Source of the DNA: Haplodiscus bocki
Taxonomy: Eukaryota
Direction: 5' to 3'
Assembly: GCA_965655095.1 (NCBI GenBank)
Contig: OZ296656.1
Coordinates: 15,624,001 to 15,688,000 of the forward strand
Length of the DNA stretch: 64,000 nucleotides
The position numbers and the translations under genes were made by a program. This document shows, piece by piece, positions 1 to 64,000 of this stretch. Within the stretch, counting starts at the first letter, position 1; each line of letters starts with the position of its first letter. The notes beneath the pieces are model-generated. The model was not told where the DNA came from. It worked only from the letters and a program-made list of their open reading frames with translations, and made no database searches.

Positions 1-720
1 GCATAGCAAACGTCGAGATGGCTAGCATCTCGTGACGCATGTGTTTGGTTGCAGGGACGCGTAGGATGCGGACACTTCGGATCCAATCCATACCTTAAAA
101 CGATTCGGTCTCAACTCGGATTTGGGAGATGAAACCTATAGCTTTGGAACGGCAGGGCATTCAACCAACCTGAGGATCCTTTCTCCGATGTCAAATTTAA
201 AACAAACAACTCTCGGTTTAAGAGGAATTTAAAAACAGCCGTCTACCACCGGCATATTTTCTGTCTACGAAGTTTTTTAAATCTGCCTTTTAAAAGGATG
301 AAAGCGCTTTTTTTGAATTTTTTCTTTAAATTTTGTAATTTTCCAAATTGGCAAACAGCGTTGAAAAAACGTCGGATTTGGCGTCTTGAGTGGACGATTT
401 TCCTTCCATTTTATAAATTTGGTTGGAGAATAAAAACGAGAGATATACCAATCAAAGTATGCAACCATTATAATCACTACCTCGAGGAATTTAGCAGAAA
501 TTTTTGTTCTGCTGATACTGTGATGTGTTGAATGAAAATTCCTTCAAAAGTTTTCGGAGTGAATCAAAATTTGAAGGAAGCCTTTAGAAAATTGTCTTTT
601 CAAATAAAGCAGTAAAAGTTTAAAATTATGGAAATGGGCGTAACCGAGAATATTGTAGAATCAACGTTTTTCGCTTGGAATTTGCACTTTATTGTGCATT
701 GTGTAATTGTGTATTTTTAG

Positions 721-1128
721 TGAAACCAGCAGTAGCCCATTGTGATTTGAAGAGTAGGAACATTTTGGTGAAAGATGATTTGTCATGCTGCATCGCCGAT
801 TTCGGATTGGCTGTCACCCCTCAGGACTTTTCCCCCAACGCACACGGAATCGAGAGCAGAAGAAGAAGGTATATCATAGGCACCAGGCGGTACAGTCCCC
901 CTGACCTGTTAAACCTGGCCATGACCTTTGGCAACGACGAGAGCATCACCAAAACCAGTCGGTTGAACAGTGACACGAAAGAGCACCTAGGAGAAAGTGA
1001 CACGTCGTCAGAAACAAACTGTGAAGAGTTGAAAGTCCAGTATCTCACTTTTGAACACTGCAGACAAGCTGACATCTACTCGGCTGGACTCATTTTCTGG
1101 GAAATTTCCAGGCGGGTCAAACCGTGGG
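721..1128 (+). CDS. Internal exon of a TGF-beta/BMP/activin family receptor Ser/Thr kinase (subdomains VIb-IX), type I-like
   Basis: Reads KPAVAHCDLKSRNILVK...CCIADFGLAV...GTRRYSPPDLL...QADIYSAGLIFWEISRR, matching the family motifs KPAIAHRDLKSKNILVK / GTKRYMAPE / ADIYxxGLxxWEIARR. Acceptor tttttag ends at 720; donor G|gtacgt starts at 1129; both are phase 1. Confidence 0.93.
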
Positions 1129-1400
1129 GTACGTTGTTTTGATATTCATCATTACCATTTTGAAATCGAGCTATTACCCTCAACTGTTTTATGGACATTT
1201 TTTTTTGGAATATGTAAAAAAAAACGGGGTCAGTTTTGTACGTGTGGTTCAAACAATTCGACTTTCATTCGGGCAGAAGGCATCTAATTGTGTTGGGTGC
1301 CATAAATCATTATTATGTAAAAATAGTGTAACACTCAATTTTCATTCATTCTGAAATTTCTCGACTAGTTCTCTCAACGTTCTTTTGATCTGCAAACTCA

Positions 1401-1674
1401 CCCTAGATCAACGTAAATATATATCTTGCAAGATTCTTGCAAAAAATATGAATCTTCAAAGATTCTTGCAGAAAAATTTATTTCTTGCAAGATTCTTGCA
1501 GACGATGTCAATCTTCCAAGAATCTTGCTAGAAACGCCCAGTCTGCCTGAATCTTCCAAGATTGGTATTTTTTGTAAGATCTTGCTAGATTCTGTAAGAA
1601 TAATGCATAATCTTCCAAGTTCTTGTGAAAATCTTAGAAGAATCTTGCAAGAAATGCATTCCATCTCAACTAGG
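1401..1674. mobile_element. MITE-like foldback element built from degenerate TCTTGCAAGA repeats
   Basis: Imperfect ~40 bp terminal inverted repeats (ccctag...tcttgcaagattctt versus aagaatcttgcaaga...ctagg); the interior has many copies of the palindrome TCTTGCAAGA. Confidence 0.6.
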
Positions 1675-4619
1675 CATTCTCAATTGGCTTTAAAACTTGA
1701 TCTGATTCAAAAACTTATATTAAAAACGGATTGTTCTTTTGTGTTCATAATGGATGGAATCATGGGTGGTTGGTTTTTTAGGGCATTGGGCATTTTGTCC
1801 TTGGTACTTTGGGTATTTTGGGCGTGGGTATCTTGGGGTGGAACCGGAATTATGTACTTGTTCGAAAGGTGAAAAGTTGAACCACGATTTTGTTGATGTC
1901 AAACCTGAAATGATTTCAAACCGGGAGTATTTCCATGTTTCAATTTTTCAGTCCATTTTCAATGTCAAAATAACCTGAAAAATATTACGTCCATTTTATC
2001 TGCACGTGAAGTGACCACTCACAATTTGAAAATTAAATGGTTGAAGAACAATCACCAGAAGAAATCTCATCGAGTTGAAGGCAACGTTTCAGAGCGTTAA
2101 ACCAGCTTGAAAGACCATTGCTGCTCAATGCTCAATTTGGCTCCGTTTGGAATTTCACCGCAAATGATAGCGAAGAGTCGTGAGCCTTTTTTAAAAGAGC
2201 TGACGATAAAACACTTTTGACTATTTTTCCGCAATTTTCATACAAAAACAGAAGTGACTATCTTTGCAGACAGAATATGAATCAGTCATTGCGAAGGTCA
2301 CCGCTGTCAAATCATTAGCATAAATTTAACTAATTTCACGCATGTAGAGCTGAAAAAGATTTCTTCCCAAACAAACCTAAAAATTTGCATAATGTCGCTT
2401 TAAGATTAGTGGCATGTATTTTTTTGCGTCACGGAAAATAACGAGTTGAGGATTGGTTATGGTGATGGTTAGCTGTACTGATACATTGTACAGCGGGTAG
2501 TTTGTAGATTGCGTTCGAGAAAGAATATTCTTGTATTGCTGTAATTATGCCTCCTTTTCTATATTTCGTGTGCCAAGTAAAGCGACGCCACTTCTGTTTG
2601 CGCTCTGCGTAATTCTTATAGCTGTGTTGGTACCCAGCAAGAGGAACGTAATCAATTCTGTTTTGAAATTCAATTAGGCTGGTTGAGAAAAAACAGACAC
2701 AGAAGCGAAGGTAGTAAACGGGCCATTTACTGAAATGTTTTCACTTCATGCTGCCGCACAAAGTATTTGAACATCTGGGCCATTTGTTCACATTTTCTTG
2801 CTATTTTCTCATGCTATAAAATGTATAAAAAGCAAAGACAGTATAGGCAAAGTGTAGGCGGCGTCGGTGTTATGTAGCACTAGAGGTAGCCGCCACAGCA
2901 AGCGAATTTTTGAGAAGTGAAATCATGTTACATCAATAGGAGGATGCGTTGCATAATTAAGGTTTTTAGCAAGTCCAATTTTGCGTAATATTTGCGTGTC
3001 TTGGATCTGAAGTAATAAGTGAATTTACAATGTAGGATAACATGGAATTTGAAAATATGTTAAATAAATGTGCACCAAATTTACAATACACATTAAGTTT
3101 TGTCCATTTTTCTGAGATTCCTTAGTAGCATTAGCAAAAGTATGATTCGTGAAAAGCCACTATTTTTTAGATTTATATTAGCATTTTAGAATTTTTATGG
3201 AATCTCATTTTTGTCTGTTTTCTGGAAAAAAAGCATTCGCGCTTTCTACATAGAGTAGCAGTAATTTCATTTTCAGACTGGTAAATATAGTTGTGAAATA
3301 AATGTATTTATTTCGTAAAATTTCGTGGTTCTGAGTATGAGTGGACACGAAAAGGTCAAAAAGGCGACGCCATTTACCATTTTTTTTATTATCATTGATC
3401 AGTGCTGAGATTGTTCACTTGTGTATTTACAAATTTCACCAGAACATCGAAATACTCTGTATCCATAATATAAAGATCTCTCAAATTAAGAAGGTAATTC
3501 TGTTCAAACTATCAGTCTTCAAACATTGTTCTTTTCTCGCCGCTAGTAATGAGATTGAATTCCTGTGAGATATCTCAGTTCTTTTTTTTCACTGGTATGG
3601 TTGATCTCTTCTAATTAATTTTGTAATTAACATTTCGTTTACATGTAGCTGTCGAACAGTAAATAGTTTGTCTTTTTGCCTCATACCCGTCGAGGTTCCA
3701 ACACTTTTTTTTTGAAAATAATTCAATATTAGGTTTTACTGTTCTGCAATGGATCACACGAGCGGGCAAGATTTTGTTATTTTCGTGAGTTTCGAAATTG
3801 CAAAATCTGCGTTCCCTCTAGAAATAAAATTTAATCGTCCGGCGTGGCTGCATGCCAAAATTTTCTGCACGCGGCCTAATATTAAGCTTCTTTTCTCGTT
3901 TTGAATGAAATGAACTACAGCGGTACGTACTTGAAATTCTGTCTAAATATTTATTTCGAAGACGAACCTTTAGCTATTTTGATTCAAAAATGTTTTGTAA
4001 GCTGCCTGGATTGCGTTCAACCAGTGTTTATTCGAACTCTCGTTACCCAGATATTCTGTGCAGTGGCAGGGATTAACTTTCATAATTTTCCGACGGACAA
4101 TTTGAAAATCAACGATGTTTTCAGTTACGTCGTTCGTTGAAAGTTTTTTCTCGAAGACCAATGGTTGAATTGGGCCCATTCAATGCTGATTCAATTACTT
4201 GCTGCCCGAAGCGTCTTATAAGCTGCCGGGATGGTCTAATTTCATCTTCTCTCGCAAAATTTTTAAAGTTGTTTGAAAAGCTGAAGATGTTTATACTTGT
4301 GTCGCTCGTTAAAAGTGGTTTTGGTCGGGTGATGTACTGTAGTAAGAGCCTACTTTTGCAGTGACTTTAATTTTTTGTAAGTTGACAGAATCGCATCGAA
4401 CTGATCCAATTTTGACAGTTGTTTGAATTGGTAAGTTCATAGGAATCTGCTTAGTTCACAAATGTAGTAAGTTCATGAGAATCTAAAACCGACTTGCAGT
4501 AAAATATCTTGGCACTATCATTGACACGGTGTCAACGATAATGCCAAGATGTTTTACTGCATTTTTCGTTGTTATTCTTTTTCAGTATCAATACCTAATG
4601 TTATGATTTCTCATTGATC

Positions 4620-4845
4620 TTACGTGATGAGTTTTTTGCACTCAATTTGTGTTTATTTGTTTCCATCGAGTGTTCCAGTTTTGTTCTCAGTTACCCTTGT
4701 TGCTCATCCGATGTAAAGTTTGAGGTAACGACAATAGTATCGTCAGCAAACAATGTAATATTGAGAACTGTAGTGATTTCTGGTACGTCATTGAGGTAAA
4801 CTAAAGAGTAGTGGTCCCTAGACTGATCCTTGAGGAACACGAGAA
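4620..4845 (-). mobile_element. Degenerate LINE (CR1/L2-like) reverse transcriptase fragment
   Basis: Minus strand reads VPQGSV*GPLLF...YLNDVP...LFADDT, with a stop and a frameshift. Confidence 0.8.
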
Positions 4846-5493
4846 TTTAGTTGTTGCGGCCTGGAACAGATGAAAGAAAAATGGCCAACCTTCTAATTTA
4901 TAGGTTTTCAAATCTGGGGAATTATTTAAGAAACTTTTTCATCCGGAGAGATTGAGAGCCAAAATGGTTTTCTATTTTTATAACTTCGAAGGAATGCACG
5001 AATCAAGTCAACAGATTGGTCGCCCGTAAACGGCTTGGGCCATACTCCATTCAGGCCTGTTTCCTTTGTGCTTCCAACTACTAGAACTTTAAGAATGATT
5101 TCAATGTATTTATCGATCAGTTTCGCTACCATTATTTTTTGAAAAGCGACTGGTACACGGTTCAAAAAAAGTAGATTGAGACGATCCTGACAATCAGCGC
5201 CCATTACCAGTGACTGGTGATCTCGCCAAGGTCCTCAAACAACTGCTTCGCAAGCAAATCGATAATTATTTGAACAAAAAAGTCATGTGATGCAACTTTT
5301 TAGTTTCGGAAGAAAATTTTTGTCGATAGTTGCGTTACTATTCGGCACTGAAAATTTTCGCTCGTTTATTCATCACATATTATTTTCACGGCATTAAAGT
5401 TAAATGTCTTACACTTGCTTGCACAGTTACAACATAGTATTTTTCTGATCCGTTCACAACTGACATAAGTTCCTAGATTTTGAACAAAGAGGA

Positions 5494-5566
5494 GGTAGTG
5501 GCCAAGGCTCGAACCTGTGACCTTTGGCGCCGCAGTTGAATGCTCTACTGACTGTGCCATTGTAGT
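5494..5566 (-). mobile_element. tRNA-derived SINE head or tRNA pseudogene
   Basis: Minus strand has an A-box-like TGGCACAGTCAGTAGAGC and a B-box GGTTCGAGCC at tRNA spacing; acceptor and anticodon stems do not pair properly. Confidence 0.6.
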
Positions 5567-5719
5567 TTGAGAATCAGTGTTTTTATTTAAAATATAAGGC
5601 GAATGATACCGTTTCTTACTTGTATATAAATGTAAATGTACAAGAATGAACTGAGTTTGTGCTCACTTGTTATCATAGTATTCGCAGTATCGTGACCCCT
5701 ACAAAAATCGGTTATATTT

Positions 5720-5786
5720 AGTCGATTTGTTCACTAGTATTCCGTTGGCGCAAGTGTTGCAAAGCAAGCTTCGCCTTTGAGTCGAA
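5720..5786. repeat. Dispersed repeat end with a GCGAAGC hairpin and CTAG; related copies at ~8358-8425 and ~47735-47785
   Basis: gatttgttcactagt.ttccgtt.gc.caa.tgttgc.aagc...gcttcgc is shared at 5723 and 8360, and partly at 47740. Confidence 0.6.
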
Positions 5787-5924
5787 ACCGTTCGATTGCA
5801 TCAATTATGAGCTACTTAACCATAACTTTTTGAATTTTTTGTTTTTCAGCATGCAATCTAATTGCTTCTTTTTTTGAACATCGTCCTTGAAAATGATAGT
5901 TAATAATTGCGAATCAGACAGGAT

Positions 5925-6060
5925 TGAATTTTATCAAGTGTTTCCACAAGAGATGATATTGGGACCGTCCTTGTTCAATCTTGATATAATTAATCATGGG
6001 ATGCCTATTCGTTCAACGTGCAGATGACGATATCCGGTCAAAATCTAAATTATTCAATTA
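5925..6060 (+). mobile_element. Highly degenerate LINE RT fragment
   Basis: Reads FPQEMILGPSLFNL...ADD, a decayed VPQGxxLGPxLF / YADD pair. Confidence 0.5.
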
Positions 6061-6599
6061 AGTTGTAGGTTTAACAAATTAAGTGTTTGAGCTTAAAACT
6101 GAGGTAATTTAGGCTAATCGCCTCTGGTATTTAATTACGACTACCATTTCTTGGTATTTTTTCATTTCAGAAGCACTTCTGTTCTATGGCTGAGGTGTTT
6201 TCAGTACCCCTTGCGCTCAGGAATTTGCAAGAGGTTCAGTGTTAGCGAAGGGGTTTCACGAAAAAATTGGCATTCGCTTTCTAAAAATGTTTGTATATGC
6301 AAAGGGTTTTTAGGAAAGTTTCTGCTATTTGCCTTTTTTGAGTCCGAAGATTGGGCAAGCGGGGTTTCACATAAACATTTTAAAAATCAAATCGCGAAAT
6401 AACGTTGTTGAAATTGCAAAAAAGACTTGAAATCCACATTATTTGCCTGCTGTTCTCGCCACCATTCCTGAACAATTTGTAGTACTTCTTGGAAAATTTA
6501 CTCATGAAATGGAATGAAATTTACGCAAAATTTTGAGAAATTTTCGAATGTACATTTTTAAAAAAATTGTTGTTGAGATTTTGACTTCCGAAGATGAAC

Positions 6600-7900
6600 A
6601 TTTTAGAAATGGAACTTGCAATAATATAGAAAAGCGCTGTCGACATATAATTAGTGTAGTTTCTAGACCATTTTTTAAATTAGGTGCGATTTGTTAACGA
6701 ATGAACTCAATTATGTTCGTGCGTCGTAGCATAAATATATATATATTTGACATGCAACCCGCAGATGCTACAATAATTTTCGCAGCTTTATGAGTGTAAT
6801 AAAGTGCTGTATTATTGAATGGGGTGTGAGTAAAACAATGGAATACTTCAAGTCGTGTCGTCTAAATGTGAATTCCACAAAAATTGATTTTCTACTTCTA
6901 AATAAACCTGCTACAAACCCTTTCTTGGAAAATAAAAGCATTGATGTTCCAAACCAAACAAATGAAGTGTCATGTAACACCAAAAACTCATGTGTAATCT
7001 TGGACAAAAGTCTTACTTTCCAGGAAGACATCAAATCATGTCTGCGGAAAATGGCTTGTGGCATTAAAACTATAAATAGCATCAAGAACTGCCTTCCTTT
7101 ATCAACACGTTTCTTTCTAGTGGAGGCAGTTGTCATCAATCATGTCCACTATCCAGCAGTGCTACTTAATGGACTCAGAATTTATTATCTTGATGGACCT
7201 ACTTGAATCGTAGAATGTTTGACCACCGCTACGATCTCAAATTTCTATCAAATATTAGCGTTTACGTTTCTTCATCTTGAAGCTATCTGTTTTCTGTGGA
7301 AAGTAAAGTACTCACATACCCTGCTTGCAGTTTCATATTCAATAAAAACTTCAGTAGCTCACTTAAGTTTTCATCACAGTAGTGATTTTCTCAAAGAAAA
7401 GTTTAAACAAAACTAGCAATGAACTTTTCAGAAAAATTCGCCCTTTTTACTCTGATATATATCAGAATGAACCTCTGCATAACTAACGTTTTTAAAAGAT
7501 GTGTGAGTTTCTTTTTAAAGGAACAATTTGCAGAGGATAAATCAGTTGAAGCCTATGGGAAAGTTCAGGGACAGACTCCAGATTCAATTGATTTCGTTTC
7601 GGATTGAATGTGGAATAATGTTTTAAATTGCCATAAACTAGCCTTGTATGAGTCTCTGTAATTATTCGGTCATTGTTGGGAAATTTAGTGTTTTTTTATT
7701 TCAGCATTCAAGTTGACTTTTTGTTCTCTACCACTTAAATATGATTTTGAGAAGTCGTATCGTGGGCCTCTGATATCTATGTGTAGGACTTCATCGTAAC
7801 AACTGGGTTATTGGTCTCATCAAAAAATTTCGAGAGGTGACACATTGTAAATGCATAGTTTACTTTTTCGGACAATTTTTTTGTAATAAATTGATAATAG
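6600..7900 (+). mobile_element. Degenerate LINE (L2/CR1-like) RT C-terminal region and 3' end
   Basis: ORF 6790-7206 reads LNVNSTKIDFL...VILDKSLTFQEDIKSCLRKMACGIKTI, resembling LINE RT domain 6-7/thumb (LNxxKT, GVxLDxxLxF); boundaries approximate. Confidence 0.65.
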
Positions 7901-10315
7901 TGCCTGCGTCTGTAGTTGACACTTTAGGGAGAATTCAATACCTTTTATTTGACAATACATTCTGTGAATTTAGAATATAGAATTAGAATTAACGCTGTAA
8001 AGAGAATCGTTGTCTGCTACTTTGGTTCATATAATGTACGGAAAAACATAATGATAGACTTGAAAGATGTGGTGTTTGCCGAGAAAATTTGCAGGCATTT
8101 GAAGAAGTGGACTGGGTTGAAAACCTCATGGATAACTTACTACGGTCCTGATCTGGAACCAGCTCTGCCAGAGATGAATCGCACTGCGAGATCTTGTTAA
8201 GAATGCTTTGATTCAAAGATAGAACGTAATTAGGACCTATCATAGCTGGACACAAATGAAGTGTTAATTTCAATTTATAAATTTCTGCTTAGTTGTAGTC
8301 AAAAAAATCAGTAGTTTTCGTTGAACTGTGGAGCTTTCAAAAATCAGTTAAACTTGTTAGATTTGTTCACTAGTCTTCCGTTAGCTCAATTGTTGCGAAG
8401 CCCGGCTTCGCGTCTGTGTAAAAAGTTTCATCTATGGGAGGGCAACCGAGATGGCGATAAAAATCAAACAATTTATTGGCAGTAGCCGTGCAAGTTAACA
8501 AACAGATTGATTGGAGTGACCCTTTCTGATAAGCAGTGTCGCGGGTGTACTAAGTTAATTGTTTATTATTGTTTTCGCTAGCTAATATTGCTGAGCGGCG
8601 TGTGCGGCCATATGTCTGCGTTATCGTGTAAGAAAGTCTCAAAAGCTTACACTGTTATTAGCCTTGTAAATTTGCCTTGCTAAACCGCGCGAACAAAGTT
8701 GCGTAAGTTCTACTAGCAAGGACTTGGTGAGCAAAGAAGGAGTATGAAATAAGAGATGAATTATTTGGTGAATATACAGAAATGGCAGTCAACTTGTACA
8801 AAGTAAATGTGTACAAGATAAGATGAAATTTCCGATGGGTGAGATTATTAGGGGTGAGATTTGAGAAATCCAAATTATTAACTTTCAGCAGCCTCCTTCT
8901 AAATTTTATAAAGCAACTTCTACAAATTCACAACCATTATAATATCAATTTTAACTGTAATATATCAATTTTGTATCACACGACTGTAATGTAGAACAAG
9001 CAATTTTATCCCCGAAATCCAAAGAATTATTCTTCTATCCACTGTATATTTATTCCCTCGTCTAATATTCGAAGATATCAAGAAATTTCCAGCACAAAGA
9101 TATCAAACAGAAAGTATCCAAAATTTTACAATATCCAAAATATTCGAAGAAAGAATTTATAATAGATTCGAAGTTTATCGCATGATAAATTCGAAGATGA
9201 TAAATTCGAAGTTTAAGGCATCGCAGTTTTAATAAAGCATAATAAGTCAGATTTAATAATAAGTTTAGCTGAAATTTTTTATTATTCAAATAAATGGAGT
9301 AAAACAGTAATTGACAATATTAAACTTACAAATCTTCCCAAAAATTATTGGAAATGTTTATCATGAATAAGTTGAGGTAAGTTTTGGCAGTGTTTTTTAT
9401 TTTTGGAGCTAGGACGAATGGTTTCATTCGTTGTTTCTAGCTTGGCTTCTTTGCCTTTTGTACTTTTTTAGTTTTATCCCCTATGTTGTATGTAATCAGT
9501 TTAGCTAAGACTTCGGTAACATGCCATAAGGCAGTCAACCGAGTCAATTTCCTTAAGTTCCTCCTTTAGTCAAGTGTTGTCCACTGACGAGGCGCCTTCA
9601 AGTATTTCGCTTTTAGTTAGTAAATTTTCTGTTTTAGCCTTTTGTCTACAACTATGGTAACATTCATAAAGCAGTTAACCAAGTCAGGTCTCTTATGGTC
9701 CTCTTTTGGTCAAGTGTTAATCCACTGACGAGGCGCTTTCATGTATTTTCGCTTTTAGTTTAACGACTCAGTACTTGTTTAACATAGTAACTGGCCGAGA
9801 AATCTTAATCCCCTTTTTGTCCATACCGTGACATAGTCCTCGGATTTTGTTGGAGGGGTTTGAATTGTTTTAGCCTTTTAGATTTCATCTAAGACTCAGA
9901 GTTACTCGTATTCACGGTTACTGAGCTGTTTCTCTTAGGTTCCCTTGTCTCAGACGCGGTAGTTTACTCGCGTAATTGTTGAGTGGGTTTATCTTTTACT
10001 TTTGCAATTTTCGGATAACCAGTAGTTTATTAACTGACTGGGTTTGAAATGAAAAAATCTTCTAAGAATTTCTAGAAAGATTTACTCTACTAGCAATTGA
10101 AATTAGAAACTCACGGATACCATCGTTGAAGTTGAGAAAGGGTGTTGATGTTCGGGTTCTCTAGGTCTTTGGTGGCTGTTCGAGAATGTTGGAAGTTGCT
10201 CGCTGAGAAGCGGTAGAAAGTTAGAAGTCGAAGAGGAAGTCGAGAAGGGTTTCGCCTCGCGGATTTAAGCAGGTGAATTGTGGCAAGCGAATGAATACTA
10301 TGGAAGTGCGCGGGG

Positions 10316-10370
10316 TATTTATACCCGGATGGTTACGTGTCCTTTCAATTTTGGGCGAGAGCCAATAGGA
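10316..10370 (-). promoter_or_regulatory. CCAAT-box plus TATA promoter block in the LTR; paralogous block at ~11029-11070
   Basis: Minus strand CCTATTGG...GGGTATAAA followed downstream by GAGGCGAAAC; the same layout occurs in copy 2. Confidence 0.6.
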
Positions 10371-10420
10371 TCATTCGACGAGCGAATCGAAAGCAGGTAA
10401 GTTGGCTCTGTATAACAGAA

Positions 10421-10939
10421 GTTTGGCAAAGACAAGTTTAGGAATTGTTTTAGAATGATTCTAATTGAGCAGATGAAGAGATTTGGCAAAGACAGGTTTA
10501 GGAATTGTCTTAGAATGATTCTAATTGAGTAGATGAAGAGATTTGGCAAAGACAGGTTTAGGAATTGTCTTAGAAAAATTCTAGTTGAGTAGATGAAGAG
10601 ATTTGACAAAGACAAGTTTAGGAATTGTCTTAGAATAATTCTAGTTGAGTAGATGAAGAGATTTGACAAAGACAAGTTTAGGAATTGTCTTAGAATAATT
10701 CTAGTTGAGTAGATGAAGAGATTCGGCAAAGACAGGTTTAGGAATTGTCTTAGAATGATTCTGAGTAGATGAAGAGATTTGGCAAAGACAGGTTTAGGAA
10801 TTGTCTTAGAATGATTCTAGTTGAGTAGATGAAAAGATTTGGCATAGACAAGTTTAGGAATTGTCTTAGAATATTTCTAGTTGAGTAGATGAAGAGATTT
10901 GGCAAAGACAGGTTTAGGAATTGTCTTTGAATAATTCTA
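10421..10939. repeat. 60-bp tandem array in the 3' LTR (~8.7 units)
   Basis: Unit atttggcaaagacaggtttaggaattgtcttagaatgattctagttgagtagatgaagag; one 56-bp variant. Confidence 0.95.
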
Positions 10940-11181
10940 TGATTAGGATGAGGGCGAAGAGAAAGAGAGTTTCGCCTCGGGGAAGTAGGCTGTTTAACTG
11001 AAGAGAGTGATTGAATAAAACGACAGGGTTTATACCCAGTTATGGCGCAATCGAGTGATCGTCCAATAGGAGAGCGCCTGAAGATAGCAATGTTTGCTTT
11101 GGGATCATTTGATCGGCGAGGAGAGGTGAGGAGTGGCGGTTGTTCAGAATTGTTGGGGTTTTTGCGGGTAAGTCATAATTC

Positions 11182-11345
11182 GACTTAGAATATTTTCGCT
11201 GAAAGCGATTTTGCGGCCAAGTCAGAATTTGACTTAGAATATTTTCGCCGAAGCGATTTTGCGGCTAAGTCAGAATTTGACTTGGAATATTTTCGCTGAA
11301 AGAGATATTGCGGCTCAGTCAGAATTTGACTTAGAATAATTTCGG
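11182..11345. repeat. 48-49 bp tandem array (~3.3 units); second copy at ~17971-18134
   Basis: Unit gacttagaatattttcgctgaaagcgattttgcggccaagtcagaattt. Confidence 0.9.
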
Positions 11346-12140
11346 AGATCGAGAAAGGCAAGAGAAGAGGAAATTCCAAAGTTTTAAGAGTAGGAAAGAA
11401 GAGAAGAGGAGAGAGCAAGTTGTTGACGGTAAGCGAGTGAGTGATTTTATGATCTCTTCGGTCGTGCCAAATGACTCTAAAATGGCATCATGCTGTTTTT
11501 TCATGCCACCAATAGGAAAACAGCACATGTTCATGATGTCATACCTACTGGCCAATAGGCTGTTAGTAGATTTTGGGCAATTTCGAAAATTTAATTTTTC
11601 TTCAATTTCGTCATCAATTTGTGCAGTTCCAATCGAGTAACCTCCAAATTTCGTCAAGTCGCCGCAAAGTCGGCAAATATTTAACCCCAAATATAATCTC
11701 CAGTTTTGCCGTCGTATTGTCTGAGCTTTTGGGTTTTATCAGTTTTCTATTTCCTGGGTGACCAGGGACTTTTATTTGCGCCCAAATATTCGTCGCAGTT
11801 GTGCCGAAACTTCTGCTTGGTAAGTCAACTTTAATGCCGCCGTAATCTTTACTAGCTCGTATTTCCTGTATAATTAACAAATATACAAACTGCACTGATA
11901 AATTTTGGTGTTTATCTGAAATCTGATAAATCTTGGGCTCGCCATTTTGGGCAGAAATCTCTCGAGGTTAGTTTCAACTTTTCTTTATTATAAAATCATA
12001 AAACTGCGATTTTTCGTAAGGTTTGAGCGGTAGTCATAACGCGATAACTCACCCCACTGAAAAGGAACAAAATTTGATTTGGGGGCTCAAGGGAAAAGAA
12101 GGAGGGACTGGGTAGAGTTTAAAAAAGGCATCTAAAGAAA

Positions 12141-12815
12141 TTAAAGTCCTAAATGAGGAAAGGCAGCAACAGCTCCTTGGGGAACCGTGATGCATTGGGT
12201 AGACAAAGCTGGATTCTGAATAGTCAGTTCTTGCCGTTGGTTGTCCCAATGGATAATTTGCCAAGAGTTGAACTCGGGTTTCAAGCCATAGCGAAGTTGG
12301 GAGTTGATCCGTGGTCGGATAACTGCTGTCGGTTTCGAAACAAGAGAGTCGCTGCGATGTTGGTAGTTATGTACTGAATTAGCAGTCTTGGTGCGGTGCT
12401 CAAACTGATTGGGGCGCGGAAGAAGGGGGGTACAGTCAGTTGGAAAGGAATAAGCGGGTGGAAGCTCGTGTTGATACTCATTAGTGCCGTCTGCGCATTG
12501 TACGCCTGCAGTTGGTGAAGCTTCAACTGCGGGGTTGCTATCACTGGCTTCAACGGTGGAAGTGGAATCAGGACTAACTGGTTCGTCGTTCGAGATTTGG
12601 TTTGGAAGAAGCTTCAAAGGAGAAGTTGGGGGTGAAATAAACATCACTTCTGAGTCAGTGGACACGGCAGCACTAGAGGGTCGCACCAGTTCGTCGGGAC
12701 TTGATGGGTCCAAGGGTCGTAAATCCGAGTCCAGGTTTGAAAAGATAGCAAAGATGTTGTCATGAGAAGAGCAATCTTCAGTAGTCTCCGTCATGGAGTT
12801 CGATAGGTCTGGCAT
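12141..12815 (-). CDS. Pro/Ser-rich accessory ORF of the LTR element (unknown function)
   Basis: 224 aa; conserved with 38857-39471 (NIFAIFSNLD, LVRPS, ISPP, RPRINSxLRYGLKPE). Confidence 0.5.
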   Translation of the reverse strand: MPDLSNSMTETTEDCSSHDNIFAIFSNLDSDLRPLDPSSPDELVRPSSAAVSTDSEVMFISPPTSPLKLLPNQISNDEPVSPDSTSTVEASDSNPAVEASPTAGVQCADGTNEYQHELPPAYSFPTDCTPLLPRPNQFEHRTKTANSVHNYQHRSDSLVSKPTAVIRPRINSQLRYGLKPEFNSWQIIHWDNQRQELTIQNPALSTQCITVPQGAVAAFPHLGL

Positions 12816-14016
12816 CCTTAATTACAATCGAACTCTATCGTACCTGGCCAAAAACAAAGAATCATGTAACTGCAATCAAAAAGTGAACATTAGATTTCAA
12901 GAAACATAATCTCCCCCCGGAACCAAGTAAGTGGGAGAAAGGAAAAATAGCTGACTTGACCACCGGATTCCGAAGTGGAAAAGGTCTCTCTATTCTTTCA
13001 GAGGAAAAGCTATGGAAAATGCCGTAATATATTTTACCGGCTCTTCGCAGGCACTAACACGAAGTGTTAGCACTATATTTAAAGAGTCGCTACACTACTC
13101 TATTAAAACGACGCCGAGATTTTTATAAAGGACGCCGGACTGAAACCGGACGGTCAAAAGGTGCCAAATCAATCTAGCCTCTTCCGTAACTATATCAAGA
13201 TTAATAAAGTCTGTCAGCCTATTTTCAGGCTGTCTGTCATGGTGATTTGAGAGTAATATAGTCTGAAAAGCCTCGTCAGGCTTGCAAAATATGTGTGGGC
13301 CCTTTAAATATAATTCGGATAGAGGAAGAATAAGTAACTTGTTGAAGTAAACGTTAGAAAAATTTTGTAATTATCAGCTTGTTCCAGGGTTCTATATTTG
13401 ATGTGAAGATTGTTCCCACTTAGTTAGACTGAAAGCGCGTGGACTGTTGATCAGTGACACCTCGTGAAATACCCCAAGGTCTTTGTCCGTAATCAAGAGA
13501 ATCGTCCAGGCTTTGGTTTTCCCCGTTCGTCCAATTTTCGGAGATATCTAAGGTCACAAAGAGGCTGGCGAAATCTTCTTTTCAGGCTATTATGGGTACA
13601 AGTATCGCAGCGAGTAGATTCTCAACAAGCCCAAATCTAACTTTGGAGAATGCTTTTGGCAGGTTTTCAAAAGCTGGATGGAAAGGTTCTAAAGATTGTC
13701 CATCATGAATATGTGCTCCCAATGAAGTATCTTTGGTTTCCACTTGCAGAGAAGAGTTAGTTCTGAGTTTCTGGTTGGTTTTTCGTATGGCCAGGGCCAT
13801 TCGAAGATATCGGAGTTTACGTCAGAGATTCCAATAAGCTTCGCGAAGATATTTTTTGTTAGGGGACCTTGTATCCAGGCATTTTGACGGAGGTTAGGAT
13901 GTGACGATTACTTGTAGGATAATTCATAAGCAATAGGAACATACCATCAAATAACATTAAGAGTCATAAAAAAATAATGAGACAATAAACCATACAAAAT
14001 GATTTTTTTAAAGGCT

Positions 14017-15012
14017 TCAGTAGCCCAATGGAAGCGGGTCAGACAGTTCATCGTCAGACTCTCCAGCTGAGGTGACTTGTGCCACATTAAAATTCATGCC
14101 ACTGTTCCTTGAAAAGGATCTTCGTTCACGTGGAGTGATTTCGTTAGATTCATCTTGCCCGGTTTCTTCTTCGGTAGTTAGAGGAAGTTCGTTCGTTGGA
14201 TTGTGCCCATCGTCCGAATTAAGACATTGTTCCACGTTTTGATCGTATTGGGCACTGCGGTCGACGGCACTAGTGCCAATGTTCTGGTTAGGAACATGAT
14301 TACTTTTGGAGGACATTTCATATTGTATTTTTTGTATTTCTTCGTCTCGCATTTTTTTGCGACACCATTTTGGTGTGTGTCCGTTTTTATGACAATAGTC
14401 ACAGAACCGGACAGTTTTTTGCTTTTCCTTTTTTGTCGGAGCCCATGGTCTAGATTTTTCTTCCATGGCAATAAGTCGGTATTCCTGAAGTTCTACTCGG
14501 AGGTTTCTCTTTTCTTGACCCAGTGTGGCCAGTTCAATCTTGATTTGTTCCACATCATGTAGGAAATTCGAAGATACTTGTAACATTAGATCTTGTTGAA
14601 TATTATGAGTAGAAAAGTCATTCCGGGTAGCGTTTGGGTACTCCATTAATTGTTCTCGGGCCTTTAGCTGTAAATAATTTGGTTTAAGTCCTCGCAAATT
14701 GTAGTCCATGTACTTTTGCTTTTGTTGTCTTTTTTGTGTTGTTCGTTCTGCATTTTCTTGGGCATTTGGGATACCATTCGTATCATCAGGCCAACAATGT
14801 TCAACTTCCAATCGATGGCGAAACTTATTTCGTCCCTCTGAGCATCTAGTAATGAAGTTCATTTTCAGTCCATTCCTCAAGGTGGTTGCTTCGGTCAGTT
14901 GTAAAAAAGATTCAGCATCTATATTGGGTTCGGTGCAGGAGAACTTGTCTGAGGCTGCGTAAGGATAGGCGAGATGAATAGCAGTTATTGTAATAAATAT
15001 CAAAAGAGACAT
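14017..15012 (-). CDS. gag: Gag-like protein with coiled coil and CCHC zinc knuckle
   Basis: Uninterrupted ~331 aa ORF just after the PBS; CDYCHKNGHTPKWC is CX2CX4HX4C; homologous to the disrupted ORF in copy 2. Confidence 0.75.
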   Translation of the reverse strand: MSLLIFITITAIHLAYPYAASDKFSCTEPNIDAESFLQLTEATTLRNGLKMNFITRCSEGRNKFRHRLEVEHCWPDDTNGIPNAQENAERTTQKRQQKQKYMDYNLRGLKPNYLQLKAREQLMEYPNATRNDFSTHNIQQDLMLQVSSNFLHDVEQIKIELATLGQEKRNLRVELQEYRLIAMEEKSRPWAPTKKEKQKTVRFCDYCHKNGHTPKWCRKKMRDEEIQKIQYEMSSKSNHVPNQNIGTSAVDRSAQYDQNVEQCLNSDDGHNPTNELPLTTEEETGQDESNEITPRERRSFSRNSGMNFNVAQVTSAGESDDELSDPLPLGY

Positions 15013-15084
15013 CACCCATAAAAATATAGCTCCGAAGCAAACTGCACAATTTATAAAATAAAATCAAAATTGCTCACAAATGAG

Positions 15085-15101
15085 CCTCACTGGTCGCACC
15101 A
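15085..15101 (-). promoter_or_regulatory. Primer-binding site TGGTGCGACCAGTGAGG
   Basis: Starts 3 nt after the LTR-terminal CA and is identical in copy 2. Its complement CCTCAC-N7-ACCA resembles a tRNA 3' end (possibly elongator Met; inference). Confidence 0.8.
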
Positions 15102-15104
15102 GTT

Positions 15105-18100
15105 TGTCGTGGGTGTACTAAGTTAATTGTTTATTATTGTTTTCGCTAGCTAATATTGCTGAGCGGCGTGTGCGGCCATATGTCTGCGTTATCGTGTAAG
15201 AAAGTCTCAAAAGCTTACACTGTTATTAGCCTTGTAAATTTGCCTTGCTAAACCGCGCGAACAAAGTTGCGTAAGTTCTACTAGCAAGGACTTGGTGAGC
15301 AAAGAAGGAGTATGAAATAAGAGATGAATTATTTGGTGAATATACAGAAATGGCAGTCAACTTGTACAAAGTAAATGTGTACAAGATAAGATGAAATTTC
15401 CGATGGGTGAGATTATTAGGGGTGAGATTTGAGAAATCCAAATTATTAACTTTCAGCAGCCTCCTTCTAAATTTTATAAAGCAACTTCTACAAATTCACA
15501 ACCATTATAATATCAATTTTAACTGTAATATATCAATTTTGTATCACACGACTGTAATGTAGAACAAGCAATTTTATCCCCGAAATCCAAAGAATTATTC
15601 TTCTATCCACTGTATATTTATTCCCTCGTCTAATATTCGAAGATATCAAGAAATTTCCAGCACAAAGATATCAAACAGAAAGTATCCAAAATTTTACAAT
15701 ATCCAAAATATTCGAAGAAAGAATTTATAATAGATTCGAAGTTTATCGCATGATAAATTCGAAGTTTAAGGCATCGCAGTTTTAATAAAGCATAATAAGT
15801 CAGATTTAATAATAAGTTTAGCTGAAATTTTTTATTATTCAAATAAATGGAGTAAAACAGTAATTAACAATATTAAACTTACAAATCTTCCCAAAAATTA
15901 TTGGAAATGTTTATCATGAATAAGTTGAGGTAAGTTTTGGCAGTGTTTTTTATTTTTGGAGCTAGGACGAATGGTTTCATTCGTTGTTTCTAGCTTGGCT
16001 TCTTTGCCTTTTGTACTTTTTTAGTTTTATCCCCTATGTTGTATGTAATCAGTTTAGCTAAGACTTCGGTAACATGCCATAAGGCAGTCAACCGAGTCAA
16101 TTTCCTTAAGTTCCTCCTTTAGTCAAGTGTTGTCCACTGACGAGGCGCCTTCAAGTATTTCGCTTTTAGTTAGTAAATTTTCTGTTTTAGCCTTTTGTCT
16201 ACAACTATGGTAACATTCATAAAGCAGTTAACCAAGTCAGGTCTCTTATGGTCCTCTTTTGGTCAAGTGTTAATCCACTGACGAGGCGCTTTCATGTATT
16301 TTCGCTTTTAGTTTAACGACTCAGTACTTGTTTAACATAGTAACTGGCCGAGAAATCTTAATCCCCTTTTTGTCCATACCGTGACATAGTCCTCGGATTT
16401 TGTTGGAGGGGTTTGAATTGTTTTAGCCTTTTAGATTTCATCTAAGACTCAGAGTTACTCGTATTCACGGTTACTGAGCTGTTTCTCTTAGGTTCCCTTG
16501 TCTCAGACGCGGTAGTTTACTCGCGTAATTGTTGAGTGGGTTTATCTTTTACTTTTGCAATTTTCGGATAACCAGTAGTTTATTAACTGACTGGGTTTGA
16601 AATGAAAAAATCTTCTAAGAATTTCTAGAAAGATTTACTCTACTAGCAATTGAAATTAGAAACTCACGGATACCATCGTTGAAGTTGAGAAAGGGTGTTG
16701 ATGTTCGGGTTCTCTAGGTCTTTGGTGGCTGTTCGAGAATGTTGGAAGTTGCTCGCTGAGAAGCGGTAGAAAGTTAGAAGTCGAAGAGGAAGTCGAGAAG
16801 GGTTTCGCCTCGCGGATTTAAGCAGGTGAATTGTGGCAAGCGAATGAATACTATGGAAGTGCGCGGGGTATTTATACCCGGATGGTTACGTGTCCTTTCA
16901 ATTTTGGGCGAGAGCCAATAGGATCATTCGACGAGCGAATCGAAAGCAGGTAAGTTGGCTCTGTATAACAGAAGTTTGGCAAAGACAAGTTTAGGAATTG
17001 TTTTAGAATGATTCTAATTGAGCAGATGAAGAGATTTGGCAAAGACAGGTTTAGGAATTGTCTTAGAATGATTCTAATTGAGTAGATGAAGAGATTTGGC
17101 AAAGACAGGTTTAGGAATTGTCTTAGAAAAATTCTAGTTGAGTAGATGAAGAGATTTGACAAAGACAAGTTTAGGAATTGTCTTAGAATAATTCTAGTTG
17201 AGTAGATGAAGAGATTTGACAAAGACAAGTTTAGGAATTGTCTTAGAATAATTCTAGTTGAGTAGATGAAGAGATTTGGCAAAGACAGGTTTAGGAATTG
17301 TCTTAGAAAAATTCTAGTTGAGTAGATGAAGAGATTTGACAAAGACAAGTTTAGGAATTGTCTTAGAATAATTCTAGTTGAGTAGATGAAGAGATTTGAC
17401 AAAGACAAGTTTAGGAATTGTCTTAGAATAATTCTAGTTGAGTAGATGAAGAGATTCGGCAAAGACAGGTTTAGGAATTGTCTTAGAATGATTCTGAGTA
17501 GATGAAGAGATTTGGCAAAGACAGGTTTAGGAATTGTCTTAGAATGATTCTAGTTGAGTAGATGAAGAGATTTGGCATAGACAAGTTTAGGAATTGTCTT
17601 AGAATAATTCTAGTTGAGTAGATGAAGAGATTCGACAAAGACAGGTTTAGGAATTGTCTTAGAATGATTCTGAGTAGATGAAGAGATTTGGCAAAGACAG
17701 GTTTAGGAATTGTCTTAGAATAATTCTATGATTAGGATGAGGGCGAAGAGAAAGAGAGTTTCGCCTCGGGGAAGTAGGCTGTTTAACTGAAGAGAGTGAT
17801 TGAATAAAACGACAGGGTTTATACCCAGTTATGGCGCAATCGAGTGATCGTCCAATAGGAGAGCGCCTGAAGATAGCAATGTTTGCTTTGGGATCATTTG
17901 ATCGGCGAGGAGAGGTGAGGAGTGGCGGTTGTTCAGAATTGTTGGGGTTTTTGCGGGTAAGTCATAATTCGACTTAGAATATTTTCGCTGAAAGCGATTT
18001 TGCGGCCAAGTCAGAATTTGACTTAGAATATTTTCGCCGAAGCGATTTTGCGGCTAAGTCAGAATTTGACTTGGAATATTTTCGCTGAAAGAGATATTGC

Positions 18101-18836
18101 GGCTCAGTCAGAATTTGACTTAGAATAATTTCGGAGATCGAGAAAGGCAAGAGAAGAGGAAATTCCAAAGTTTTAAGAGTAGGAAAGAAGAGAAGAGGAG
18201 AGAGCAAGTTGTTTACGGTAAGCGAGTGAGTGATTAAATGATCTCTTCGGTCGTGCCAAATGACTCTAAAATGGCATCATGCTGTTTTTTCATGCCACCA
18301 ATAGGAAAACAGGGCATGATCGGCATGTCATACCTACTAGCCAATAGGCTGAGAGTAGATTTTGGGCAAATTTTGAAAATTCAGATTTTCTTGAATTTCG
18401 TCATCAAGTTGTGCAATTCCACTTGAGTAATCTCATAACTCGCCCCTGTCGCCATAATGTCGGCAAATATTAACCAGCAAACATAATCTCCAGTTTTGCC
18501 GTCGTATTGTCTTAGTTTTTGGGTTTTATCAGTTTTCTGTTTCCTGGATGACCAGGGACTTTTATTTGCGCCCAAATATTCATCGTAGCTGTGCCGAAAC
18601 CTCTGCTTGGTAAGTCAACTTTAATTCCGCCGTAATCTTTACTAGCTCGTATTTCCTGTATAATTAACAAATATACAAACTGCACTGATAAATTTTGGTG
18701 TTTATCTGAAATCTGATAAATCTTGGGCTCGCCATTTTGGGCAGAAATCTCTCGAGGTTAGTTTCAACTTTTCTTTATTATAAAATCATAAAACTGCGAT
18801 TTTCCATTAGGTTTGAGCGGTAGTCATAACGCGATA
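15105..18836 (-). repeat. 5' LTR of copy 1 (3732 bp)
   Basis: Near-identical to 8537-12046. The 222 bp length difference is almost entirely four extra array units (+236) minus a 15-bp duplication at ~9182-9211. Confidence 0.93.
16974..17728. repeat. 60-bp tandem array in the 5' LTR (~12.7 units)
   Basis: Same unit as 10421-10939; two 56-bp variants. Confidence 0.95.
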
Positions 18837-19087
18837 GCAGCAATAATTTGCGCGCTTACTGTACCTCCTCATTCAATGGGACATGAGTGTTCTGTCTTTT
18901 TCAAAGTGCTGCTTTCAAATATTTGATCTTTTTGAACCAACGCTGGTAGGTAGTCTTTCTATAAATAAGTAGTATTTGCTGAATTAACAAAAAAGACAGA
19001 CTATCGGAGGTGAAATTGAACAAATGGGAGTCCGTTTGTGTGTGGTAGGCGGAGAGAGAGATGGGGTAATCGAGATTCCAGGAGATT

Positions 19088-19223
19088 NNNNNNNNNNNNN
19101 NNNNNNNNNNNNNNNNNNNNNNNNNNNNNNNNNNNNNNNNNNNNNNNNNNNNNNNNNNNNNNNNNNNNNNNNNNNNNNNNNNNNNNNNNNNNNNNNNNNN
19201 NNNNNNNNNNNNNNNNNNNNNNN
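19088..19223. other. Assembly gap (136 N)
   Basis: Run of N. Confidence 1.
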
Positions 19224-22200
19224 GCCACCCTCTAATTGGTATTAGCTAAAATGGCCACCGTTGTTTTATATTTCACTCGAATCGGAAAAATGGCGAATAA
19301 GAAATGCTACGGATTCTTTCATATCGGTTCTACTAATATCGGTCAATAGTTTAAATAACGTAGTACTATGTGAGAATAATGTCTTGTGATGCCTTTCATT
19401 ATGAAGTGAATATAATCGGCTGAAATTTTAGTCGGCTGATTGAACGTGTACCTTTTGTAGTAAAAACTGATCTTCATATTCTAATAGTACCAATCTGAGA
19501 ATCATGTTTGAGGTCGGGGTGGGTGGGGGTGTTAAGGGTTAAATGCCAGCCACTCTGGGAATATTGCTGTTTGAGACATTTCAATCACGAAATCGCCGTT
19601 CATAAGATGACACGCGTGGCAGACAGACAGTATAAGTCATCATGTTTTGTTAGAATATGAAACTGTCTGCTTGTTAACTTGTCAAAATGATGTCATCAGC
19701 GGTTGACTTTATTCAAATTATCTCCCTGCGAAATTACTCTATAGGAATGGTAGAGATATGTGAATCTCTCATTTCACCCTTATAAATTGAAAGTTGAAGT
19801 CTTGCTGGTTTCGTCATAGTTGGTGCTTCTGAATGCTAGTGGCAGACATGACAATGAATAGCTTTTTTACTGTGTGTTCGACGACCGATCTGACCAAACT
19901 ATGTATTGGCCTAACCATAACAACCGGGGCACGAAAAGTTTGACCTTCAAATGATCCACCAAAATTTTTCAGCACTGCTGGTCTTTTTCTTCAGGAAATT
20001 TGTGATAGGCCCTCTTGGTATATTTTTAGGCGTTAGCTTAAGGCATAGAGATTTTACATTCTTCACTGCTCCGCGCCTCTTCCAAAATCGGTTGTGGCTG
20101 GTCGGCTGAACTTCTTGCTTACTTTTATTCATTTCTATTTAGGTTCTTTCGCTTTCCCAAGCTAGAGCGAACGCTTTCAAGTATGAGTAGTAATTGGTTC
20201 AAATATTCTCAAATTTGTAAATTAATTCGCATCTGTTTCCTTTATTCAAAATTAACGTAAGTTTCTGCTAGATTTGCTCAATTTCAGTTTTTTCATATGC
20301 AAACTTAGCTCTTAATGCCTAGCATCCTTGATGCCTGTATTTTGCCCAATCTGACAAATCAATGTACTATGTAGTACAGTGATTCGATTTTCCCTGCTAA
20401 AAGGTACAGAAATTTTTGGTAAATTATCTAGATAAATCTTGGAAGGAAGGCAAATAGAGCGTGCCCAGAGGGTTAGTGTAGTTTTCAAGCCGTTGGCACG
20501 TTTTTGATATAAACTAATTCTCAATATTTCTACACTTCAAAAAATTTCCAATATCATGAATTAAAGTTTGTGATACTCCCTGCCTGAATCAAAATTTACC
20601 GAAAGTCGCGATTACCAAAAATTTTCATTAAACTTATTTTTTGCCAAGGCAATTTTTTTCATCAAAGGGTTCAAAATTTTCAATTTTTGGAAAGATTTTT
20701 TTTTGAAATTCTGGCTGAAAAGAAGAATGTGTATTGGAAACCTGATTATGCTTCGTTTTTTATCCTGTCCAAAACTTGCATTTTTTGACGTCATGAGAGA
20801 GTATACATTGTCAAAAACGGCCTCTTTTTGGCAGGTACTTGTTCATTTTCGTTTTCGCGTCGGTAACTCTGCAAATCTCTTGGTCATTGGGCAGCAAAAT
20901 GGCATAACCTGGAAAAAAAACATGATTGATATCTCAATTTTTTGAAAGAGAGTGACTGGTACTTGTTTCTTTCTGCGTTGTTTTTTTTGTGCAAGCTTCC
21001 TAAACATTGACCAGCAAGAGGCGTAACCTGGAAAAATTTGATTGACGCATCAACTTTTTGAGTGTGAAACACCAACAGGTATGTCGAATTCGACTTCTTT
21101 GAACAAACTTTGGATTGACAGCTGGAGCAATATTTCTAAAAGTGTCAATCAAATCTCCGATCATGGTTTGAAACGTCTTTTGGTAGCCGTCATCTCAAGT
21201 GACCAGCCAGAATGTGTTGCGTAGTTCTGCTTCGTCTCTCCGTTTTAATATCGAAGCCGAAGATATTCGATCTTAAAGGGACATTCGTTGACCTTTTTTT
21301 GACATCTAAATTGACGAATTGTGACGAAATTATTCTTAACTTGCCATAAAGTTGTAAATTTGTTCACTTTTGAATTGTAACTCTGCTGATGTTGCTAGAG
21401 AGAGAGAAAGACTTTAATTATTGTTGGTTGGACAATACAAAGATAGTAGCTACATGTAACAATGTTCACTTTTTGAACTAGTTGTATTCAGTTACAAATA
21501 AACTTCACTTGATTAACTGCCTTTCAAGTTTTCGACATTAACGTAAAATTTAGCCTTTTCGATTCTTTGGCACTCGTCTCCGCGACGAACGCCAAAGTTT
21601 TGAAAGGTAAAGCTCAGCAATCTCGTGGAACCGCCGTTAGATTATCCGCCATAATTGTCAAAGTTGTGAAATTCGGCCTTCTCGATATCACTCATTTATC
21701 CGCCATAGACGCCAAAATTTTAAAGTTCTATATTGTAAAATTCCGCACTCTCGAATAAGCGCCAATAGTTAGACGCCATAAATGCCAAGATTGCAAAGTT
21801 CGGTACGTAACTGCTGTAGATTTTTGGAATGGTTTTCGGTGCACAATTTTTTTGGATAAGCGGGCTTCCAGAAGCGTTACGTAATATCCTTTTTGATGCT
21901 CCATTGGCGTTGAGTGGCAATAAGATAGGATTCAAATTTTTTCCTAATCTTCTCATTGTTTTCCATGAAGCCCTAGGAACTTGGGCAAATTAATGTTATT
22001 TGGTATAATCATTGGAACAAAGCAGTATAATTTGCAGTATGATAAATACCTTTGAAGCTTTGCAAAAGCCCTACAAGCAGGTAGAAACAAAACATGTTTT
22101 CATTCCATCTAATGCGTGGTATCTAATGCTTGGGAATGTTCCGTCATAAATAACCTGATAAGTTTTTGGAACAAGTGATAGGGGCCAAGGAGAGAACCAT

Positions 22201-22844
22201 GGGAGCTTCAGAGAAGTGCAATGGCTACACAAATGTGCTAGGCAACGTGTCAAACAAAGCTCTTTGCCGTGAATGCGTTTTTGTTCGTAGATCGAACCGA
22301 AGAGAAAATATTTTTGCGTTATCGGAATGTTGAATCGTTATCGAAATGGATTTTCAAAATTTCGGTTGGTACTTCTCATCCTCTAGGTCAAATTTCAATA
22401 TAATGTTTTTAAAGATGAAATGCGTGTTTGATCGTTCAAAAGTTTTTCTTATTTTGTAATTTGTCAAGTAGTTTAATTGCTTTTGCTTCGATGTGTAGAC
22501 TGACCAGATTGCAAAACTGCCAGAACGGGACAAAATGAATGATTCATTCTAAATTATCAACTTCAAAATTGATGAATCACCTGAAGCCTCTGGTACACCT
22601 CCAGTATACAATTCTGGAACCCTTATAATTTTGGGTGGTTAAAACCTCATATTTTGTAGTTTAGTTCATGTAAAATTTCTTTTTTTTTTCACGGTAAAAA
22701 CACCAAAATTTGAGATGAAATTAAAAATTAAAAAAGGTAATTTTAATCAAAGTTGTCAAATTCTCTGCAGATTCAGTTATGTATAAAGGGGTTTTTTCCA
22801 ATACCCCCCTAGTCGAAGCTGTAGCTACTGCTACCAGTATAGTA

Positions 22845-23636
22845 CTGTGATAAGGAAATGAAACATAAAGCTGTGAGGAAGAAATGGGATACTTTAGTTT
22901 TCGTCGTTTAATAGTCAATATAGGCAAATTTTAGTTAAGTTTAATTAACACAACTTCTTATTGCTTGCCATTCAAGATCTTGCTAACAAAATTGATCTCA
23001 AAATCTTGAAAGTCCTGATATTAGATGGTTTGTGAACCACTCTTAAACTGTTATTTTTGACAATTTTCTTTGAATTCTCATACTTGCTTCTCCAGGAAAC
23101 TATATTTTCAATTTCTTTCAGTCTGAGCCGCTATCTTATCACTTCGCGGGCTTAGTAGTATTTTGGAATTTTCGATACTGCCAAAAATTGCGAAGAAAAT
23201 TGACAAATTTCATGTAAAAAATTCTAAAACCTATCTTAATACTTGTAAAAGCAATTTCATTTGTCTAAACAGTCGATTTTGTCACAGACAGTCGATTTTG
23301 ACAGTCGATTTTGAGACAGATTTTTTTGGGTTAAAATGCACTTTATAGCTTTCAGAAGTTTGTGGATGTTATGCTCAAAAAGTAAAACTTTTTTGCCAAA
23401 TTGGTTGAAACGTTAAATTATGTGAAGATTTGTGAAAAAAGATTGCTACAGGAGTAAAACTGGGAGTCCATATTTTCTGTTTTATTGATTCACTTTTTTC
23501 AAACAAAAGTCCTTGTAATCTACGTAAAAATGTTAGAAACTTTTGTTCCTGAAACCTCCTTGTAATTTCGCTAGATTCTCATATCCAGCTGTCCGGTTTC
23601 TTTCTCACAGCCTTATGTTTCATTCCTTTATCACAG
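22845..23636. mobile_element. Non-autonomous DNA transposon / MITE with ~45-bp TIRs
   Basis: ctgtgataaggaaatgaaacataaagctgtgaggaagaaa at 22845 is the inverted match of tttctttctcacagccttatgtttcattcctttatcacag ending at 23636. Confidence 0.65.
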
Positions 23637-24570
23637 CAGTTTATTCACTGAATACATCATTTTGCAAGTCACTAAACAGTGAATACACAAATCTCAGGTA
23701 CCTTCCAAGAATCTGACTGCTTATTGAAGCTAGTTAAAGTAAACAAACAGGTAGTTCCAATGACTTCATTAAACTAAAACTTGAACCATACTGCTTAGCT
23801 AAGCATCATCTAAGGGGATAATAATTTTGCCGGTAGGGCTGGGGGAATAACGGACAAAAACCGTATGTATTCAGCGGGACAGATGCCTCTATAAACGGGA
23901 CGCGGGACAATCAGCTATAAAACTGGACGGTCCCGGTGTGAGCGGGACGTCTGGTCAGCCTATCGATGTGCGAGCCCCGCCGGGGGCTTTTCTTTTTTCA
24001 GAGTATCAAATGCTTCCTCGGAATACTTCAAACCTTGGACTGTTCCCGCTAATTTTTGCCCGCGGAATTTATTCAAGGGTTCGATTTTGTCAGCTTTGCT
24101 ACTGTGATCTTTTAATAAATGCCTGACAAATTAGTTGAACTAGATTTTTGTGCGAGGAAGCCTAAAAATAACCCACAAAAATGATTCCCTTTGAGGCGCT
24201 ATAGATGAATGCGAAATTTCATTACGTCTTGTAAATTTAAGTCGCGCATCAACGGTTAAGTCTATTTTAACAAGTTCCTAAGTTGATATTAGTTGAACTG
24301 CTACATTTTTTCAAGTGAACAGAATGAAAGTGTATTTATACTCTGTTGACTTTTTTCGTGGCCTTTTCTGTCTAATTTTGAAGCTTTCAACTTCTATCAT
24401 TCTGATCAATCATAATTTGTTGTCAGAAAATTTCAAGATGCTAACCAATCAGAATTCAACAGAACGCAAAATATGCCCGGTTTTCATCCAATAATCAAAC
24501 AAAACGTTTTCCCCGCCAGTATCCATTGTTTTTCGAATGTTCGATGTTTTTCGTATCTAGTTTTCTTCAG

Positions 24571-25139
24571 GACTGCTTCCCGGCAAACTCCCATACTTTG
24601 AATACTTTGCCGTAAATGAACCCACAATAGCTGAAGCGTACGATGTTGTGTACAAACAAAAAATCCGACCCTGTTTTCCCCCTTCGGCACCTCCTGTAGA
24701 TGCCCCGCCGATTACTACTAACTCCTACATGCAGGATGACGTAGCGAGACAAAAACCGACCACTTTCTGCAAAGTGCAGAGACTGATCGAGGAATGCTGG
24801 AGTCATAATGCATCTGCACGGATCCCTGCTTTGTTGGTTAAGAAGAAACTCGATAAACTGGGAGACGCAGTTGCTGCGGCCAAAAAGGATGTTAGGACGT
24901 TGAGTTTATTCCATCATTCACAGTGCTGCTCAGTTACGATGACAGACCCAACTGGCGCTCTCATGAGTCTGCACTGTAATCACGACGATCAACAAGAGAT
25001 TTGTATTGCAGCTGATTCTGCTCAGGACTGCAAGTGTTGTAATGGCAATAGCAACTGTATTACTGGTGACAGAGATAAACAACACCAGCAACAACAACGA
25101 TGTTTCTATCAGAAGGTGTTCGATGAGACCCTTGCTTAA
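24571..25139 (+). CDS. Last coding exon of the same receptor kinase (subdomains X-XI plus C-terminal tail)
   Basis: Acceptor ttttcttcag ends at 24570. The phase-1 join with 1128 gives RRVKPWG-LLPGKLPYFEYFAVNEPTIAEAYDVVYKQKIRP...ECWSHNASARIPALLVKKKL, matching type I receptor LPYYxxxxxDPSxEEMRKVV...RP and ECWxxxxxARLTALRIKKTL. Stop TAA at 25137-25139. Confidence 0.9.
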
Positions 25140-26079
25140 TAACCAAGTGCACAGTTCTAATTTTCTAGATATAATTAGATCACTCAACCAAGACTTCCTT
25201 CGACCGACTAGTTTTGTTATGGTCCTTTCTGTTATGATATTTACTTGAAATGATAAAACATTGCATCAAACTTGTGTGGCAATTGCAACCTTAAGTATCT
25301 TAATGTTTTGTATGCAGCTGTGCTGTAATGTGCACCTGAAACTGATTACAAAATCCAGATGATAATGATGAATAAGAAAAAGTATGTCGATGAAAAGGAG
25401 GTGCTTTTTCATTTTGTTTTCACACTCTGTTCATTCCACCCGTTGTGAAGTTTAATTTCTATCAACCCCAATTGTGGTCTGAACTGAACTGAACTTATTA
25501 TAGGACATGATAATGATATCAATTTTCTATTTTTTTTCTGATCAAGTATCTTTCTCATTCTCGCCTAGTATGTGTTTGACCTGGTAACCCAATTTGAGCT
25601 GAGTTGAGCTTAGCAATCAATGTGAACTCCTCATTACGTACCTTTCTGCCTCTGTGTGAGTTGCAGAATAAGGCCAGTTTGACTACTACAATAGTGAATT
25701 TAATTAAATGAACTACTCAGCAAAAATTGGCGTTTGTCAACTTCGAAGTTTTGTGAGAGGTTCAGGATAAAAGACTTTTGATAAGAGTACAATTCATTTT
25801 CTTTTTATGAAAATCTGACCAACATTCAAACAGTTTGTGATCCCAATTTTGGACAATTTTCAACATTTTTTCACTTTCCATTTTTTCAGTAGTTAAAAAT
25901 CATAAACAATACATTAAAAATGTATTTTGAAAAATCTATGAAACTTTCGCTGTTGGAAACTTTTGCTTCTTTGGGCCTTGGTTTTCATTGTTTTTTTTTT
26001 GAAATTATTTGAAGAAAGTGGCGCCCAAACTTGCTTAAATTTTGCTGTGGAGTTAAATTAGTTAAAATCAGTACTGTAC

Positions 26080-26433
26080 ATGTGACCATAGAAGCGGTAT
26101 AAGCAAAAAATTTCCAAACTTCCAAATTATATTGGTAAACAAGACGTCGGAACTTTCTTTCAAGTCAACCAATCTCATCTACCAATCATTAGAGTTGACA
26201 CCATCAGGCGGAATCAAAGTGTGAAGTGGCCATGTTAGGCTCAGATTACGAAAGTTGTTTGGAATTGTTTGACCAAAATTATGTAATTTTTATTTGATGT
26301 TCAAAAGAAGTTCCATATTTTCCGATGGTTGATAGCTGAAGCATGAAATTTCTGAAGCATTTTGACGTCTTGTTTACTAACATCAGCCGATTTGGGAGCT
26401 GAAAAATAACATGTTACGGTTATTTTGAGTCAC
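26080..26433. mobile_element. MITE-like element with degenerate inverted repeats
   Basis: gtaaacaagacgtc (~26135) and gacgtcttgtttac (~26365) are perfect inverted copies; outer ends gtgac...gtcac. Confidence 0.45.
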
Positions 26434-27585
26434 CTATTAATATTAATTTTGTGACATTACGGTTTTCTTTGCCTAAAAACTTGGAAAATTTTGAGTTTTT
26501 TCACGTTTATTTACAACAGGTGGCTTTATTACCTCGTTTCTTTTTGAAGATTATCTCTGAAGAAATAAGCTCTTTTTGTTGAGTTAATAATATGGCTGTG
26601 CATTTTGGACCGGTAAAGGCAAAGAGAACCAACTTTAATTTTCATTATACGGTACACAGCATCCGCGTGAAATGTTTTTTTTTTCAATTGCGCCAATTGA
26701 GCTTTTTTCAGTAGAAAATCAGAAAATTGTTGTACAATTTATTATCATAATTATATCGATCTTTGTGGACATAATGTTTAGTTGACATACGGGTTTTATG
26801 TTTGACCGGCCCTGTGCAGGTAGCAACATTGTTGATTGTTTTGATAGTTTAATATTAATAAATAGATGTTAGACAATTAGAAGTAGAGTGATAATTATTT
26901 TTTATTTTATTCTCATGCCCTTTTCACACTTTACCTGAACTAAACCAACTTTCGTTTTTCTTCTCGACTCAATTCATGCATTGTGGAACATTTTGCTCAT
27001 TTTGATTTGCTAGTACAAGATGTGACGTACAGCTAGTCTCGATTATAAGCAACCTGAGTTTGAACGAGGAGCTCGTTGCTTGGAATTTTTTGTTTTCTGA
27101 GCCTCAAAATTGCTTATTGGTGCTTCATTTTGAAAGTTTTGGTCGGGAGTAGAAGCTTTCTAGAGGAAAAGGTTCAAAGCATTTATGGAAGTGATCTAAT
27201 CCAATCCTGTAATGACTGGCGAAAGCGTCAATCAACGAGACACGCGTAAGACGAGAAGAGTTCAGTTCTTTTGGCGATGAACCAATCACGGGACGACTTG
27301 ATTGCGCTGAAGTCATGAGCTGATCATCGTAAATGAAATTTATGTAAATGTTCTGAATTTGTAATTTGCTACCGTTTTTCTAGGCCTAGCTATTCCTTTG
27401 AAATTGCTTACGTTTTTTCATTTTCGCAGCTATCTTGCTAATAAGTTGTTGTCGATAGTGGGAACTGGGTGTACGCAATAGCCGAAAGACACTTAAGACC
27501 AACATGAAAAATGCTAAGATGCCCAGTGTTCTTCAATTTGATTGGCTTAGTGAATATAGCTGAGCTGTTTCAATTATGCAATCAT

Positions 27586-30309
27586 TTTTTAACATATTTT
27601 TGGAAAAGCCGAGGGAAAACCCCTTGCCCGCCCGTTTACCAGTACGTTACCAGGCCTTTTCGCTGACCTGGAGGTTGACAATTATTTCAGCATGACCACC
27701 AGGGTGACATTGCCATACGTAATTGCCACTGTCCAGTTAGGGTGTCTGGGGGTTGCACCCAGTAAAAAACACTCAGGTTGGCATCTTGTGTCACGTGGCC
27801 GTTTGAACCACGACCTGACAGCGCCTCTAGTCATTACGTCAAATGCCTTTGACCTACGAGTGTTTCCACCCGCGAAAATCAAGCTATGCAAGATTTTCGG
27901 CACCAAGAAGTGCTTCAAAAGGAAAACCATTCGCTGCGGCTTCAAAGGAGCTTCAGTTAAAGCATCAAGACCACCCTGGAGCTCCAGATATTTTTTGGAA
28001 TAGCTGAAGCTTATACCCAAACGCTTGGAAGATTTATTTTCATCACGAATGGGCATTAATCGTCCTGGAGTGTTTAAGAAGGGCTTTGTTGCATAAAATA
28101 AACTCTAGCTCTAGTTGTAAATTTCATCGAGAACGCAGCACACTTCTCATTCATTTTCAGGCCATAGCCAGAAGCGACATCCGTGAACTCTAAGCAGAGA
28201 CTGTAAACCTGTTTCCGTCTTAGCAATCAGCTGTATCATCAGCGTAAGCTAGATTATTCAGTGTCCGATCACCAATTCGAAAATCGACTTTGTCCGAGAG
28301 GTTAGCAAAACACAAGTCTAGCGTCATGTTGAACAGAATCGGTGAGAGTGGGTCGCCTTGCCTTACCCCTCTCGTGGGATGGAAAACTTCACTTTTCTGG
28401 CCCTTGAATCATATTCGTGTGGTTGCTTCGTTATTTATATTTTGCACACATGACAGGAATTTGAAAGCAATTTTTTTTTGCTCTCATTGCTGTTATCAGA
28501 GAGTCATGAGCCACAGAATTGAAAGCTTTTTGCAGATCTAGGAAGCATATTGTCAACAATTTTCTCGTTTTTTGCACGGTTTGCACCCACCCCATCAATC
28601 CTTTTGAACACCTTTTGACTCAGAGAAAGGTCAACAGCCCTGTCCAGCCTTGGAGCTAGGATCTTGTGGAAGAGACGAGCAACATGTGAACAGATACTGA
28701 TGGGCCGCTGCTCAAGACCGAATGCATCGTCAATTTTCGGGATCAGAATAGTCCGACCCTAGGTCGTTTCAGATGGCAAACACTCAATATATAACCAGAG
28801 GGTATATTGCGCACAGAGTATTTCTTTGCTCAATTGCTTTGACTTCCAGAAACTTTACTCTGTCGACACCAGAAGCACTCCTCGACATGTTGTTCTGCTC
28901 ACGTTCATTTTCCAAACTTTGAATAGGACGGCACACGATTCGAACTGATTCTGAAGGTATGCTGTCCCCGAACCAACTTCAACGGATTGTCTTCCAATCA
29001 CACATAAAGATGCCATTGAACCAACCTCAACAGGGAATTGTTCCGCAGCAACCGAAGATGCCGACCCGGGCCAATCTCAACAAAATGTTCTTCGACAATG
29101 CCCTCTTGCAGAAAGACCGATCTCCAAGCACTCGTCATCGTGTCGGGGTTGACGGAGTTTGTTTTGTCGACAGACTCTTCAGTCCATCTACGAGAAAGCT
29201 ACCTCTGATGCCCTTCTACGATCTTTTTTTTGTAGATTTCTACCAATCTACCGTGGTATTTCCTCAAATTTTTTGGACTTGCATTCGCTGCTCTTGGAAA
29301 GCCATCTAGGCTTGGGATCCCTTTCGGGTTCCTTTTCTGGCTTGTCAATGCGTTTCGCTATCTCGTTTTAAATAAATACAATCAACCCCTTTTTATCAAC
29401 AAATTCAGGCGAAGGTTCTTCGAACTGATACCAAACAAATATCAGGGTGTCCTCAAGTTCTTTAGTGAGCTCAAGGTATCCGTTCTCCATCTCCGGAGAA
29501 GCTCGAGATATATTTAGCCATGTAGTGGTGAGAACTCGGGTTGAGATGGCTCAAGTCTTCTTAAACCTCTGGGAGGCGAAAAGTTCCTTGAAACTCTCAA
29601 TTGATCGTGAAAGGTTAAACCTCATTCCTTAATCGAGAGGACGTTCCTCGACTCGATACCTCACTCACTTTGCCCAAGATCAAGAGTTTCTGATTGTGAC
29701 GTCAAACTACAAGTAGTTCTTCGTCAGACCGTCGTACCGGGCTTCCAACCCAAGTTTCCATTCGCTTGCATGAGCTAGACGGAGGTGTTGCGGCGTGCCA
29801 ATCGCTCCCTTAGAAGGACCACGACCGCATAAGTCACAAATTTTTCCCTAGCCAACCCGTTTTGCACTATTTGCTAGCTGATTCAGTGGAATCAACTATT
29901 TTCTGGTCATGTTCAGTTTCAAATTTTCTCATCTTAGTGGGTTGCAGGCAGACTCGTCCTTTTGAAAGACTTATCCTTGCCGTTAGTCGGACTAAACCAC
30001 TTAGGGGTTACAGGTAGGTTTGCCCTTAACTCTAACCACAAGAAGGTGGCAGTAGGAGTGCCGATCCAAGCGCATCACGAGGTCTATTATTTCATGCTGA
30101 TCCGATCCTCGAAGTTCAACGGTTTCAACCAAGAATCATCAACTCCGCAATCATGAGTACCACTAACTGCCAAGGCACAGCCAACGATCAGTAGCAGATC
30201 CCTATAGTAGGTGTAACACTACAGTTGAGGACCCGCCAATGAACAATAGCGCTTCTCAATTAGCCCATGAGTACCACTGAGGTATCGCGTCTGCACTTAA
30301 AAGAGTCAT
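27586..30309 (-). mobile_element. Degenerate R2-clade non-LTR retrotransposon lacking the endonuclease domain, outside rDNA
   Basis: Minus strand shows a C2H2 finger (CDLCGR...QHLRLAH) and Myb-like SDEEL, then RPISICSHVARLFHKILAPRL, FLDLQKAFNSVAH, RGVRQGDPLSPILFN, YADD (28235-28246) and APLKPQ...LVPKILH. There are many frameshifts and stops. A 28S-like leader sits at the 5' end; the 3' boundary is approximate. Confidence 0.85.
29978..30307 (-). ncRNA. HDV-like self-cleaving ribozyme of R2 (probably decayed)
   Basis: P1 GACUCU / AGAGUU with a G-U first pair; P2 UGCC / GGCA; P3 ACC / GGU around loop UUCUUGU; P4 AAACC / GGUUU; J4/2 CUAA; long J1/2. Confidence 0.7.
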
Positions 30310-33300
30310 TAAGAGCTTTCGCGACCCATTTCCGCCGGTGCCGTTCAACTAGCCGAGCGCTCAATAAACCGACTGCTGTTGTATGTGAAAATTACATTGC
30401 GCGTAAATGACTTCTGCATTGTGTTTAATCCAATTTTATGGACCTATCTTCAAGTAAATAGTATGAAATTTGAACAAGATGCCCGAATAACAACTCCAGA
30501 ATATTTTTGCGCATCTCAATTTTGGTCAAAATTTTGAAGGAAAAAATAGGAAAGTAAGTTTTGTGATAAAACCTCGTAGGGTAAGCATAAGGTCTATTGC
30601 TTGAAAATTTTCTTCGATTTTTGTCGAATTGACGGTAGAACGAGTGACGGGACCGCAAATGAAATTAGGAGCAAGTATGAAAATATGGCTACGCCTACTT
30701 TCTGAGAACTACTTTATGTGAACTTAATTCATTCTTATTCTCTTTTGCTTGTGAAGAAAAGTTCTTTACTTTCGTTCATTTCTTAGTGGGGATGATAAGC
30801 TATTGAATTTGCTTCCAAGCGGGTTGATGGTTTTAATTTTTCTCTGACATTTGTTTTCGCTTGATACTTTTCAAAGTCAGTCACTTCTCGTAAATTAAGC
30901 ACCATTTTACTTCTTCGGCAAAAAGCGATTAGCTTCAGGCCTATAGACTTTACTTTTTTCTTCATACTTCGCAGATCGATTCGTGACATGTTGCCTGAGA
31001 GATTAGGGTGTGAACATAAATAGCGAGTACAGTAACTTCATTCTAATTCTTAACGAATGAACGGGAATCTCGATTTACTTTTGTTCACTCTGAACAGTAT
31101 TCTAATTGTTTGAATTTTTCACTGTAATTCATCAATTTTATTTGCATTTTGTTCTGCTTCTTCAAAATTATTTCATCCGCATCAAATTGGCTCAATTCTA
31201 TTTTTTCCACGATAATTTCTTAACGGTTATTACCAAGCATTATTGATGACCGTCTTTTTCATGGTGGAAAACTAGTCAGTATTGGTGTTGAATTATAATA
31301 GTTCAATCCGTTTTATGATGAAAAATACCGACTAAACCGAGGAGTTGATTTGCAGCAGTAAAATACCTCAGCTTAAATAATTTAAGGTAGAAAATGAAAC
31401 ATCAAAAATTTGTTTTCAAATCCAAATTTATAAACGTATAATTAATTAAAAATACATTAAAATGTGAATGAGACCCTTGACTAACTCCTGGATGTTTTTT
31501 GGCCGCCCAAATTTGCTAAAAAAAAGCGTTGAATGGGAAATCGGGAAGTGCGTATTTCGAAAAAAAACGTTCATTTCAAAAACAACCCTAAGTTTCGTGC
31601 AGAAGGGATTTTTAGAACGACACACGTTTTATACGCATTGTACACCAAATTTAGTAAAATTAAGCCTTCAGTCTTGCGAACTGTGCAATCGCAGATTTTA
31701 TATGGAAAAACCCTGAATGTTGAATGATATTTCTTCCATATGTGAAATATAGCGGAAAATAGCTAGTAGGTAATCGCTCTCCCGAGGATAGGCAATTTAG
31801 ATTAGGCTCTTTCGTCATTGCCATTGTGTGCGGCGAATGGATGCAAAAATCAGCTTCACTTTTTCGCAGAGCTGTCGACAGGAATTGTTAATCCTTTTAT
31901 GAAGTGCCAGTAGAGATTGTTGTACAATATTTATAACTCAGATAGTACAGCAGACGGAGACTGTGGCATATCTCAGCGGTAGTAACAAATGCTTATAAAG
32001 TTGAAAGTTGCCTTGTTTACAATCTGGTGACACTGATCTACAATTGTCCGTTAGATTAAATTTGTTTTGATTTTTACACGACAACTCGTTACAATCATTA
32101 TCGGTAGGGTCCGTGCGCATTCACACTGTGTACAAACCGTACGTTGTTGTCTCAAGTACTTTGGCTGTTTTTGAAGAACCTTCAATGTTATCGTGCTGTT
32201 CATGTGCTATGTTACTTCACGAATTGACACATACACTCGGTGGTCCTTCAGGCAAACCCTTGGTTATGTAGTCCCCGAGGCCTTTGCGGTTTAATGCACA
32301 AAAGTGACATTTGTAGCTAGTTGGCGTGACTCTGCTGAGTGCTTTATTGTAGTAGTTGTACTTTGTTCTCTCGCATACGTGCTCCTCTCTTTAAATGTTA
32401 GATCATGTTTCTTTCGTAGGTTGGAAAGTGATTTAAAATTTCAAACCAAATTGCTGCATCGACTTGAACATATGGTGAACATGCCAATTTTTAGTGTCAT
32501 CGTCAAATGTGTAAAAAGTACGCTGCATGGCAGAAAAGGCCAAATTAGAGGTTATGTTAACAAAATTGTGGTATGTTTAGTTTGCTGTTCTTGAGAGAAA
32601 ACAGCTCGCTTTCATGGTCTACACATTTATATGGGATTACTGAGTTTTCAAGTCTACTGAACCGTGATGTCTGCAAAAAGTAGATACTACATGTGCATAA
32701 TTCAGCTCTTTTCTTGACTAGATTTGAGATCAGTTTAACATGCTGGGGATCGAAATTTACTCAAACTGGGTGAATTGTGCGCTTAGTTTGATGAACTTAT
32801 CAGTCAAAAAATTCTAACTTTTTGGGACAAATTAGTGAAAAATTCAGTCATCAAAAATCGAAAGAACCGGGTCAACGAAAGAAATCTTAACTGATGCTCT
32901 TTGATTAACATTGTTATCCAAAAAAGCCTTTTTTTCGATTTAAAAGGAAGCAAGAAATCTAGAGAAATCCTTTAAATTTTTTATGTTTTTCACAGAAGCA
33001 TAAAATCGACCAATATTTGCAGATTTGACCTGATCAGATAACCATTATAAAAGGAATTTTGATCAAATTTTTTGATTGAATTGTTTTTAATCGCGTTGTC
33101 AACAACTTTTTAGATCGGGAAATTTTTGTCTTGGGTTAATTCGGCATATAATGCGGTTTAAAATGTGAAAATTTAAAATTTTTTGATTTGTTAAGAACAA
33201 ACTGAATGATTTCAATGAAAATAGTTTATATATAAAAACTAAATGCGAAAAAATCATTCAAACTATCCCTCAATTGAACATCACTGCTCTCTCATATAGC

Positions 33301-33999
33301 TCGCAATCACAGCCTTTGACAATTTCCCCTCCTCAAAAAGCGAACTACCGGGTTCTTACGGAAGTCCAATCTTGAGGTGATAAATAAAAAGTGAGTTTCC
33401 TTCATTATTAGTTTTGTCAAGCTTACCCCACTAGTGAGTGTTATATAATTTGACCGAAATCATTTCACAATTTACTAACGGTTGAAAATTCCCGAAAGTG
33501 CACATGTTTTTTTTATCGCGTTACAGAGAACGCTCAAACCTCAGAAAAGACGCTATTTCCTAAATTAAAGTTAACGAAAGAGTTAAACTAACCTCAAGAA
33601 CTTTCGGTGATAAATGAAGACCTCGAGAATTTGTAATTCTCAGATAAATACCCGAAGTGATTAATGCAGTTTGTTTATTTGCTATTTAAACTTGACTTGC
33701 GAAATTTACGAGATTACGAAAGAATTAATATTTGACTTACCCGGATGGCAGACTGAACTTAAGAAACGCGGTTGGGCGAAACAAACAAAAGTCCCTGGCA
33801 GGCAGGGAACGGGGGATAGATAAGTTGGACAAATTGGCTACAAGGTTGATATGAAAGTTTACAAATAAATATTGGTAGACTTTACGACGGCAAGATTAAA
33901 TTGACTGAGAGCTCGTTTTACGAAGTTGAAATTGCACAATTTCAAGATTTAATTTTACAAAAATGAAAAATTATAATTCGCCCACCCTAGCGGGATTTT

Positions 34000-34055
34000 C
34001 CTATTGGTTGCATGATCGACATGCTCGGTCACGTGACCAAACGGGGTATAAATAC
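34000..34055 (+). promoter_or_regulatory. LTR promoter: inverted CCAAT, palindromic E-box GGTCACGTGACC and TATAAA
   Basis: cctattgg at ~34000, ggtcacgtgacc at 34027-34038, gtataaata at 34046-34054. Confidence 0.65.
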
Positions 34056-34184
34056 CCACCGCTCAGCCACAAATTTCAGAAGCTCGCTCCCGCTCACTTG
34101 CCTTATTACCCGAGGCGAAACTCTTTTACCCTAAACTTCTCTTCTCTTCTTACTTTACCAATTCCCCTCTTCTTTTGGAGCGAG

Positions 34185-34625
34185 CGAAAATATTCTAAGA
34201 CAAATCCAAATTGTGTCTTAGTAAAATTCCAATTGCATCTTATCGAGAATATTCTAAGACAATTCCAAATTGTGTCTCAGCCAAATTCCAATTGCATTTT
34301 ACCGAAAATATTCTAAGACAATTCCAAATTGTGTGTTAGTAAAATTCCAGTTGCATCTTATCGAAAATATTCTCCGACAATTCCAAATTGTGTCTTAGCC
34401 AAATTCCAATTGCATCTTACTGAAAATATTCTAAGGCAATTCCAAATTGTGTCTTAGTAAAATTCCAATTGCATCTTATCGAAAATATTCTAAGACAATT
34501 CCAAATAGTGTCGTAGTCAAATTCCGATTGCATCTTACCGAAAATATTCTAAGACAATTCCAAATTGTGTCTTAGCCAAATTCCAATTGCATCTTATCGA
34601 AAATATTTTAAAAGAATTTCAAATT
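34185..34625. repeat. 59-bp tandem array (7 units plus a partial); second copy at 40402-40842
   Basis: Unit cgaaaatattctaagacaattccaaattgtgtcttagccaaattccaattgcatcttac. Confidence 0.95.
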
Positions 34626-36447
34626 ATCAGTGTTATCCTTCCTGGACCACTCAACGAAATATTCACTCTGCAGTCAACTCAGCTCCGGTATTCGTAAGTC
34701 CCCACTTTGCTTTGATCTAGTAGAGTTAATCTCACTGATCATTTTCTCCTAAGTAATCCTGCTCGATAAATCGCGAAGGAACTGCCGTGTTCGAGTGAAA
34801 GGACTAAGAGAAAATCACCGGGTGCCGCTTGCAGCGAGCTATACCTGAGCAGTAGATAAAAACTAAAATATTCAACCCCTCCAATAAATCCGGACGATTT
34901 ATTCACGGTTGGAAATAAGGAGAATTTAAGATCTGCGCCCAGTTGCTATGCTAAGGCAGGTTACTCGGGTTTAAATAAAAGGCTAAAAGAACAACTTAAT
35001 CCTAAAAGTAAAATACATGTAAACTCCTCGTCAGCGGTTCACGCTTGACCAAAAAAAAGGACTTAAGGGATTTGACTCGGTCGACTGCTATTATGGCATG
35101 TTACCACGGTCTTAGATAAAATTGAACCACATAACATCAGTGAAACCTAAAAGTAAAAGAGAGAAAAAGAAAGGCAAAGCCTGGGCTAGAAAAGACGAAT
35201 GTAATATTTCGTTCTAGCCAAAAATCCAAAAACGTATACCTCAACCTAGTTTTAAATCTGATAAAAATTTCCAACTTCTTTTTGAAAAGATTTGTAAATT
35301 TATATTATTGATTATTATTCTCATCTATTTATTCATTTAAGGAAAATTGAATGAATTTAATCTACTCATATTATTTGATGAAATTTTTACGAAGTATTTA
35401 TTCTTGTGCAATTTTCATCTTACTTTAATGCAGCACTGGAACATAAGCAGGATATGAATGTGACGCAGGTTAATCCCGCGCCACCTACAGTAATACCCGA
35501 AAGCCTATTCAATCTCAAGGAAACCTCCGGATTCCGCGAGCCCACTGATCTGCGCTCAAAGTTGACTAGGGCTCCAGGAATCAAACTGGGCTAACCAGGC
35601 CCGTTTTATCCGACTCGTCAATTTACTGTACCCAGTTATAAGAGCATACAGTTGTTCTATTATCATTGTCTGGTAACTGAGAACTCTCTTCTCCCAGTTG
35701 GAACCGTACATAATTATAAAGAATTGTTTGAAATTATCAGTAATCTCCGGTTCCTGTACAACGTATCCGATGCTTCCTCATGAAACTTGTGACTGTGGCC
35801 CATTCGTCTAATGTCTCAACATCTACGCGATAATATAATCCCAGAAAGTGATCATGATCTTCATCGGGAACGACCGGTGAAGGAGTCATCTCTTCTTGAG
35901 GCATATGTTCTGGATGGCCTAACGGAATTTCAATTCCCAGTCTCTGATTATTTGGAACTTGCTCATTCAAAGGAGAAGATCGCGGAGAATCATTATTAGC
36001 TGCCATTTGTAATAAACTTTGATTTTAATAATTTGTAATAATTTCCGAAGTTCAACTGAAAAAGATTAATACGGTGTTTAAATTATCTAACTTGCTCAAA
36101 TCTTGCCCCTACTAATCTCACCCCTCCGATATTTAATCTTATCTTATGCTCATTTACATTTGTAAGATTGTCTACTATTTCCGTATATTCGCCGAATAAT
36201 TCATCTATTTATCTGTACCTTTTCTTTGCTCACTAAGTCCTTGCCAGTAGAACTTCCGCAACTTTGCTCGCGCGTTGTGGCAAAGCAAATTTACAAAGCT
36301 AATAACGGTGTAAGCTTTAGACTTTCTTACACGATAACGTATGCTTATGGCCGCACACGCCGCTCAGCAATATTAGCTAGAGCGAACAATAGCAGCTATA
36401 CTTGACACGTTGTTCAATAAACAACACCCCCTGTACGCGCGACAAAC

Positions 36448-36465
36448 TGGTGCGACCAGTGAGGC
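36448..36465 (+). promoter_or_regulatory. Primer-binding site TGGTGCGACCAGTGAGGC
   Basis: Starts 3 nt after the 5' LTR end; identical to copy 1. Confidence 0.8.
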
Positions 36466-36526
36466 ATTCCTAAAGTGAGCAACAGTTTCTTGGTGCAGTT
36501 TTTTTGGAGCTATATTTTTATGTGCT

Positions 36527-37537
36527 ATGTTTCTTTTATTATTTATTACTATTGCTGCCAATCACCTTGCCTATCCTTAGGTATCTTCAGACAAGTTCTC
36601 TTGCACCGAACCCGATAGAGATGTTGAATCTTTTTCACAATTGACGGAAGCTGCCACCAAGTGGAATGAAACAAAAGTGAGCTTCATTACTGGATTCTCA
36701 GATAGACGAAGTAAATCCTGCGATCGATTGGAAGTTGACCATTGTTGGCTTGATGATATGAACGGTATCCCAAATGCCCAACAAAATGCAGAACGAGCAA
36801 CACAGAAAAGACAACAGAAGCGAAGATACATGGACAACAGTCCGCGAGGACTTAAACCAAATTATTTAGAGATAAAAGCCCAAGAACAAATATTGGAGTG
36901 CCTGAACCCTACCCGGAATAACTTCTCCACTTATAATATTCAAGAGGATGTTATGTTACAGGTGTGCTCGAATTTTCTCCATGATGTGGAACGGATCAAA
37001 ATTGAACTGGCTACAATGCGCCAAGAATTGAGGAGCCTCCGAACAGAACTTCAAGAACATCGAGTTAATTGCATGAAAGGAAATTTCAAACCATAGGCTC
37101 CCACCCAAAAGGGACAACAAAAAACTGTACGGTTCTGTAATTATTGTCGAAAAAACGGACACACTCCAAATTGGTGTCGCCAAAAGATTCGAGACGATGA
37201 AATACGAAAAGTGCAACGCGATATGTCCTTCAGAAAGAACATTGCTCCCATTCGGGAATACGGAACTAGTGACTCCAATTGTAACCCTAAGCACAATCAA
37301 AACGTGGACCTATGCCCTGATTCGGACGATGCGAATATTCCCATTAATAAACTTCTAACTACCGAAGTCGGAACTTGTAAAGCTGAAAGTAACGATGTGA
37401 CTGCTCTGGAACCAAAATTCATTTCGACTACAAATGGCATTTCGACTACAACTGGCATGAGTTTCAATATGGCACGATTCAGTTCAATTGGAGAGTCTGA
37501 TGATGAACTGTCTGACCCTCTTCCGTTGGGTTACTAA
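36527..37537 (+). pseudogene. gag: Disrupted Gag-like ORF of copy 2
   Basis: Homologous to 14017-15012 and ends DDELSDPLPLGY; has in-frame stops; knuckle degenerate (CNYCRKNGHTPNWC). Confidence 0.7.
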
Positions 37538-38856
37538 AGCCTCCAAAGTCTCTTTTATAATTTCCATTTTCATCTTATACCCTCTTTAATCTTTTTATTT
37601 TTTTCTAATTATCATTGATTTCAATTCCCTTCCTGTTTACGCCTCCCCTAACCACCGTCACTATAAATGAATTGAAAAACCTGCCAACAACGACGACATC
37701 GCAGTTACTTGGTATCTCTGATGTGAATTGCGAGATCTTCGAATATTATGCCCTGGCCATACAAAAGAAACGAACCCGAAAACCAGAACTAACTCTTTGC
37801 TGCAAGTGGAAACCAAGGATACTTCCATGGAAGCACATATCCAAGATGGACAATCTTCAGAACCTTTTTATCCAACTTTCAGAATCCTGACCAAATTACT
37901 CATCAAAATCAGATTTAGGATTGTTGAGATTCTACTCGTTGCACGCCACGAGATGTCACAGATCAACACCCTACTCGCTCTCGCCAACATCTATGACATC
38001 CGAAGGAGAGCACAAAGTCTTTGGGATTACTGACGGGAACTCCCTTCAAGTCAGAATCCGGATTGTTGCGAATCTACTCGCTGTAATACTTAAACCCATA
38101 ACAGCCTAAAAAGAAGAGTTCGTCAGCCTCTTTGTGACCCTAGATATTTCCGGGATATTCGACGATGGGAAAATCAAAGCCTGGACGATCCTCTTGATTA
38201 AGGACAAAGACCTTGGGGTATTTCACGAGGTGTCACTGATCAACAGTCCACCCACTTTCACTCTAACTAGGTGGGAACAGTCCTTACATCAAATATACCA
38301 CCTTGGAACAAGCTGGTAATTACAAAGACTGAGGACTGACAAGCCTCCTATCACTCTTGCATGGATGCAATATAACATTTTCTTCAACAAAAAACTTATT
38401 CCTCTATCCGAATTTCAACTAAAGGGCCCATACATCTTATTTCGCTAGCAAGCACAAGAATCGAGCCTGACGAGGCTCTCCAGACCATATAGTTCTCAAA
38501 CCACAACGACAAACAGCCTGAAAGGAGGCTGACAGACTTTATTATTCTTGATATAATTTACGGAAGAGGCTGATTTGATTTGGCACTTTTTTTTGCACCC
38601 TTTATAAAAATCTCGGCGTCGTATTATTGGAGCTCTGCTAAAGTTTTAGCTCCCACTTTATGCCAGTGCCCATATAGCTTTTTCCTTACATAGGATCCTC
38701 CACTAACACACTTAGTGATGAAGGTATTTTTCTTTTTAATCCTCGTGCTTCAAACCCAGGTTCTTTACACTGTTATTTCCCACTTGCTTGGTTCCAGGGA
38801 TAGAGTATGTTTCACGGAACCTAATGTTCACATTTTGACTGCAGATAGATGATTTT

Positions 38857-39471
38857 TTGTTTTTGGCCAGGTGCGATACAGTCCGATTGACATCCATGAT
38901 ACCAGATCTACCGAACTCCATGGCAGAGACCACCCAAGACTGCTCTTCTGCAGACAATATCTTTGCTATCTTTTCAAACCTGGACGCGGATTTACTACTC
39001 TTGGATCCATCAAGCCCCGACAAACTGGTGCGACCCTCTCGTCCTGCTGTGCCCACTGACCCAGAAGTGATAATCATTTCACCTCCAAATTCTCCTGTAA
39101 CGTATCTGTCCAACCCTGCCTCAACTGGTGGACAACACAGCCCTGATTCCACTTCTACCCTTGAAGCCAGTGAAAATGACATTATAATTGACATTCCACC
39201 ACCCGCAGACATAGAATTACTGGCAAACAACAGTAATGAGGAACAACACGAGCTTCCAACCGCCTATCCCCTCCCAACCGATAGTAGCCCTGTTCTATCG
39301 CGCCCCAATCAATTTAAACACCGCACGGAGACTGCTAATTTAGTCAATAGCCGCCAACACCGCATAGAACAGTTTGCTTCAAAACCTACAGCAATTATCC
39401 GGCCACGGATCAACTCCCGTCTTCGCTATGGCCTGAAACCAGAAATCGACTCATGGAAAATTATCTTTTAG
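38857..39471 (+). CDS. Pro/Ser-rich accessory ORF of copy 2
   Basis: Homolog of 12141-12815. Confidence 0.5.
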   Translation: MFLARCDTVRLTSMIPDLPNSMAETTQDCSSADNIFAIFSNLDADLLLLDPSSPDKLVRPSRPAVPTDPEVIIISPPNSPVTYLSNPASTGGQHSPDSTSTLEASENDIIIDIPPPADIELLANNSNEEQHELPTAYPLPTDSSPVLSRPNQFKHRTETANLVNSRQHRIEQFASKPTAIIRPRINSRLRYGLKPEIDSWKIIF

Positions 39472-39728
39472 GATACCCAACGAAAAGAACTGACTATTCA
39501 GAATACATCCTTACCACCTCAACGACTTGTGGTTCCCCAACAGGCTGTCACTGTTCTCCCTCATCAAGACGCATGACAAACTGGTGCGACCCTAGAACAA
39601 ATTTCGAATTACCCAAACCGGTGCGACCAAAGATTCTTGCAATATTGCCTTCTGCAACTCAATCCCGCACTTCCTCTCTTCTCCTAGAACCCCCGAATCA
39701 AATTCTTCTTCTTTTCAGCGGGGTGAGT

Positions 39729-42700
39729 TATCGCGTTACAGAGAACGCTCAAACCTCAGAAAAGACGCTATTTCCTAAATTAAAGTTAACGAAAGAGTTA
39801 AACTAACCTCAAGAACTTTCGGTGATAAATGAAGACCTCGAGAATTTGTAATTCTCAGATAAATACCCGAAGTGATTAATGCAGTTTGTTTATTTGCTAT
39901 TTAAACTTGACTTGCGAAATTTACGAGATTACGAAAGAATTAATATTTGACTTACCCGGATGGCAGACTGAACTTAAGAAACGCGGTTGGGCGAAACAAA
40001 CAAAAGTCCCTGGCAGGCAGGGAACGGGGGATAGATAAGTTGGACAAATTGGCTACAAGGTTGATATGAAAGTTTACAAATAAATATTGGTAGACTTTAC
40101 GACGGCAAGATTAAATTGACTGAGAGCTCGTTTTACGAAGTTGAAATTGCACAATTTCAAGATTTAATTTTACAAAAATGAAAAATTATAATTCGCCCAC
40201 CCTAGCGGGATTTTCCTATTGGTTGCATGATCGACATGCTCGGTCACGTGACCAAACGGGGTATAAATACCCAGCGCTCAGCCACGAATTTCAGAAGCTC
40301 GCTCCCGCTCACTTGCCTTATTACCCGAGGCGAAACTCTTTTACCCTAAACTTCTAACTTCTCTTCTTATTTTACCAATTCCCCTCTTCTTTTGGAGCGA
40401 GCGAAAATATTCTAAGACAATTCCAAATTGTGTCTGAGCCAAATTCCAATAGCATTTTACCGAAAATAATCTAAGACAATTCCAAATTGTGTCTTAGTAA
40501 AATTCCAATTGCTTCTTATCGAAAATATTCTAAGACAATTCCAAATTGTGTCTTAGCCAAATTACAATTGCATCTTACCGAAAATATTCTAGAACAATTC
40601 CAAATTGTGTCTTAGCCAAATTCCAATTGCATCTTACCGAAAATATTCTAAGACATTTCCAAATAGTGTCTTAGCCAAATTCCAATTGCATCTCACCGAA
40701 AATATTCTAAGACAATTCCAAATTGTGTCTTAGCCAAATTCCAATTGCATCTTACCGAAAATATTCTAAGACAATTCGAAATTGTGTCTTAGCCAATTTC
40801 CATTTGCATCTTATCGAAATTATTTTAAAACAATTTCAAATTATCAGTGTTATCCTTCCTGGACCACTCAACGAAAATTTCACTCTGCAATCAACTCAGC
40901 TCCGGTATTCGCAAGTCCCCACTTTGCTTTGATCTAGTAGAGTTAATCTCACTGATCTTTTTCTCCTAAATAATCCTGCTCGATAAATCGCGAAGGAACT
41001 GCCGTGTTCGAGTGAAAGGACTAAGAGAAAATCACCGGGTGCCGCTTGCAGCGAGCTATACCTGAGCAGTAGATAAAAACTAAAATATTCAACCCCTCCA
41101 ATAAATCCGGACGATTCATTCACGGTTGGAAATAAGGAGGATTTAAGATCTGCGCCCAGTTGCTATGCTAAGGCAGGTTACTCGGGTTTAAATTAAAGGC
41201 TAAAAGAACAACTTAATCCTAAAAGTAAAATCCATGTAAACTCCTCGTCAGCGGTTCACGCTTGACCAAAAAGAGGACTTAAGGGATTTGACTCGGTCGA
41301 CTGCTTTTATGGCATGTTACCTAAGTCTTAGATAAAATCTGATATCCCGTCTGATAATTACCCAAGATTTAACTTGGTTCGGACCAAATTGGGATTTAAG
41401 GGACTTGACCTGGTCGACTGCTATTATGGCATGTTACCACGGTCTTAGATAAAATTGAACCACATAACATCAGTGAAACCTAAAAGTAAAAGAGAGAAAA
41501 AGAAAGGCACAGCCTGGACTAGAAAAGACGAATGTAATCTTTCGTTCTTGCCAAAAATCCAAAAACGTATACCTCAACCTAGTTTTAAATCTGACAAAAA
41601 TTTCCAACTTCTTTTTGGAAAGATTTGTATTTTTATATTATTGATTATTATTCTCATCTATTTATTCATTTAAAGAAAATTGAATGAATTTAGTCCACTC
41701 ATATTATTTGATAAAATTTTTACGAAGTATTTTTTCTTGTGCAATTTTCATCTTACTTTAATGCAGCACTGGAACATAAGCAGGATATGAATGTGACGCA
41801 GGTTAATCCCGCGCCACCTACAGTAATACCCGAAAGCCTATTCAATCTCAAGGAAACCTCCGGATTCCGCGAGCCCACTGATCTGCGCTCAAAGTTGACT
41901 AGGGCTCCAGGAATCAAACTGGGCTAACCAGGCCCGTTTTATCCGACTCGTCAATTTACTGTACCCAGTTATAAGAGCATACAGTTGTTCTATTATCATT
42001 GTCTGGTAACTGAGAACTCTCTTCTCCCAGTTGGAACCGTACATAATTATAAAGAATTGTTTGAAATTATCAGTAATCTCCGGTTCCTGTACAACGTATC
42101 CGATGCTTCCTCATGAAACTTGTGACTGTGGCCCATTCGTCTAATGTCTCAACATCTACGCGATAATATAATCCCAGAAAGTGATCATGATCTTCATCGG
42201 GAACGACCGGTGAAGGAGTCATCTCTTCTTGAGGCATATGTTCTGGATGGCCTAACGGAATTTCAATTCCCAGTCTCTGATTATTTGGAACTTGCTCATT
42301 CAAAGGAGGAGATCGCGGAGAATCATTATTAGCTGACATTTGTAATAAACTTTGATTTTAATAATTTGTAATAATTTCCGAAGTTCAACTGAAAAAGATT
42401 AATACGGTGTTTAAATTATCTAACTTGCTCAAATCTTGCCCCTACTAATCTCACCCCTCCGATATTTAATCTTATCTTATGCTCATTTACATTTGTAAGA
42501 TTGTCTACTATTTCCGTATATTCGCCAAATAATTCATCTATTTATCTGTACCTTTTCTTTGCTCACTAAGTCCTTGCCAGTAGAACTTACGCAACTTTGC
42601 TCGCGCGTTGTGGCAAGGCAAATTTACAAAGCTAATAACGGTGTAAGCTTTAGAGACTTTCTTACACGATAACGTATGCTTATGGCCGCACACGCCGCTC

Positions 42701-42780
42701 AGCAATTTTAGCTAGAGCGAACAATAACAGATATACTTGACACGTTGTTCAATAAACAACACCCCCCTGTACGCGCGACA
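39729..42780 (+). repeat. 3' LTR of copy 2 (3052 bp)
   Basis: Termini TATCGCG...CGCGACA; preceded by the PPT-like GCGGGGTGAG; carries an extra ~115-120 bp hairpin unit at ~41305-41424. Confidence 0.93.
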
Positions 42781-45149
42781 TTTTGGAGATTGAAAGATAT
42801 ATCAGGATATGCTTCATCTGCTCATTGAATTTTCAAAACAAGGCAGGAACGACCCATGTCGGCTTCACCCGTAAGACCCAATACATGTTAGTTTTGAGGA
42901 AATTGTCGCTTTTCCGACAAAAAATATGGTATGGAAACATTTTTCTCTGCGCAGTGCCGAAAATTTAATCGGACTTTTTGGTACTATATTTACTGCCGGA
43001 GAAAGTCAATAATTCTGAAATTTATGGCATATACCTTCGCACAAATTTTGTGGTGTATCGAAGGTATCACGAAAAAGTTCGCATCAGAATTTTTGTTTTT
43101 TTTTTTCATTTTTCCAGATTGTAATCGTGGTCCTGAAATCCATGGGTACTTCAGTATTGCGCAGTTCGTCATGTCAGAGTTGGAAAAAAACAGAAGCCGC
43201 TGTAATAGTCGTGCACTTTTGAAGAAAGCGCCGACTAAAAAATTATGGTTTATATGCTTATTACTCGCAAATTAGCAATCATAATAATGAGAATTCCCGT
43301 GAAACGTTTTCTTCGTACTAAAAAGTAAAAACTAATCTCCCGGTGAACATTAAAGTGATTTTATTTGTACTCTTATTTGCTAAGCGACATTTTGTGCAAA
43401 TATTGGAACGAGCGTGAGCGCTACTTGAGGAACATAATTGTTATGTTACTGTTTTTACTTATCATTACTCGGTTGTCGTGCTATGCGAGGAGGTCTATCA
43501 TCCCTACAGTTAAACGCACATACTTTGCGTAAAAGCTGGAAAGACGTCTTCAATATCAGTGTTCTTTCTGTTTGTCCGCTGTACATGAAAATCGGATTTC
43601 AAAGTATGTTCACGGTTTCATGAGCATGCGTTGTTAAGCTCTGCAACTTCCAGCTTATTCCGGTCGACGTCGACACGCCATTTTAGGACTCCGGAAAATT
43701 TTAATTTTACGGTGTACTTATAGTATTAGTCGATTTTTTCACACTTTTTCGTACGACAGTTTGCGACTTTGTCCGACAAGGATTTTCGTGCAACATTTTA
43801 AAAAAATAGTTTTTTTAAAACGCAGCAAAACTGCGTGGGAGTATAGGAAGGGCCATCATAGTAGCGGTGAGAGAGCGCAAATTAGAAAAAAATTAAAAGC
43901 GGAGCATACGGGACCTCATAGTTGCGGTAAGAGCGCAAATTTGAAAATCAACGAATTTTTTCTTCCCAAGACAGTATACTTAAAATTTTGAACCCCGGGT
44001 GGATTTCATTCACCTAATTTGCGTGAAAACGGAATAAATGTTAAGGGGACCCTATGCTTATCCCGAAACTTTTCCTATCCGCCTGGGGTAGCTATGTTTC
44101 CTAACGTTCACAACTCGCACAATGATGAGTGGGATAAACTAAGCTTGTTACTGGACTAGGAGGTACCTTCTGGCTTAGTGGTTAATGACGACTGCAATGT
44201 GCACTGGGTTTCTACGGCTGTTCGGGTTCAAATCCTATCTGGACCAAAAACTTTTGCGTTCGATGTTTCTCTCTCAATTGATTTGGTCTTTTTCTTGGAA
44301 AAACACGCTACTAAACTGGAAGGGACCTGTTTTCTGCTTCCAGAATTTTTGTGAAACTTTTCTCCACGTTTACATTCTCTGAATTTACTGACTGTTATTG
44401 TTGAGATTTCAAGTGGGTAGAAAAATTCAACTTGTATAATTTTTGAAATGGATCCAAAATTTCTACGGTTCGAATTGAGTTTTGCTTTTCTTGCCCAATT
44501 TTCCCCTATTTTCTTTAGCACGTCAATTTCCCGGTAGAAAATGAAAAGGCTATTGCCTAGGAAAATCGTTGGAAAGTTAAAGCGATTTTCGTGAGAAAAA
44601 ATACCGAAGGTTTCGTAAATTTAGTGTAAAAAAAGTAGCTCTTTTTTCTGTATTTCGCAACTACGCTATTTCAGCTCAAAATTAAGCTTTTCTCAATTAC
44701 TCAGGCAGCTCCAGTGGAAGCGAAACGTTGAGCTTTGAGCAATTTTGCCAAATGATAAAAGTGTTTTTCAAAAGTATTACCAAGAAAGGTAGTCTCAAAT
44801 GACGCCTTGTTTCCCGATTTCCGATTTTCCCAAAACTTTCGCAGTTCTGATTTCTATATCAACTTTATATGAGCGCGTACAAAGTGATCCAACAAGAAGT
44901 ACAAGTGTAGACATACACAGTGGAAGTTTGGAATTTTTGGCGTTTTGAAGTGGAGCAAATGGAGTTTTGGTGCTATGAAGTCAGCCGGAGTAGCTAAATT
45001 CGGTTCTCCCCATGTTTTTGCGCTATTGTTTTTCGTATGAACCATCTTGCCACTAGGCATAACTCTTAGGATGCAGAAGCATAAATGTGACTAGATAAAT
45101 ATCAAGAACTTCCAAAGGTATTCCTTGGTGAAGTTTTTCGTTGGTTTAA

Positions 45150-46850
45150 AGAAAACAAGAAGTAGTTGATTTCGACTTATGCTTTGCCTCTTGATTCCGC
45201 TCTCCTGAGTTTGCTATTCAGCTACAGTAAACTGATACGAATACGAGAGGACATAACTGAAACCTTTTCATTATATAATAAACATTTGGTGAAAACTAAT
45301 GTTTTTGGTCCTCAAAAATAGCGGATTCTACGATTTTTGCATACTTCTGCTCGTTTGCCATCCGAATCATCCTTCTGACTTCGTATCTACTTGAATCAAA
45401 TAGAGTTTGTTGAATTGTTAGTATTTTCTATTTCCGAAAATTTCATTCAACAAGGTACTTTTTGTGCTCCAAAGTGAGCCTGAAACTGCAGTTGTTTGCG
45501 ATGTTCCATCGTTTCCGTCCTTTTGGCTATAATTGTATCAGACAGTGTTGAGACCCAGCTGCTACAGCTACGAGTTCTTCGAGCCGGACTCCTGTAAGGT
45601 AATCTCTCTGGAACAGAAGAGAGCCTCCTAGTGGATTTATGTTTGCTGTGGTTCTAGAATCAACAAAACCTCAAAGATGTAGCAAATGAAAATTCAAATC
45701 TTTGAAGGTCTAGCGCTTTTTCGCAATCAAAATGTTTCAGTCTTCAGGAAAATTCTAAGGTGATTCTTTAAACTCTTGCAATTTTGAATTTTCGGCTGAG
45801 ATAGAATTTCTCTCCGATAGTGTTGGAATTTTTAATCTATTTTTAACAGCTGTTTCTCCAGTAGTTTTGGTAATGGAAACAAGAAAATCTTGAACTCTAA
45901 GTAATTGGCAAGGAAAGTGTCTTTTTGTCATCTGAAGTCTGTACTATTCACTGATCGAGGAAGGGCGCAACAATCCCAATCAGATCGATGGTGTCCAAGA
46001 GGAGCACTTTTGACAAAGGTCGCAAGCTGAGGCTTCATCGATTTCTGATTTAAATACAGGTTACAATTCATAAGAAGATGGAAACTCCCAACCGGCAATC
46101 TCTGTTGCTTTGCAAATGGTCTAGCCAAGAAGGAGTTAATTTTGTGCTTGATATGTTGGAACTGAATGACAATTTCTACGGAAATTACTTCCGTTGAAAG
46201 ATACAAGTGAAAATTTCGTCAAGTTTTCTATCAGAACTAATATGTATCTCGTCCGGAAACTTCGTAATTAACCGTCTCCTACAAATCTCTACACGGTGCT
46301 TTTTTCTTTTATGCTCAGTTTACCGCTAGGTGGACGCTGTGCGATCAAAAGTTGCTGAAAATGTTTTTGACTAACGGTGCCACTATAGTTTAGCTTGGAT
46401 TTCACTGTTTCAAGTAAAGAATATGGGATTAAATGAATGAATTTGAAGTTACCTGCTACTTTTCAAAAGCTCGGGGCACTGATTTACTGAAATATTTCTC
46501 GGTGGCCGCATTTCGACTACTAGTGAATTGAAAGAACATTTTTAAGAAACGTTTTTATTGAAAGGGTCCTCGATTTTTTGACTACAATTAGAAATTTTTC
46601 ATCCTATAAACTCTGCGTAAGGGTCAGCCAATTTCGTGCCAGACGTACCCAGTATAATCAGCATATTCGAAGAAAAACACGTTTGTCCTTCTCGTAAGAA
46701 AAATCATCTTTGATGATGACCTGACAAAACAGTCATGTTTTGTTAGCAGAAGTGCAAAGTTGACCACCTGACCCTTGTCACAAATTCCAGGTTTTGAGTA
46801 GTTGAGTAAGTCCTGGATGGACGCAGCGGGGCCAGTGGTCATGGAGAAGA
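45150..46850 (-). mobile_element. Possible highly decayed hAT-like transposase remnant
   Basis: Minus-strand fragments LEFVTRVRWST (TRW-like) and FSPNVYYIM...P...KLRR (dimerisation-domain-like); heavily disrupted. Confidence 0.25.
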
Positions 46851-49800
46851 ACAGTTCTAACGAATGATGATGGTTAAAACCATCAGTTTTCCCTGGAATT
46901 TAAAATTCGGAGGAAAACTAAGAAAGAGGTCACGTCAGTTCTTTGGCGAAAACTCCAGGTATTGGGTAGTTCAATAAACGCTGGTAAGATGCAGTCGAAC
47001 CAATGGTCAACAACGTATTGAACACACAACGCAGGTCAAAAGTTTATTGACTCTCCTTTCGTGGTTTAATTTTTTTCGCCATGAATTTGCAAAACAAATG
47101 ATACACGCTGCTCCTCAGAACCTCTCGTGTGCGAGTATTCAAATTCGCTCCAGATGAATGCGGTCGAATTTTTTAGGTTTGCTGTCATTATTTTGAAGAA
47201 AAAAAACTTCATAAATCTTGAAAATTGTGATGTAAATGTTTTGTACTTTTCCTTTTTTTCCTCACTGCACCATGTAAAATGATTCTGCTGACAAACAAAA
47301 GCGCTGAAGAATAGGCCACTTGAATAACTATTCGCAACAATGGGAGTGCTCCAAAACAATATCTGTAGTCCGGCGTAAGCAATGATTCTAAGAATATTTC
47401 ACATCAATTGCGAGTTTGTACTGGATGGGAAGAAGACAAATTCAACCGTAAAACACGCTTCTGCCACTTTTCCGATCCGTTCACAACTGCCATTTCTTAC
47501 GAGATCATATTCATGCCCTCTCGCTCTGTTGCAAAAGTTTGTTCCTACACTCTCGCTTTGTTGCAAAAATTCGTTCACGCAGCCTGTTTTCGAGTGGGCG
47601 CGCTTGCCGGCAAACTATTTTGGCTAGCGTTTTTCTGTAGGTAAATATGTATGAATTAATTTATCTTCATGAATCTATTATTTAGTTCGATCACCAGGGA
47701 GTTGGCTCCTCCAACAATCAGTTATTTTTGTTTGAATCTATGTTGGCGCAAGTGTGGCGAAGCACAGCGTCACCTTTGCGTGGAAAAATCACGAATAATC
47801 AAGCTCGGAACGATGAAGTGCGTTGCCTAAGTTTCGAAATATGTAATAGAGATCTTGAAAATTTTGAGACGCTTATATGAAAATTTGGTCCCTTGGAAAT
47901 TCATGTTATAAGCACAAAATGGTATCACGATTATATATGGTGTTCGGAAACTTTCGCTAAATTTTGTTTCAGGCAGGGTAGTGCCGAAAAATTTGAATCT
48001 CCTTTGCTTAAAATTATATTTGCAAATGCGATATCGCGTACCTTTCATTGTCCTACGCTCTAGACCACCGATCTGATTCTAAGAATTTTATTTGGAATTT
48101 GGACCCTTTCAGGAGTGAAAAATCGAGTGACTGTAATAGTCACTAAGTAAAGCACCGACTGAAAATGCTATGATAATGTATAACATTGGAAGTATTTTTT
48201 GGAAAATGATGTTTTTGTCTCTGTAAATCATGTATATGGGCGAAACAATTTGGCAAAGGTGGAGCCGGAGTAAAAGAAGATGAACGGTTTGCTACAAAAA
48301 GAACTTTTGAAATTTGAATTGAATAGTTTGGGTCTTGGAATTGAAAGATGTTGTCATCATTGAAGAAAGAGTAATGCATGAATGGACGTGGTATTTGTCC
48401 TTTTACCCCACTTTACTCAGTGACATTACCTGACCTAATTTGACCTGACCTCCATGTTCCTGTTCCCATGTGTTCTTGTGGTGACCTCCTCCTGCCCTGT
48501 TCGGAACGAGGCTTTAACTCGGCGCTACCTCAATGTAGATCTAGTTCTGTTCTATCATATACTGTATACATACGCATACATACATTATCTTCCACTATTA
48601 CCCACGTGTTCAAGAGAGAATTAAGTGTTTAACCATCACATCCTATCTAATACCTGTCACACTTTTGAGTAGTCGGTTACGTAGAAAAAGTTGACTCTTG
48701 TAGTGACTTTGTTTTTAGCAAAAGTTTTAGTCCTATTGCTTTAAAGCTTCATTTTTCAGGTATTAAGCTGGAGCGTGAGGCCTATAGATTTCACTTTTTT
48801 TCGCAAATCGATTCGTGACAGGTCGGCTGAGCAATAAAGGATTAAAATATTTTTGAGGTGAACTAGTTCTAATGCTTTCCGAGCGTCTTTACTCTCATCA
48901 TTTCTATTGACTTTGCACTTTCAAGCGTTCACTCTTTACTCTTCGCTTGGAAGTATTAGTCAATTCAAATATTCTCTGAAATTTGTCAATTTTATTCACA
49001 TCCTATTTTTTGCTTTTTCGAAATAACCAGTCAATTTTCTGAAATTCCGATTTTTAGGCTATGCTATATTCTTAGCGCTTAATGCCTAGCATCTTTGATA
49101 CCTATGTTTTTCCTTCGCAAAAGGTTGGGAAGTAACAGGACGACTTGGCGATAAAAAAGTGAATGACGGAATGTGTTGAAGTGAGGGAGAATTATGTTTA
49201 GCTGTCAAAGCATAATATTTACTTTTCTATTTGGAGGTTATGTAATTCAATTATGAGGTAATTATTAGGTAATTCAATTATGAGGCTGCATTTTTAGGAG
49301 GCGATCGACTTAGAACCTCTATTATCATCATGCTTTTCATGTTTTTTCTTGTCATGTTTTCAGTTGTCAACTTTCGATTTTCAACCCCAAAATCACCCAT
49401 AGCCGTAAGAAAGTTATTTTAAAGCGCTACCGTACAAAACCCCGTTTTGCAAATTTTGTCTTTTCGCCGTCTAAAATTAACCAAAATCGCTAATTTCCAG
49501 TTCTTTTAACTAACTTTTTGGTTTGCTTTCAGATCAATTTTCTAGCTATTACTCTAATTTAATACGATACAGAGGCACTAACTTAGTTTAATAAGCAAAT
49601 TTCAAAATAATCATTGAGGTTTTTCGGTATTGGAAACGGCTAATTTTTGGACTTGCAGAATGTTCTCTGTTTTGCCTTCTAATTTTGCTTTTTAGCTACA
49701 ATTGAATTGAAAACTCATTCGATGGTACTAATACAGCAAACTCCTTTGAAAAATAAGGCAGGTTTTTTTGTATTTTGGTGGGCGAAAATAGCTAGTTTTG

Positions 49801-51823
49801 CAGTTTTTCCAAACCATTTGTTGCTTTACCTTTTCAATCATCTTTGTGACTACGCATCGAGCTTAATTAGATACCAGGTAATAAAAGTTTGATGGATTAC
49901 CGAAAATTTTGAAAATTAAATGGTACTTCTGTTGCTTCAAAAGCCAAAATTAGCGATTTTTCGAGATTTCGTTCTGCCTGGCAACTCAACTTCTTATCTG
50001 CAAATGCATCAAATACAATTAGAGACGTGAACCACTGCTCCGAAGAAGTTCGTGAAGCTTCATTATTGACAAAAAAATGACTTCTTAAGCGATGAGTGAG
50101 CCTCTTTGCGCCGTAAGTTGCCTATGTTTTGAAATCTCCGCCATTATGATTAAATAACCCAAATACAGCAGACAAATAAATTAATTGTGTAAATACTGGA
50201 AGAGAATTTTCTCGACTTTCCAAAAATTCGTAAGTAAAAGAGAGCGACATGGCAGATGGTGAAATTTTTCGGCACTGTGAGATTCAATTTTGTCAAAAAA
50301 ATAATGCGATGGCCCTTCTATGGTTATCTAAATTTTCGCGACCGAGTGATGGGCAGCGCAGAAGTTGGGCTGTGCTCAGTTTGTTTGCGATTTTACGTTT
50401 AGCTGTTCAAATCAAGAATGTCTAAACCGTAATATTGAAAGTTTCACTCGTGCGTTCTTGGCAATTCCACAACTTTAGTGTGCAATTATAAAATTTCGAT
50501 TTTACCAAAAGTTAGCGCTTGGAATGAGATGCATCAAAAACTGCAGCATTTCATGAAAATGCTTTTCTAAAGAAAAAATTGAGGTTTTCTGAAAAATTGC
50601 GCTTGTTTGAATTTTGGATAATTTTCTCTGCAATCTTCTGACAATTCTAGCTTATTTTTGAACACCTACGTATCAGTTCCAAAATTATTGACAATTTTAT
50701 GCACAACATTGACAGCCGTACGTCATGTTCCGTGTTTTACACACCCTGCTTGTTTGTCTCAAATTAATAGCGTTTGATCAAAGCTGTTATTGTTTTACCT
50801 AACTTGGTGACAGCGAGTGAAAGGAGTATACTGGCAATAGATAACAACACAGCTGAAGAGATCTAAAGAGGCTAATAGCATAACAACGATTTGTGAAAAT
50901 AGTAAACACAGATTGAGAACAAAGGCAAGAGCTGCAATCGGCGGTTGGTATCGATAGAATCGGATCGATTGATGTTGAGTACAAAGAGATGTTAGCAAAT
51001 GAATTCACTTCAAACACGGCGTTTCCTCCATTTACTTGGACAACTGCTTTGATGCGACTCCGTCGCTCTAGATCTTGAAATCAATCAAATTAGCGTAGGG
51101 TGTATTACTTACTTAACTGAAGACAGACTAATTCGAACCGCTCTGGTAGTGAGTCACAAAATAATAACTTAATGTCCATGGTCTATTGTCAGAACATGAT
51201 CCAAATACTAAAGTCATTAATTGATGCGACTAAGCAATTTTGGTACGCTTTACAATATCCTAAGTGGAGTAATGAATAATAGATCCAAGTAAACAAAGGT
51301 ACTCTGGGAAAGCCCCTTGAAAGCCCAACCGGAAGGTTAATTTAATTGCCAAACTACTTCTCCAAGAGATGGAAATTTGCGTCTCAAAGTTGAGTGAATG
51401 AACTATGAGAGCATTGCGATTATTGAATTAACTTTGGCAGTTTTCGATGAAAAAAATCTTGAAGGTGACGCAATATAGCAAGAAACAAATTCCATCTTTT
51501 GTTAGTTTCAGTTATTCCCCTGAGCTTTTATCTTTATTGCTTTTTTCACAGCTATGAATTTTCAGAAGAAATTGCAAAAACTAAAAGTATAAATTTAACA
51601 TCTTATTTTAATTGATTTTCAAACATAGCAGATTCAAGAGGGATTTTGGAAAAAATTTTGAAAAATTTTCCGCTGTCAGATAATACCAGCTGTCACAGAA
51701 ACACCAGGAGCATCTATTGACCAAATGAAATTACATAATTATATTTATAAAGATGAGAAATTTTCAAAAAATTGAAAACTTTGGCTACAATGTATTTTCT
51801 GGTTTTTGCACTACTCGTAGGAA

Positions 51824-54800
51824 TGTCATACAATGAACTGGGTTAACCAGGGTAAGCAATCCTACCGAAACAGGAGAATCATAGAAAATTAATTTTGGAA
51901 ACTTTGAATGTATATTGTTCGGATCATTGCAATTCAGAATAACGGAGAAAACTCATATACTACATTTAGCTGTTAGAAACACAATTGTTTATCCATTTCG
52001 TTAGAACAGAAATTGGCAGTCAGCAAGATTTTTTATGACCAACTTTGTCCGAAAAAAAAACCGAGAATTTAACGAACACGCCGAGTTAATTATCACACCG
52101 AAAAATGACTACAGACTGAATACAAATACGATGTATGGACAAGTAAGGAATAGCTGGGAACAGAATTTACTGACAATGGTTAGTACTGACAATGGTTAAA
52201 ACGATCGAAACAATCTACTAAAATAAAATACAATATAGATATTGGATCACTAATCAAAGAAGAAACTGGCGAAACTAAATGGAATACAGAGGAAGAAAAG
52301 ACAAGGTTTTTTGGGCACTGGGACCCAAAGCAACACATCAAAAAACACGATCCGAAGAACGAATGGAATTGGACAAATTTAAAATCAATAAACTAATCAA
52401 ACTTCATAACATAATGCTTGCCGAAAAAAAATATCACTCACGAAGAGACTTATTCGGGGCGAAACAAACAGACACCGAAACACCGGAAAACCATTGGAAG
52501 AAGATAATTGAACTGATAAAAATTTGATTTTCCGGATTTTAGCAGCAAGTTAATTTCATCAAAATTTATAACGTCAATCTCCGACAAGATTTTATGGGGG
52601 AAACTGTTGAAAGAAAGAGATCTAGACAAGCCGAAAGTAGTCAAACAAACACATACGACAAAAAGAACAATACAAAAAAAAACGTAGAGAAAAAAAGGGA
52701 ACAAGACCAAAAAAAACCAAAACAACAAAATTGCAGAAGTTGCAGTGGACCAATTTGGTACCTCAACCACAAATGCCCAACTCCAGCATCAACATGTGAT
52801 AACTGTTAAGAAAAAGGGCACTTTGCGAAAGTCTGCAGACTTGAACACCGAAGTCAACAAGGAATTAAAGAAATTACGGAACCCGAAGAGACCGAGGAAA
52901 GCGATACCAACGAAACAGTAATTATAATAACCGAAATAAATTACCTAACTGGCCAAAGAACGCCTATTAAAACCTTGACAATAAGAAGTGACGAAAGAAA
53001 AAGAGTGTTTCATGGATACCGGATCACCGGTTACAACAAAACCACCGGATAAAGAACTAACAAAGGACGAGAGAATAAAACCGAGAACCAAAAAACAATA
53101 ACAAGTTAGGAAGAATGAAGCGAAATTCCTTGGAAACTTTTTGTAGAAGCGGAGAACAGAAGAATTAGAATGAATTCGGCTGTGATTATTACCGAGCGGG
53201 AAGACAAAAAAATCGTTGCTCGGTATGGATTGGATACGAGATTTTAGATGGACCTTACAAATATTTGAAAGTACGACAAAAACAACTGACCAATCAGAGA
53301 AGGTTAGAATAATAACAAATTTTGAAAAGTTGTTCAAATTGAACCGAACGATAAAAGAAACCGAGATTAAAATACACCTGAAACCGGGCCACCCAACAAT
53401 AAAACAGAAAACCGGACCCAAACCGTACCATCTACAGAGCCATATTGAAAAAGAAATAAACTAATCAAATCCGGACAACTAGGAGGAAAACAAAACGCAA
53501 GAGAAGACTTTCGTATCTCCGACAGCAAAAAACCGTGAAAAAAAGATTAACAAAACTGCATTGGACACGAGAAAGTTAAATGCTAGCTGTAAGAAAATGA
53601 TTCCGCAGATGCCAAAAATGGAAAAATTACTGAATCAAAGATCCACCGAAACAACAAGAGTACAGAACGAACCAAATTGGATATCAAAAGTGCATTTCCA
53701 GTACGTGTATGGCCAATTAGAACTATCCCAAGAAACAAGTAGACAATATAAGTATGCAAAAACCGGAAGGAATATGAATGGATTTTACAAATTCAAAAAA
53801 TTTACGGTCCTTTCGACATCTCGACAAAATTCCAAAAAAAATAGACCAAACATTGAAATATCAAAGACCCGTGTGGCTGGATGATATAATAAGAGTAACA
53901 AGTGTGGATACAGAAACACCGAGAAAAAAAATCATTTCTTGGGAAACTCCAGGAAGCCGGATATAGAGCGGGCGAAAACAATCCGATTTTTTTCTCTGGG
54001 AAAAGTGATTGGGGCACGAAATAAATCAAAAAAGAATCAAAGCAACTAAAGAAAGGAAAAAGGCTCATTTACAATTGAAATCCCCGACATCCAATAAAGA
54101 ATTGAAATCTTTCATCCGAGCAATACAATAAATTACCGACTTTCGAGCCATAATTCTGGGAAAAAAATTGTAACAGAAAAACCTAGTCCCGCACTTTTTG
54201 GTAGAGACCCAGATAACATAGTATAGTAAAATGCAATGCGAGTAGAACCGGACTGGGAATAACTCTATGGCAAAAAAATGGCAAAAACAACGACAAAACA
54301 AACCGACCAATAGTTTTCCGCAGCAGATGTCTGAATGATGGTGAGAAGAACAAATCGATCGGAGAACTGGAAAAATTAGCAGTATTTTGGGGACATGAGA
54401 AATTTCGTTTTTATCTATACGGTAAAGTATATCTATACACCGACTACCAAGCTTTCGAAGCGAAAATTTAATTAATCCGAGGTTACCGACGAAAGGGCGG
54501 GCGATTAACAGAAGGACTAGATGGATAAGCACACTCCAATTTCTTGAAATTAATTATGGCCCGAAAAGAACCGAAACTCACGGACTATTCAAGTAGAAAT
54601 CCAACAGAAGAAGCATCCACCGAGAAAAAATACGAAGAAGAATATGTCATCAATACGCTCTCAGAACTTTTAAAAGTAAACCACAAATACGACAGCTGTT
54701 AACCACGGACCAAGAAACTCTATCAACCGACCAATCAACGAACAGGGCTTCAAAAGCGAACCGAGAACTGACCAACAAAACTGCTTCACCGAAGAAATTC

Positions 54801-57385
54801 ACTCTGGACTCTGAATCAGAAACTTTCATCTGCGAACGAACACAAGCAATCAAATTATTTAGTTGGAGCGCGATTATCTTTGACAAAACTAACAATTTTG
54901 ATTTTACAGAATTGAAAACGGAGAAGAAATTGAAATACGAATACCGTCATTGGTGAGCAAACAAGAAAAATAAGGACATAATCAACAAGAGAGACAAACA
55001 TGTCGGAACTCTTCGGTCGGTGGAAAAACGACAGGAGATTGGAAAACCTTAAACCTTCGGTTCAATTCGACAGTAATTTGAATCAAAAAGTATGGTCCCT
55101 AGAAGGCCGGACAAGAGAAGGAGAGACTGGGATGCGTCAATTGATCTCGAACTACTACTCAGAAACAATGAAAAAAACCAATGGGGTGAGGGACATTTTG
55201 AATTCAATAAACCAAAAGCAAGCACGAGCACGGGAAGGAGCAGGCAAAAGCCCGAGATTGTGCCAAGCACCGAGGAAAGCAACGTGGTGCGGCCCCAGGC
55301 AAACATCACTAATTTAGATTCAAGAGTATGACGTCCCCGAGAAAACAAAACATTTTATTCAAGTGACCCACGTTATCGAAAACCCAAAGACAAAAAACCT
55401 GAGGTGGAAGAAAACTTCAGAAGAGGCCAATTCAACTCCATGGTCGACTTAGAACTTCATTCCACAGAACTTCCGTTCATCCAGAACTGTTACATTTGAA
55501 GATAAGCTTGCCAAGTATTCAAAAGGAACAAAGAAGTTTCTCCGATTTTCAGCCAACTTACAGAACAGTTCAGTTCGGTTTATTAATTACAGGAGACAAA
55601 ATTTCTATCCCACAAGAACTGATGAAACAAGTGGTGGAAACATTGAACTTCAGACATCCCGGCATGACGAAAATGCTGACCGAGAGCAACATATTCTGGT
55701 GGTCCGGGATAAAGAAAGACATCGAGAATAAATGCAGCACATACACTGAGTGCATGAGATCCGATAAGAATTTAAAGTACCCATTCCCGTCGACGGAAAA
55801 AATCAAACTGACCCAACCTGGACAAGAAATACAAATTGATTTTTTCGGTGAACTAAATTTTAAACAGGCGAACCATACAACCTTATCGGAATTGACCGAT
55901 ATATCAAATGGCTCGTAGTTCGGATTTGTTAATCAGCCGAAGTGAAAGAAATCTTCAAGTTTCTGGAACGTTTCATCAATTACTCGGAGTCCAGGAGAAA
56001 CTAAAATCAGACTGGGGTACTGGTTTCATATCCAAACATTAAAACAGGTTTTGTAAATACAAAAACATCGAATTAGCCAATAATCCACCGAGGTTACACA
56101 CCGGCACGGGGCTGATTGAGCATCTAAAACAAACGTCAAAATTTTCGATTGTTGCCACGTTAGAAGATAAGATCAGTTTCACCGAAGGTATCAACTGGGC
56201 TTTGAGAGTAATGCGACTAACCATACACACCGGACTCAAAGTGAGCCTGTTTGAACTACATAGAAAACTGAGAACCGAACTGACTGACATATTCAAAGGT
56301 AATAGGAGCTATCTGTCCGACTTGAAACGTGAAACGTTTCAATACCGTCGAAGCAGACCCACTTTGTGTTGCATTCAACGCAAAAAGAGAGGTGACGGAG
56401 CATATGATCATGGCAAGGAACATTTCCTTGTTGCTCTTCCCATAAGTCAGCGAACAGGAGGCTGGTAAAGCCGGTTAGTGAAAACTTCCAATATGCGTGT
56501 ATATTTTTAGAGGAAAGTCAGAAAAACACGTTGGAAGGAAAGTATAAGGAAAAACGAAAAATTGCCATTCACGGTACCCAACACACGGTTCGTACAGCAG
56601 ACAAAAGAATTTTACAGCGGAAACTATTTTTAACACCGCTTAACTTTCAGAGAACACCAAATAAGGATAAGTTACCGAAAAAACATCAGTGGAGAGGGCG
56701 CAGCGGAAAATACGCGAGCGTTTCGAAAAAAGCACGAAAAATGGAGGAGTGAGTAATTTCCGAATGAAAACCGAAGGTCCGGAAAGTAGAAATGGACAAA
56801 GAGGACAGTGACTTTGAATGTTACGGCGAGTCCGACGGTAGGCCAGTGCATGTCGATGCCGATAAGGAAGTCACCAAAGAAACGCGACACTTGCACTATT
56901 ACAGATCGGGAAAGACGAAAATAACCATAATGGTGATACGAGGGACGGGAATGAGAATTTTAGTGTACGCGGGTCTAATTTCATACTTAAGCCACCGGAA
57001 CTTTTTGGTGGTGTGCCATATTTATGAATTCAAAATAACGTTTAATCCATTTGCAGTACCAACCCAGAAAGAACCACCTAAACTGAGAGGGATGACTTTG
57101 CACGAAATTGATTCGGTCTACGACCCGAACGAAAACAACTAACGGACAAAAGGAGGGGAGTGTCATACGGTTAGCGCCGTTGAGCCGGTTATGCAACCGT
57201 ACAGAAATAGAAGAATTGTAGAGAATTGATTTTAGAAACTTGTTTGTATGTATATTGTTAAACCACAAATTGCTTTTTTGTTCCGTACATTGCAGTTCAG
57301 AATTCAGAATGCCGAGGAAATATCATGTAGTACATTTAACTATTATAAATACATTTGTTTTTCTCTTTTTTGTTCGAACAGAACA
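51824..57385 (+). mobile_element. Old decayed Ty3/Gypsy LTR retrotransposon
   Basis: Short diverged LTRs (~51824-52010 and 57161-57385, both starting TGTCATAC), PBS-like TGGCAGTC and PPT AAAAGGAGGGGAG. Interior in order: gag knuckle CDNC*EKGHFAKVC, protease MDTGSP, RT DTRKLN / WLDDII, integrase HPGMTKM..WWSGI..C, QIDF, SDWG. Many frameshifts. Confidence 0.88.
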
Positions 57386-58369
57386 AAGAAATGTTTCTGA
57401 CTAACCCCAATATAATCTTCTGAAAATTCTAAGATTTTGTTGTTTCTAGTACTTTCGTTCAAAATGTTTATTTTCAAACTTATACGTCCATAAAATTGAC
57501 TTGTGCACCAAAGTTGTCGCATTAACCTAAATCATGATTGTTTTTACTAACCCAGTAAAGTAACAGTCTGTCTAATTTTACTGGGAGTCATTTTTCCAGT
57601 CCAATTTTTCCATTTATCACTTTTGAAAAAACTAGTAAAAGAGAATAATCTCACAATTTGATTTAGATCAACTTCACGATCCCCCTCCTCCAAAATGTAG
57701 CGAGGTGGAGATAATGCACTAGATTAGGTTGTCGTAGTCGTATTAAATTTCATCTCGATTGTGATGCAGGTTGGGGGGGGGGGGGGTTGAATATGGAGTA
57801 GGTGCATGTGCAGCACGGAGATTGTGAATTTCATCTTTAAACCTTTTTTTGGTGTTTTTTTGAAAATCAGTCAGGCCACTTTTTGAGAAGTTCTAATTGC
57901 CTTAGTTAAACATGCATTTCACCATTTTTTTGAAGTTTGGTCAAAACTTCCAGAATTCATGGAAATATTGAGAGAGCTTTGTAGGTGCTTTTTTGTAGCT
58001 TTCGATCTCCGAAACGTCTGGCTTTTGGCTTTATCAGAAAAATTCATGAGTGGCGGTGGAACAAAAATTCGACTGACAACCGATTCCCATGTTTTCAGAT
58101 AGGGTATAGCCAAAAATTTTAGTTTAAGTTGTTTGTAGTGTTTCAGAGAAAATCATGTTTGAGATGTCCATACCGAAAAATTGTACCAAAAACTTTTTCG
58201 TTATTTTTCATGGATCATAAGTTTAAAACTCTGAGAATTTTTAATTTTATAGATTTTTCTCCAAAGTTTTGGATTGTACAGGAAAGTTAAACTTGATTAT
58301 TGACTATAACTGAAATTGGACCGGCGGTTATTTTTTCGGGGTTGTTTAAATAATACTCCGACATTTACT

Positions 58370-60701
58370 TGTCGCGGGTAGAACTTGTGAAAAACCGGAA
58401 GTTTTTGTCCTTATTTCATCAGAGATCGTAATTTACCAAATATCCTTTTTTTGGTTCAGTCACCACAGCGGTGAATGTGAAAGCTGGTTTTAAACAAAAG
58501 CAAGAAAGTCTCAGTAAGCTTACCACTGTGTATTTTAGCTTTTGTGCCTTGCCAATTGCGCGAACAAAAGTGCGTAAGTTCATATGGCAAGGACTTTAGA
58601 GCGGTAAATGGTAGATAGAAAACCAACGGTTGAATTCACAGTTTACGAATTAAATGGTAGCAACAGAACAACTTGACAGCAACAACTGGGCGAAATGAGG
58701 GGCTTGAGCGGTAAAGGGATTGCATCTTGGTACGAGAAATTGGGAACGCTTTACGACTCAAACTCCATTTGCTGCAGGAAACGATATTCAACTTTCGACT
58801 CAAAATCATTTTTTTTAAAAAAAAAATTGTTCCGAATGCAAATTGGAAGTAATATTCAAACGCTTTTTCTTGGAAACTGAATTGAGATCATTCAGCTCGT
58901 TGTGTGACTCGTTTGTCACTTAAATTGAAAAAAAAATTAATTAACCGATCTTGGTAAAACAATCCAAGAATCAAAAACAATTTGCTAACTGATATCTTTT
59001 AGGATATAAACCAAAAACAGTGAATGTATCCTTTATAATCCTTTTTTGTTGAGAAAAATGGTCTGAATTGATCAGGTAAGCAAATTATGAGAATTCCGGC
59101 TACCGAGAACCGTTCAATGTTTACTTTTTCTAGTGCTGTTGATATTTAACTTCAGCTATGTTAATTTCAGCCTCTACCGTAACTATCATCTATTATATAA
59201 TAATTGAAAAGTTTTATCTACACTCAGTAGCTGGCACTAGGCTCACATACCGGTTAACATCTTAGGGCTCCCTTATATTCGTCCGGCGATCAAGATAACA
59301 GGATCAAGCCTCTCTGCGTACGGTAACACATGCATTTTTGCTTTTTAAGAGTTTTAAAAAGGTAGACCCAACACCAATAACCAGTTTTATCTAGGACTTG
59401 GTAAGGTGCATTACGCAGTCTACCGAGAGAGTTCTCTTAGGGTCCGTTTATTCGTCAGCGTTCGAAGTCCGAAGACCAATCAAGCCGGGCAATACGAACA
59501 GGAATGTTAAATGTAATTAATTTTTTTTGGGAAATGAGGTTAGGAAAGGTAATAAAGTTAGGTTAAAGTTATTTAGGTAAATTTAATGGGGTTAAGTTAG
59601 TTAAATTAAAAAGTTGGGTTGAGGTAAGAAACCAGCATCAATTTTTATTTCTGCAGCCTTTACGCTGAACTAAAACGCCTGTACCGCGGTGACGCCGCCA
59701 ACGGGGTTGAGGCTCCAATTTTCTCCTTTTTCCAAGCGAGACAAAAGTCTATCGGATTTCTGGAAGAGCATTTTAGTTGGAAAGGGATGAAATAAATTAT
59801 TCAAAGAAATAATTCGGTCCGGTCCGATCAATTGGTTTATTGAACTCGTTACTAACGGATTTCATTGTTTAAATCAAGGCACAAGTTGAAACTGAATGAG
59901 ATTACTTTTTACAAAAAGGACGTGTTCTGCATATTTGGACCATATATAGGAATTTAGAATGAACTCTAAATTGCCACAGCAGCAGACGAGGTGAGACTTA
60001 GTTTATGTAATCTCTTTTGAGGAACCTCTTGAGGGTTGTGCAGTTTGAGATTCACTCCTGCTTCCGAACCGAAGTTCGTGCGCGGATTCCGCACACGTTA
60101 ATACCGAAGCTGGCGTTAGTAGACACTGTTTAGACTCCAGTGGCAAGAGTATGGAATGGATTAGTGAAGATAGGGTTTTTTCTTCAGTCAGAAAAATAGT
60201 TGGACTTAGAATGTTTTTGTAGAACTGTAGAATTGAATTTTGCTAAGACACTTTTTGATTTTGTCTTAGAATGTTTCTCTGATTCTGTGAATTTGAGACG
60301 AGGTTCTAGATCAAGAATAATTTTGAAGAACAGATGAGAGGTGGTGGCGGCAAAAATTGAGAAATTCAAATTGAGGAGAGACTCTCGTTCGTTAAGCGGG
60401 AAAAACGAGTTTTGTCGTTGACTTGGCGTCAGTGATTTTCAATAACAAAACCATGCTGCCAGTTCATGGTAATAATGAGGGAACGGCATGCACCAAGCAT
60501 GTTGGTAACAACTGGAGCCAGTAGAAAAATGACGAGCCGTGAAAAACTTGGAATTGTTCATAAAATTGGAATTGTGTAATCCCAATTATCAAATTCTATC
60601 ACCAGCTTTTTTCGATATCCTTTGTGCCCTTTGTCCTCTGCCCGTCATCACCTTAAGGGTTAGTTAGTAATTCAGTGTTTAGCATTACTCGTAATGCGAT
60701 A
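58370..60701 (-). mobile_element. Solo LTR (2332 bp) of a third, diverged subfamily of the giant-LTR element
   Basis: Minus-strand termini TATCGCA...CGCGACA; TSD TACT (58366-58369 / 60702-60705). Shares the CCTTGC...GCAAGG block, the hairpin units and array remnants (cttagaatgttt at ~60206 and ~60265). Confidence 0.85.
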
Positions 60702-62760
60702 TACTTCATGAACAAAACCGAAATTAGCCGGTTGTTCAGTCATTGGAGTGTTGTTAGCATTCGTTCTAGAAAGCAAGACACTCCATAGATGTTACCTACG
60801 ACATGGTAAAATCTTGAATCCTTTCATAATATTCTGGGGTAACATGATTATTTCACTAGTCGACCGTTGGTAGACTAAAGTTGGTGAAGTTCTGAACTAA
60901 ATACAGTTGAGATGGAGAAGCAATGCTTTAATTACTATGTGCAGTTGGGCACCGTGATTTCGGTTGTAAAAAGAGAATCAGAATTTTTGGAATAATTTCT
61001 TTTGGTTGTGCACCTTTCAATAGAACAACAGCATTCCTCTATACCAAATTTAAGAAACTTTCATGGTGTGTTTCGAAAACTTCTGAAATCAAGGAGCATA
61101 TTTCTTCAAGTTCTTTGTATGTTAAGTAGATAGAAAATGTTCAAACACTAGATCAAAAGATTACCGAATAAAATTGGCACTAACTTGGGAACAATAGATT
61201 TGAATGAAATATTTACTGTACACATTTGTACATTGATCAACAGAGATTTAATTGAAACATTGAGACACCACGATCTCAAAATTCGAAATTTTACTATTAC
61301 ATATAAATTAGATGGTTACTCGAGTTTGATGTCCGATTTTGCAACAAAGTAACGCAGCCTAGTAGTACATCAATAACCAAGTTAGCGTTGTAGCTCAATC
61401 ACAGCATTCCTCACATGACCCGAATTCTGCAAGTTGCAGGCAAATATTTGCTTACCTAAACGTGACACGTTTCAAACAAGGCTTGTAAAAGTAAGGAAGT
61501 AACATGGTGGTCTTCTGAAGATAAACGACCCACTTTACTAACGTTTGATACATGTTCTGTGAGTTAATTTGAAAGTGATTATACCGAGCAATTATTCAAC
61601 ATCTTGTCATAATTTAGAATGGCTCCGAATGACCTAAAAACGAGTTCCATTTGACCCAGAAATGCTACATCTAAACTTATGATGACAAGAAAAGAAATGT
61701 GAAGACTTCTCAACAAAATGATCGGTAGAGATTTACTTATGTCAACGCATGCTTGATGTTTGAACCAGGAGTTTTGGCTCTGCCACAAAGGCACAAAATG
61801 TTAGAAGTCTGGCAAAAACGCCCCTTTGAGCGTTTTTTATATTGCTTACTGGACCATGTTGTTTGGAGACAATGTTCCGTTGGAGTCCTTGTCACCTCTT
61901 TTCTTGGAGCCCTTTAGCTCAGCTGACAACGCCAACTTGTATGATGGACGTTTCTGGGCCGCACGTGAACAACTCGTAGTTATTAGAAGTTGCTTGTTTC
62001 GCGGTGTAAAAACTTTCACGCTGGTTGAGAAAGATCACTGCGCTGGTGCAAATCTATAAAAAAAACTTACAAAAAATAATTTCTGTCTTTTTTAATGTAT
62101 AGAAGGAAGCTTAAAAGTCGAAAAGAAAGTTTGGACCGCTACAATGGACACTATTTATATTACTTGAGTGTCGCAGCACACCTGCGAGGCATGCGGCCAA
62201 CCCCTTCCACAGACAAAGACTTCCTAAAGCCCAATGGAAAACTTAAAACTCTAAACACTACTAATCAGACTCATAACTAATTATTTTTTAGACTATTTTA
62301 ACCATTGTGCATATACACGGATACGTATGCAATACGTATCCATAACAAATGCACAGAAATATCAACTGATCCAAACTAGGACGGAACCGTTACGGAGCAA
62401 ACAAGTATTCACAGAGCAATTGATCCTTAAAGGTGCTATTTTTATATTAATTTACTTAATTATCTAGTTATTTAAATATTAAAAATAGATCCACCTTTTT
62501 GGTACAATTGCAGTAATTAATAATAATAAGTGCAGTTTACAGCGGTGATTGACTTTCAAAAGTGCTAGCAATAGAGCGGCTTATTTGTATTAAATTGACT
62601 CTCGGAGTGAATATTTGTTCCGTACGTGTTCCGTCGTCACTAGTTTGGTGACGTCATAAATACTACTCTAACTATGCCGTGCTGCAGTGCTATGGTGAAT
62701 ACGGAGTGAATCCGTATTCACTCCTAATTCGAGCACGGCTGACTGAATTGAAACGAATGC

Positions 62761-62925
62761 TACTAGTGGCTACGGAGCTGTTCCGGATACCACTAGTAGC
62801 AGACTGAATTTTAACTTGTACTACTAGTGGCTACGGAGCTGTTCCGGATACCACTAGTAGCACACTGAAGTTTAACTTGTACTACTAGTGGCTACGGAGC
62901 TGCTCCGGATACCACTAGTAGCTAC
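62761..62925. repeat. 61-bp tandem repeat (~2.7 units), each with a TACTAGTGG...CCACTAGTA hairpin
   Basis: Units start at 62761, 62822 and 62883. Confidence 0.9.
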
Positions 62926-63604
62926 TAGGCGGAACGAGGAGTAAATTAGTAATGATACTAGTTTCTCCTCATTTCCAAAATACTGAAAGCTTAATTAATT
63001 AGATGATGGTGATACGAATGTGAAGATGATGATTAAGTGTACTCTTGTAATGAAATCATGTATGTTGTATTTTCTTTTATTTTCCTCATTTTTATTTTTG
63101 TAATTTTTTTTTCTACTCTCCTAAACAAGGAAATTCTTTGAACTTTCCATCTATGGAGTATACAATAAACAACATGTCGGTGCGGGAATAAACGCTTTGA
63201 TGTCCATCTCCGACGGATTAGGACCGTCCATTTTCTGTCGAAAGATGGAAAAGGCGCGTCCTATGATGGAAGAAATGGATGGAAAAGTTGTTTATTTCCC
63301 GCGAGAGTCGGCATTTTTAAACTTTGATGTGCTGGTCTAACGTATTTTTCCCTATTTGTACTTTGACTTGGCGGGTAAACAATTAGGTTTCCCGCCAGGA
63401 AAAAGTATAAATAGGAGAAATGAAAATACAAGGGACAATTGATTTTATTCTTTCCTGCTAGTAACTTACTGACGATATTAATCCAGTACTGTAAAACTTC
63501 CTTGATTGTATTATTTGGTCACTGTAAAACTCAAATTGTTTTCTTGCCTCAACTCAACTAATAAAGTATTACTGATTGGCAATTATTTTTCCCTTCGTCA
63601 AGAA

Positions 63605-63886
63605 ATGACCACTCGAAACAAGAGAAAATTGGCAGCGTCGATTAAAGAAAATTGTGAAGAAAATCCTAGGAGCAACATGGCACAAAACTCAGGCGCTCCT
63701 AGATCGCAGGAGGACTACATAACTCAAGTCTCCGAGGAGATTGAGGGAAGAGTCACGAGAAGTCTGTCAAAGGAGTTCAGTCGAACAGAGAACCGCATTC
63801 TTGGTGCTCTAGCGCGACTCGATGACTTTCTGATGAACCCACTATTACCGGGACACTCCGGAGCCCACCCGGAACGCATCGCATAA
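63605..63886 (+). CDS. Probable transposable-element ORF N-terminus (basic motif plus helical region), likely frameshifted and running off the window
   Basis: MTTRNKRKLAA...QEDYITQVSEEIEGRVTRSLSKEFSRTENRILGAL has protein-like composition; TATAAATA at ~63406 upstream; no diagnostic motif. Confidence 0.4.
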   Translation: MTTRNKRKLAASIKENCEENPRSNMAQNSGAPRSQEDYITQVSEEIEGRVTRSLSKEFSRTENRILGALARLDDFLMNPLLPGHSGAHPERIA

Positions 63887-64000
63887 TAACCAGGGAACGA
63901 ATGAGGACGGTTCCCAGAATGATCCTCATCCTGAAGCGGGTCTCTTCCATGGCCAAACAACACGAAACGTTAGCCTAGAAGATGATCACGACATTGAGCT

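What the first reader, a model, noticed from the sequence alone, without database searches (positions are those of the whole stretch)
8537..60701. Family of pol-less retroelements with modular giant LTRs, present as three diverged subfamilies
Seen: two full copies and one solo LTR share termini, a 4-bp TSD and LTR module order; the two full copies also share the PBS. LTRs are 2.3-3.7 kb and make up about two thirds of each full element. The ~3 kb interior has Gag-like and accessory ORFs but no protease, RT or integrase core. In element sense the LTR order is promoter block(s), tandem array(s), ~130-bp hairpin units, variable cargo, conserved stem, AATAAA. Known: Gag-only non-autonomous LTR elements (TR-GAG/LARD type) exist, mainly described in plants. 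Inference: this is a parasitic or helper-dependent lineage whose LTR acts as a multi-module RNA/DNA cassette. Near-identical LTR pairs imply recent mobilisation in trans.
Basis: partly seen in the sequence, partly recalled or inferred. Interest (0 to 1): 0.8.

Follow-up and report, generated by a model that had tools for sequence, protein, structure and literature searches.

The report
Helper-dependent retrotransposon with capsid-gutted Gag
This is an abundant animal jumping-gene family that lacks its own copying enzymes but keeps, under selection, a shortened packaging protein and very long end-repeats with an uncatalogued repeated RNA hairpin, so it probably rides on the particles of a related element.

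Summary
Both have 2.9-3.7 kb LTRs, TA...CA ends, 4-bp TSDs, the same PBS and no pol domain. The 2.3 kb solo LTR is related but shares only part of the module order, and its interior is unknown.

The element is a Ty3/Gypsy-type non-autonomous family. Its Gag lacks two in-frame blocks (about 45 and 22 aa) of the capsid region. The deletions are family-wide: 78 of 120 listed database relatives carry both. The shortened Gag is still under purifying selection (omega about 0.5, p ≤ 5e-4) and keeps its zinc knuckle.

A second ORF travels with the deleted Gag and ends in a possible integrase-tail-derived SH3-like module (weak evidence). The LTRs carry a repeated ~62-nt hairpin with compensatory changes and no Rfam match. 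LTR-pair differences are patchy, so they do not date the insertions simply.

Best reading: a helper-dependent satellite whose shortened Gag helps its own RNA into helper particles. It works like IAP 1Δ1, LARD or TR-GAG but fails the TR-GAG and LARD definitions. No helper was identified. Verdict: new variant of a known kind; interest 0.5.

The parts
8537..18836 (-). Element E1, 10,300 bp, flanked by the 4-bp TSD GCAG (8533-8536, 18837-18840); lies antisense in a host intron
15105..18836 (-). E1 5' LTR (3732 bp), TATCGC...CGACA; 60-bp array x12.7 at 16975-17728, 49-bp array at 17949-18133, four hairpin units at 16053-16496
15084..15101 (-). E1 primer-binding site, 18 nt, identical to E2's; tRNA identity not tested
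14017..15012 (-). E1 gag-derived ORF, 331 aa, open; lacks P0090 residues ~42-87 and 121-142; keeps the CX2CX4HX4C knuckle; hydrophobic N-terminal leader
12816..14016 (-). E1 middle region: no ORF shared with E2 and no codon-position signal, yet 81-91% identical to E2 in its central blocks (more conserved than synonymous sites); possible cis-acting RNA
12141..12821 (-). E1 second ORF ('ORF3', 226 aa stop to stop): about 160 aa of low-confidence Ser/Pro/acidic sequence plus a ~60-aa predicted SH3-like beta module, possibly derived from an integrase tail
12679..12691 (-). Internal copy of the LTR-end/PBS junction inside E1 ORF3
12047..12062 (-). E1 purine-rich tract before the 3' LTR (also reads as acceptor + 4 nt + donor)
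8537..12046 (-). E1 3' LTR (3510 bp): promoter-like blocks at ~10967-11070 and ~10247-10369, 49-bp array 11160-11344, 60-bp array 10422-10939, hairpin units 9500-9943, 3' stem ~8672-8725, AATAAA 8562-8567
33514..42780 (+). Element E2, 9267 bp, 4-bp TSD TTTT (low complexity)
33514..36444 (+). E2 5' LTR (2931 bp): 59-bp array 34185-34625, three hairpin units 34801-35121
36448..36465 (+). E2 primer-binding site
36527..37537 (+). E2 gag-derived ORF with the same two deletions; broken by in-frame stops at codons 18 and 190 of 336
38839..39471 (+). E2 second ORF; ends at a premature in-frame stop about 35 codons before the usual end (my notebook entry 2 called this a frameshift; that was wrong)
39023..39628 (+). 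Three internal copies of the LTR-end/PBS junction in E2 (39023-39035, 39579-39591, 39616-39628)
   Evidence: 6 matches in the window including the 2 true PBSs; 0.02 expected
39729..42780 (+). E2 3' LTR (3052 bp): promoter-like block ~40215-40338, 59-bp array 40402-40842, four hairpin units 41018-41454, cargo ~41678-42338, 3' stem ~42568-42621, AATAAA at 42751
41787..42329 (+). ORF-like stretch in the E2 LTR cargo (181 codons, 3 in-frame stops); no Pfam match
58370..60701 (-). Solo LTR S (2332 bp), TSD TACT; hairpin units 59385-59445 and 59212-59271, one array-type unit ~60205-60276, 3' stem region ~58502-58621; lacks the promoter-like motifs and the terminal AATAAA

Best explanation
A high-copy, non-autonomous LTR retrotransposon family derived from a Ty3/Gypsy-type lineage and mobilised in trans. 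It is a satellite of a related element rather than a pair of decayed copies.

Shown: LTR/PBS/purine-tract/TSD anatomy; no pol domains; one ancestral double deletion in the Gag capsid region, spread through the family; purifying selection on the shortened Gag; a linked second ORF; recombination with intact-capsid relatives; a repeated covarying LTR hairpin.

Inferred steps:
(1) A promoter in the first 0.5-1.8 kb of the LTR and a poly(A) signal 30 nt from its end give an RNA with an unusually long R region (about 2-2.5 kb) that contains the hairpin units.
(2) The shortened Gag cannot build a shell alone. It keeps the later capsid helices, a helical segment and the zinc knuckle, binds its own RNA and helps load it into particles built by an intact Gag, in the way the IAP 1Δ1 fusion protein aids its own RNA in cis.
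(3) Helper protease, RT and integrase prime at the PBS and integrate the cDNA with a 4-bp TSD.
(4) The hairpins, arrays and extra PBS-junction copies are multiplied cis signals for packaging, dimerisation or priming that compete for the helper's machinery.

Confidence is about 0.9 for non-autonomous trans-mobilisation and about 0.45 for the specific Gag-adaptor role.
For: -: 175 proteins with E ≤ 0.001 among 827 candidates, 120 listed.
-, of the 120: 78 carry both deletions (280 member sequences), 14 carry the second with the first not covered, 13 are intact at both, 2 are intact at the second only, 12 are uninformative, 1 is partial.
- the 24 deleted Gags used (of 78), plus P0028, form one branch (100/99) next to P0090-type intact Gags. 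P0028 is 77-82% like P0090 before residue 143 and 88-95% like deleted P0013 after it, so it is a recombinant, as expected if the RNAs are co-packaged.
- 14 of the 40 most conserved core positions of 15 divergent intact Gags lie in the 68 deleted residues. The Pfam Retrotrans_gag match of P0090 (residues 70-141) is lost in E1 Gag.
- E1 vs E2 gag omega 0.54/0.49 (p 5e-4 / 8e-5), shifted frames 1.42 and 1.01; knuckle intact in 31 of 34 full-length deleted Gags (34 of the 78 kept).
- 27 of 78 double-deleted Gag representatives share a contig length with an ORF3 representative, against 0 of 13 intact ones (Fisher p 0.009).
- 2 of 120 Gag representatives read in from the same LTR end and PBS; 6 of 104 ORF3 representatives read out into the same LTR start.
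- hairpin pairs 79% formed, 16 cells changed on both sides, 0 of 500 shuffles as high; slid controls 29-43% paired.
- IAP 1Δ1 precedent: PMC6466679 passage.
Against: - No pol-bearing helper with the same termini or PBS was seen; only proteins, not genomic DNA, could be fetched for other copies.
- About 0.5 kb of the middle region (E1 13023-13510) is not bridged by any database ORF, so absence of pol in other copies is inferred, not read.
- E2 has two stops in gag and one in ORF3, yet parts of its LTR pair are identical. It seems to have moved without working proteins of its own, which weakens a strict cis-adaptor role.
- Omega rests on one pair of copies, and 0.5 is weak constraint. ORF3 omega is 0.72 and not significant (p 0.13).
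- The hairpin structure was chosen by me from the same 10 related sequences, so the controls overstate support.
- The integrase-tail link of ORF3 is weak: profile-profile E 0.43 and 0.15; not significant in the reverse HMM direction; 1 of 4 target proteins beat shuffles.
- TSS, R and U5 are not measured.
Confidence: 0.6

Rival explanations
1. LARD-like: only the RNA matters. The ORFs are vestiges kept half-open for RNA-level reasons (translation protecting the RNA, overlapping cis signals), and the element is packaged by helper Gag alone.
For: E2 carries stops in both ORFs yet looks recently inserted. The non-coding middle (JC 0.225) is as conserved as non-synonymous sites (0.22-0.23) and more than synonymous sites (0.42-0.45). 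Many database copies are fragments. ORF3 selection is not significant.
Against: Frame-specific purifying selection on gag; knuckle residues 94-100% conserved; clusters of 28, 56 and 15 members keep the ORF open across 30-40% amino-acid divergence.
Confidence: 0.2
2. The shortened Gag is an interference or restriction factor like Ty1 p22: it poisons assembly of helper or rival particles and so limits or redirects them.
For: Loss of the front part of the capsid with retention of the later helices and knuckle parallels p22, the C-terminal half of Ty1 Gag that inhibits particle assembly (PMC4599808 abstract; deletion mapping).
Against: The family is itself abundant (at least 280 member sequences) and depends on those particles, so poisoning them should cost it. 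The ORF sits in mobile copies, not at one domesticated locus.
Confidence: 0.14
3. E1 and E2 are independent deletion derivatives or assembly chimeras of an ordinary autonomous Gypsy family whose typical copies carry pol.
For: An assembly gap lies 250 bp from E1's 5' end (N run 19088-19223). LTR pairs are mosaic. E2's TSD is low-complexity.
Against: Identical deletion points in 78 of 120 relatives; one branch; collinear interiors; matching 4-bp TSDs at all three insertions; junction read-throughs in other copies.
Confidence: 0.04

Closest known systems
[quoted passage not shown]
   Same: LTRs, PBS and PPT with a gag ORF and zinc knuckle but no PR/RT/RH/IN; multi-copy
   Different: TR-GAG is under 4 kb with one ORF, a capsid-matching Gag, TG...CA ends, a 5-bp TSD and ~485-bp LTRs in TR-GAG1. 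Here: 9-10 kb, two ORFs, capsid blocks deleted, TA...CA ends, 4-bp TSD, 2.9-3.7 kb LTRs, animal host.
LARD (large retrotransposon derivatives; defined in passages of PMC4350172 and PMC6431247)
   Same: Over 4 kb, non-autonomous, conserved non-coding internal sequence
   Different: [quoted passage not shown]
Mouse IAP 1Δ1 (PMC6466679, passage read)
   Same: A fixed internal-deletion subtype that needs Gag and Pol in trans, amplifies successfully, and whose shortened protein is reported to help its own RNA in cis. This is the best functional analogue.
   Different: IAP is a class II endogenous retrovirus with a gag-pol fusion from one 1.9-kb deletion. Here there is a Ty3/Gypsy-type Gag with two small in-frame deletions, a stop after gag, a separate second ORF and very long modular LTRs.
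Ty3/Gypsy (Metaviridae) Gag lineage in the same collection: P0090 (399 aa), P0293/P0440 (478-495 aa), P0185/P0186
   Same: Direct source of the Gag (44-47% identity to P0090-type); PF03732 in intact relatives; weak matches to Ty3 and Arc chains. P0185/P0186 are a parallel design: intact Gag + acidic spacer + integrase C-terminal SH3, with no PR/RT/RH/IN-core Pfam hit.
   Different: Those keep the capsid blocks. Whether the P0090-type elements carry pol is untested.
Ogre (long-LTR Ty3/Gypsy; PMC6431247 passage)
   Same: LTRs of 1.9-6.5 kb and extra ORFs of unknown function
   Different: Ogre encodes its own pol in an 11-13 kb interior.
Retrozymes (search listing and abstract starts only)
   Same: Non-autonomous LTR elements with structured RNA in the LTR
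   Different: No hammerhead core in these LTRs and no Rfam ribozyme match; retrozymes are small and non-coding.
Ty1 p22 (PMC4599808, abstract and outline read)
   Same: Truncated Gag lacking the front part
   Different: p22 comes from an internal transcript of an autonomous element and inhibits it. Here the truncation is the only Gag of a separate family.

Membership tests
LTR retrotransposon (order) | Direct terminal repeats, PBS after the 5' LTR, purine tract before the 3' LTR, TSD | tested here: met
   the purine tract is short and contains pyrimidines
LTR retrotransposon (order) | Canonical TG...CA termini | tested here: not met
   All five LTRs are TA...CA. Non-canonical ends are known in other families (PMC5659011, search listing only).
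Ty3/Gypsy (Metaviridae) | Gag of the Retrotrans_gag/Ty3 type with a single CCHC knuckle | tested here: met
   Met through homology to intact relatives (PF03732 at E 1.3e-6 for P0090); the window's own Gag no longer matches PF03732
Ty3/Gypsy (Metaviridae) | pol with order PR-RT-RH-IN and RT phylogeny | not testable with these tools
   No pol in E1/E2; helper DNA not obtainable
TR-GAG | Length under 4 kb | tested here: not met
   10,300 and 9,267 bp; definition
TR-GAG | Single ORF encoding Gag with capsid similarity | tested here: not met
   Two ORFs; capsid blocks deleted; no Pfam capsid hit
TR-GAG | No PR, RT, RH or IN domains | tested here: met
   with positive control
TR-GAG | 5-bp TSD and TG...CA ends | tested here: not met
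   4-bp TSD at 3 of 3 insertions
LARD | Over 4 kb and non-autonomous | tested here: met
LARD | Internal coding regions lost | tested here: not met
   Open 331-aa gag in E1, omega about 0.5
IAP 1Δ1-type derivative | Shortened protein acts in cis to aid retrotransposition | not testable with these tools
   Needs experiment
IAP 1Δ1-type derivative | In-frame gag-pol fusion ORF | tested here: not met
   gag ends in a stop, followed by a non-coding region
Retrozyme | Hammerhead ribozyme in each LTR | tested here: not met
   Simple core descriptor: 0 hits in 5 LTRs on both strands; Rfam none at gathering score and no ribozyme family at E ≤ 10 in the 3 LTRs scanned
Integrase C-terminal SH3 (GPY/F) module, for the ORF3 tail | Sequence and fold homology to the integrase CTD | tested here: inconclusive
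   HMM of 10 integrase tails: 16 of 48 ORF3 tails above 5 bits vs 0 of 960 shuffles, but the reverse direction was not significant. Fold Z 5.4, rmsd 2.9, 51 aligned to RSV integrase, tied with many unrelated SH3/Tudor/KOW rows. The sequence and fold registers disagree.

The most novel reading that the evidence does not exclude
A tiered retroelement parasitism in an animal. Autonomous Gag-Pol elements support an intact-capsid, probably pol-less family (P0090 type, 277 members; it shares this family's short Gag tail and post-gag reading). That family in turn supports this one, which encodes its own capsid-less Gag adaptor and a stand-alone integrase-tail protein to hijack particles and integration complexes. 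It also carries in a kilobase-long R region an uncatalogued structured RNA (packaging signal or self-cleaving motif) and decoy primer-binding junctions.
Probability: 0.15. Interest if true: 0.8.

Novelty: new variant of a known kind. Interest (0 to 1): 0.5.

Why it matters
Non-autonomous LTR elements are mostly described in plants and mammals, and are usually non-coding or keep a whole Gag. A family that fixed capsid deletions, kept the remnant under selection and reached hundreds of copies offers a natural test of which parts of Gag suffice to recruit an RNA into another element's particle. It also supplies a repeated, covarying RNA motif that can be tested directly in vitro. Domain-based annotation would miss such elements, since neither ORF has a Pfam hit.

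Tried and rejected
- Rfam: nothing at gathering score in the window; only weak, unrelated matches at E ≤ 10 in three LTRs. Hammerhead descriptor: 0 hits. Resemblances of the hairpin to twister, pistol, hairpin, HDV or H/ACA motifs, recalled from memory, did not fit the topology and were dropped.
- ARAGORN found no tRNA gene in the window, so the primer tRNA is unidentified.
- Search for Gag-Pol fusions of 700-2000 aa found only 2 proteins among 3391 candidates, neither with RT. This is weak evidence, since gag probably ends in a stop in this lineage.
- ORF3: no Pfam family for the E1 copy, no PDB sequence match, no usable Atlas hit for P0187, no Foldseek match at E ≤ 0.001, and VIA Z ≤ 5.9 without a standout. 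An integrase-tail HMM found no significant hit in 642 six-frame chunks of the window.
- Complex prediction of shortened Gag with intact Gag gave no verdict (score 0.01, alignments not used); it is not evidence either way.
- The decayed pol-bearing element at ~51.8-57.4 kb was considered as helper and rejected: no similarity to this family's Gag or LTRs.
- The middle region was tested as a hidden ORF: no frame shows a synonymous excess.
- No cluster member read carried a name, so the host is unassigned. An acoel host is my recalled lead only.
- Unchecked: Dfam/Repbase (no tool), the closed viral and metagenome collections, genome-wide DNA, signal-peptide prediction, and Atlas look-alikes of the E2 cargo ORF. 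No supplements were read; repeat libraries in genome-paper supplements could already contain this family.
- Ten literature searches listed no paper describing this architecture.

Full report
1. Observation. Self-comparison of the window and inspection of the ends give two complete elements and one solo LTR. E1 spans 8537-18836 in minus sense (LTRs 3732 and 3510 bp, interior 3058 bp, TSD GCAG). E2 spans 33514-42780 in plus sense (LTRs 2931 and 3052 bp, interior 3284 bp, TSD TTTT). S spans 58370-60701 in minus sense (2332 bp, TSD TACT). All five LTRs start TATCGC and end CGACA; all three TSDs are 4 bp and none extends to 5. E1 and E2 share an 18-nt PBS three bases after the 5' LTR. LTRs make up 70% and 65% of the elements. 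E1 and E2 are about 75% identical over 2540 aligned LTR columns and 64-89% along the interior.

The host is an animal. Exons at 624-1128 and from 24571 match TGF-beta-family type I receptor kinases, with phase-matched splice sites at 1129 and 24570, so E1 lies antisense in a 23.4-kb intron. That the host may be an acoel is my recall only; no record read carried a name. Acoel genomes are reported to be rich in LTR elements (passages of PMC9911081 and PMC6451197).

2. No pol. Pfam scans of all 12 interior frames and 9 LTR sense frames, read with X at stops, gave no retroelement enzyme hit. The same scan found RNase H and an integrase zinc domain in an unrelated decayed element at 51.8-57.4 kb, which serves as a positive control.

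3. The Gag. The E1 ORF (331 aa from ATG 15012) found 175 relatives among 827 candidates, 120 listed. They fall into a ~330-aa form and a 389-399-aa form with PF03732. Alignment shows that the short form, including E1 and E2, lacks two in-frame blocks, about P0090 residues 42-87 and 121-142. Of the 120 listed, 78 have both deletions (280 member sequences, fragments included), 14 have the second with the first uncovered, 13 are intact at both (297 members, 277 of them in P0090's cluster), 2 are intact at the second only, 12 are uninformative and 1 is partial. The deleted blocks hold 14 of the 40 most conserved core positions of divergent intact Gags, and over half of the PF03732 match (residues 70-141). 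I infer that the protein cannot form a normal shell.

On a tree of the shared region (40 rows: 24 of the 78 deleted forms, 11 intact, 5 outgroups; bootstrap not fully settled), the deleted forms plus P0028 form one branch (100/99). Strict monophyly of the 24 is rejected (p-AU 5e-5), and P0028 is the only intact row inside the branch; its segment identities mark it as a recombinant of an intact front and a deleted-family back. E1 and E2 diverged after the deletions, so their comparison tests selection on the short form: omega 0.49-0.54 (p 8e-5 to 5e-4), shifted frames 1.0-1.4, and the knuckle intact in 31 of 34 full-length forms (counting method gave 0.49, interval 0.36-0.67). Against this, E2's gag has stops at codons 18 and 190, and the estimate rests on one pair.

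4. The second ORF. It found 104 relatives among 513 candidates. 27 of 78 double-deleted Gag representatives share a contig length with one, against 0 of 13 intact Gags (p 0.009). This is a proxy, and a diverged homolog in intact-Gag elements could have been missed. Six of 104 read out into the same LTR start, and 2 of 120 Gags read in from the same LTR end and PBS. The first 160 aa are predicted disordered; the last 60 model as an SH3-like barrel (pLDDT 67) with Z about 5-6 to many SH3, Tudor and KOW folds, retroviral integrase C-terminal domains among them but not above them. Sequence similarity to the integrase tails of related elements is visible but mixed: profile-profile E 0.43 and 0.15; 16 of 48 tails above 5 bits against 0 of 960 shuffles in one direction and nothing in the other; 1 of 4 targets significant. 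I put integrase-tail origin at roughly 0.6. Omega is 0.72 and not significant. A parallel family (P0185/P0186) joins an intact Gag, an acidic spacer and a clear integrase C-terminal module with no enzyme domains.

5. The LTR. E1 has two blocks CCTATTGG...GGGTATAAA...GAGGCGAAAC, E2 one and S none. Arrays of 49, 59 and 60 bp share a CTAAG-based inverted repeat, of which S has one unit. A 59-63-nt hairpin unit occurs 17 times in the five LTRs and nowhere else in the window: scores 41-68 bits, next best 14. Ten of the 17 trained the model and the other 7 are their LTR twins. For a 10-pair structure, 79% of cells pair and 16 cells change on both sides, above all 500 shuffles and all slid controls, but I chose the structure from these sequences. 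No Rfam family fits and no hammerhead core is present. A 3' stem is shared by all three elements. AATAAA lies 30-31 nt from the end in E1 and E2 but not in S. If these signals are used, R is about 2-2.5 kb long and contains the hairpins; this is inference.

The LTR-end/PBS junction is copied inside the interiors: 6 matches including the two true sites, with 0.02 expected. The corresponding peptide is in 24 of 79 ORF3 representatives spanning the site. The non-coding middle is more conserved than synonymous sites and shows no coding signal.

6. Age. LTR-pair differences are clustered far beyond chance. E1 has 48 of 56 in LTR positions 211-623 and 5 in the remaining ~2.9 kb after position 623. 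E2 has none in the first 545 bp and 68 of 76 in 546-1887. The clean parts suggest recent insertion. The patches point to gene conversion, strand transfer between different templates, or assembly mixing; a gap lies 250 bp from E1.

7. Mechanism. Most likely a non-autonomous satellite mobilised in trans (about 0.9), whose shortened Gag helps its own RNA into particles made by an intact Gag (about 0.45), by analogy with IAP 1Δ1 (PMC6466679 passage). Rivals are RNA-only LARD-like mobility with vestigial ORFs (0.2), a Ty1 p22-like interference factor (0.14; PMC4599808 abstract), and independent deletions or artefact (0.04). The helper is unidentified. P0090-type Gags share this family's short acidic tail and post-gag reading, unlike the 478-495-aa Gags, so they may themselves lack pol; this is untested.

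8. Comparison and novelty. It works like TR-GAG, LARD and IAP 1Δ1. It fails TR-GAG on size, ORF number, capsid, TSD and termini (PMC4350172 passages), and fails LARD on retained coding. A recent plant survey argues that these labels blur into one category of non-autonomous LTR elements with modular reshuffling (PMC13570524 passages), and long LTRs are known in Ogre (PMC6431247 passages). Ten searches listed no description of this architecture; Dfam, Repbase and paper supplements were not seen. What is unusual is the combination: a family-wide capsid-gutted Gag still under selection, a linked second ORF, duplicated primer junctions and an uncatalogued repeated hairpin. Verdict: real; a new variant of a known kind; interest 0.5.

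Noticed in passing
window 624-1128 and 24571-25139 (+): Two exons of a TGF-beta-family type I receptor kinase, joined across a phase-matched 23.4-kb intron that holds E1 antisense.
   Followed up: partly
window ~51800-57450 (+): Old, heavily frameshifted pol-bearing LTR element (knuckle, RNase H, integrase zinc domain; 65% direct repeats at 51820-52011 and 57157-57383), unrelated to E1/E2.
   Followed up: partly
proteins P0185, P0186: A second non-autonomous design: intact Gag fused to an acidic spacer and an integrase C-terminal SH3 module, with no enzyme domains; 6 members in P0186's cluster.
   Followed up: partly
protein P0090 cluster (277 members): Very abundant intact-capsid Gag with a shortened tail and the same post-gag reading as E2; may itself be a pol-less family.
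   Followed up: partly
window 12047-12062 (-) and 39713-39728 (+): The purine tract also reads as a splice acceptor, 4 nt and a splice donor just before the 3' LTR, conserved in E1 and E2.
   Followed up: no
window 14950-15012 (-): The Gag begins with a hydrophobic leader of about 20 aa from an ATG upstream of the start used by many intact relatives; it resembles a signal peptide, but no predictor was available.
   Followed up: no
window 41787-42329 (+) and its twin in the E2 5' LTR: ORF-like cargo of 181 codons with 3 stops, GC 41% against 28-34% for the other cargo regions; no Pfam match.
   Followed up: partly
window 9640-9735 and 9500-9592 (-), ~41243-41337 (+): A second small stem-loop (CCTCGTCAG...TTGAC...GAGG) precedes some hairpin units in E1 and E2 but not in S.
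   Followed up: no
window 19088-19223: Assembly gap (136 N) 250 bp from E1's 5' end.
   Followed up: no
window 63506-63886 (+); 62760-62925; 1415-1660; 6751-7206: Other repeat-like pieces: an ORF start with no Pfam match near the window end, a 61-bp tandem repeat, a palindromic 29-bp repeat region, and an ORF resembling a non-LTR retrotransposon tail (my impression; no Pfam hit).
   Followed up: no

Follow-up and report, generated by a model that had tools for sequence, protein, structure and literature searches.

What is the short hairpin that recurs near the 3' end of the LTRs in the 64,000-nt window of genomic DNA analysed here, and what might it do for the elements that carry it? The window consists of animal DNA with 37% GC and contains exons of a receptor-type protein kinase. 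The initial annotation described a stem-loop with a compensatory pair change, possibly a pseudoknot, and proposed a functional RNA element for packaging, dimerisation or priming, or an unknown ribozyme. The positions of the features are presented in Table 1.

Table 1. Positions, in the 64,000-nt window, of the LTR elements, the hairpin copies and the pairing segments.
Feature	Position	Strand	Remarks
E1 5' LTR	18836-15105	minus	
E1 3' LTR	12046-8537	minus	3510 nt
E1 PBS	15084-15101	minus	18 nt, 3 nt past 5' LTR
E1 gag-like ORF	14017-15012	minus	331 aa
E2 5' LTR	33514-36444	plus	
E2 3' LTR	39729-42780	plus	
E2 PBS	36448-36465	plus	3 nt past 5' LTR; same as E1 PBS over exactly 18 nt
E3, true solo LTR	58370-60701	minus	4-nt target-site duplication
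Whole conserved block, E1 3' LTR	8635-8732	minus	~98 nt, about 45 invariant positions
Hairpin, E1 3' LTR	8675-8721	minus	arms CCTTGCTA/TAGCAAGG; P1 arms 8714-8721 and 8675-8682
Hairpin, E1 5' LTR	15243-15289	minus	same sequence as copy 8675-8721
Hairpin, E2 3' LTR	42572-42618	plus	arms CCTTGCCA/TGGCAAGG
Hairpin, E2 5' LTR	36239-36285	plus	two changes: one in P1 3' arm, one in loop 9-mer
Hairpin, solo LTR E3	58547-58592	minus	arms CCTTGCCA/TGGCAAGG
Segment A	8702-8710	minus	9-mer GAACTTACG; PAS-like site, complement of primer tRNA nt 48-56 (as implied by PBS)
Segment B	8684-8697	minus	complementary to LTR end/PBS junction; invariant part 8688-8697, family-specific tail 8684-8687
Long-range helix partner, E1 3' LTR terminus	8537-8546	minus	
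E2 LTR end and first two spacer bases	36438-36446	plus	9-bp partner of loop segment 36263-36272

Three related LTR elements, E1, E2 and E3, are located in the window, each with TA...CA ends and a 4-nt target-site duplication (3/3). The LTRs are 2.3-3.7 kb long, the whole elements 9-10 kb, and the LTRs of a pair in E1 and E2 are 94-99% identical by block. Near-identical LTR pairs, a terminal inverted repeat, the target-site duplication and the PBS characterize them as LTR retrotransposons. A gag-like frame is present in E1 and E2. At E up to 0.001, 445 relatives of the E1 Gag were found, and the longer ones carry Retrotrans_gag (PF03732); this domain is found on relatives of 389-399 aa that are 44-48% identical to E1 Gag, which places it among Gags of retrotransposon type. 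The Pfam search with E1 Gag itself gave no match, and its atlas neighbours, scoring under 0.9, are a lead only. Gags of the E1 type may be those of acoel worms. A long pol frame was not found in the internal regions of E1 or E2, and both elements look non-autonomous. They may be called gypsy-type on the basis of Gag and the 4-nt duplication. The Gag of about 330 aa is without two internal stretches of its 389-399-aa relatives, and many copies keep an open frame (the E1 frame of Table 1; proteins P0001, P0013, P0024, P0034, P0047, P0049, P0053 and P0057). This could be the shortened Gag of a large non-autonomous family, maintained by selection, for example by competing with the full Gag.

The surroundings of the elements have several features of their own. 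Kinase exon-like frames were found at 624-1142 and 24561-25139 on the plus strand, the first with a Pfam Pkinase match, and E1 appears to sit antisense in the intron between them. Related tandem arrays of 59-60 nt occur in U3 of E1 and E2, with a remnant in E3 (10422-10939, 16975-17728, 34185-34625, 40402-40842 and 60205-60276); the copy number is unequal between the two LTRs of E1 (8.7 vs 12.7). An assembly gap (run of N) occupies 19088-19223, 250 nt outside the E1 5' LTR. A fourth, decayed LTR element (51820-57383) has LTRs of ~190-230 nt with 65% identity to each other; it retains a zinc-binding remnant of an integrase at 55403-55918 and lacks the motif. Repeats at 62738-62922 and 1415-1590 comprise a 61-nt tandem repeat that contains palindromes and a repeat of 29-30 nt that is self-inverted as well.

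The arms, loop words and coordinates given in the initial annotation are correct at all three of its sites, and the stem-loop is present near the 3' end in 5/5 LTR copies of the window, covering all three subfamilies. Its distance inwards from the LTR 3' end is 140-180 nt, and it belongs to a conserved block about twice as long as the span first named, with near-invariant short segments on both sides of the outer stem, P1. A metagenome scan added four LTR fragments with the motif, L001-L004, which are homologous to the window LTRs outside the motif too. The comparison set, made up of the window copies and these fragments, has eight distinct copies in about six lineages of the tree.

The block is the best-conserved part of the LTR between distant subfamilies. 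Starting at the core, E1 and E3 are 74-82% identical over two 50-nt bins, against 48-66% in 12 upstream bins. Strong divergence of the flanks, as claimed, is seen in comparisons with E3 and with the metagenome copies; it is not seen between E1 and E2, whose flanks are 78-90% identical over ~300 nt. Contigs of four sequencing runs over 8500-8950 have the same conservation trend; depth peaks over the block in two runs, though depth there does not equal copy number, and the sole piece of one run spans 8598-8733. None of the 40 variant rows listed out of 107 falls in 8664-8738; these rows are unlinked and no covariation was drawn from them. The runs with LTR matches come from coded organisms and from coral or marine metagenomes, with no RNA run among those listed.

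Further copies of the motif were also sought. The viral contigs scanned gave 0 loci. The genome contigs gave eight matches, where chance alone would give 8.7; as 0/8 had the remainder of the motif, all were dropped. A covariance model search of the window and the loci returned nine copies of the training type at 88-122 bits, the next score being 16.6, and no further copy. A published description was not found in the openly searchable literature; subscription journals, Repbase and bioRxiv supplements, which lie outside that scope, may hold one. The conserved hairpin is a genuine feature of these LTRs.

In E1 and E2, AATAAA is found ~30 nt short of the LTR end; E1 also has a TATA-like word (8776) and an initiator-like word (8749), 27 nt apart, just upstream of the block. 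On account of these signals, the block is probably part of R. A second conserved block, common to E1, E2 and L001-L004, is located ~1.1-1.5 kb upstream of the motif (9752-9882, 34797-34961, 41014-41133; L001 25-216) and is possibly an enhancer or promoter.

The compensatory change reported for the outer stem exists, and it is the only one of its kind among the 15 pairs tested in the eight copies: 12 pairs are invariant and two are merely broken. The covariation score of P1 is not above that of shuffles, being reached in 79/500, and among the 29,756 ordered pairs that can be formed from variable columns, 310 (1.0%) have a comparable pattern by chance. In a gap-free parsing, the seventh pair of P1 is Watson-Crick in 5/6 lineages with two pair types, and the eighth has a second both-sided change, in L001; both pairs are lost in L002 and L004. 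P1 is a helix of 6-8 bp, and its probability is at least 0.85 in 6/8 sense folds. The comparison of copies supports P1 modestly.

The inner structure fared differently. The GAAC/GYTC helix has an A.C mismatch in 3/8 copies with no compensatory change, and its pairing probability is below 0.25 in 7/8 sense folds. The local pseudoknot, imagined as GAAC/GTTC plus CGC/GCG, is unsupported: CGC/GCG is invariant and informs neither way. A pairing of the loop with a downstream GTAAG fits the E-type copies only and fails in L001-L004. An outer AGTC/GACT helix can be drawn but is likewise invariant and uninformative. The variable linker after P1 (8643-8672 minus, and homologues) can form a short hairpin whose register differs by subfamily, often with an AGCT-centred palindrome. 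The proposal of a functional RNA cis-element therefore stands for the outer stem, with specific evidence for a priming role in the matches of the loop to the priming site, but not for the inner structure.

The first of these matches concerns the primer tRNA. The PBS gives nt 59-76 of the primer, which read as a canonical tRNA 3' end: C61, a pyrimidine at 60, a purine at 73, and CCA. In tRNA, T54-Psi55-C56 is universal and the 3' strand of the T-stem fixes nt 49-53, and nt 48-56 of the primer were derived from the PBS by these cloverleaf rules. The loop 8-mer 8703-8710 pairs fully with the implied nt 49-56 if one wobble is allowed, and Y48 is a possible partner of the G that follows. Segment A is the sole fully paired site (at most one wobble) for the implied nt 49-56 in 7/8 LTR copies or fragments of 1.0-3.5 kb; in all four copies for which duplexes were ranked, it comes first along the LTR. 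Only 3/256 possible T-stems are able to fit it. In the whole window ten sites fit at 8 nt, four of them motif copies, and the G follows only at those four. One change breaks segment A in the 5' LTR copy of E2. The decayed fourth element has no T-arm complement, and its PBS is doubtful.

The tRNA strand matched by segment A is the one freed once the PBS anneals. In two leader folds, opening the 9-mer is predicted to cost 3.9-5.3 kcal/mol. The identity of the tRNA for the E1 and E2 PBS was not found in the literature searched. In one published table of animal gypsy PBS types the implied tRNA 3' end is absent, and only the Gly entries of that table share the last 7 nt (PMC13524379).

The second match connects the loop with the end of the LTR. 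Apart from its tail, segment B complements the final 7 nt of the LTR together with the 2 nt after them, one pyrimidine being bulged; the bulged base is the only variable one there. This pairing was first seen in the fold of the E2 leader, between a loop segment and the bases just before the PBS; the helix of the E2 5' leader has 12 bp, -16.8 kcal/mol and a probability of 0.97. Pairing is weak (-8.5 kcal/mol) in the E1 5' copy; one base sets its LTR end apart from that of the E1 3' copy. The bulged 9-bp complement of the junction is present in 5/5 motif copies of the window (4/5 by exact pattern) and at one unrelated place besides.

The tail of segment B could be compared in E1, E2, E3 and L004; L001-L003 stop before the LTR end. 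In E2, E1 (3' copy) and L004 it adds further pairs with the LTR end of the same family; E3 has no such extension. The empirical p-values for the tail against its own LTR end are 0.018 (E2), 0.12 (E1), 0.057 (L004) and 0.42 (E3), with a Fisher p of 0.012. The own LTR end is bound best in only two of the four lineages (E2 and L004), E1 and E3 favouring the end of E2. The number of places that bind better than the LTR end is seven in E1, one in E2, 14 in E3 and none in L004.

The helix ends 1-2 nt before the P1 3' arm in E1, E2 and L004, which suits an H-type pseudoknot. In nested free folds, made with a program that cannot fold pseudoknots, the probability of the long-range helix exceeds 0.2 in 1/6 regions; with P1 held open it is 0.15-0.98 and exceeds 0.4 in 3/6 regions. 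When the last 250 nt were shuffled 200,000 times, A-type sites arose 935 times, B-type sites 493 times and both together once, figures which overstate the case, as both matches were noticed after about ten other ideas and the tests were framed afterwards. Self-priming was one idea dropped: the best PBS partners in the last 400 nt differ in place between E1 and E2.

These pairings incline us, with some reserve, to propose that the hairpin block is a cis-acting RNA element for starting minus-strand DNA synthesis, situated in the R/U5 part of a gypsy-type LTR and comparable to the HIV-1 PAS. The assignment to the PAS type is tentative and uses the complementarity to the tRNA stretch that the PBS implies. 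As part of this proposal, and with equal reserve, the long-range helix would hold the block near the PBS. The mechanism could proceed as follows. Gag/NC would anneal the tRNA 3' end to the PBS, the T-stem would open and nt 49-53 would be freed. Segment B would then pair with the U5 end and bring the loop, 170-210 nt off in sequence, beside the primer 3' end; if P1 were closed during this step, a long-range H-type pseudoknot with a junction of 1-2 nt would result. Segment A would next capture the freed T-arm strand in the manner of the HIV-1 PAS, and priming would be stabilised or licensed. Finally, reverse transcriptase would unwind the segment-B helix starting at the second templated base.

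P1 probably holds or masks segments A and B until they are needed, and by rough geometry the P1, segment-A and segment-B helices probably alternate rather than coexist. Alternatively, these pairings might link the 3' copy of the motif to the 5' end, making the RNA circular in the way of Ty3 and Drosophila Gypsy. It is important to note that neither the initiation element nor any rival explanation accounts for the conserved segments outside P1.

A tRNA-independent signal in a structured R region, acting in packaging, dimerisation, export or transcription like TAR or DIS, is rather unlikely and is the best placed of the rival explanations. Here P1 would present the loop to Gag or to a second RNA. 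The high probability of P1 in most sense folds agrees with such a role, as do the invariant self-complementary CGCG in the loop of 8/8 copies and the downstream AGCT palindrome in 6/8. Palindromes have been proposed as dimer sites in Ty1 (PMC4974528), and residual conservation in long R regions has been ascribed to stem-loops (PMC3601003). However, the perfect loop palindrome is just 4 nt in 3/8 copies, and the signal leaves unexplained why both invariant loop segments match the priming site.

The conservation might instead act at the level of DNA, as a core promoter, a set of binding sites for transcription factors or a splice acceptor; the inverted repeat would then be incidental, its arms co-changing by template switching. 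We consider this distinctly unlikely. The paired positions are mostly invariant, as constraint on sequence would have it, and the TATA-like and initiator-like words of E1 stand just upstream. We take the hairpin loop to resemble bZIP and E2F-type sites. However, the bZIP-like octamer is broken in E3, where no TATA-like word was found near the motif. In 8/8 copies an AG-free, pyrimidine-rich tract of 51-93 nt (8722-8792 minus, and homologues) is followed by the invariant AAG of the block as first AG, and this could be a splice or trans-splice acceptor or mere base composition; against the former, AG-free runs of 50 nt or more make up 30/421 in these LTRs. Signals in DNA also do not predict complementarity to the priming site.

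It is less probable still that the functional fold belongs to the other strand, an antisense transcript or minus-strand strong-stop DNA, where it might help strand transfer. The antisense RNA folds are lower in energy in 7/8 copies (RNAalifold -12.67 antisense vs -9.22 sense), and several one-sided changes read A.C in sense and G.U in antisense. However, these are just 3-4 independent changes, mostly in putative helices, and the commonest of them affects the base that the long-range model leaves bulged. The difference between the strands is small under DNA parameters.

Known ribozymes and small-RNA promoters were considered as identities of the block. Hammerheads make RNA 5' ends in plant retrozymes, and non-autonomous LTR elements with ribozymes are said to exist, which would be in favour of such a role. 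The Rfam search suggested in the initial annotation was run and gave 0 matches at gathering score in the window, with chance-level matches only at E up to 10; over the motif, the only match to a ribozyme family is one at chance level in the outer stem (13.5 bits vs a cut-off of 80, E 5.8), so that the idea of an unknown ribozyme gains nothing from it. Hammerhead or retrozyme was rejected with no Rfam match and the core heptamer in 1/16 strand-copies of the scanned region. An HDV-like ribozyme likewise had no match at E up to 10 and its P3/L3 in 2/16 strand-copies, and twister, twister-sister, pistol and hatchet had no match at E up to 10, with twister and pistol loops in 0/16. The cores scanned were consensus forms, permuted or undescribed forms falling outside the scan, and no hammerhead, HDV, twister or pistol core occurs in more than 2/8 copies. 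The twister-sister-like ribozyme, described as two stems around two internal loops, could not be mapped onto the block (PMC11620745). A 5S- or tRNA-derived promoter of the Cassandra/Helenus/Ajax type was also rejected: ARAGORN found 0 genes, there is no tRNA or 5S match in Rfam, and the elements are 9-10 kb long.

A self-cleaving ribozyme of an undescribed class, making the 5' end of the element RNA, is highly improbable: the ~45 invariant positions of the ~98-nt block and several possible crossing helices would fit it, but there is no Rfam ribozyme match and no conserved known core, the extra helices have no compensatory change, and the most conserved segments have a non-catalytic explanation. 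Equally improbable is a combined form, in which the whole block would be a multi-helix, tRNA-gated switch whose outer conserved segments are a catalytic core that cuts the transcript to set its 5' end before priming; if true, it would be a new class of self-cleaving ribozyme, coupled to the start of reverse transcription in animal LTR retrotransposons.

What is new here is the match of the two near-invariant segments in the loop to two parts of the priming site. The proposed role in priming would give a concrete reason for the conservation of the most conserved part of the LTR and would make clear by what means a far-off site reaches the primer in an element whose LTRs measure 3 kb. Extra pairings of template and primer have been worked out in a few model elements: HIV-1, RSV, Ty1, Ty3 and Drosophila Gypsy. 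The HIV-1 signal is disputed, as mutations disturb sequence and structure at once. In a family with hundreds of diverged Gag copies and LTRs otherwise alignable at ~50-65%, natural co-variation could test selection on the T-arm site and on the U5-end helix.

Several known systems can be compared with these elements. Retrozymes, Cassandra, Helenus and Ajax have in common with them that a non-autonomous element carries, within its LTR, a conserved block resembling a small RNA. The differences are that the block of E1 and E2 matches neither hammerhead nor tRNA nor 5S, that the LTRs measure 2.3-3.7 kb and that a gag ORF is kept, whereas TRIMs are reported to be under 1 kb (PMC10886601).

The HIV-1 PAS is described as an 8-nt site, masked in a stem, that pairs with the T arm of the primer, and its role is disputed (PMC3185550, PMC1865047). 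The PAS/anti-PAS pairing and the U5-T-loop interaction of RSV, as described, have in common with segment A a site of 8-9 nt, complementary to the T arm, outside and upstream of the PBS, with one wobble and a stem that possibly masks it. In contrast, the site predicted here belongs to a gypsy-type retrotransposon, is 168-189 nt from the PBS and lies in a hairpin loop beside a segment that pairs with U5.

A bipartite PBS is reported for Ty3 (PMC5371799, PMC4974528), and in Drosophila Gypsy a second, 3' tRNA site bridges the RNA ends and is dispensable for cDNA synthesis (PMC1635307). The likeness is in the extra T-arm-pairing tRNA sites in LTR-derived RNA, able to bridge the RNA ends (PMC5371799, PMC1635307). 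The 5' PBSs of Ty3 and Gypsy are short, 8 and 11 nt, while that of E1 and E2 has the full 18 nt; because of this, only nt 48-56 of the primer are free for a second site. The site of E1 and E2 is also different in its position near the LTR 3' end, inside a stem-loop.

In Ty1, a pseudoknot is located beside the PBS, and long-range pairing of the R region is reported to be needed for efficient initiation (PMC4974528, PMC3592414). The 5'-terminal pseudoknot of Ty1 and its boxes 0/1 resemble the arrangement proposed here in that long-range pairing of the R region forms a pseudoknot next to the PBS. However, Ty1 is a copia-type element whose partners are described downstream of the PBS, in GAG, while in the present elements the U5 end, immediately upstream of the PBS, is the predicted partner.

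What the first reader, a model, noticed from the sequence alone, without database searches (positions are those of the whole stretch)
29978..30309. R2 element outside rDNA keeps a 28S-derived leader and an HDV-like ribozyme
Seen: the element's 5' end reads ATGACTCTTTTAAG (30309-30296, minus), a 13/14 match to the 28S R2 target ATGACTCTCTTAAG(GTAGC). About 250 nt downstream lies CTGCC-ACC-TTCTTGT-GGT-TAGAGTT-AAGGGCAAACC...GGTTT...CTAA-CGGCA, which folds as HDV-like P2/P3/P1/P4 using the 28S-derived GACTCT as the P1 5' strand. Known: R2 ribozymes can cleave within upstream 28S sequence, so the RNA carries a short rRNA leader. Inference: a 5'-complete R2 transcript was inserted at a non-rDNA site, recording the cleavage position about 12-13 nt upstream of the insertion site.
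Basis: partly seen in the sequence, partly recalled or inferred. Interest (0 to 1): 0.75.

Follow-up and report, generated by a model that had tools for sequence, protein, structure and literature searches.

The report
Fossil R2 copy keeps ribozyme-cut leader
A dead copy of the R2 jumping gene, sitting outside the ribosomal RNA genes of what is probably a coral, still starts with 14 bases of 28S rRNA, and four other stray copies start at the same base, so together they record where R2's self-cutting RNA trims the transcript; the mechanism itself is already known.

Summary
Window 30309-27585 (minus strand) is a decayed R2 copy that is not in rDNA. It opens with ATGACTCTTTTAAG, a 13/14 match to the 28S bases just upstream of the R2 site.

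- **Intact relatives:** copies with a 1112-aa ORF sit in the canonical 28S site elsewhere in this genome. They are about 82% identical to the window copy.
- **Shared 5' end:** all five 5'-complete non-rDNA copies (72-96% identical to the rDNA copies) begin at the same 28S base, T(-14)GACTCTC. Two of them have clear target-site duplications, so they are real retrotranspositions.
- **Ribozyme core:** about 250 nt downstream, the intact copies have a full HDV-like core. P1' is GAGAGUUG, complementary to 28S UGACUCUC. P3/L3 is ACC-UUCCCGU-GGU, J4/2 is CUAA, and P2 is CUGCC/GGCAG.
- **Other hosts:** two R2s from other hosts have the same layout. Their P2 sequences are entirely different but still complementary, and their P1' still pairs with the same 28S bases.
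- **State of the window copy:** its fold is degraded, with a U-U mismatch in P1, a 4-bp P2, and L3 changed from CC to UU.

R2 ribozymes that cut within upstream 28S are already published (Eickbush 2013), including a site at -13. This is a new member of a known kind. No cleavage assay or RNA data were available.

The parts
27585..30309 (-). Decayed, internally deleted R2 retrotransposon copy at a non-rDNA site (2725 bp; intact rDNA copies are about 4080 bp)
   Evidence: blastn to intact rDNA copies covers 30309-29505, 29506-27788 and 27785-27595 at 78-82% identity. About 93 bp are missing at 29505 and about 1.13 kb at 27788/27785. The reading frame is broken many times. The 3' end was mapped at 27585.
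30296..30309 (-). 28S-derived leader ATGACTCTTTTAAG, corresponding to 28S positions -15 to -2 with C(-7) changed to T
   Evidence: Homology with the other copies starts here. The sequence upstream is not 28S-like.
30301..30308 (-). P1 5' strand, UGACUCUU. The inferred cleavage site is just 5' of 30308 (-14) or just 5' of 30307 (-13)
   Evidence: Pairs with 30034-30027. Four other non-rDNA copies share this 5' end.
30053..30300 (-). J1/2, a long joining region of 248 nt
   Evidence: The region aligns with the other copies.
30048..30052 (-). P2 5' strand, CUGCC
   Evidence: Only 4 of 5 pairs are kept in this copy.
30035..30047 (-). P3-L3-P3' (ACC-UUCUUGU-GGU). Intact copies have UUCCCGU in L3
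   Evidence: The intact copies' CCUUCCCGUGG matches at 9 of 11 positions the most conserved R2 ribozyme motif, CCUCCUCGUGG, quoted in PMC5035012.
30027..30034 (-). P1 3' strand (P1'), UAGAGUUA
   Evidence: pairing pattern -o-----x with the leader.
29989..30025 (-). P4 stem-loop (GGGC-AAACC ... GGUUU-A-GUCC)
   Evidence: The P4 base pairs are kept in 89% of cells across 14 copies, with both G-U and G-C forms.
29983..29986 (-). J4/2, CUAA, with the putative catalytic cytidine at 29986
   Evidence: Conserved in the rDNA copies, L002, L006, L047 and L052.
29978..29981 (-). P2 3' strand, GGCA. A 16-nt deletion directly downstream removes the P2 extension found in intact copies
29930..29932 (-). Surviving in-frame ATG, equivalent to the second Met of the intact ORF. 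The first ATG is lost
28223..28758 (-). Reverse-transcriptase remnant spread over three frames
   Evidence: translations. The intact homologue matches Pfam RVT_1.
27585..27610 (-). A-rich 3' end of the element, followed by non-28S DNA

Best explanation
The stretch is the 5' end of an old, dead R2 retrotransposon copy that integrated outside the rDNA by target-primed reverse transcription.

R2 has no promoter of its own. It is transcribed as part of the 28S precursor and freed by an HDV-like ribozyme. In this R2 lineage the 5' strand of ribozyme helix P1 is supplied by 28S bases -14 to -7 (UGACUCUC). These pair with GAGAGUUG, which lies directly after P3 about 250 nt into the element. The cut therefore falls inside 28S, and the mature RNA carries 13-14 nt of rRNA.

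At a cognate 28S target, the cDNA copy of this leader can anneal to the target, so it leaves no trace. At a non-cognate site it is copied in as extra DNA. The window copy and four other stray copies thus mark the 5' end of the RNA template, and by inference the cut site, most likely 5' of U(-14) and possibly 5' of G(-13).

Shown here: element identity, non-rDNA location, a common 5' end in independent insertions, and conservation and cross-lineage covariation of the fold. Inferred: that the ribozyme is what makes this end, and that it is catalytically active in the intact copies. The window copy's own ribozyme is mutated and probably inactive.
For: 1. **Identity and intact relatives.** Intact copies lie in 28S as ...AACTATGACTCTCTTAAG|TGGAGACG... 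and ...AAAATAAAAAA|TAGCCAAATGCC. They carry a 1112-aa ORF. Its best PDB match is R2Bm over the RT and endonuclease regions, E 1e-100, against 1e-20 for LINE-1.
2. **Shared 5' end.** All five full-length non-rDNA copies begin at the same 28S base. They are 96.4, 86.7, 81.8, 79.1 and 72.2% identical to the rDNA copy. Their junctions read A-ATGACTCT (window), T-TTGATTCTC, AC-GACTCTC plus ATGACTCT in tandem, TT-TGACTCTC and TTTT-TGACTCTC. Their flanks are unrelated to each other.
3. **Real insertions.** Two copies have target-site duplications of about 33 and about 25 bp; 0 of 1000 shuffles score as well. In one of them the duplication ends directly against T(-14).
4. **Descriptor hits.** A strict HDV-type descriptor (P3 of 3 bp, L3 matching UNCNNGN, 7-bp P1, 5-bp P2, CNRA next to P2') hits the rDNA copies, L002, L006 and L028. 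In all but the 5'-truncated L028 the 28S GACTCTC-type heptamer (GATTCTC in L002) is among the P1 candidates.
5. **Other hosts.** Two R2s from other hosts share P3, L3 and CUAA. Their P2 helices are GGAGAA/UUCUCC and CUGUGC/GCACAG, against CUGCC/GGCAG here. Their P1' sequences, GGGGUCG and GGGAGUUG, differ from GAGAGUUG only by changes that keep pairing with the invariant 28S UGACUCU(C). One of them carries a junction duplication that starts at T(-14).
6. **Pairing within the genome.** 88% of cells are paired across 14 copies, against 40-48% when the partners are slid.
7. **Rfam.** The only ribozyme match on the intact copy is to an HDV-like family, drz-agam-1, at 18.1 bits and E 0.39, which is below threshold.
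8. **Literature.** R2 ribozymes cut 9-36 nt upstream in 28S, with a -13 site in Nasonia vitripennis (PMC3774820).
Against: - No RNA data and no cleavage assay. No run holding this sequence is on record as RNA, and the four runs found are kept only as contigs.
- There is no Rfam hit at gathering threshold, and no ribozyme-family match even at E<=10 around the window copy.
- Covariation within the genome is weak: the shuffle controls are not exceeded.
- The minimum-free-energy fold of the core is no more stable than shuffles, z = +1.06.
- P1.1 cannot be placed convincingly. Two to five nucleotides separate P1' from the GG that could form it.
- A U-G closing pair at the cut site would be unusual for HDV-like ribozymes, which normally have G-U.
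- The T at -14 could instead be a non-templated addition by the reverse transcriptase.
- The window copy has no detectable target-site duplication.
- An alternative P1 partner, AAUUCUC, exists inside the element at about +184 in the rDNA lineage, though not in the other lineages.
Confidence: 0.8

Rival explanations
1. The common 5' end at -14 is real, but something other than the ribozyme makes it. Candidates are a reverse-transcriptase stop at a structured or modified 28S nucleotide, or a host RNase site in the pre-rRNA. On this view the HDV-like fold is inactive or coincidental.
For: There is no direct evidence of catalysis and no RNA reads. There is no Rfam hit above threshold. P1.1 is unclear, and U at +1 is atypical.
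Against: The end coincides to within a nucleotide with the base of a 7-8 bp P1 next to a canonical P3/L3/J4/2 core. P1' stays complementary to the same 28S bases in three R2 lineages while P2 covaries completely. Related R2 ribozymes with 28S-derived P1 strands have been shown to cleave in vitro (PMC3774820).
Confidence: 0.1
2. The leader belonged to the element itself. The master copy that produced the window copy carried an internal duplicate of the 28S bases at its 5' junction, as the R2 in L052 does, and cleavage took place in that duplicate. The leader would then not record a cut within the 28S gene proper.
For: L052 shows exactly such a duplicate, TTAAGG+TT+TGACTCTCTTAAGG. Such duplications and their consequences are described in PMC3774820. 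The masters of the old lineages no longer exist for inspection.
Against: Every rDNA copy in this genome has a single copy of the sequence, which is the 28S gene's own. The youngest stray copy, 96% identical to the rDNA copies, has the same leader.
Confidence: 0.06
3. The copy is a piece of R2-inserted rDNA that recombination moved to this site, with a breakpoint that happens to fall 14 nt upstream of the element. On this view it is not a retrotransposition of a processed RNA.
For: The window copy has no detectable target-site duplication. R2 copies flanked by fragmented 28S or non-rRNA sequences are reported in birds (PMC5035012).
Against: The 3' side carries no 28S at all. Five independent copies share the same 5' boundary. 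Two of them have target-site duplications.
Confidence: 0.03

Closest known systems
R2 HDV-like ribozymes that cleave within upstream 28S rRNA (Eickbush, Burke and Eickbush 2013, PMC3774820), in particular the -13 site of Nasonia vitripennis R2
   Same: The P1 5' strand is supplied by 28S sequence and J1/2 is long. The layout of P3, L3, J4/2 and P2 is the same. The cut lies 9-36 nt upstream of the insertion site, so the RNA carries an rRNA leader, and the 5' junctions in rDNA are uniform. The leader is proposed to anneal to the target to prime second-strand synthesis.
   Different: P1 here is a full 7-8 bp, whereas the Nasonia P1 is reported as 4 nt with an atypical P3 and L3. The host is probably a coral. 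The best-supported cut site is -14, with a U-G closing pair, rather than -13. Activity has not been tested. The evidence for the RNA end comes from fossil non-rDNA insertions rather than from gels.
Drosophila R2 ribozyme (Eickbush and Eickbush 2010) and the HDV-like ribozymes of other non-LTR elements (Ruminski et al. 2011)
   Same: An HDV-like double pseudoknot sits in the 5' UTR just upstream of the ORF; here the first ATG is about 30 nt after P2'. The conserved P3/L3 motif, CCUCCUCGUGG, compares with CCUUCCCGUGG here.
   Different: The Drosophila ribozyme lies entirely within the element and cuts exactly at the 28S/R2 junction, so its RNA has no rRNA leader.
R2 and R1 copies outside the rDNA (Stage and Eickbush 2009, PMC2718515; Kojima et al. 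2016, PMC5035012)
   Same: Occasional R2 copies at non-28S sites are frequently incomplete (Drosophila) or have disrupted coding regions (birds). For R1, non-28S target sites share short identity with the 28S site.
   Different: Here there are at least 20 stray 3' ends spanning 74-98% identity. Five are full length and keep the 28S leader. Neither paper, as far as read here, uses such copies to map the RNA 5' end.

Membership tests
R2 clade of non-LTR retrotransposons | Site-specific insertion at the conserved 28S site (...CTCTTAAGG|TAGCCAAATGCC...) | tested here: met
   Ten near-identical copies are flanked 3' by TAGCCAAATGCC, and the 5'-complete ones are flanked 5' by ...GGGAGTAACTATGACTCTCTTAA(G/A). 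The window copy itself is not in 28S, but it is 82% identical to those copies.
R2 clade of non-LTR retrotransposons | A single ORF with a reverse transcriptase followed by a C-terminal restriction-like endonuclease region | tested here: met
   One 1112-aa ORF with Pfam RVT_1. phmmer aligns residues 384-1105 to residues 382-1103 of Bombyx R2 (8gh6), E 1e-100. R2Tg and other R2 structures come next, and LINE-1 matches the RT only at 1e-20. Individual endonuclease catalytic residues were not inspected.
R2 clade of non-LTR retrotransposons | N-terminal C2H2 zinc finger or fingers plus a Myb motif | tested here: inconclusive
   One CX2C-X12-HX4H finger followed by RWSDEE... can be seen in the translations. 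Pfam reports no ZF or Myb domain for this protein.
R2 clade of non-LTR retrotransposons | A precise 3' junction with an A-rich end, and variable 5' truncation of copies | tested here: met
HDV-like self-cleaving ribozyme | Strand order P1-P2-P3-L3-P3'-P1'-P4-J4/2-P2', with P1 of 6-7 bp or more, P3 of 3 bp and P2 of 5 bp or more | tested here: met
   Met in the intact rDNA copies, L002, L006, L047 and L052. The window copy meets it only if one mismatch is allowed in each of P1 and P2.
HDV-like self-cleaving ribozyme | Conserved active-site nucleotides: U, CC and G in L3, and the catalytic C in J4/2 followed by purine-A | tested here: met
   Intact copies have UUCCCGU and CUAA. The window copy keeps CUAA, but its L3 is UUCUUGU, so the CC is lost.
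HDV-like self-cleaving ribozyme | P1.1 mini-helix between L3 and the nucleotides after P1' | tested here: inconclusive
   The only GG that could pair with the L3 CC lies 2-5 nt after P1' and overlaps the base of P4. No convincing placement was found.
HDV-like self-cleaving ribozyme | Match to a curated covariance model | tested here: inconclusive
   Nothing in the window at gathering threshold, and no ribozyme-family match at E<=10 around the finding. The intact copy gives a sub-threshold match to drz-agam-1: 18.1 bits against a gathering score of 37, E 0.39. These models include neither a 250-nt J1/2 nor pseudoknots.
HDV-like self-cleaving ribozyme | Self-cleavage at the base of P1 | not testable with these tools
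   Only indirect evidence is available: five non-rDNA copies begin at the base of P1.
HDV-like self-cleaving ribozyme | Helices supported by compensatory change | tested here: met
   Across three R2 lineages P2 is CUGCC/GGCAG, GGAGAA/UUCUCC and CUGUGC/GCACAG. The differences in P1' all keep pairing with 28S. Within this genome there is conservation only, not exceeding the shuffles.

The most novel reading that the evidence does not exclude
The R2 lineage of this host, probably a coral, has for a long time inserted at non-rDNA sites as well as in 28S. There are at least 20 stray copies at 74-98% identity, some with 25-35 bp target-site duplications and TAG-like sequence at the nick. Its ribozyme uses a fixed cut at U(-14) with an inverted U-G closing pair in place of the canonical G-U. 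That cut site has stayed the same through more than 25% sequence divergence and is shared with R2s of at least two other hosts. The stray copies would then be a genome-borne series of 5' end records, from which ribozyme cut sites could be read directly off genome assemblies for any R2 with leaky targeting.
Probability: 0.35. Interest if true: 0.5.

Novelty: new member of a known kind. Interest (0 to 1): 0.38.

Why it matters
R2 is the model for target-primed reverse transcription and is being developed for site-specific transgene insertion. The nature of the template's 5' end affects how the 5' junction forms (PMC3774820, PMC11331408). These fossil copies give in vivo, assay-free evidence that full-length R2 cDNA carries the rRNA leader predicted by the 28S-P1 ribozyme model. 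They also extend that model to a probable cnidarian lineage. The practical point is that non-rDNA R2 copies in any assembly can be used to map the cut site. The biology itself is not new.

Tried and rejected
- **Rfam on the window.** The whole window at gathering threshold gave nothing, and 29500-30600 at E<=10 gave only two chance matches. A three-source Rfam call failed.
- **Strict HDV descriptor on the window.** No hit. Shuffled windows give 0.6 hits on average, so the descriptor alone is weak. Relaxed by one mismatch it gives 8 hits on the window's minus strand.
- **RNAalifold on 14 within-genome copies.** It recovered only the base of P4. Covariation within the genome did not exceed shuffles. 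The minimum-free-energy fold of the core is not unusually stable.
- **28S similarity of the window flanks.** Rejected.
- **Target-site duplication for the window copy, L016 and L017.** None is significant.
- **Paralogous empty site for the window insertion.** The nearest flanks are unique and the DNA further out is repeats.
- **RNA evidence.** No holder is on record as RNA, and the four runs are contigs of unknown kind. Laying them showed presence and variants but no molecule ends. One contig in X1 joins unrelated sequence to ACTCTCTTAAG; this was not interpretable.
- **Other R2 relatives.** The Paramuricea R2 (L048) and L050 have a different P1' that could not be paired with -14 to -7 by eye, so they were left out. 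L051 has no 28S flank.
- **Search for the 28S rRNA family in the window's own genome.** The call failed. The 28S was identified from flanks and from a partial LSU match instead.
Full report
**1. What is in the window**

On the minus strand, 30309-30296 reads ATGACTCTTTTAAG. A search of the window's own genome with 29950-30330 found seven other full matches, and every one of them begins to align at exactly 30309.

Five of those copies are preceded by ...GCGGGTAAACGGCGGGAGTAACT, which is 28S rRNA, and read ATGACTCTCTTAA(G/A)|TGGAGACGCG.... Their 3' ends read ...CTCAAAATAAAAAA|TAGCCAAATGCCTCGTC. This is the canonical R2 site.

- Two extended loci each hold a single intact 1112-aa ORF with Pfam RVT_1.
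- The best solved-structure relatives are Bombyx R2 (8gh6, E 1e-100, aligned from the RT to within 11 residues of the C-terminus) and bird R2s. LINE-1 ORF2p matches the RT only, at 1e-20.
- The N-terminus shows one C2H2 finger followed by an RWSDEE Myb-like start.

The family is therefore R2.

**2. State of the window copy**

The window copy spans 30309-27585 and is about 82% identical to the rDNA copies. It lacks about 93 bp at 29505 and about 1.13 kb at 27788/27785, and its frame is broken repeatedly.

It is not in rDNA. No rRNA family is found in the window, and neither flank resembles 28S more than shuffled sequence does (298/1000 and 982/1000 shuffles score as well). The only 28S sequence present is the 14-nt leader.

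**3. The leader is a shared property of stray copies**

Searches with the 5' end of an rDNA copy found five 5'-complete copies outside rDNA. Their flanks are unrelated to each other, and their identities to the rDNA copy are 96.4, 86.7, 81.8 (window), 79.1 and 72.2%. The junctions are:

| Copy | 5' junction |
|---|---|
| Window | ...CTCTTA\|ATGACTCTTTTAAG |
| C1:79.18 Mb | ...ACATGT\|TTGATTCTCTTAAA |
| C826 | ...TTAAAC\|ACGACTCTCTTAAATGGAGACGCG\|ATGACTCTTTTAAATGGAGACGCG... (the first 24 nt twice in tandem) |
| C1:48.72 Mb | ...TTATGTT\|TGACTCTCTTAAG |
| C9:91.63 Mb | ...AAATTTT\|TGACTCTCTTAAA |

- The last two copies have target-site duplications of about 33 and about 25 bp (0 of 1000 shuffles as good). 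They are therefore true retrotranspositions.
- In the C9 copy the duplication runs right up to T(-14).
- The window copy, C1:79.18 Mb and C826 show no significant duplication.
- None of these targets contains 28S, so the leader must have come in with the RNA template.
- T precedes GACTCTC in five of the six junction instances. That places the RNA end at U(-14), counting from AAGG|TAGC, or at G(-13) if the T is an untemplated addition.

**4. The ribozyme**

In the intact copies the sequence following a 251-nt J1/2 is:

CUGCC (P2) - ACC (P3) - UUCCCGU (L3) - GGU (P3') - GAGAGUUG (P1') - a 43-nt region containing P4 (GGGC...GUCC) - CUAA (J4/2) - C - GGCAG (P2') - AGGAG

The final AGGAG extends P2 by pairing with CUCCU. 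P1' pairs with 28S UGACUCUC as U-G, G-U and then six Watson-Crick pairs.

- A strict HDV-type descriptor written here hits the rDNA copies, L002, L006 and L028. Except in the 5'-truncated L028, the 28S GACTCTC-type heptamer (GATTCTC in L002) is among the P1 candidates.
- The P3/L3 block CCUUCCCGUGG matches at 9 of 11 positions the CCUCCUCGUGG motif reported as the most conserved sequence of the R2 ribozymes of Drosophila and zebra finch (PMC5035012).
- On 14 copies from this genome, 88% of cells in P2, P3 and the base of P4 are paired, against 40-48% when partners are slid. Covariation does not exceed the shuffle controls.
- RNAalifold finds only the base of P4.
- The nested minimum-free-energy fold is not unusually stable. 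That is not informative for a double pseudoknot.
- On the intact copy, Rfam gives only a sub-threshold match to the HDV-like family drz-agam-1 (18.1 bits, E 0.39). Around the window copy it gives no ribozyme match at all.

**5. Cross-lineage support**

Contigs encoding more distant R2 proteins (41% and 31% identity) were fetched.

| Feature | This genome | L047 | L052 |
|---|---|---|---|
| P2 | CUGCC/GGCAG | GGAGAA/UUCUCC | CUGUGC/GCACAG |
| P3 | ACC/GGU | ACC/GGU | ACC/GGU |
| L3 | UUCCCGU | UUCUCGU | UGCACGC |
| P1' | GAGAGUUG | GGGGUCG | GGGAGUUG |
| P1' partner in 28S | UGACUCUC | UGACUCU | UGACUCUC |
| J4/2 | CUAA | CUAA | CUAA |

- L047 is inserted in 28S.
- The 5' junction of L052 reads ...TTAAGG-TT-TGACTCTCTTAAGG-..., a duplicate of the leader that starts at T(-14).
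- P2 is therefore fully compensatory between lineages.
- Every difference in P1' (A/G opposite U, U/C opposite G) keeps pairing with the invariant rRNA.
- All three lineages place a G opposite U(-14). This favours -14 as the cut site.

**6. The window copy's own fold**

- P1 is UGACUCUU/UAGAGUUA, with a U-U mismatch at the top.
- P2 keeps 4 of 5 pairs, and a 16-nt deletion removes its extension.
- L3 has become UUCUUGU, so both cytidines are lost.

This is what is expected of a neutral fossil, and this copy probably would not cleave.

**7. Relation to what is known**

Eickbush, Burke and Eickbush (2013) showed that many R2 ribozymes take their P1 5' strand from 28S and cut 9-36 nt upstream of the insertion site. 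Most cut at -28, and Nasonia vitripennis cuts at -13. They proposed that the retained rRNA leader lets the cDNA anneal to the target, which gives uniform 5' junctions. They also described 28S duplications at junctions.

Non-rDNA R2 copies are known in several Drosophila species and in birds. I found no paper that uses such copies to read the cut site. Absence from this library is weak evidence.

The finding is a new, well-supported member of a known kind. Its particular points are a full-length P1 at -14/-13, a probable U-G closing pair, and a series of stray insertions that all keep the leader.

**8. Host**

- A 4134-nt contig from a Cyphastrea sp. coral metagenome (Ga0126343; bioRxiv 10.1101/391565) encodes a 96%-identical R2 protein. 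Its first base is T(-14).
- The nearest named protein is from the octocoral Paramuricea.
- The window's genome is thus probably a stony coral.
- The contig start at -14 in a DNA assembly is what a graph assembler would give if copies with different upstream contexts converge at that base. It could also be coincidence.

**9. What is not shown**

There is no RNA evidence. The only runs that hold the element are contigs of unknown library type. Catalysis, the exact cut (-14 or -13) and P1.1 remain inferred or open.

Noticed in passing
G000 loci L065-L084 (e.g. C1:41827600, C11:45592425, C2:107443873, C3:100139105, C1:79179209, C1:139896617): At least 20 diverged R2 3' ends (74-98% identity) lie at non-rDNA sites, against 10 near-identical ones in 28S. 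Four of the stray 3' flanks begin TAG directly after the A tail, and two more contain GGTAGC or TTAAGG. This suggests partial mimicry of the 28S nick site.
   Followed up: partly
L053:838-870 with 4581-4613; L054:887-881 region with 4714-4739: Two old full-length stray R2 copies have long target-site duplications, about 33 bp and about 25 bp. In L053, 7 extra bases (TTATGTT) lie between the duplication and the leader.
   Followed up: yes
L006 (G000:C826, about 7705-7730, minus strand): The youngest stray copy (96% identical to the rDNA copies) carries the first 24 nt of the RNA twice in tandem, ACGACTCTCTTAAATGGAGACGCG then ATGACTCTTTTAAATGGAGACGCG. It looks as if the reverse transcriptase re-copied the template end.
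   Followed up: partly
L054:1069-1242 (G000:C9, about 91629568-91629741): A 59-nt unit of the J1/2 region (CAGAGTTGATGATTCTTGGTTGG...CGAGGATCGGATC) is present 2.9 times in tandem in one old copy and once in the rDNA lineage.
   Followed up: partly
L052:2552-2595 (ENA ERZ25072999 contig, another host): An R2 in 28S whose 5' junction reads TTAAGG-TT-TGACTCTCTTAAGG. It is a duplicated 14-nt leader of the kind predicted when a leader-bearing cDNA is joined without annealing.
   Followed up: partly
L085:1-20 (JGI Ga0126343_10024079, Cyphastrea sp. 2 coral metagenome): A contig with a 96%-identical R2 starts exactly at T(-14). It ends in a poly(A) run followed by error-ridden 28S.
   Followed up: partly
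L055-L064 (rDNA copies on C3, C4, C5, C89, C304, C3106): The A tails at the R2/28S 3' junction vary from 0 to about 25 extra A among otherwise identical copies. The 5' junctions come in two forms, TTAAG|T and TTAAA|T, and both forms also appear in stray copies.
   Followed up: no
L003:1504, run X1 (table 7): One contig in a second sample joins unrelated sequence...CAACTAATTGATC, to ACTCTCTTAAG... It may be a further stray copy starting at -15/-14 with a G-to-C change. The run type is unknown.
   Followed up: no
   Followed up: no
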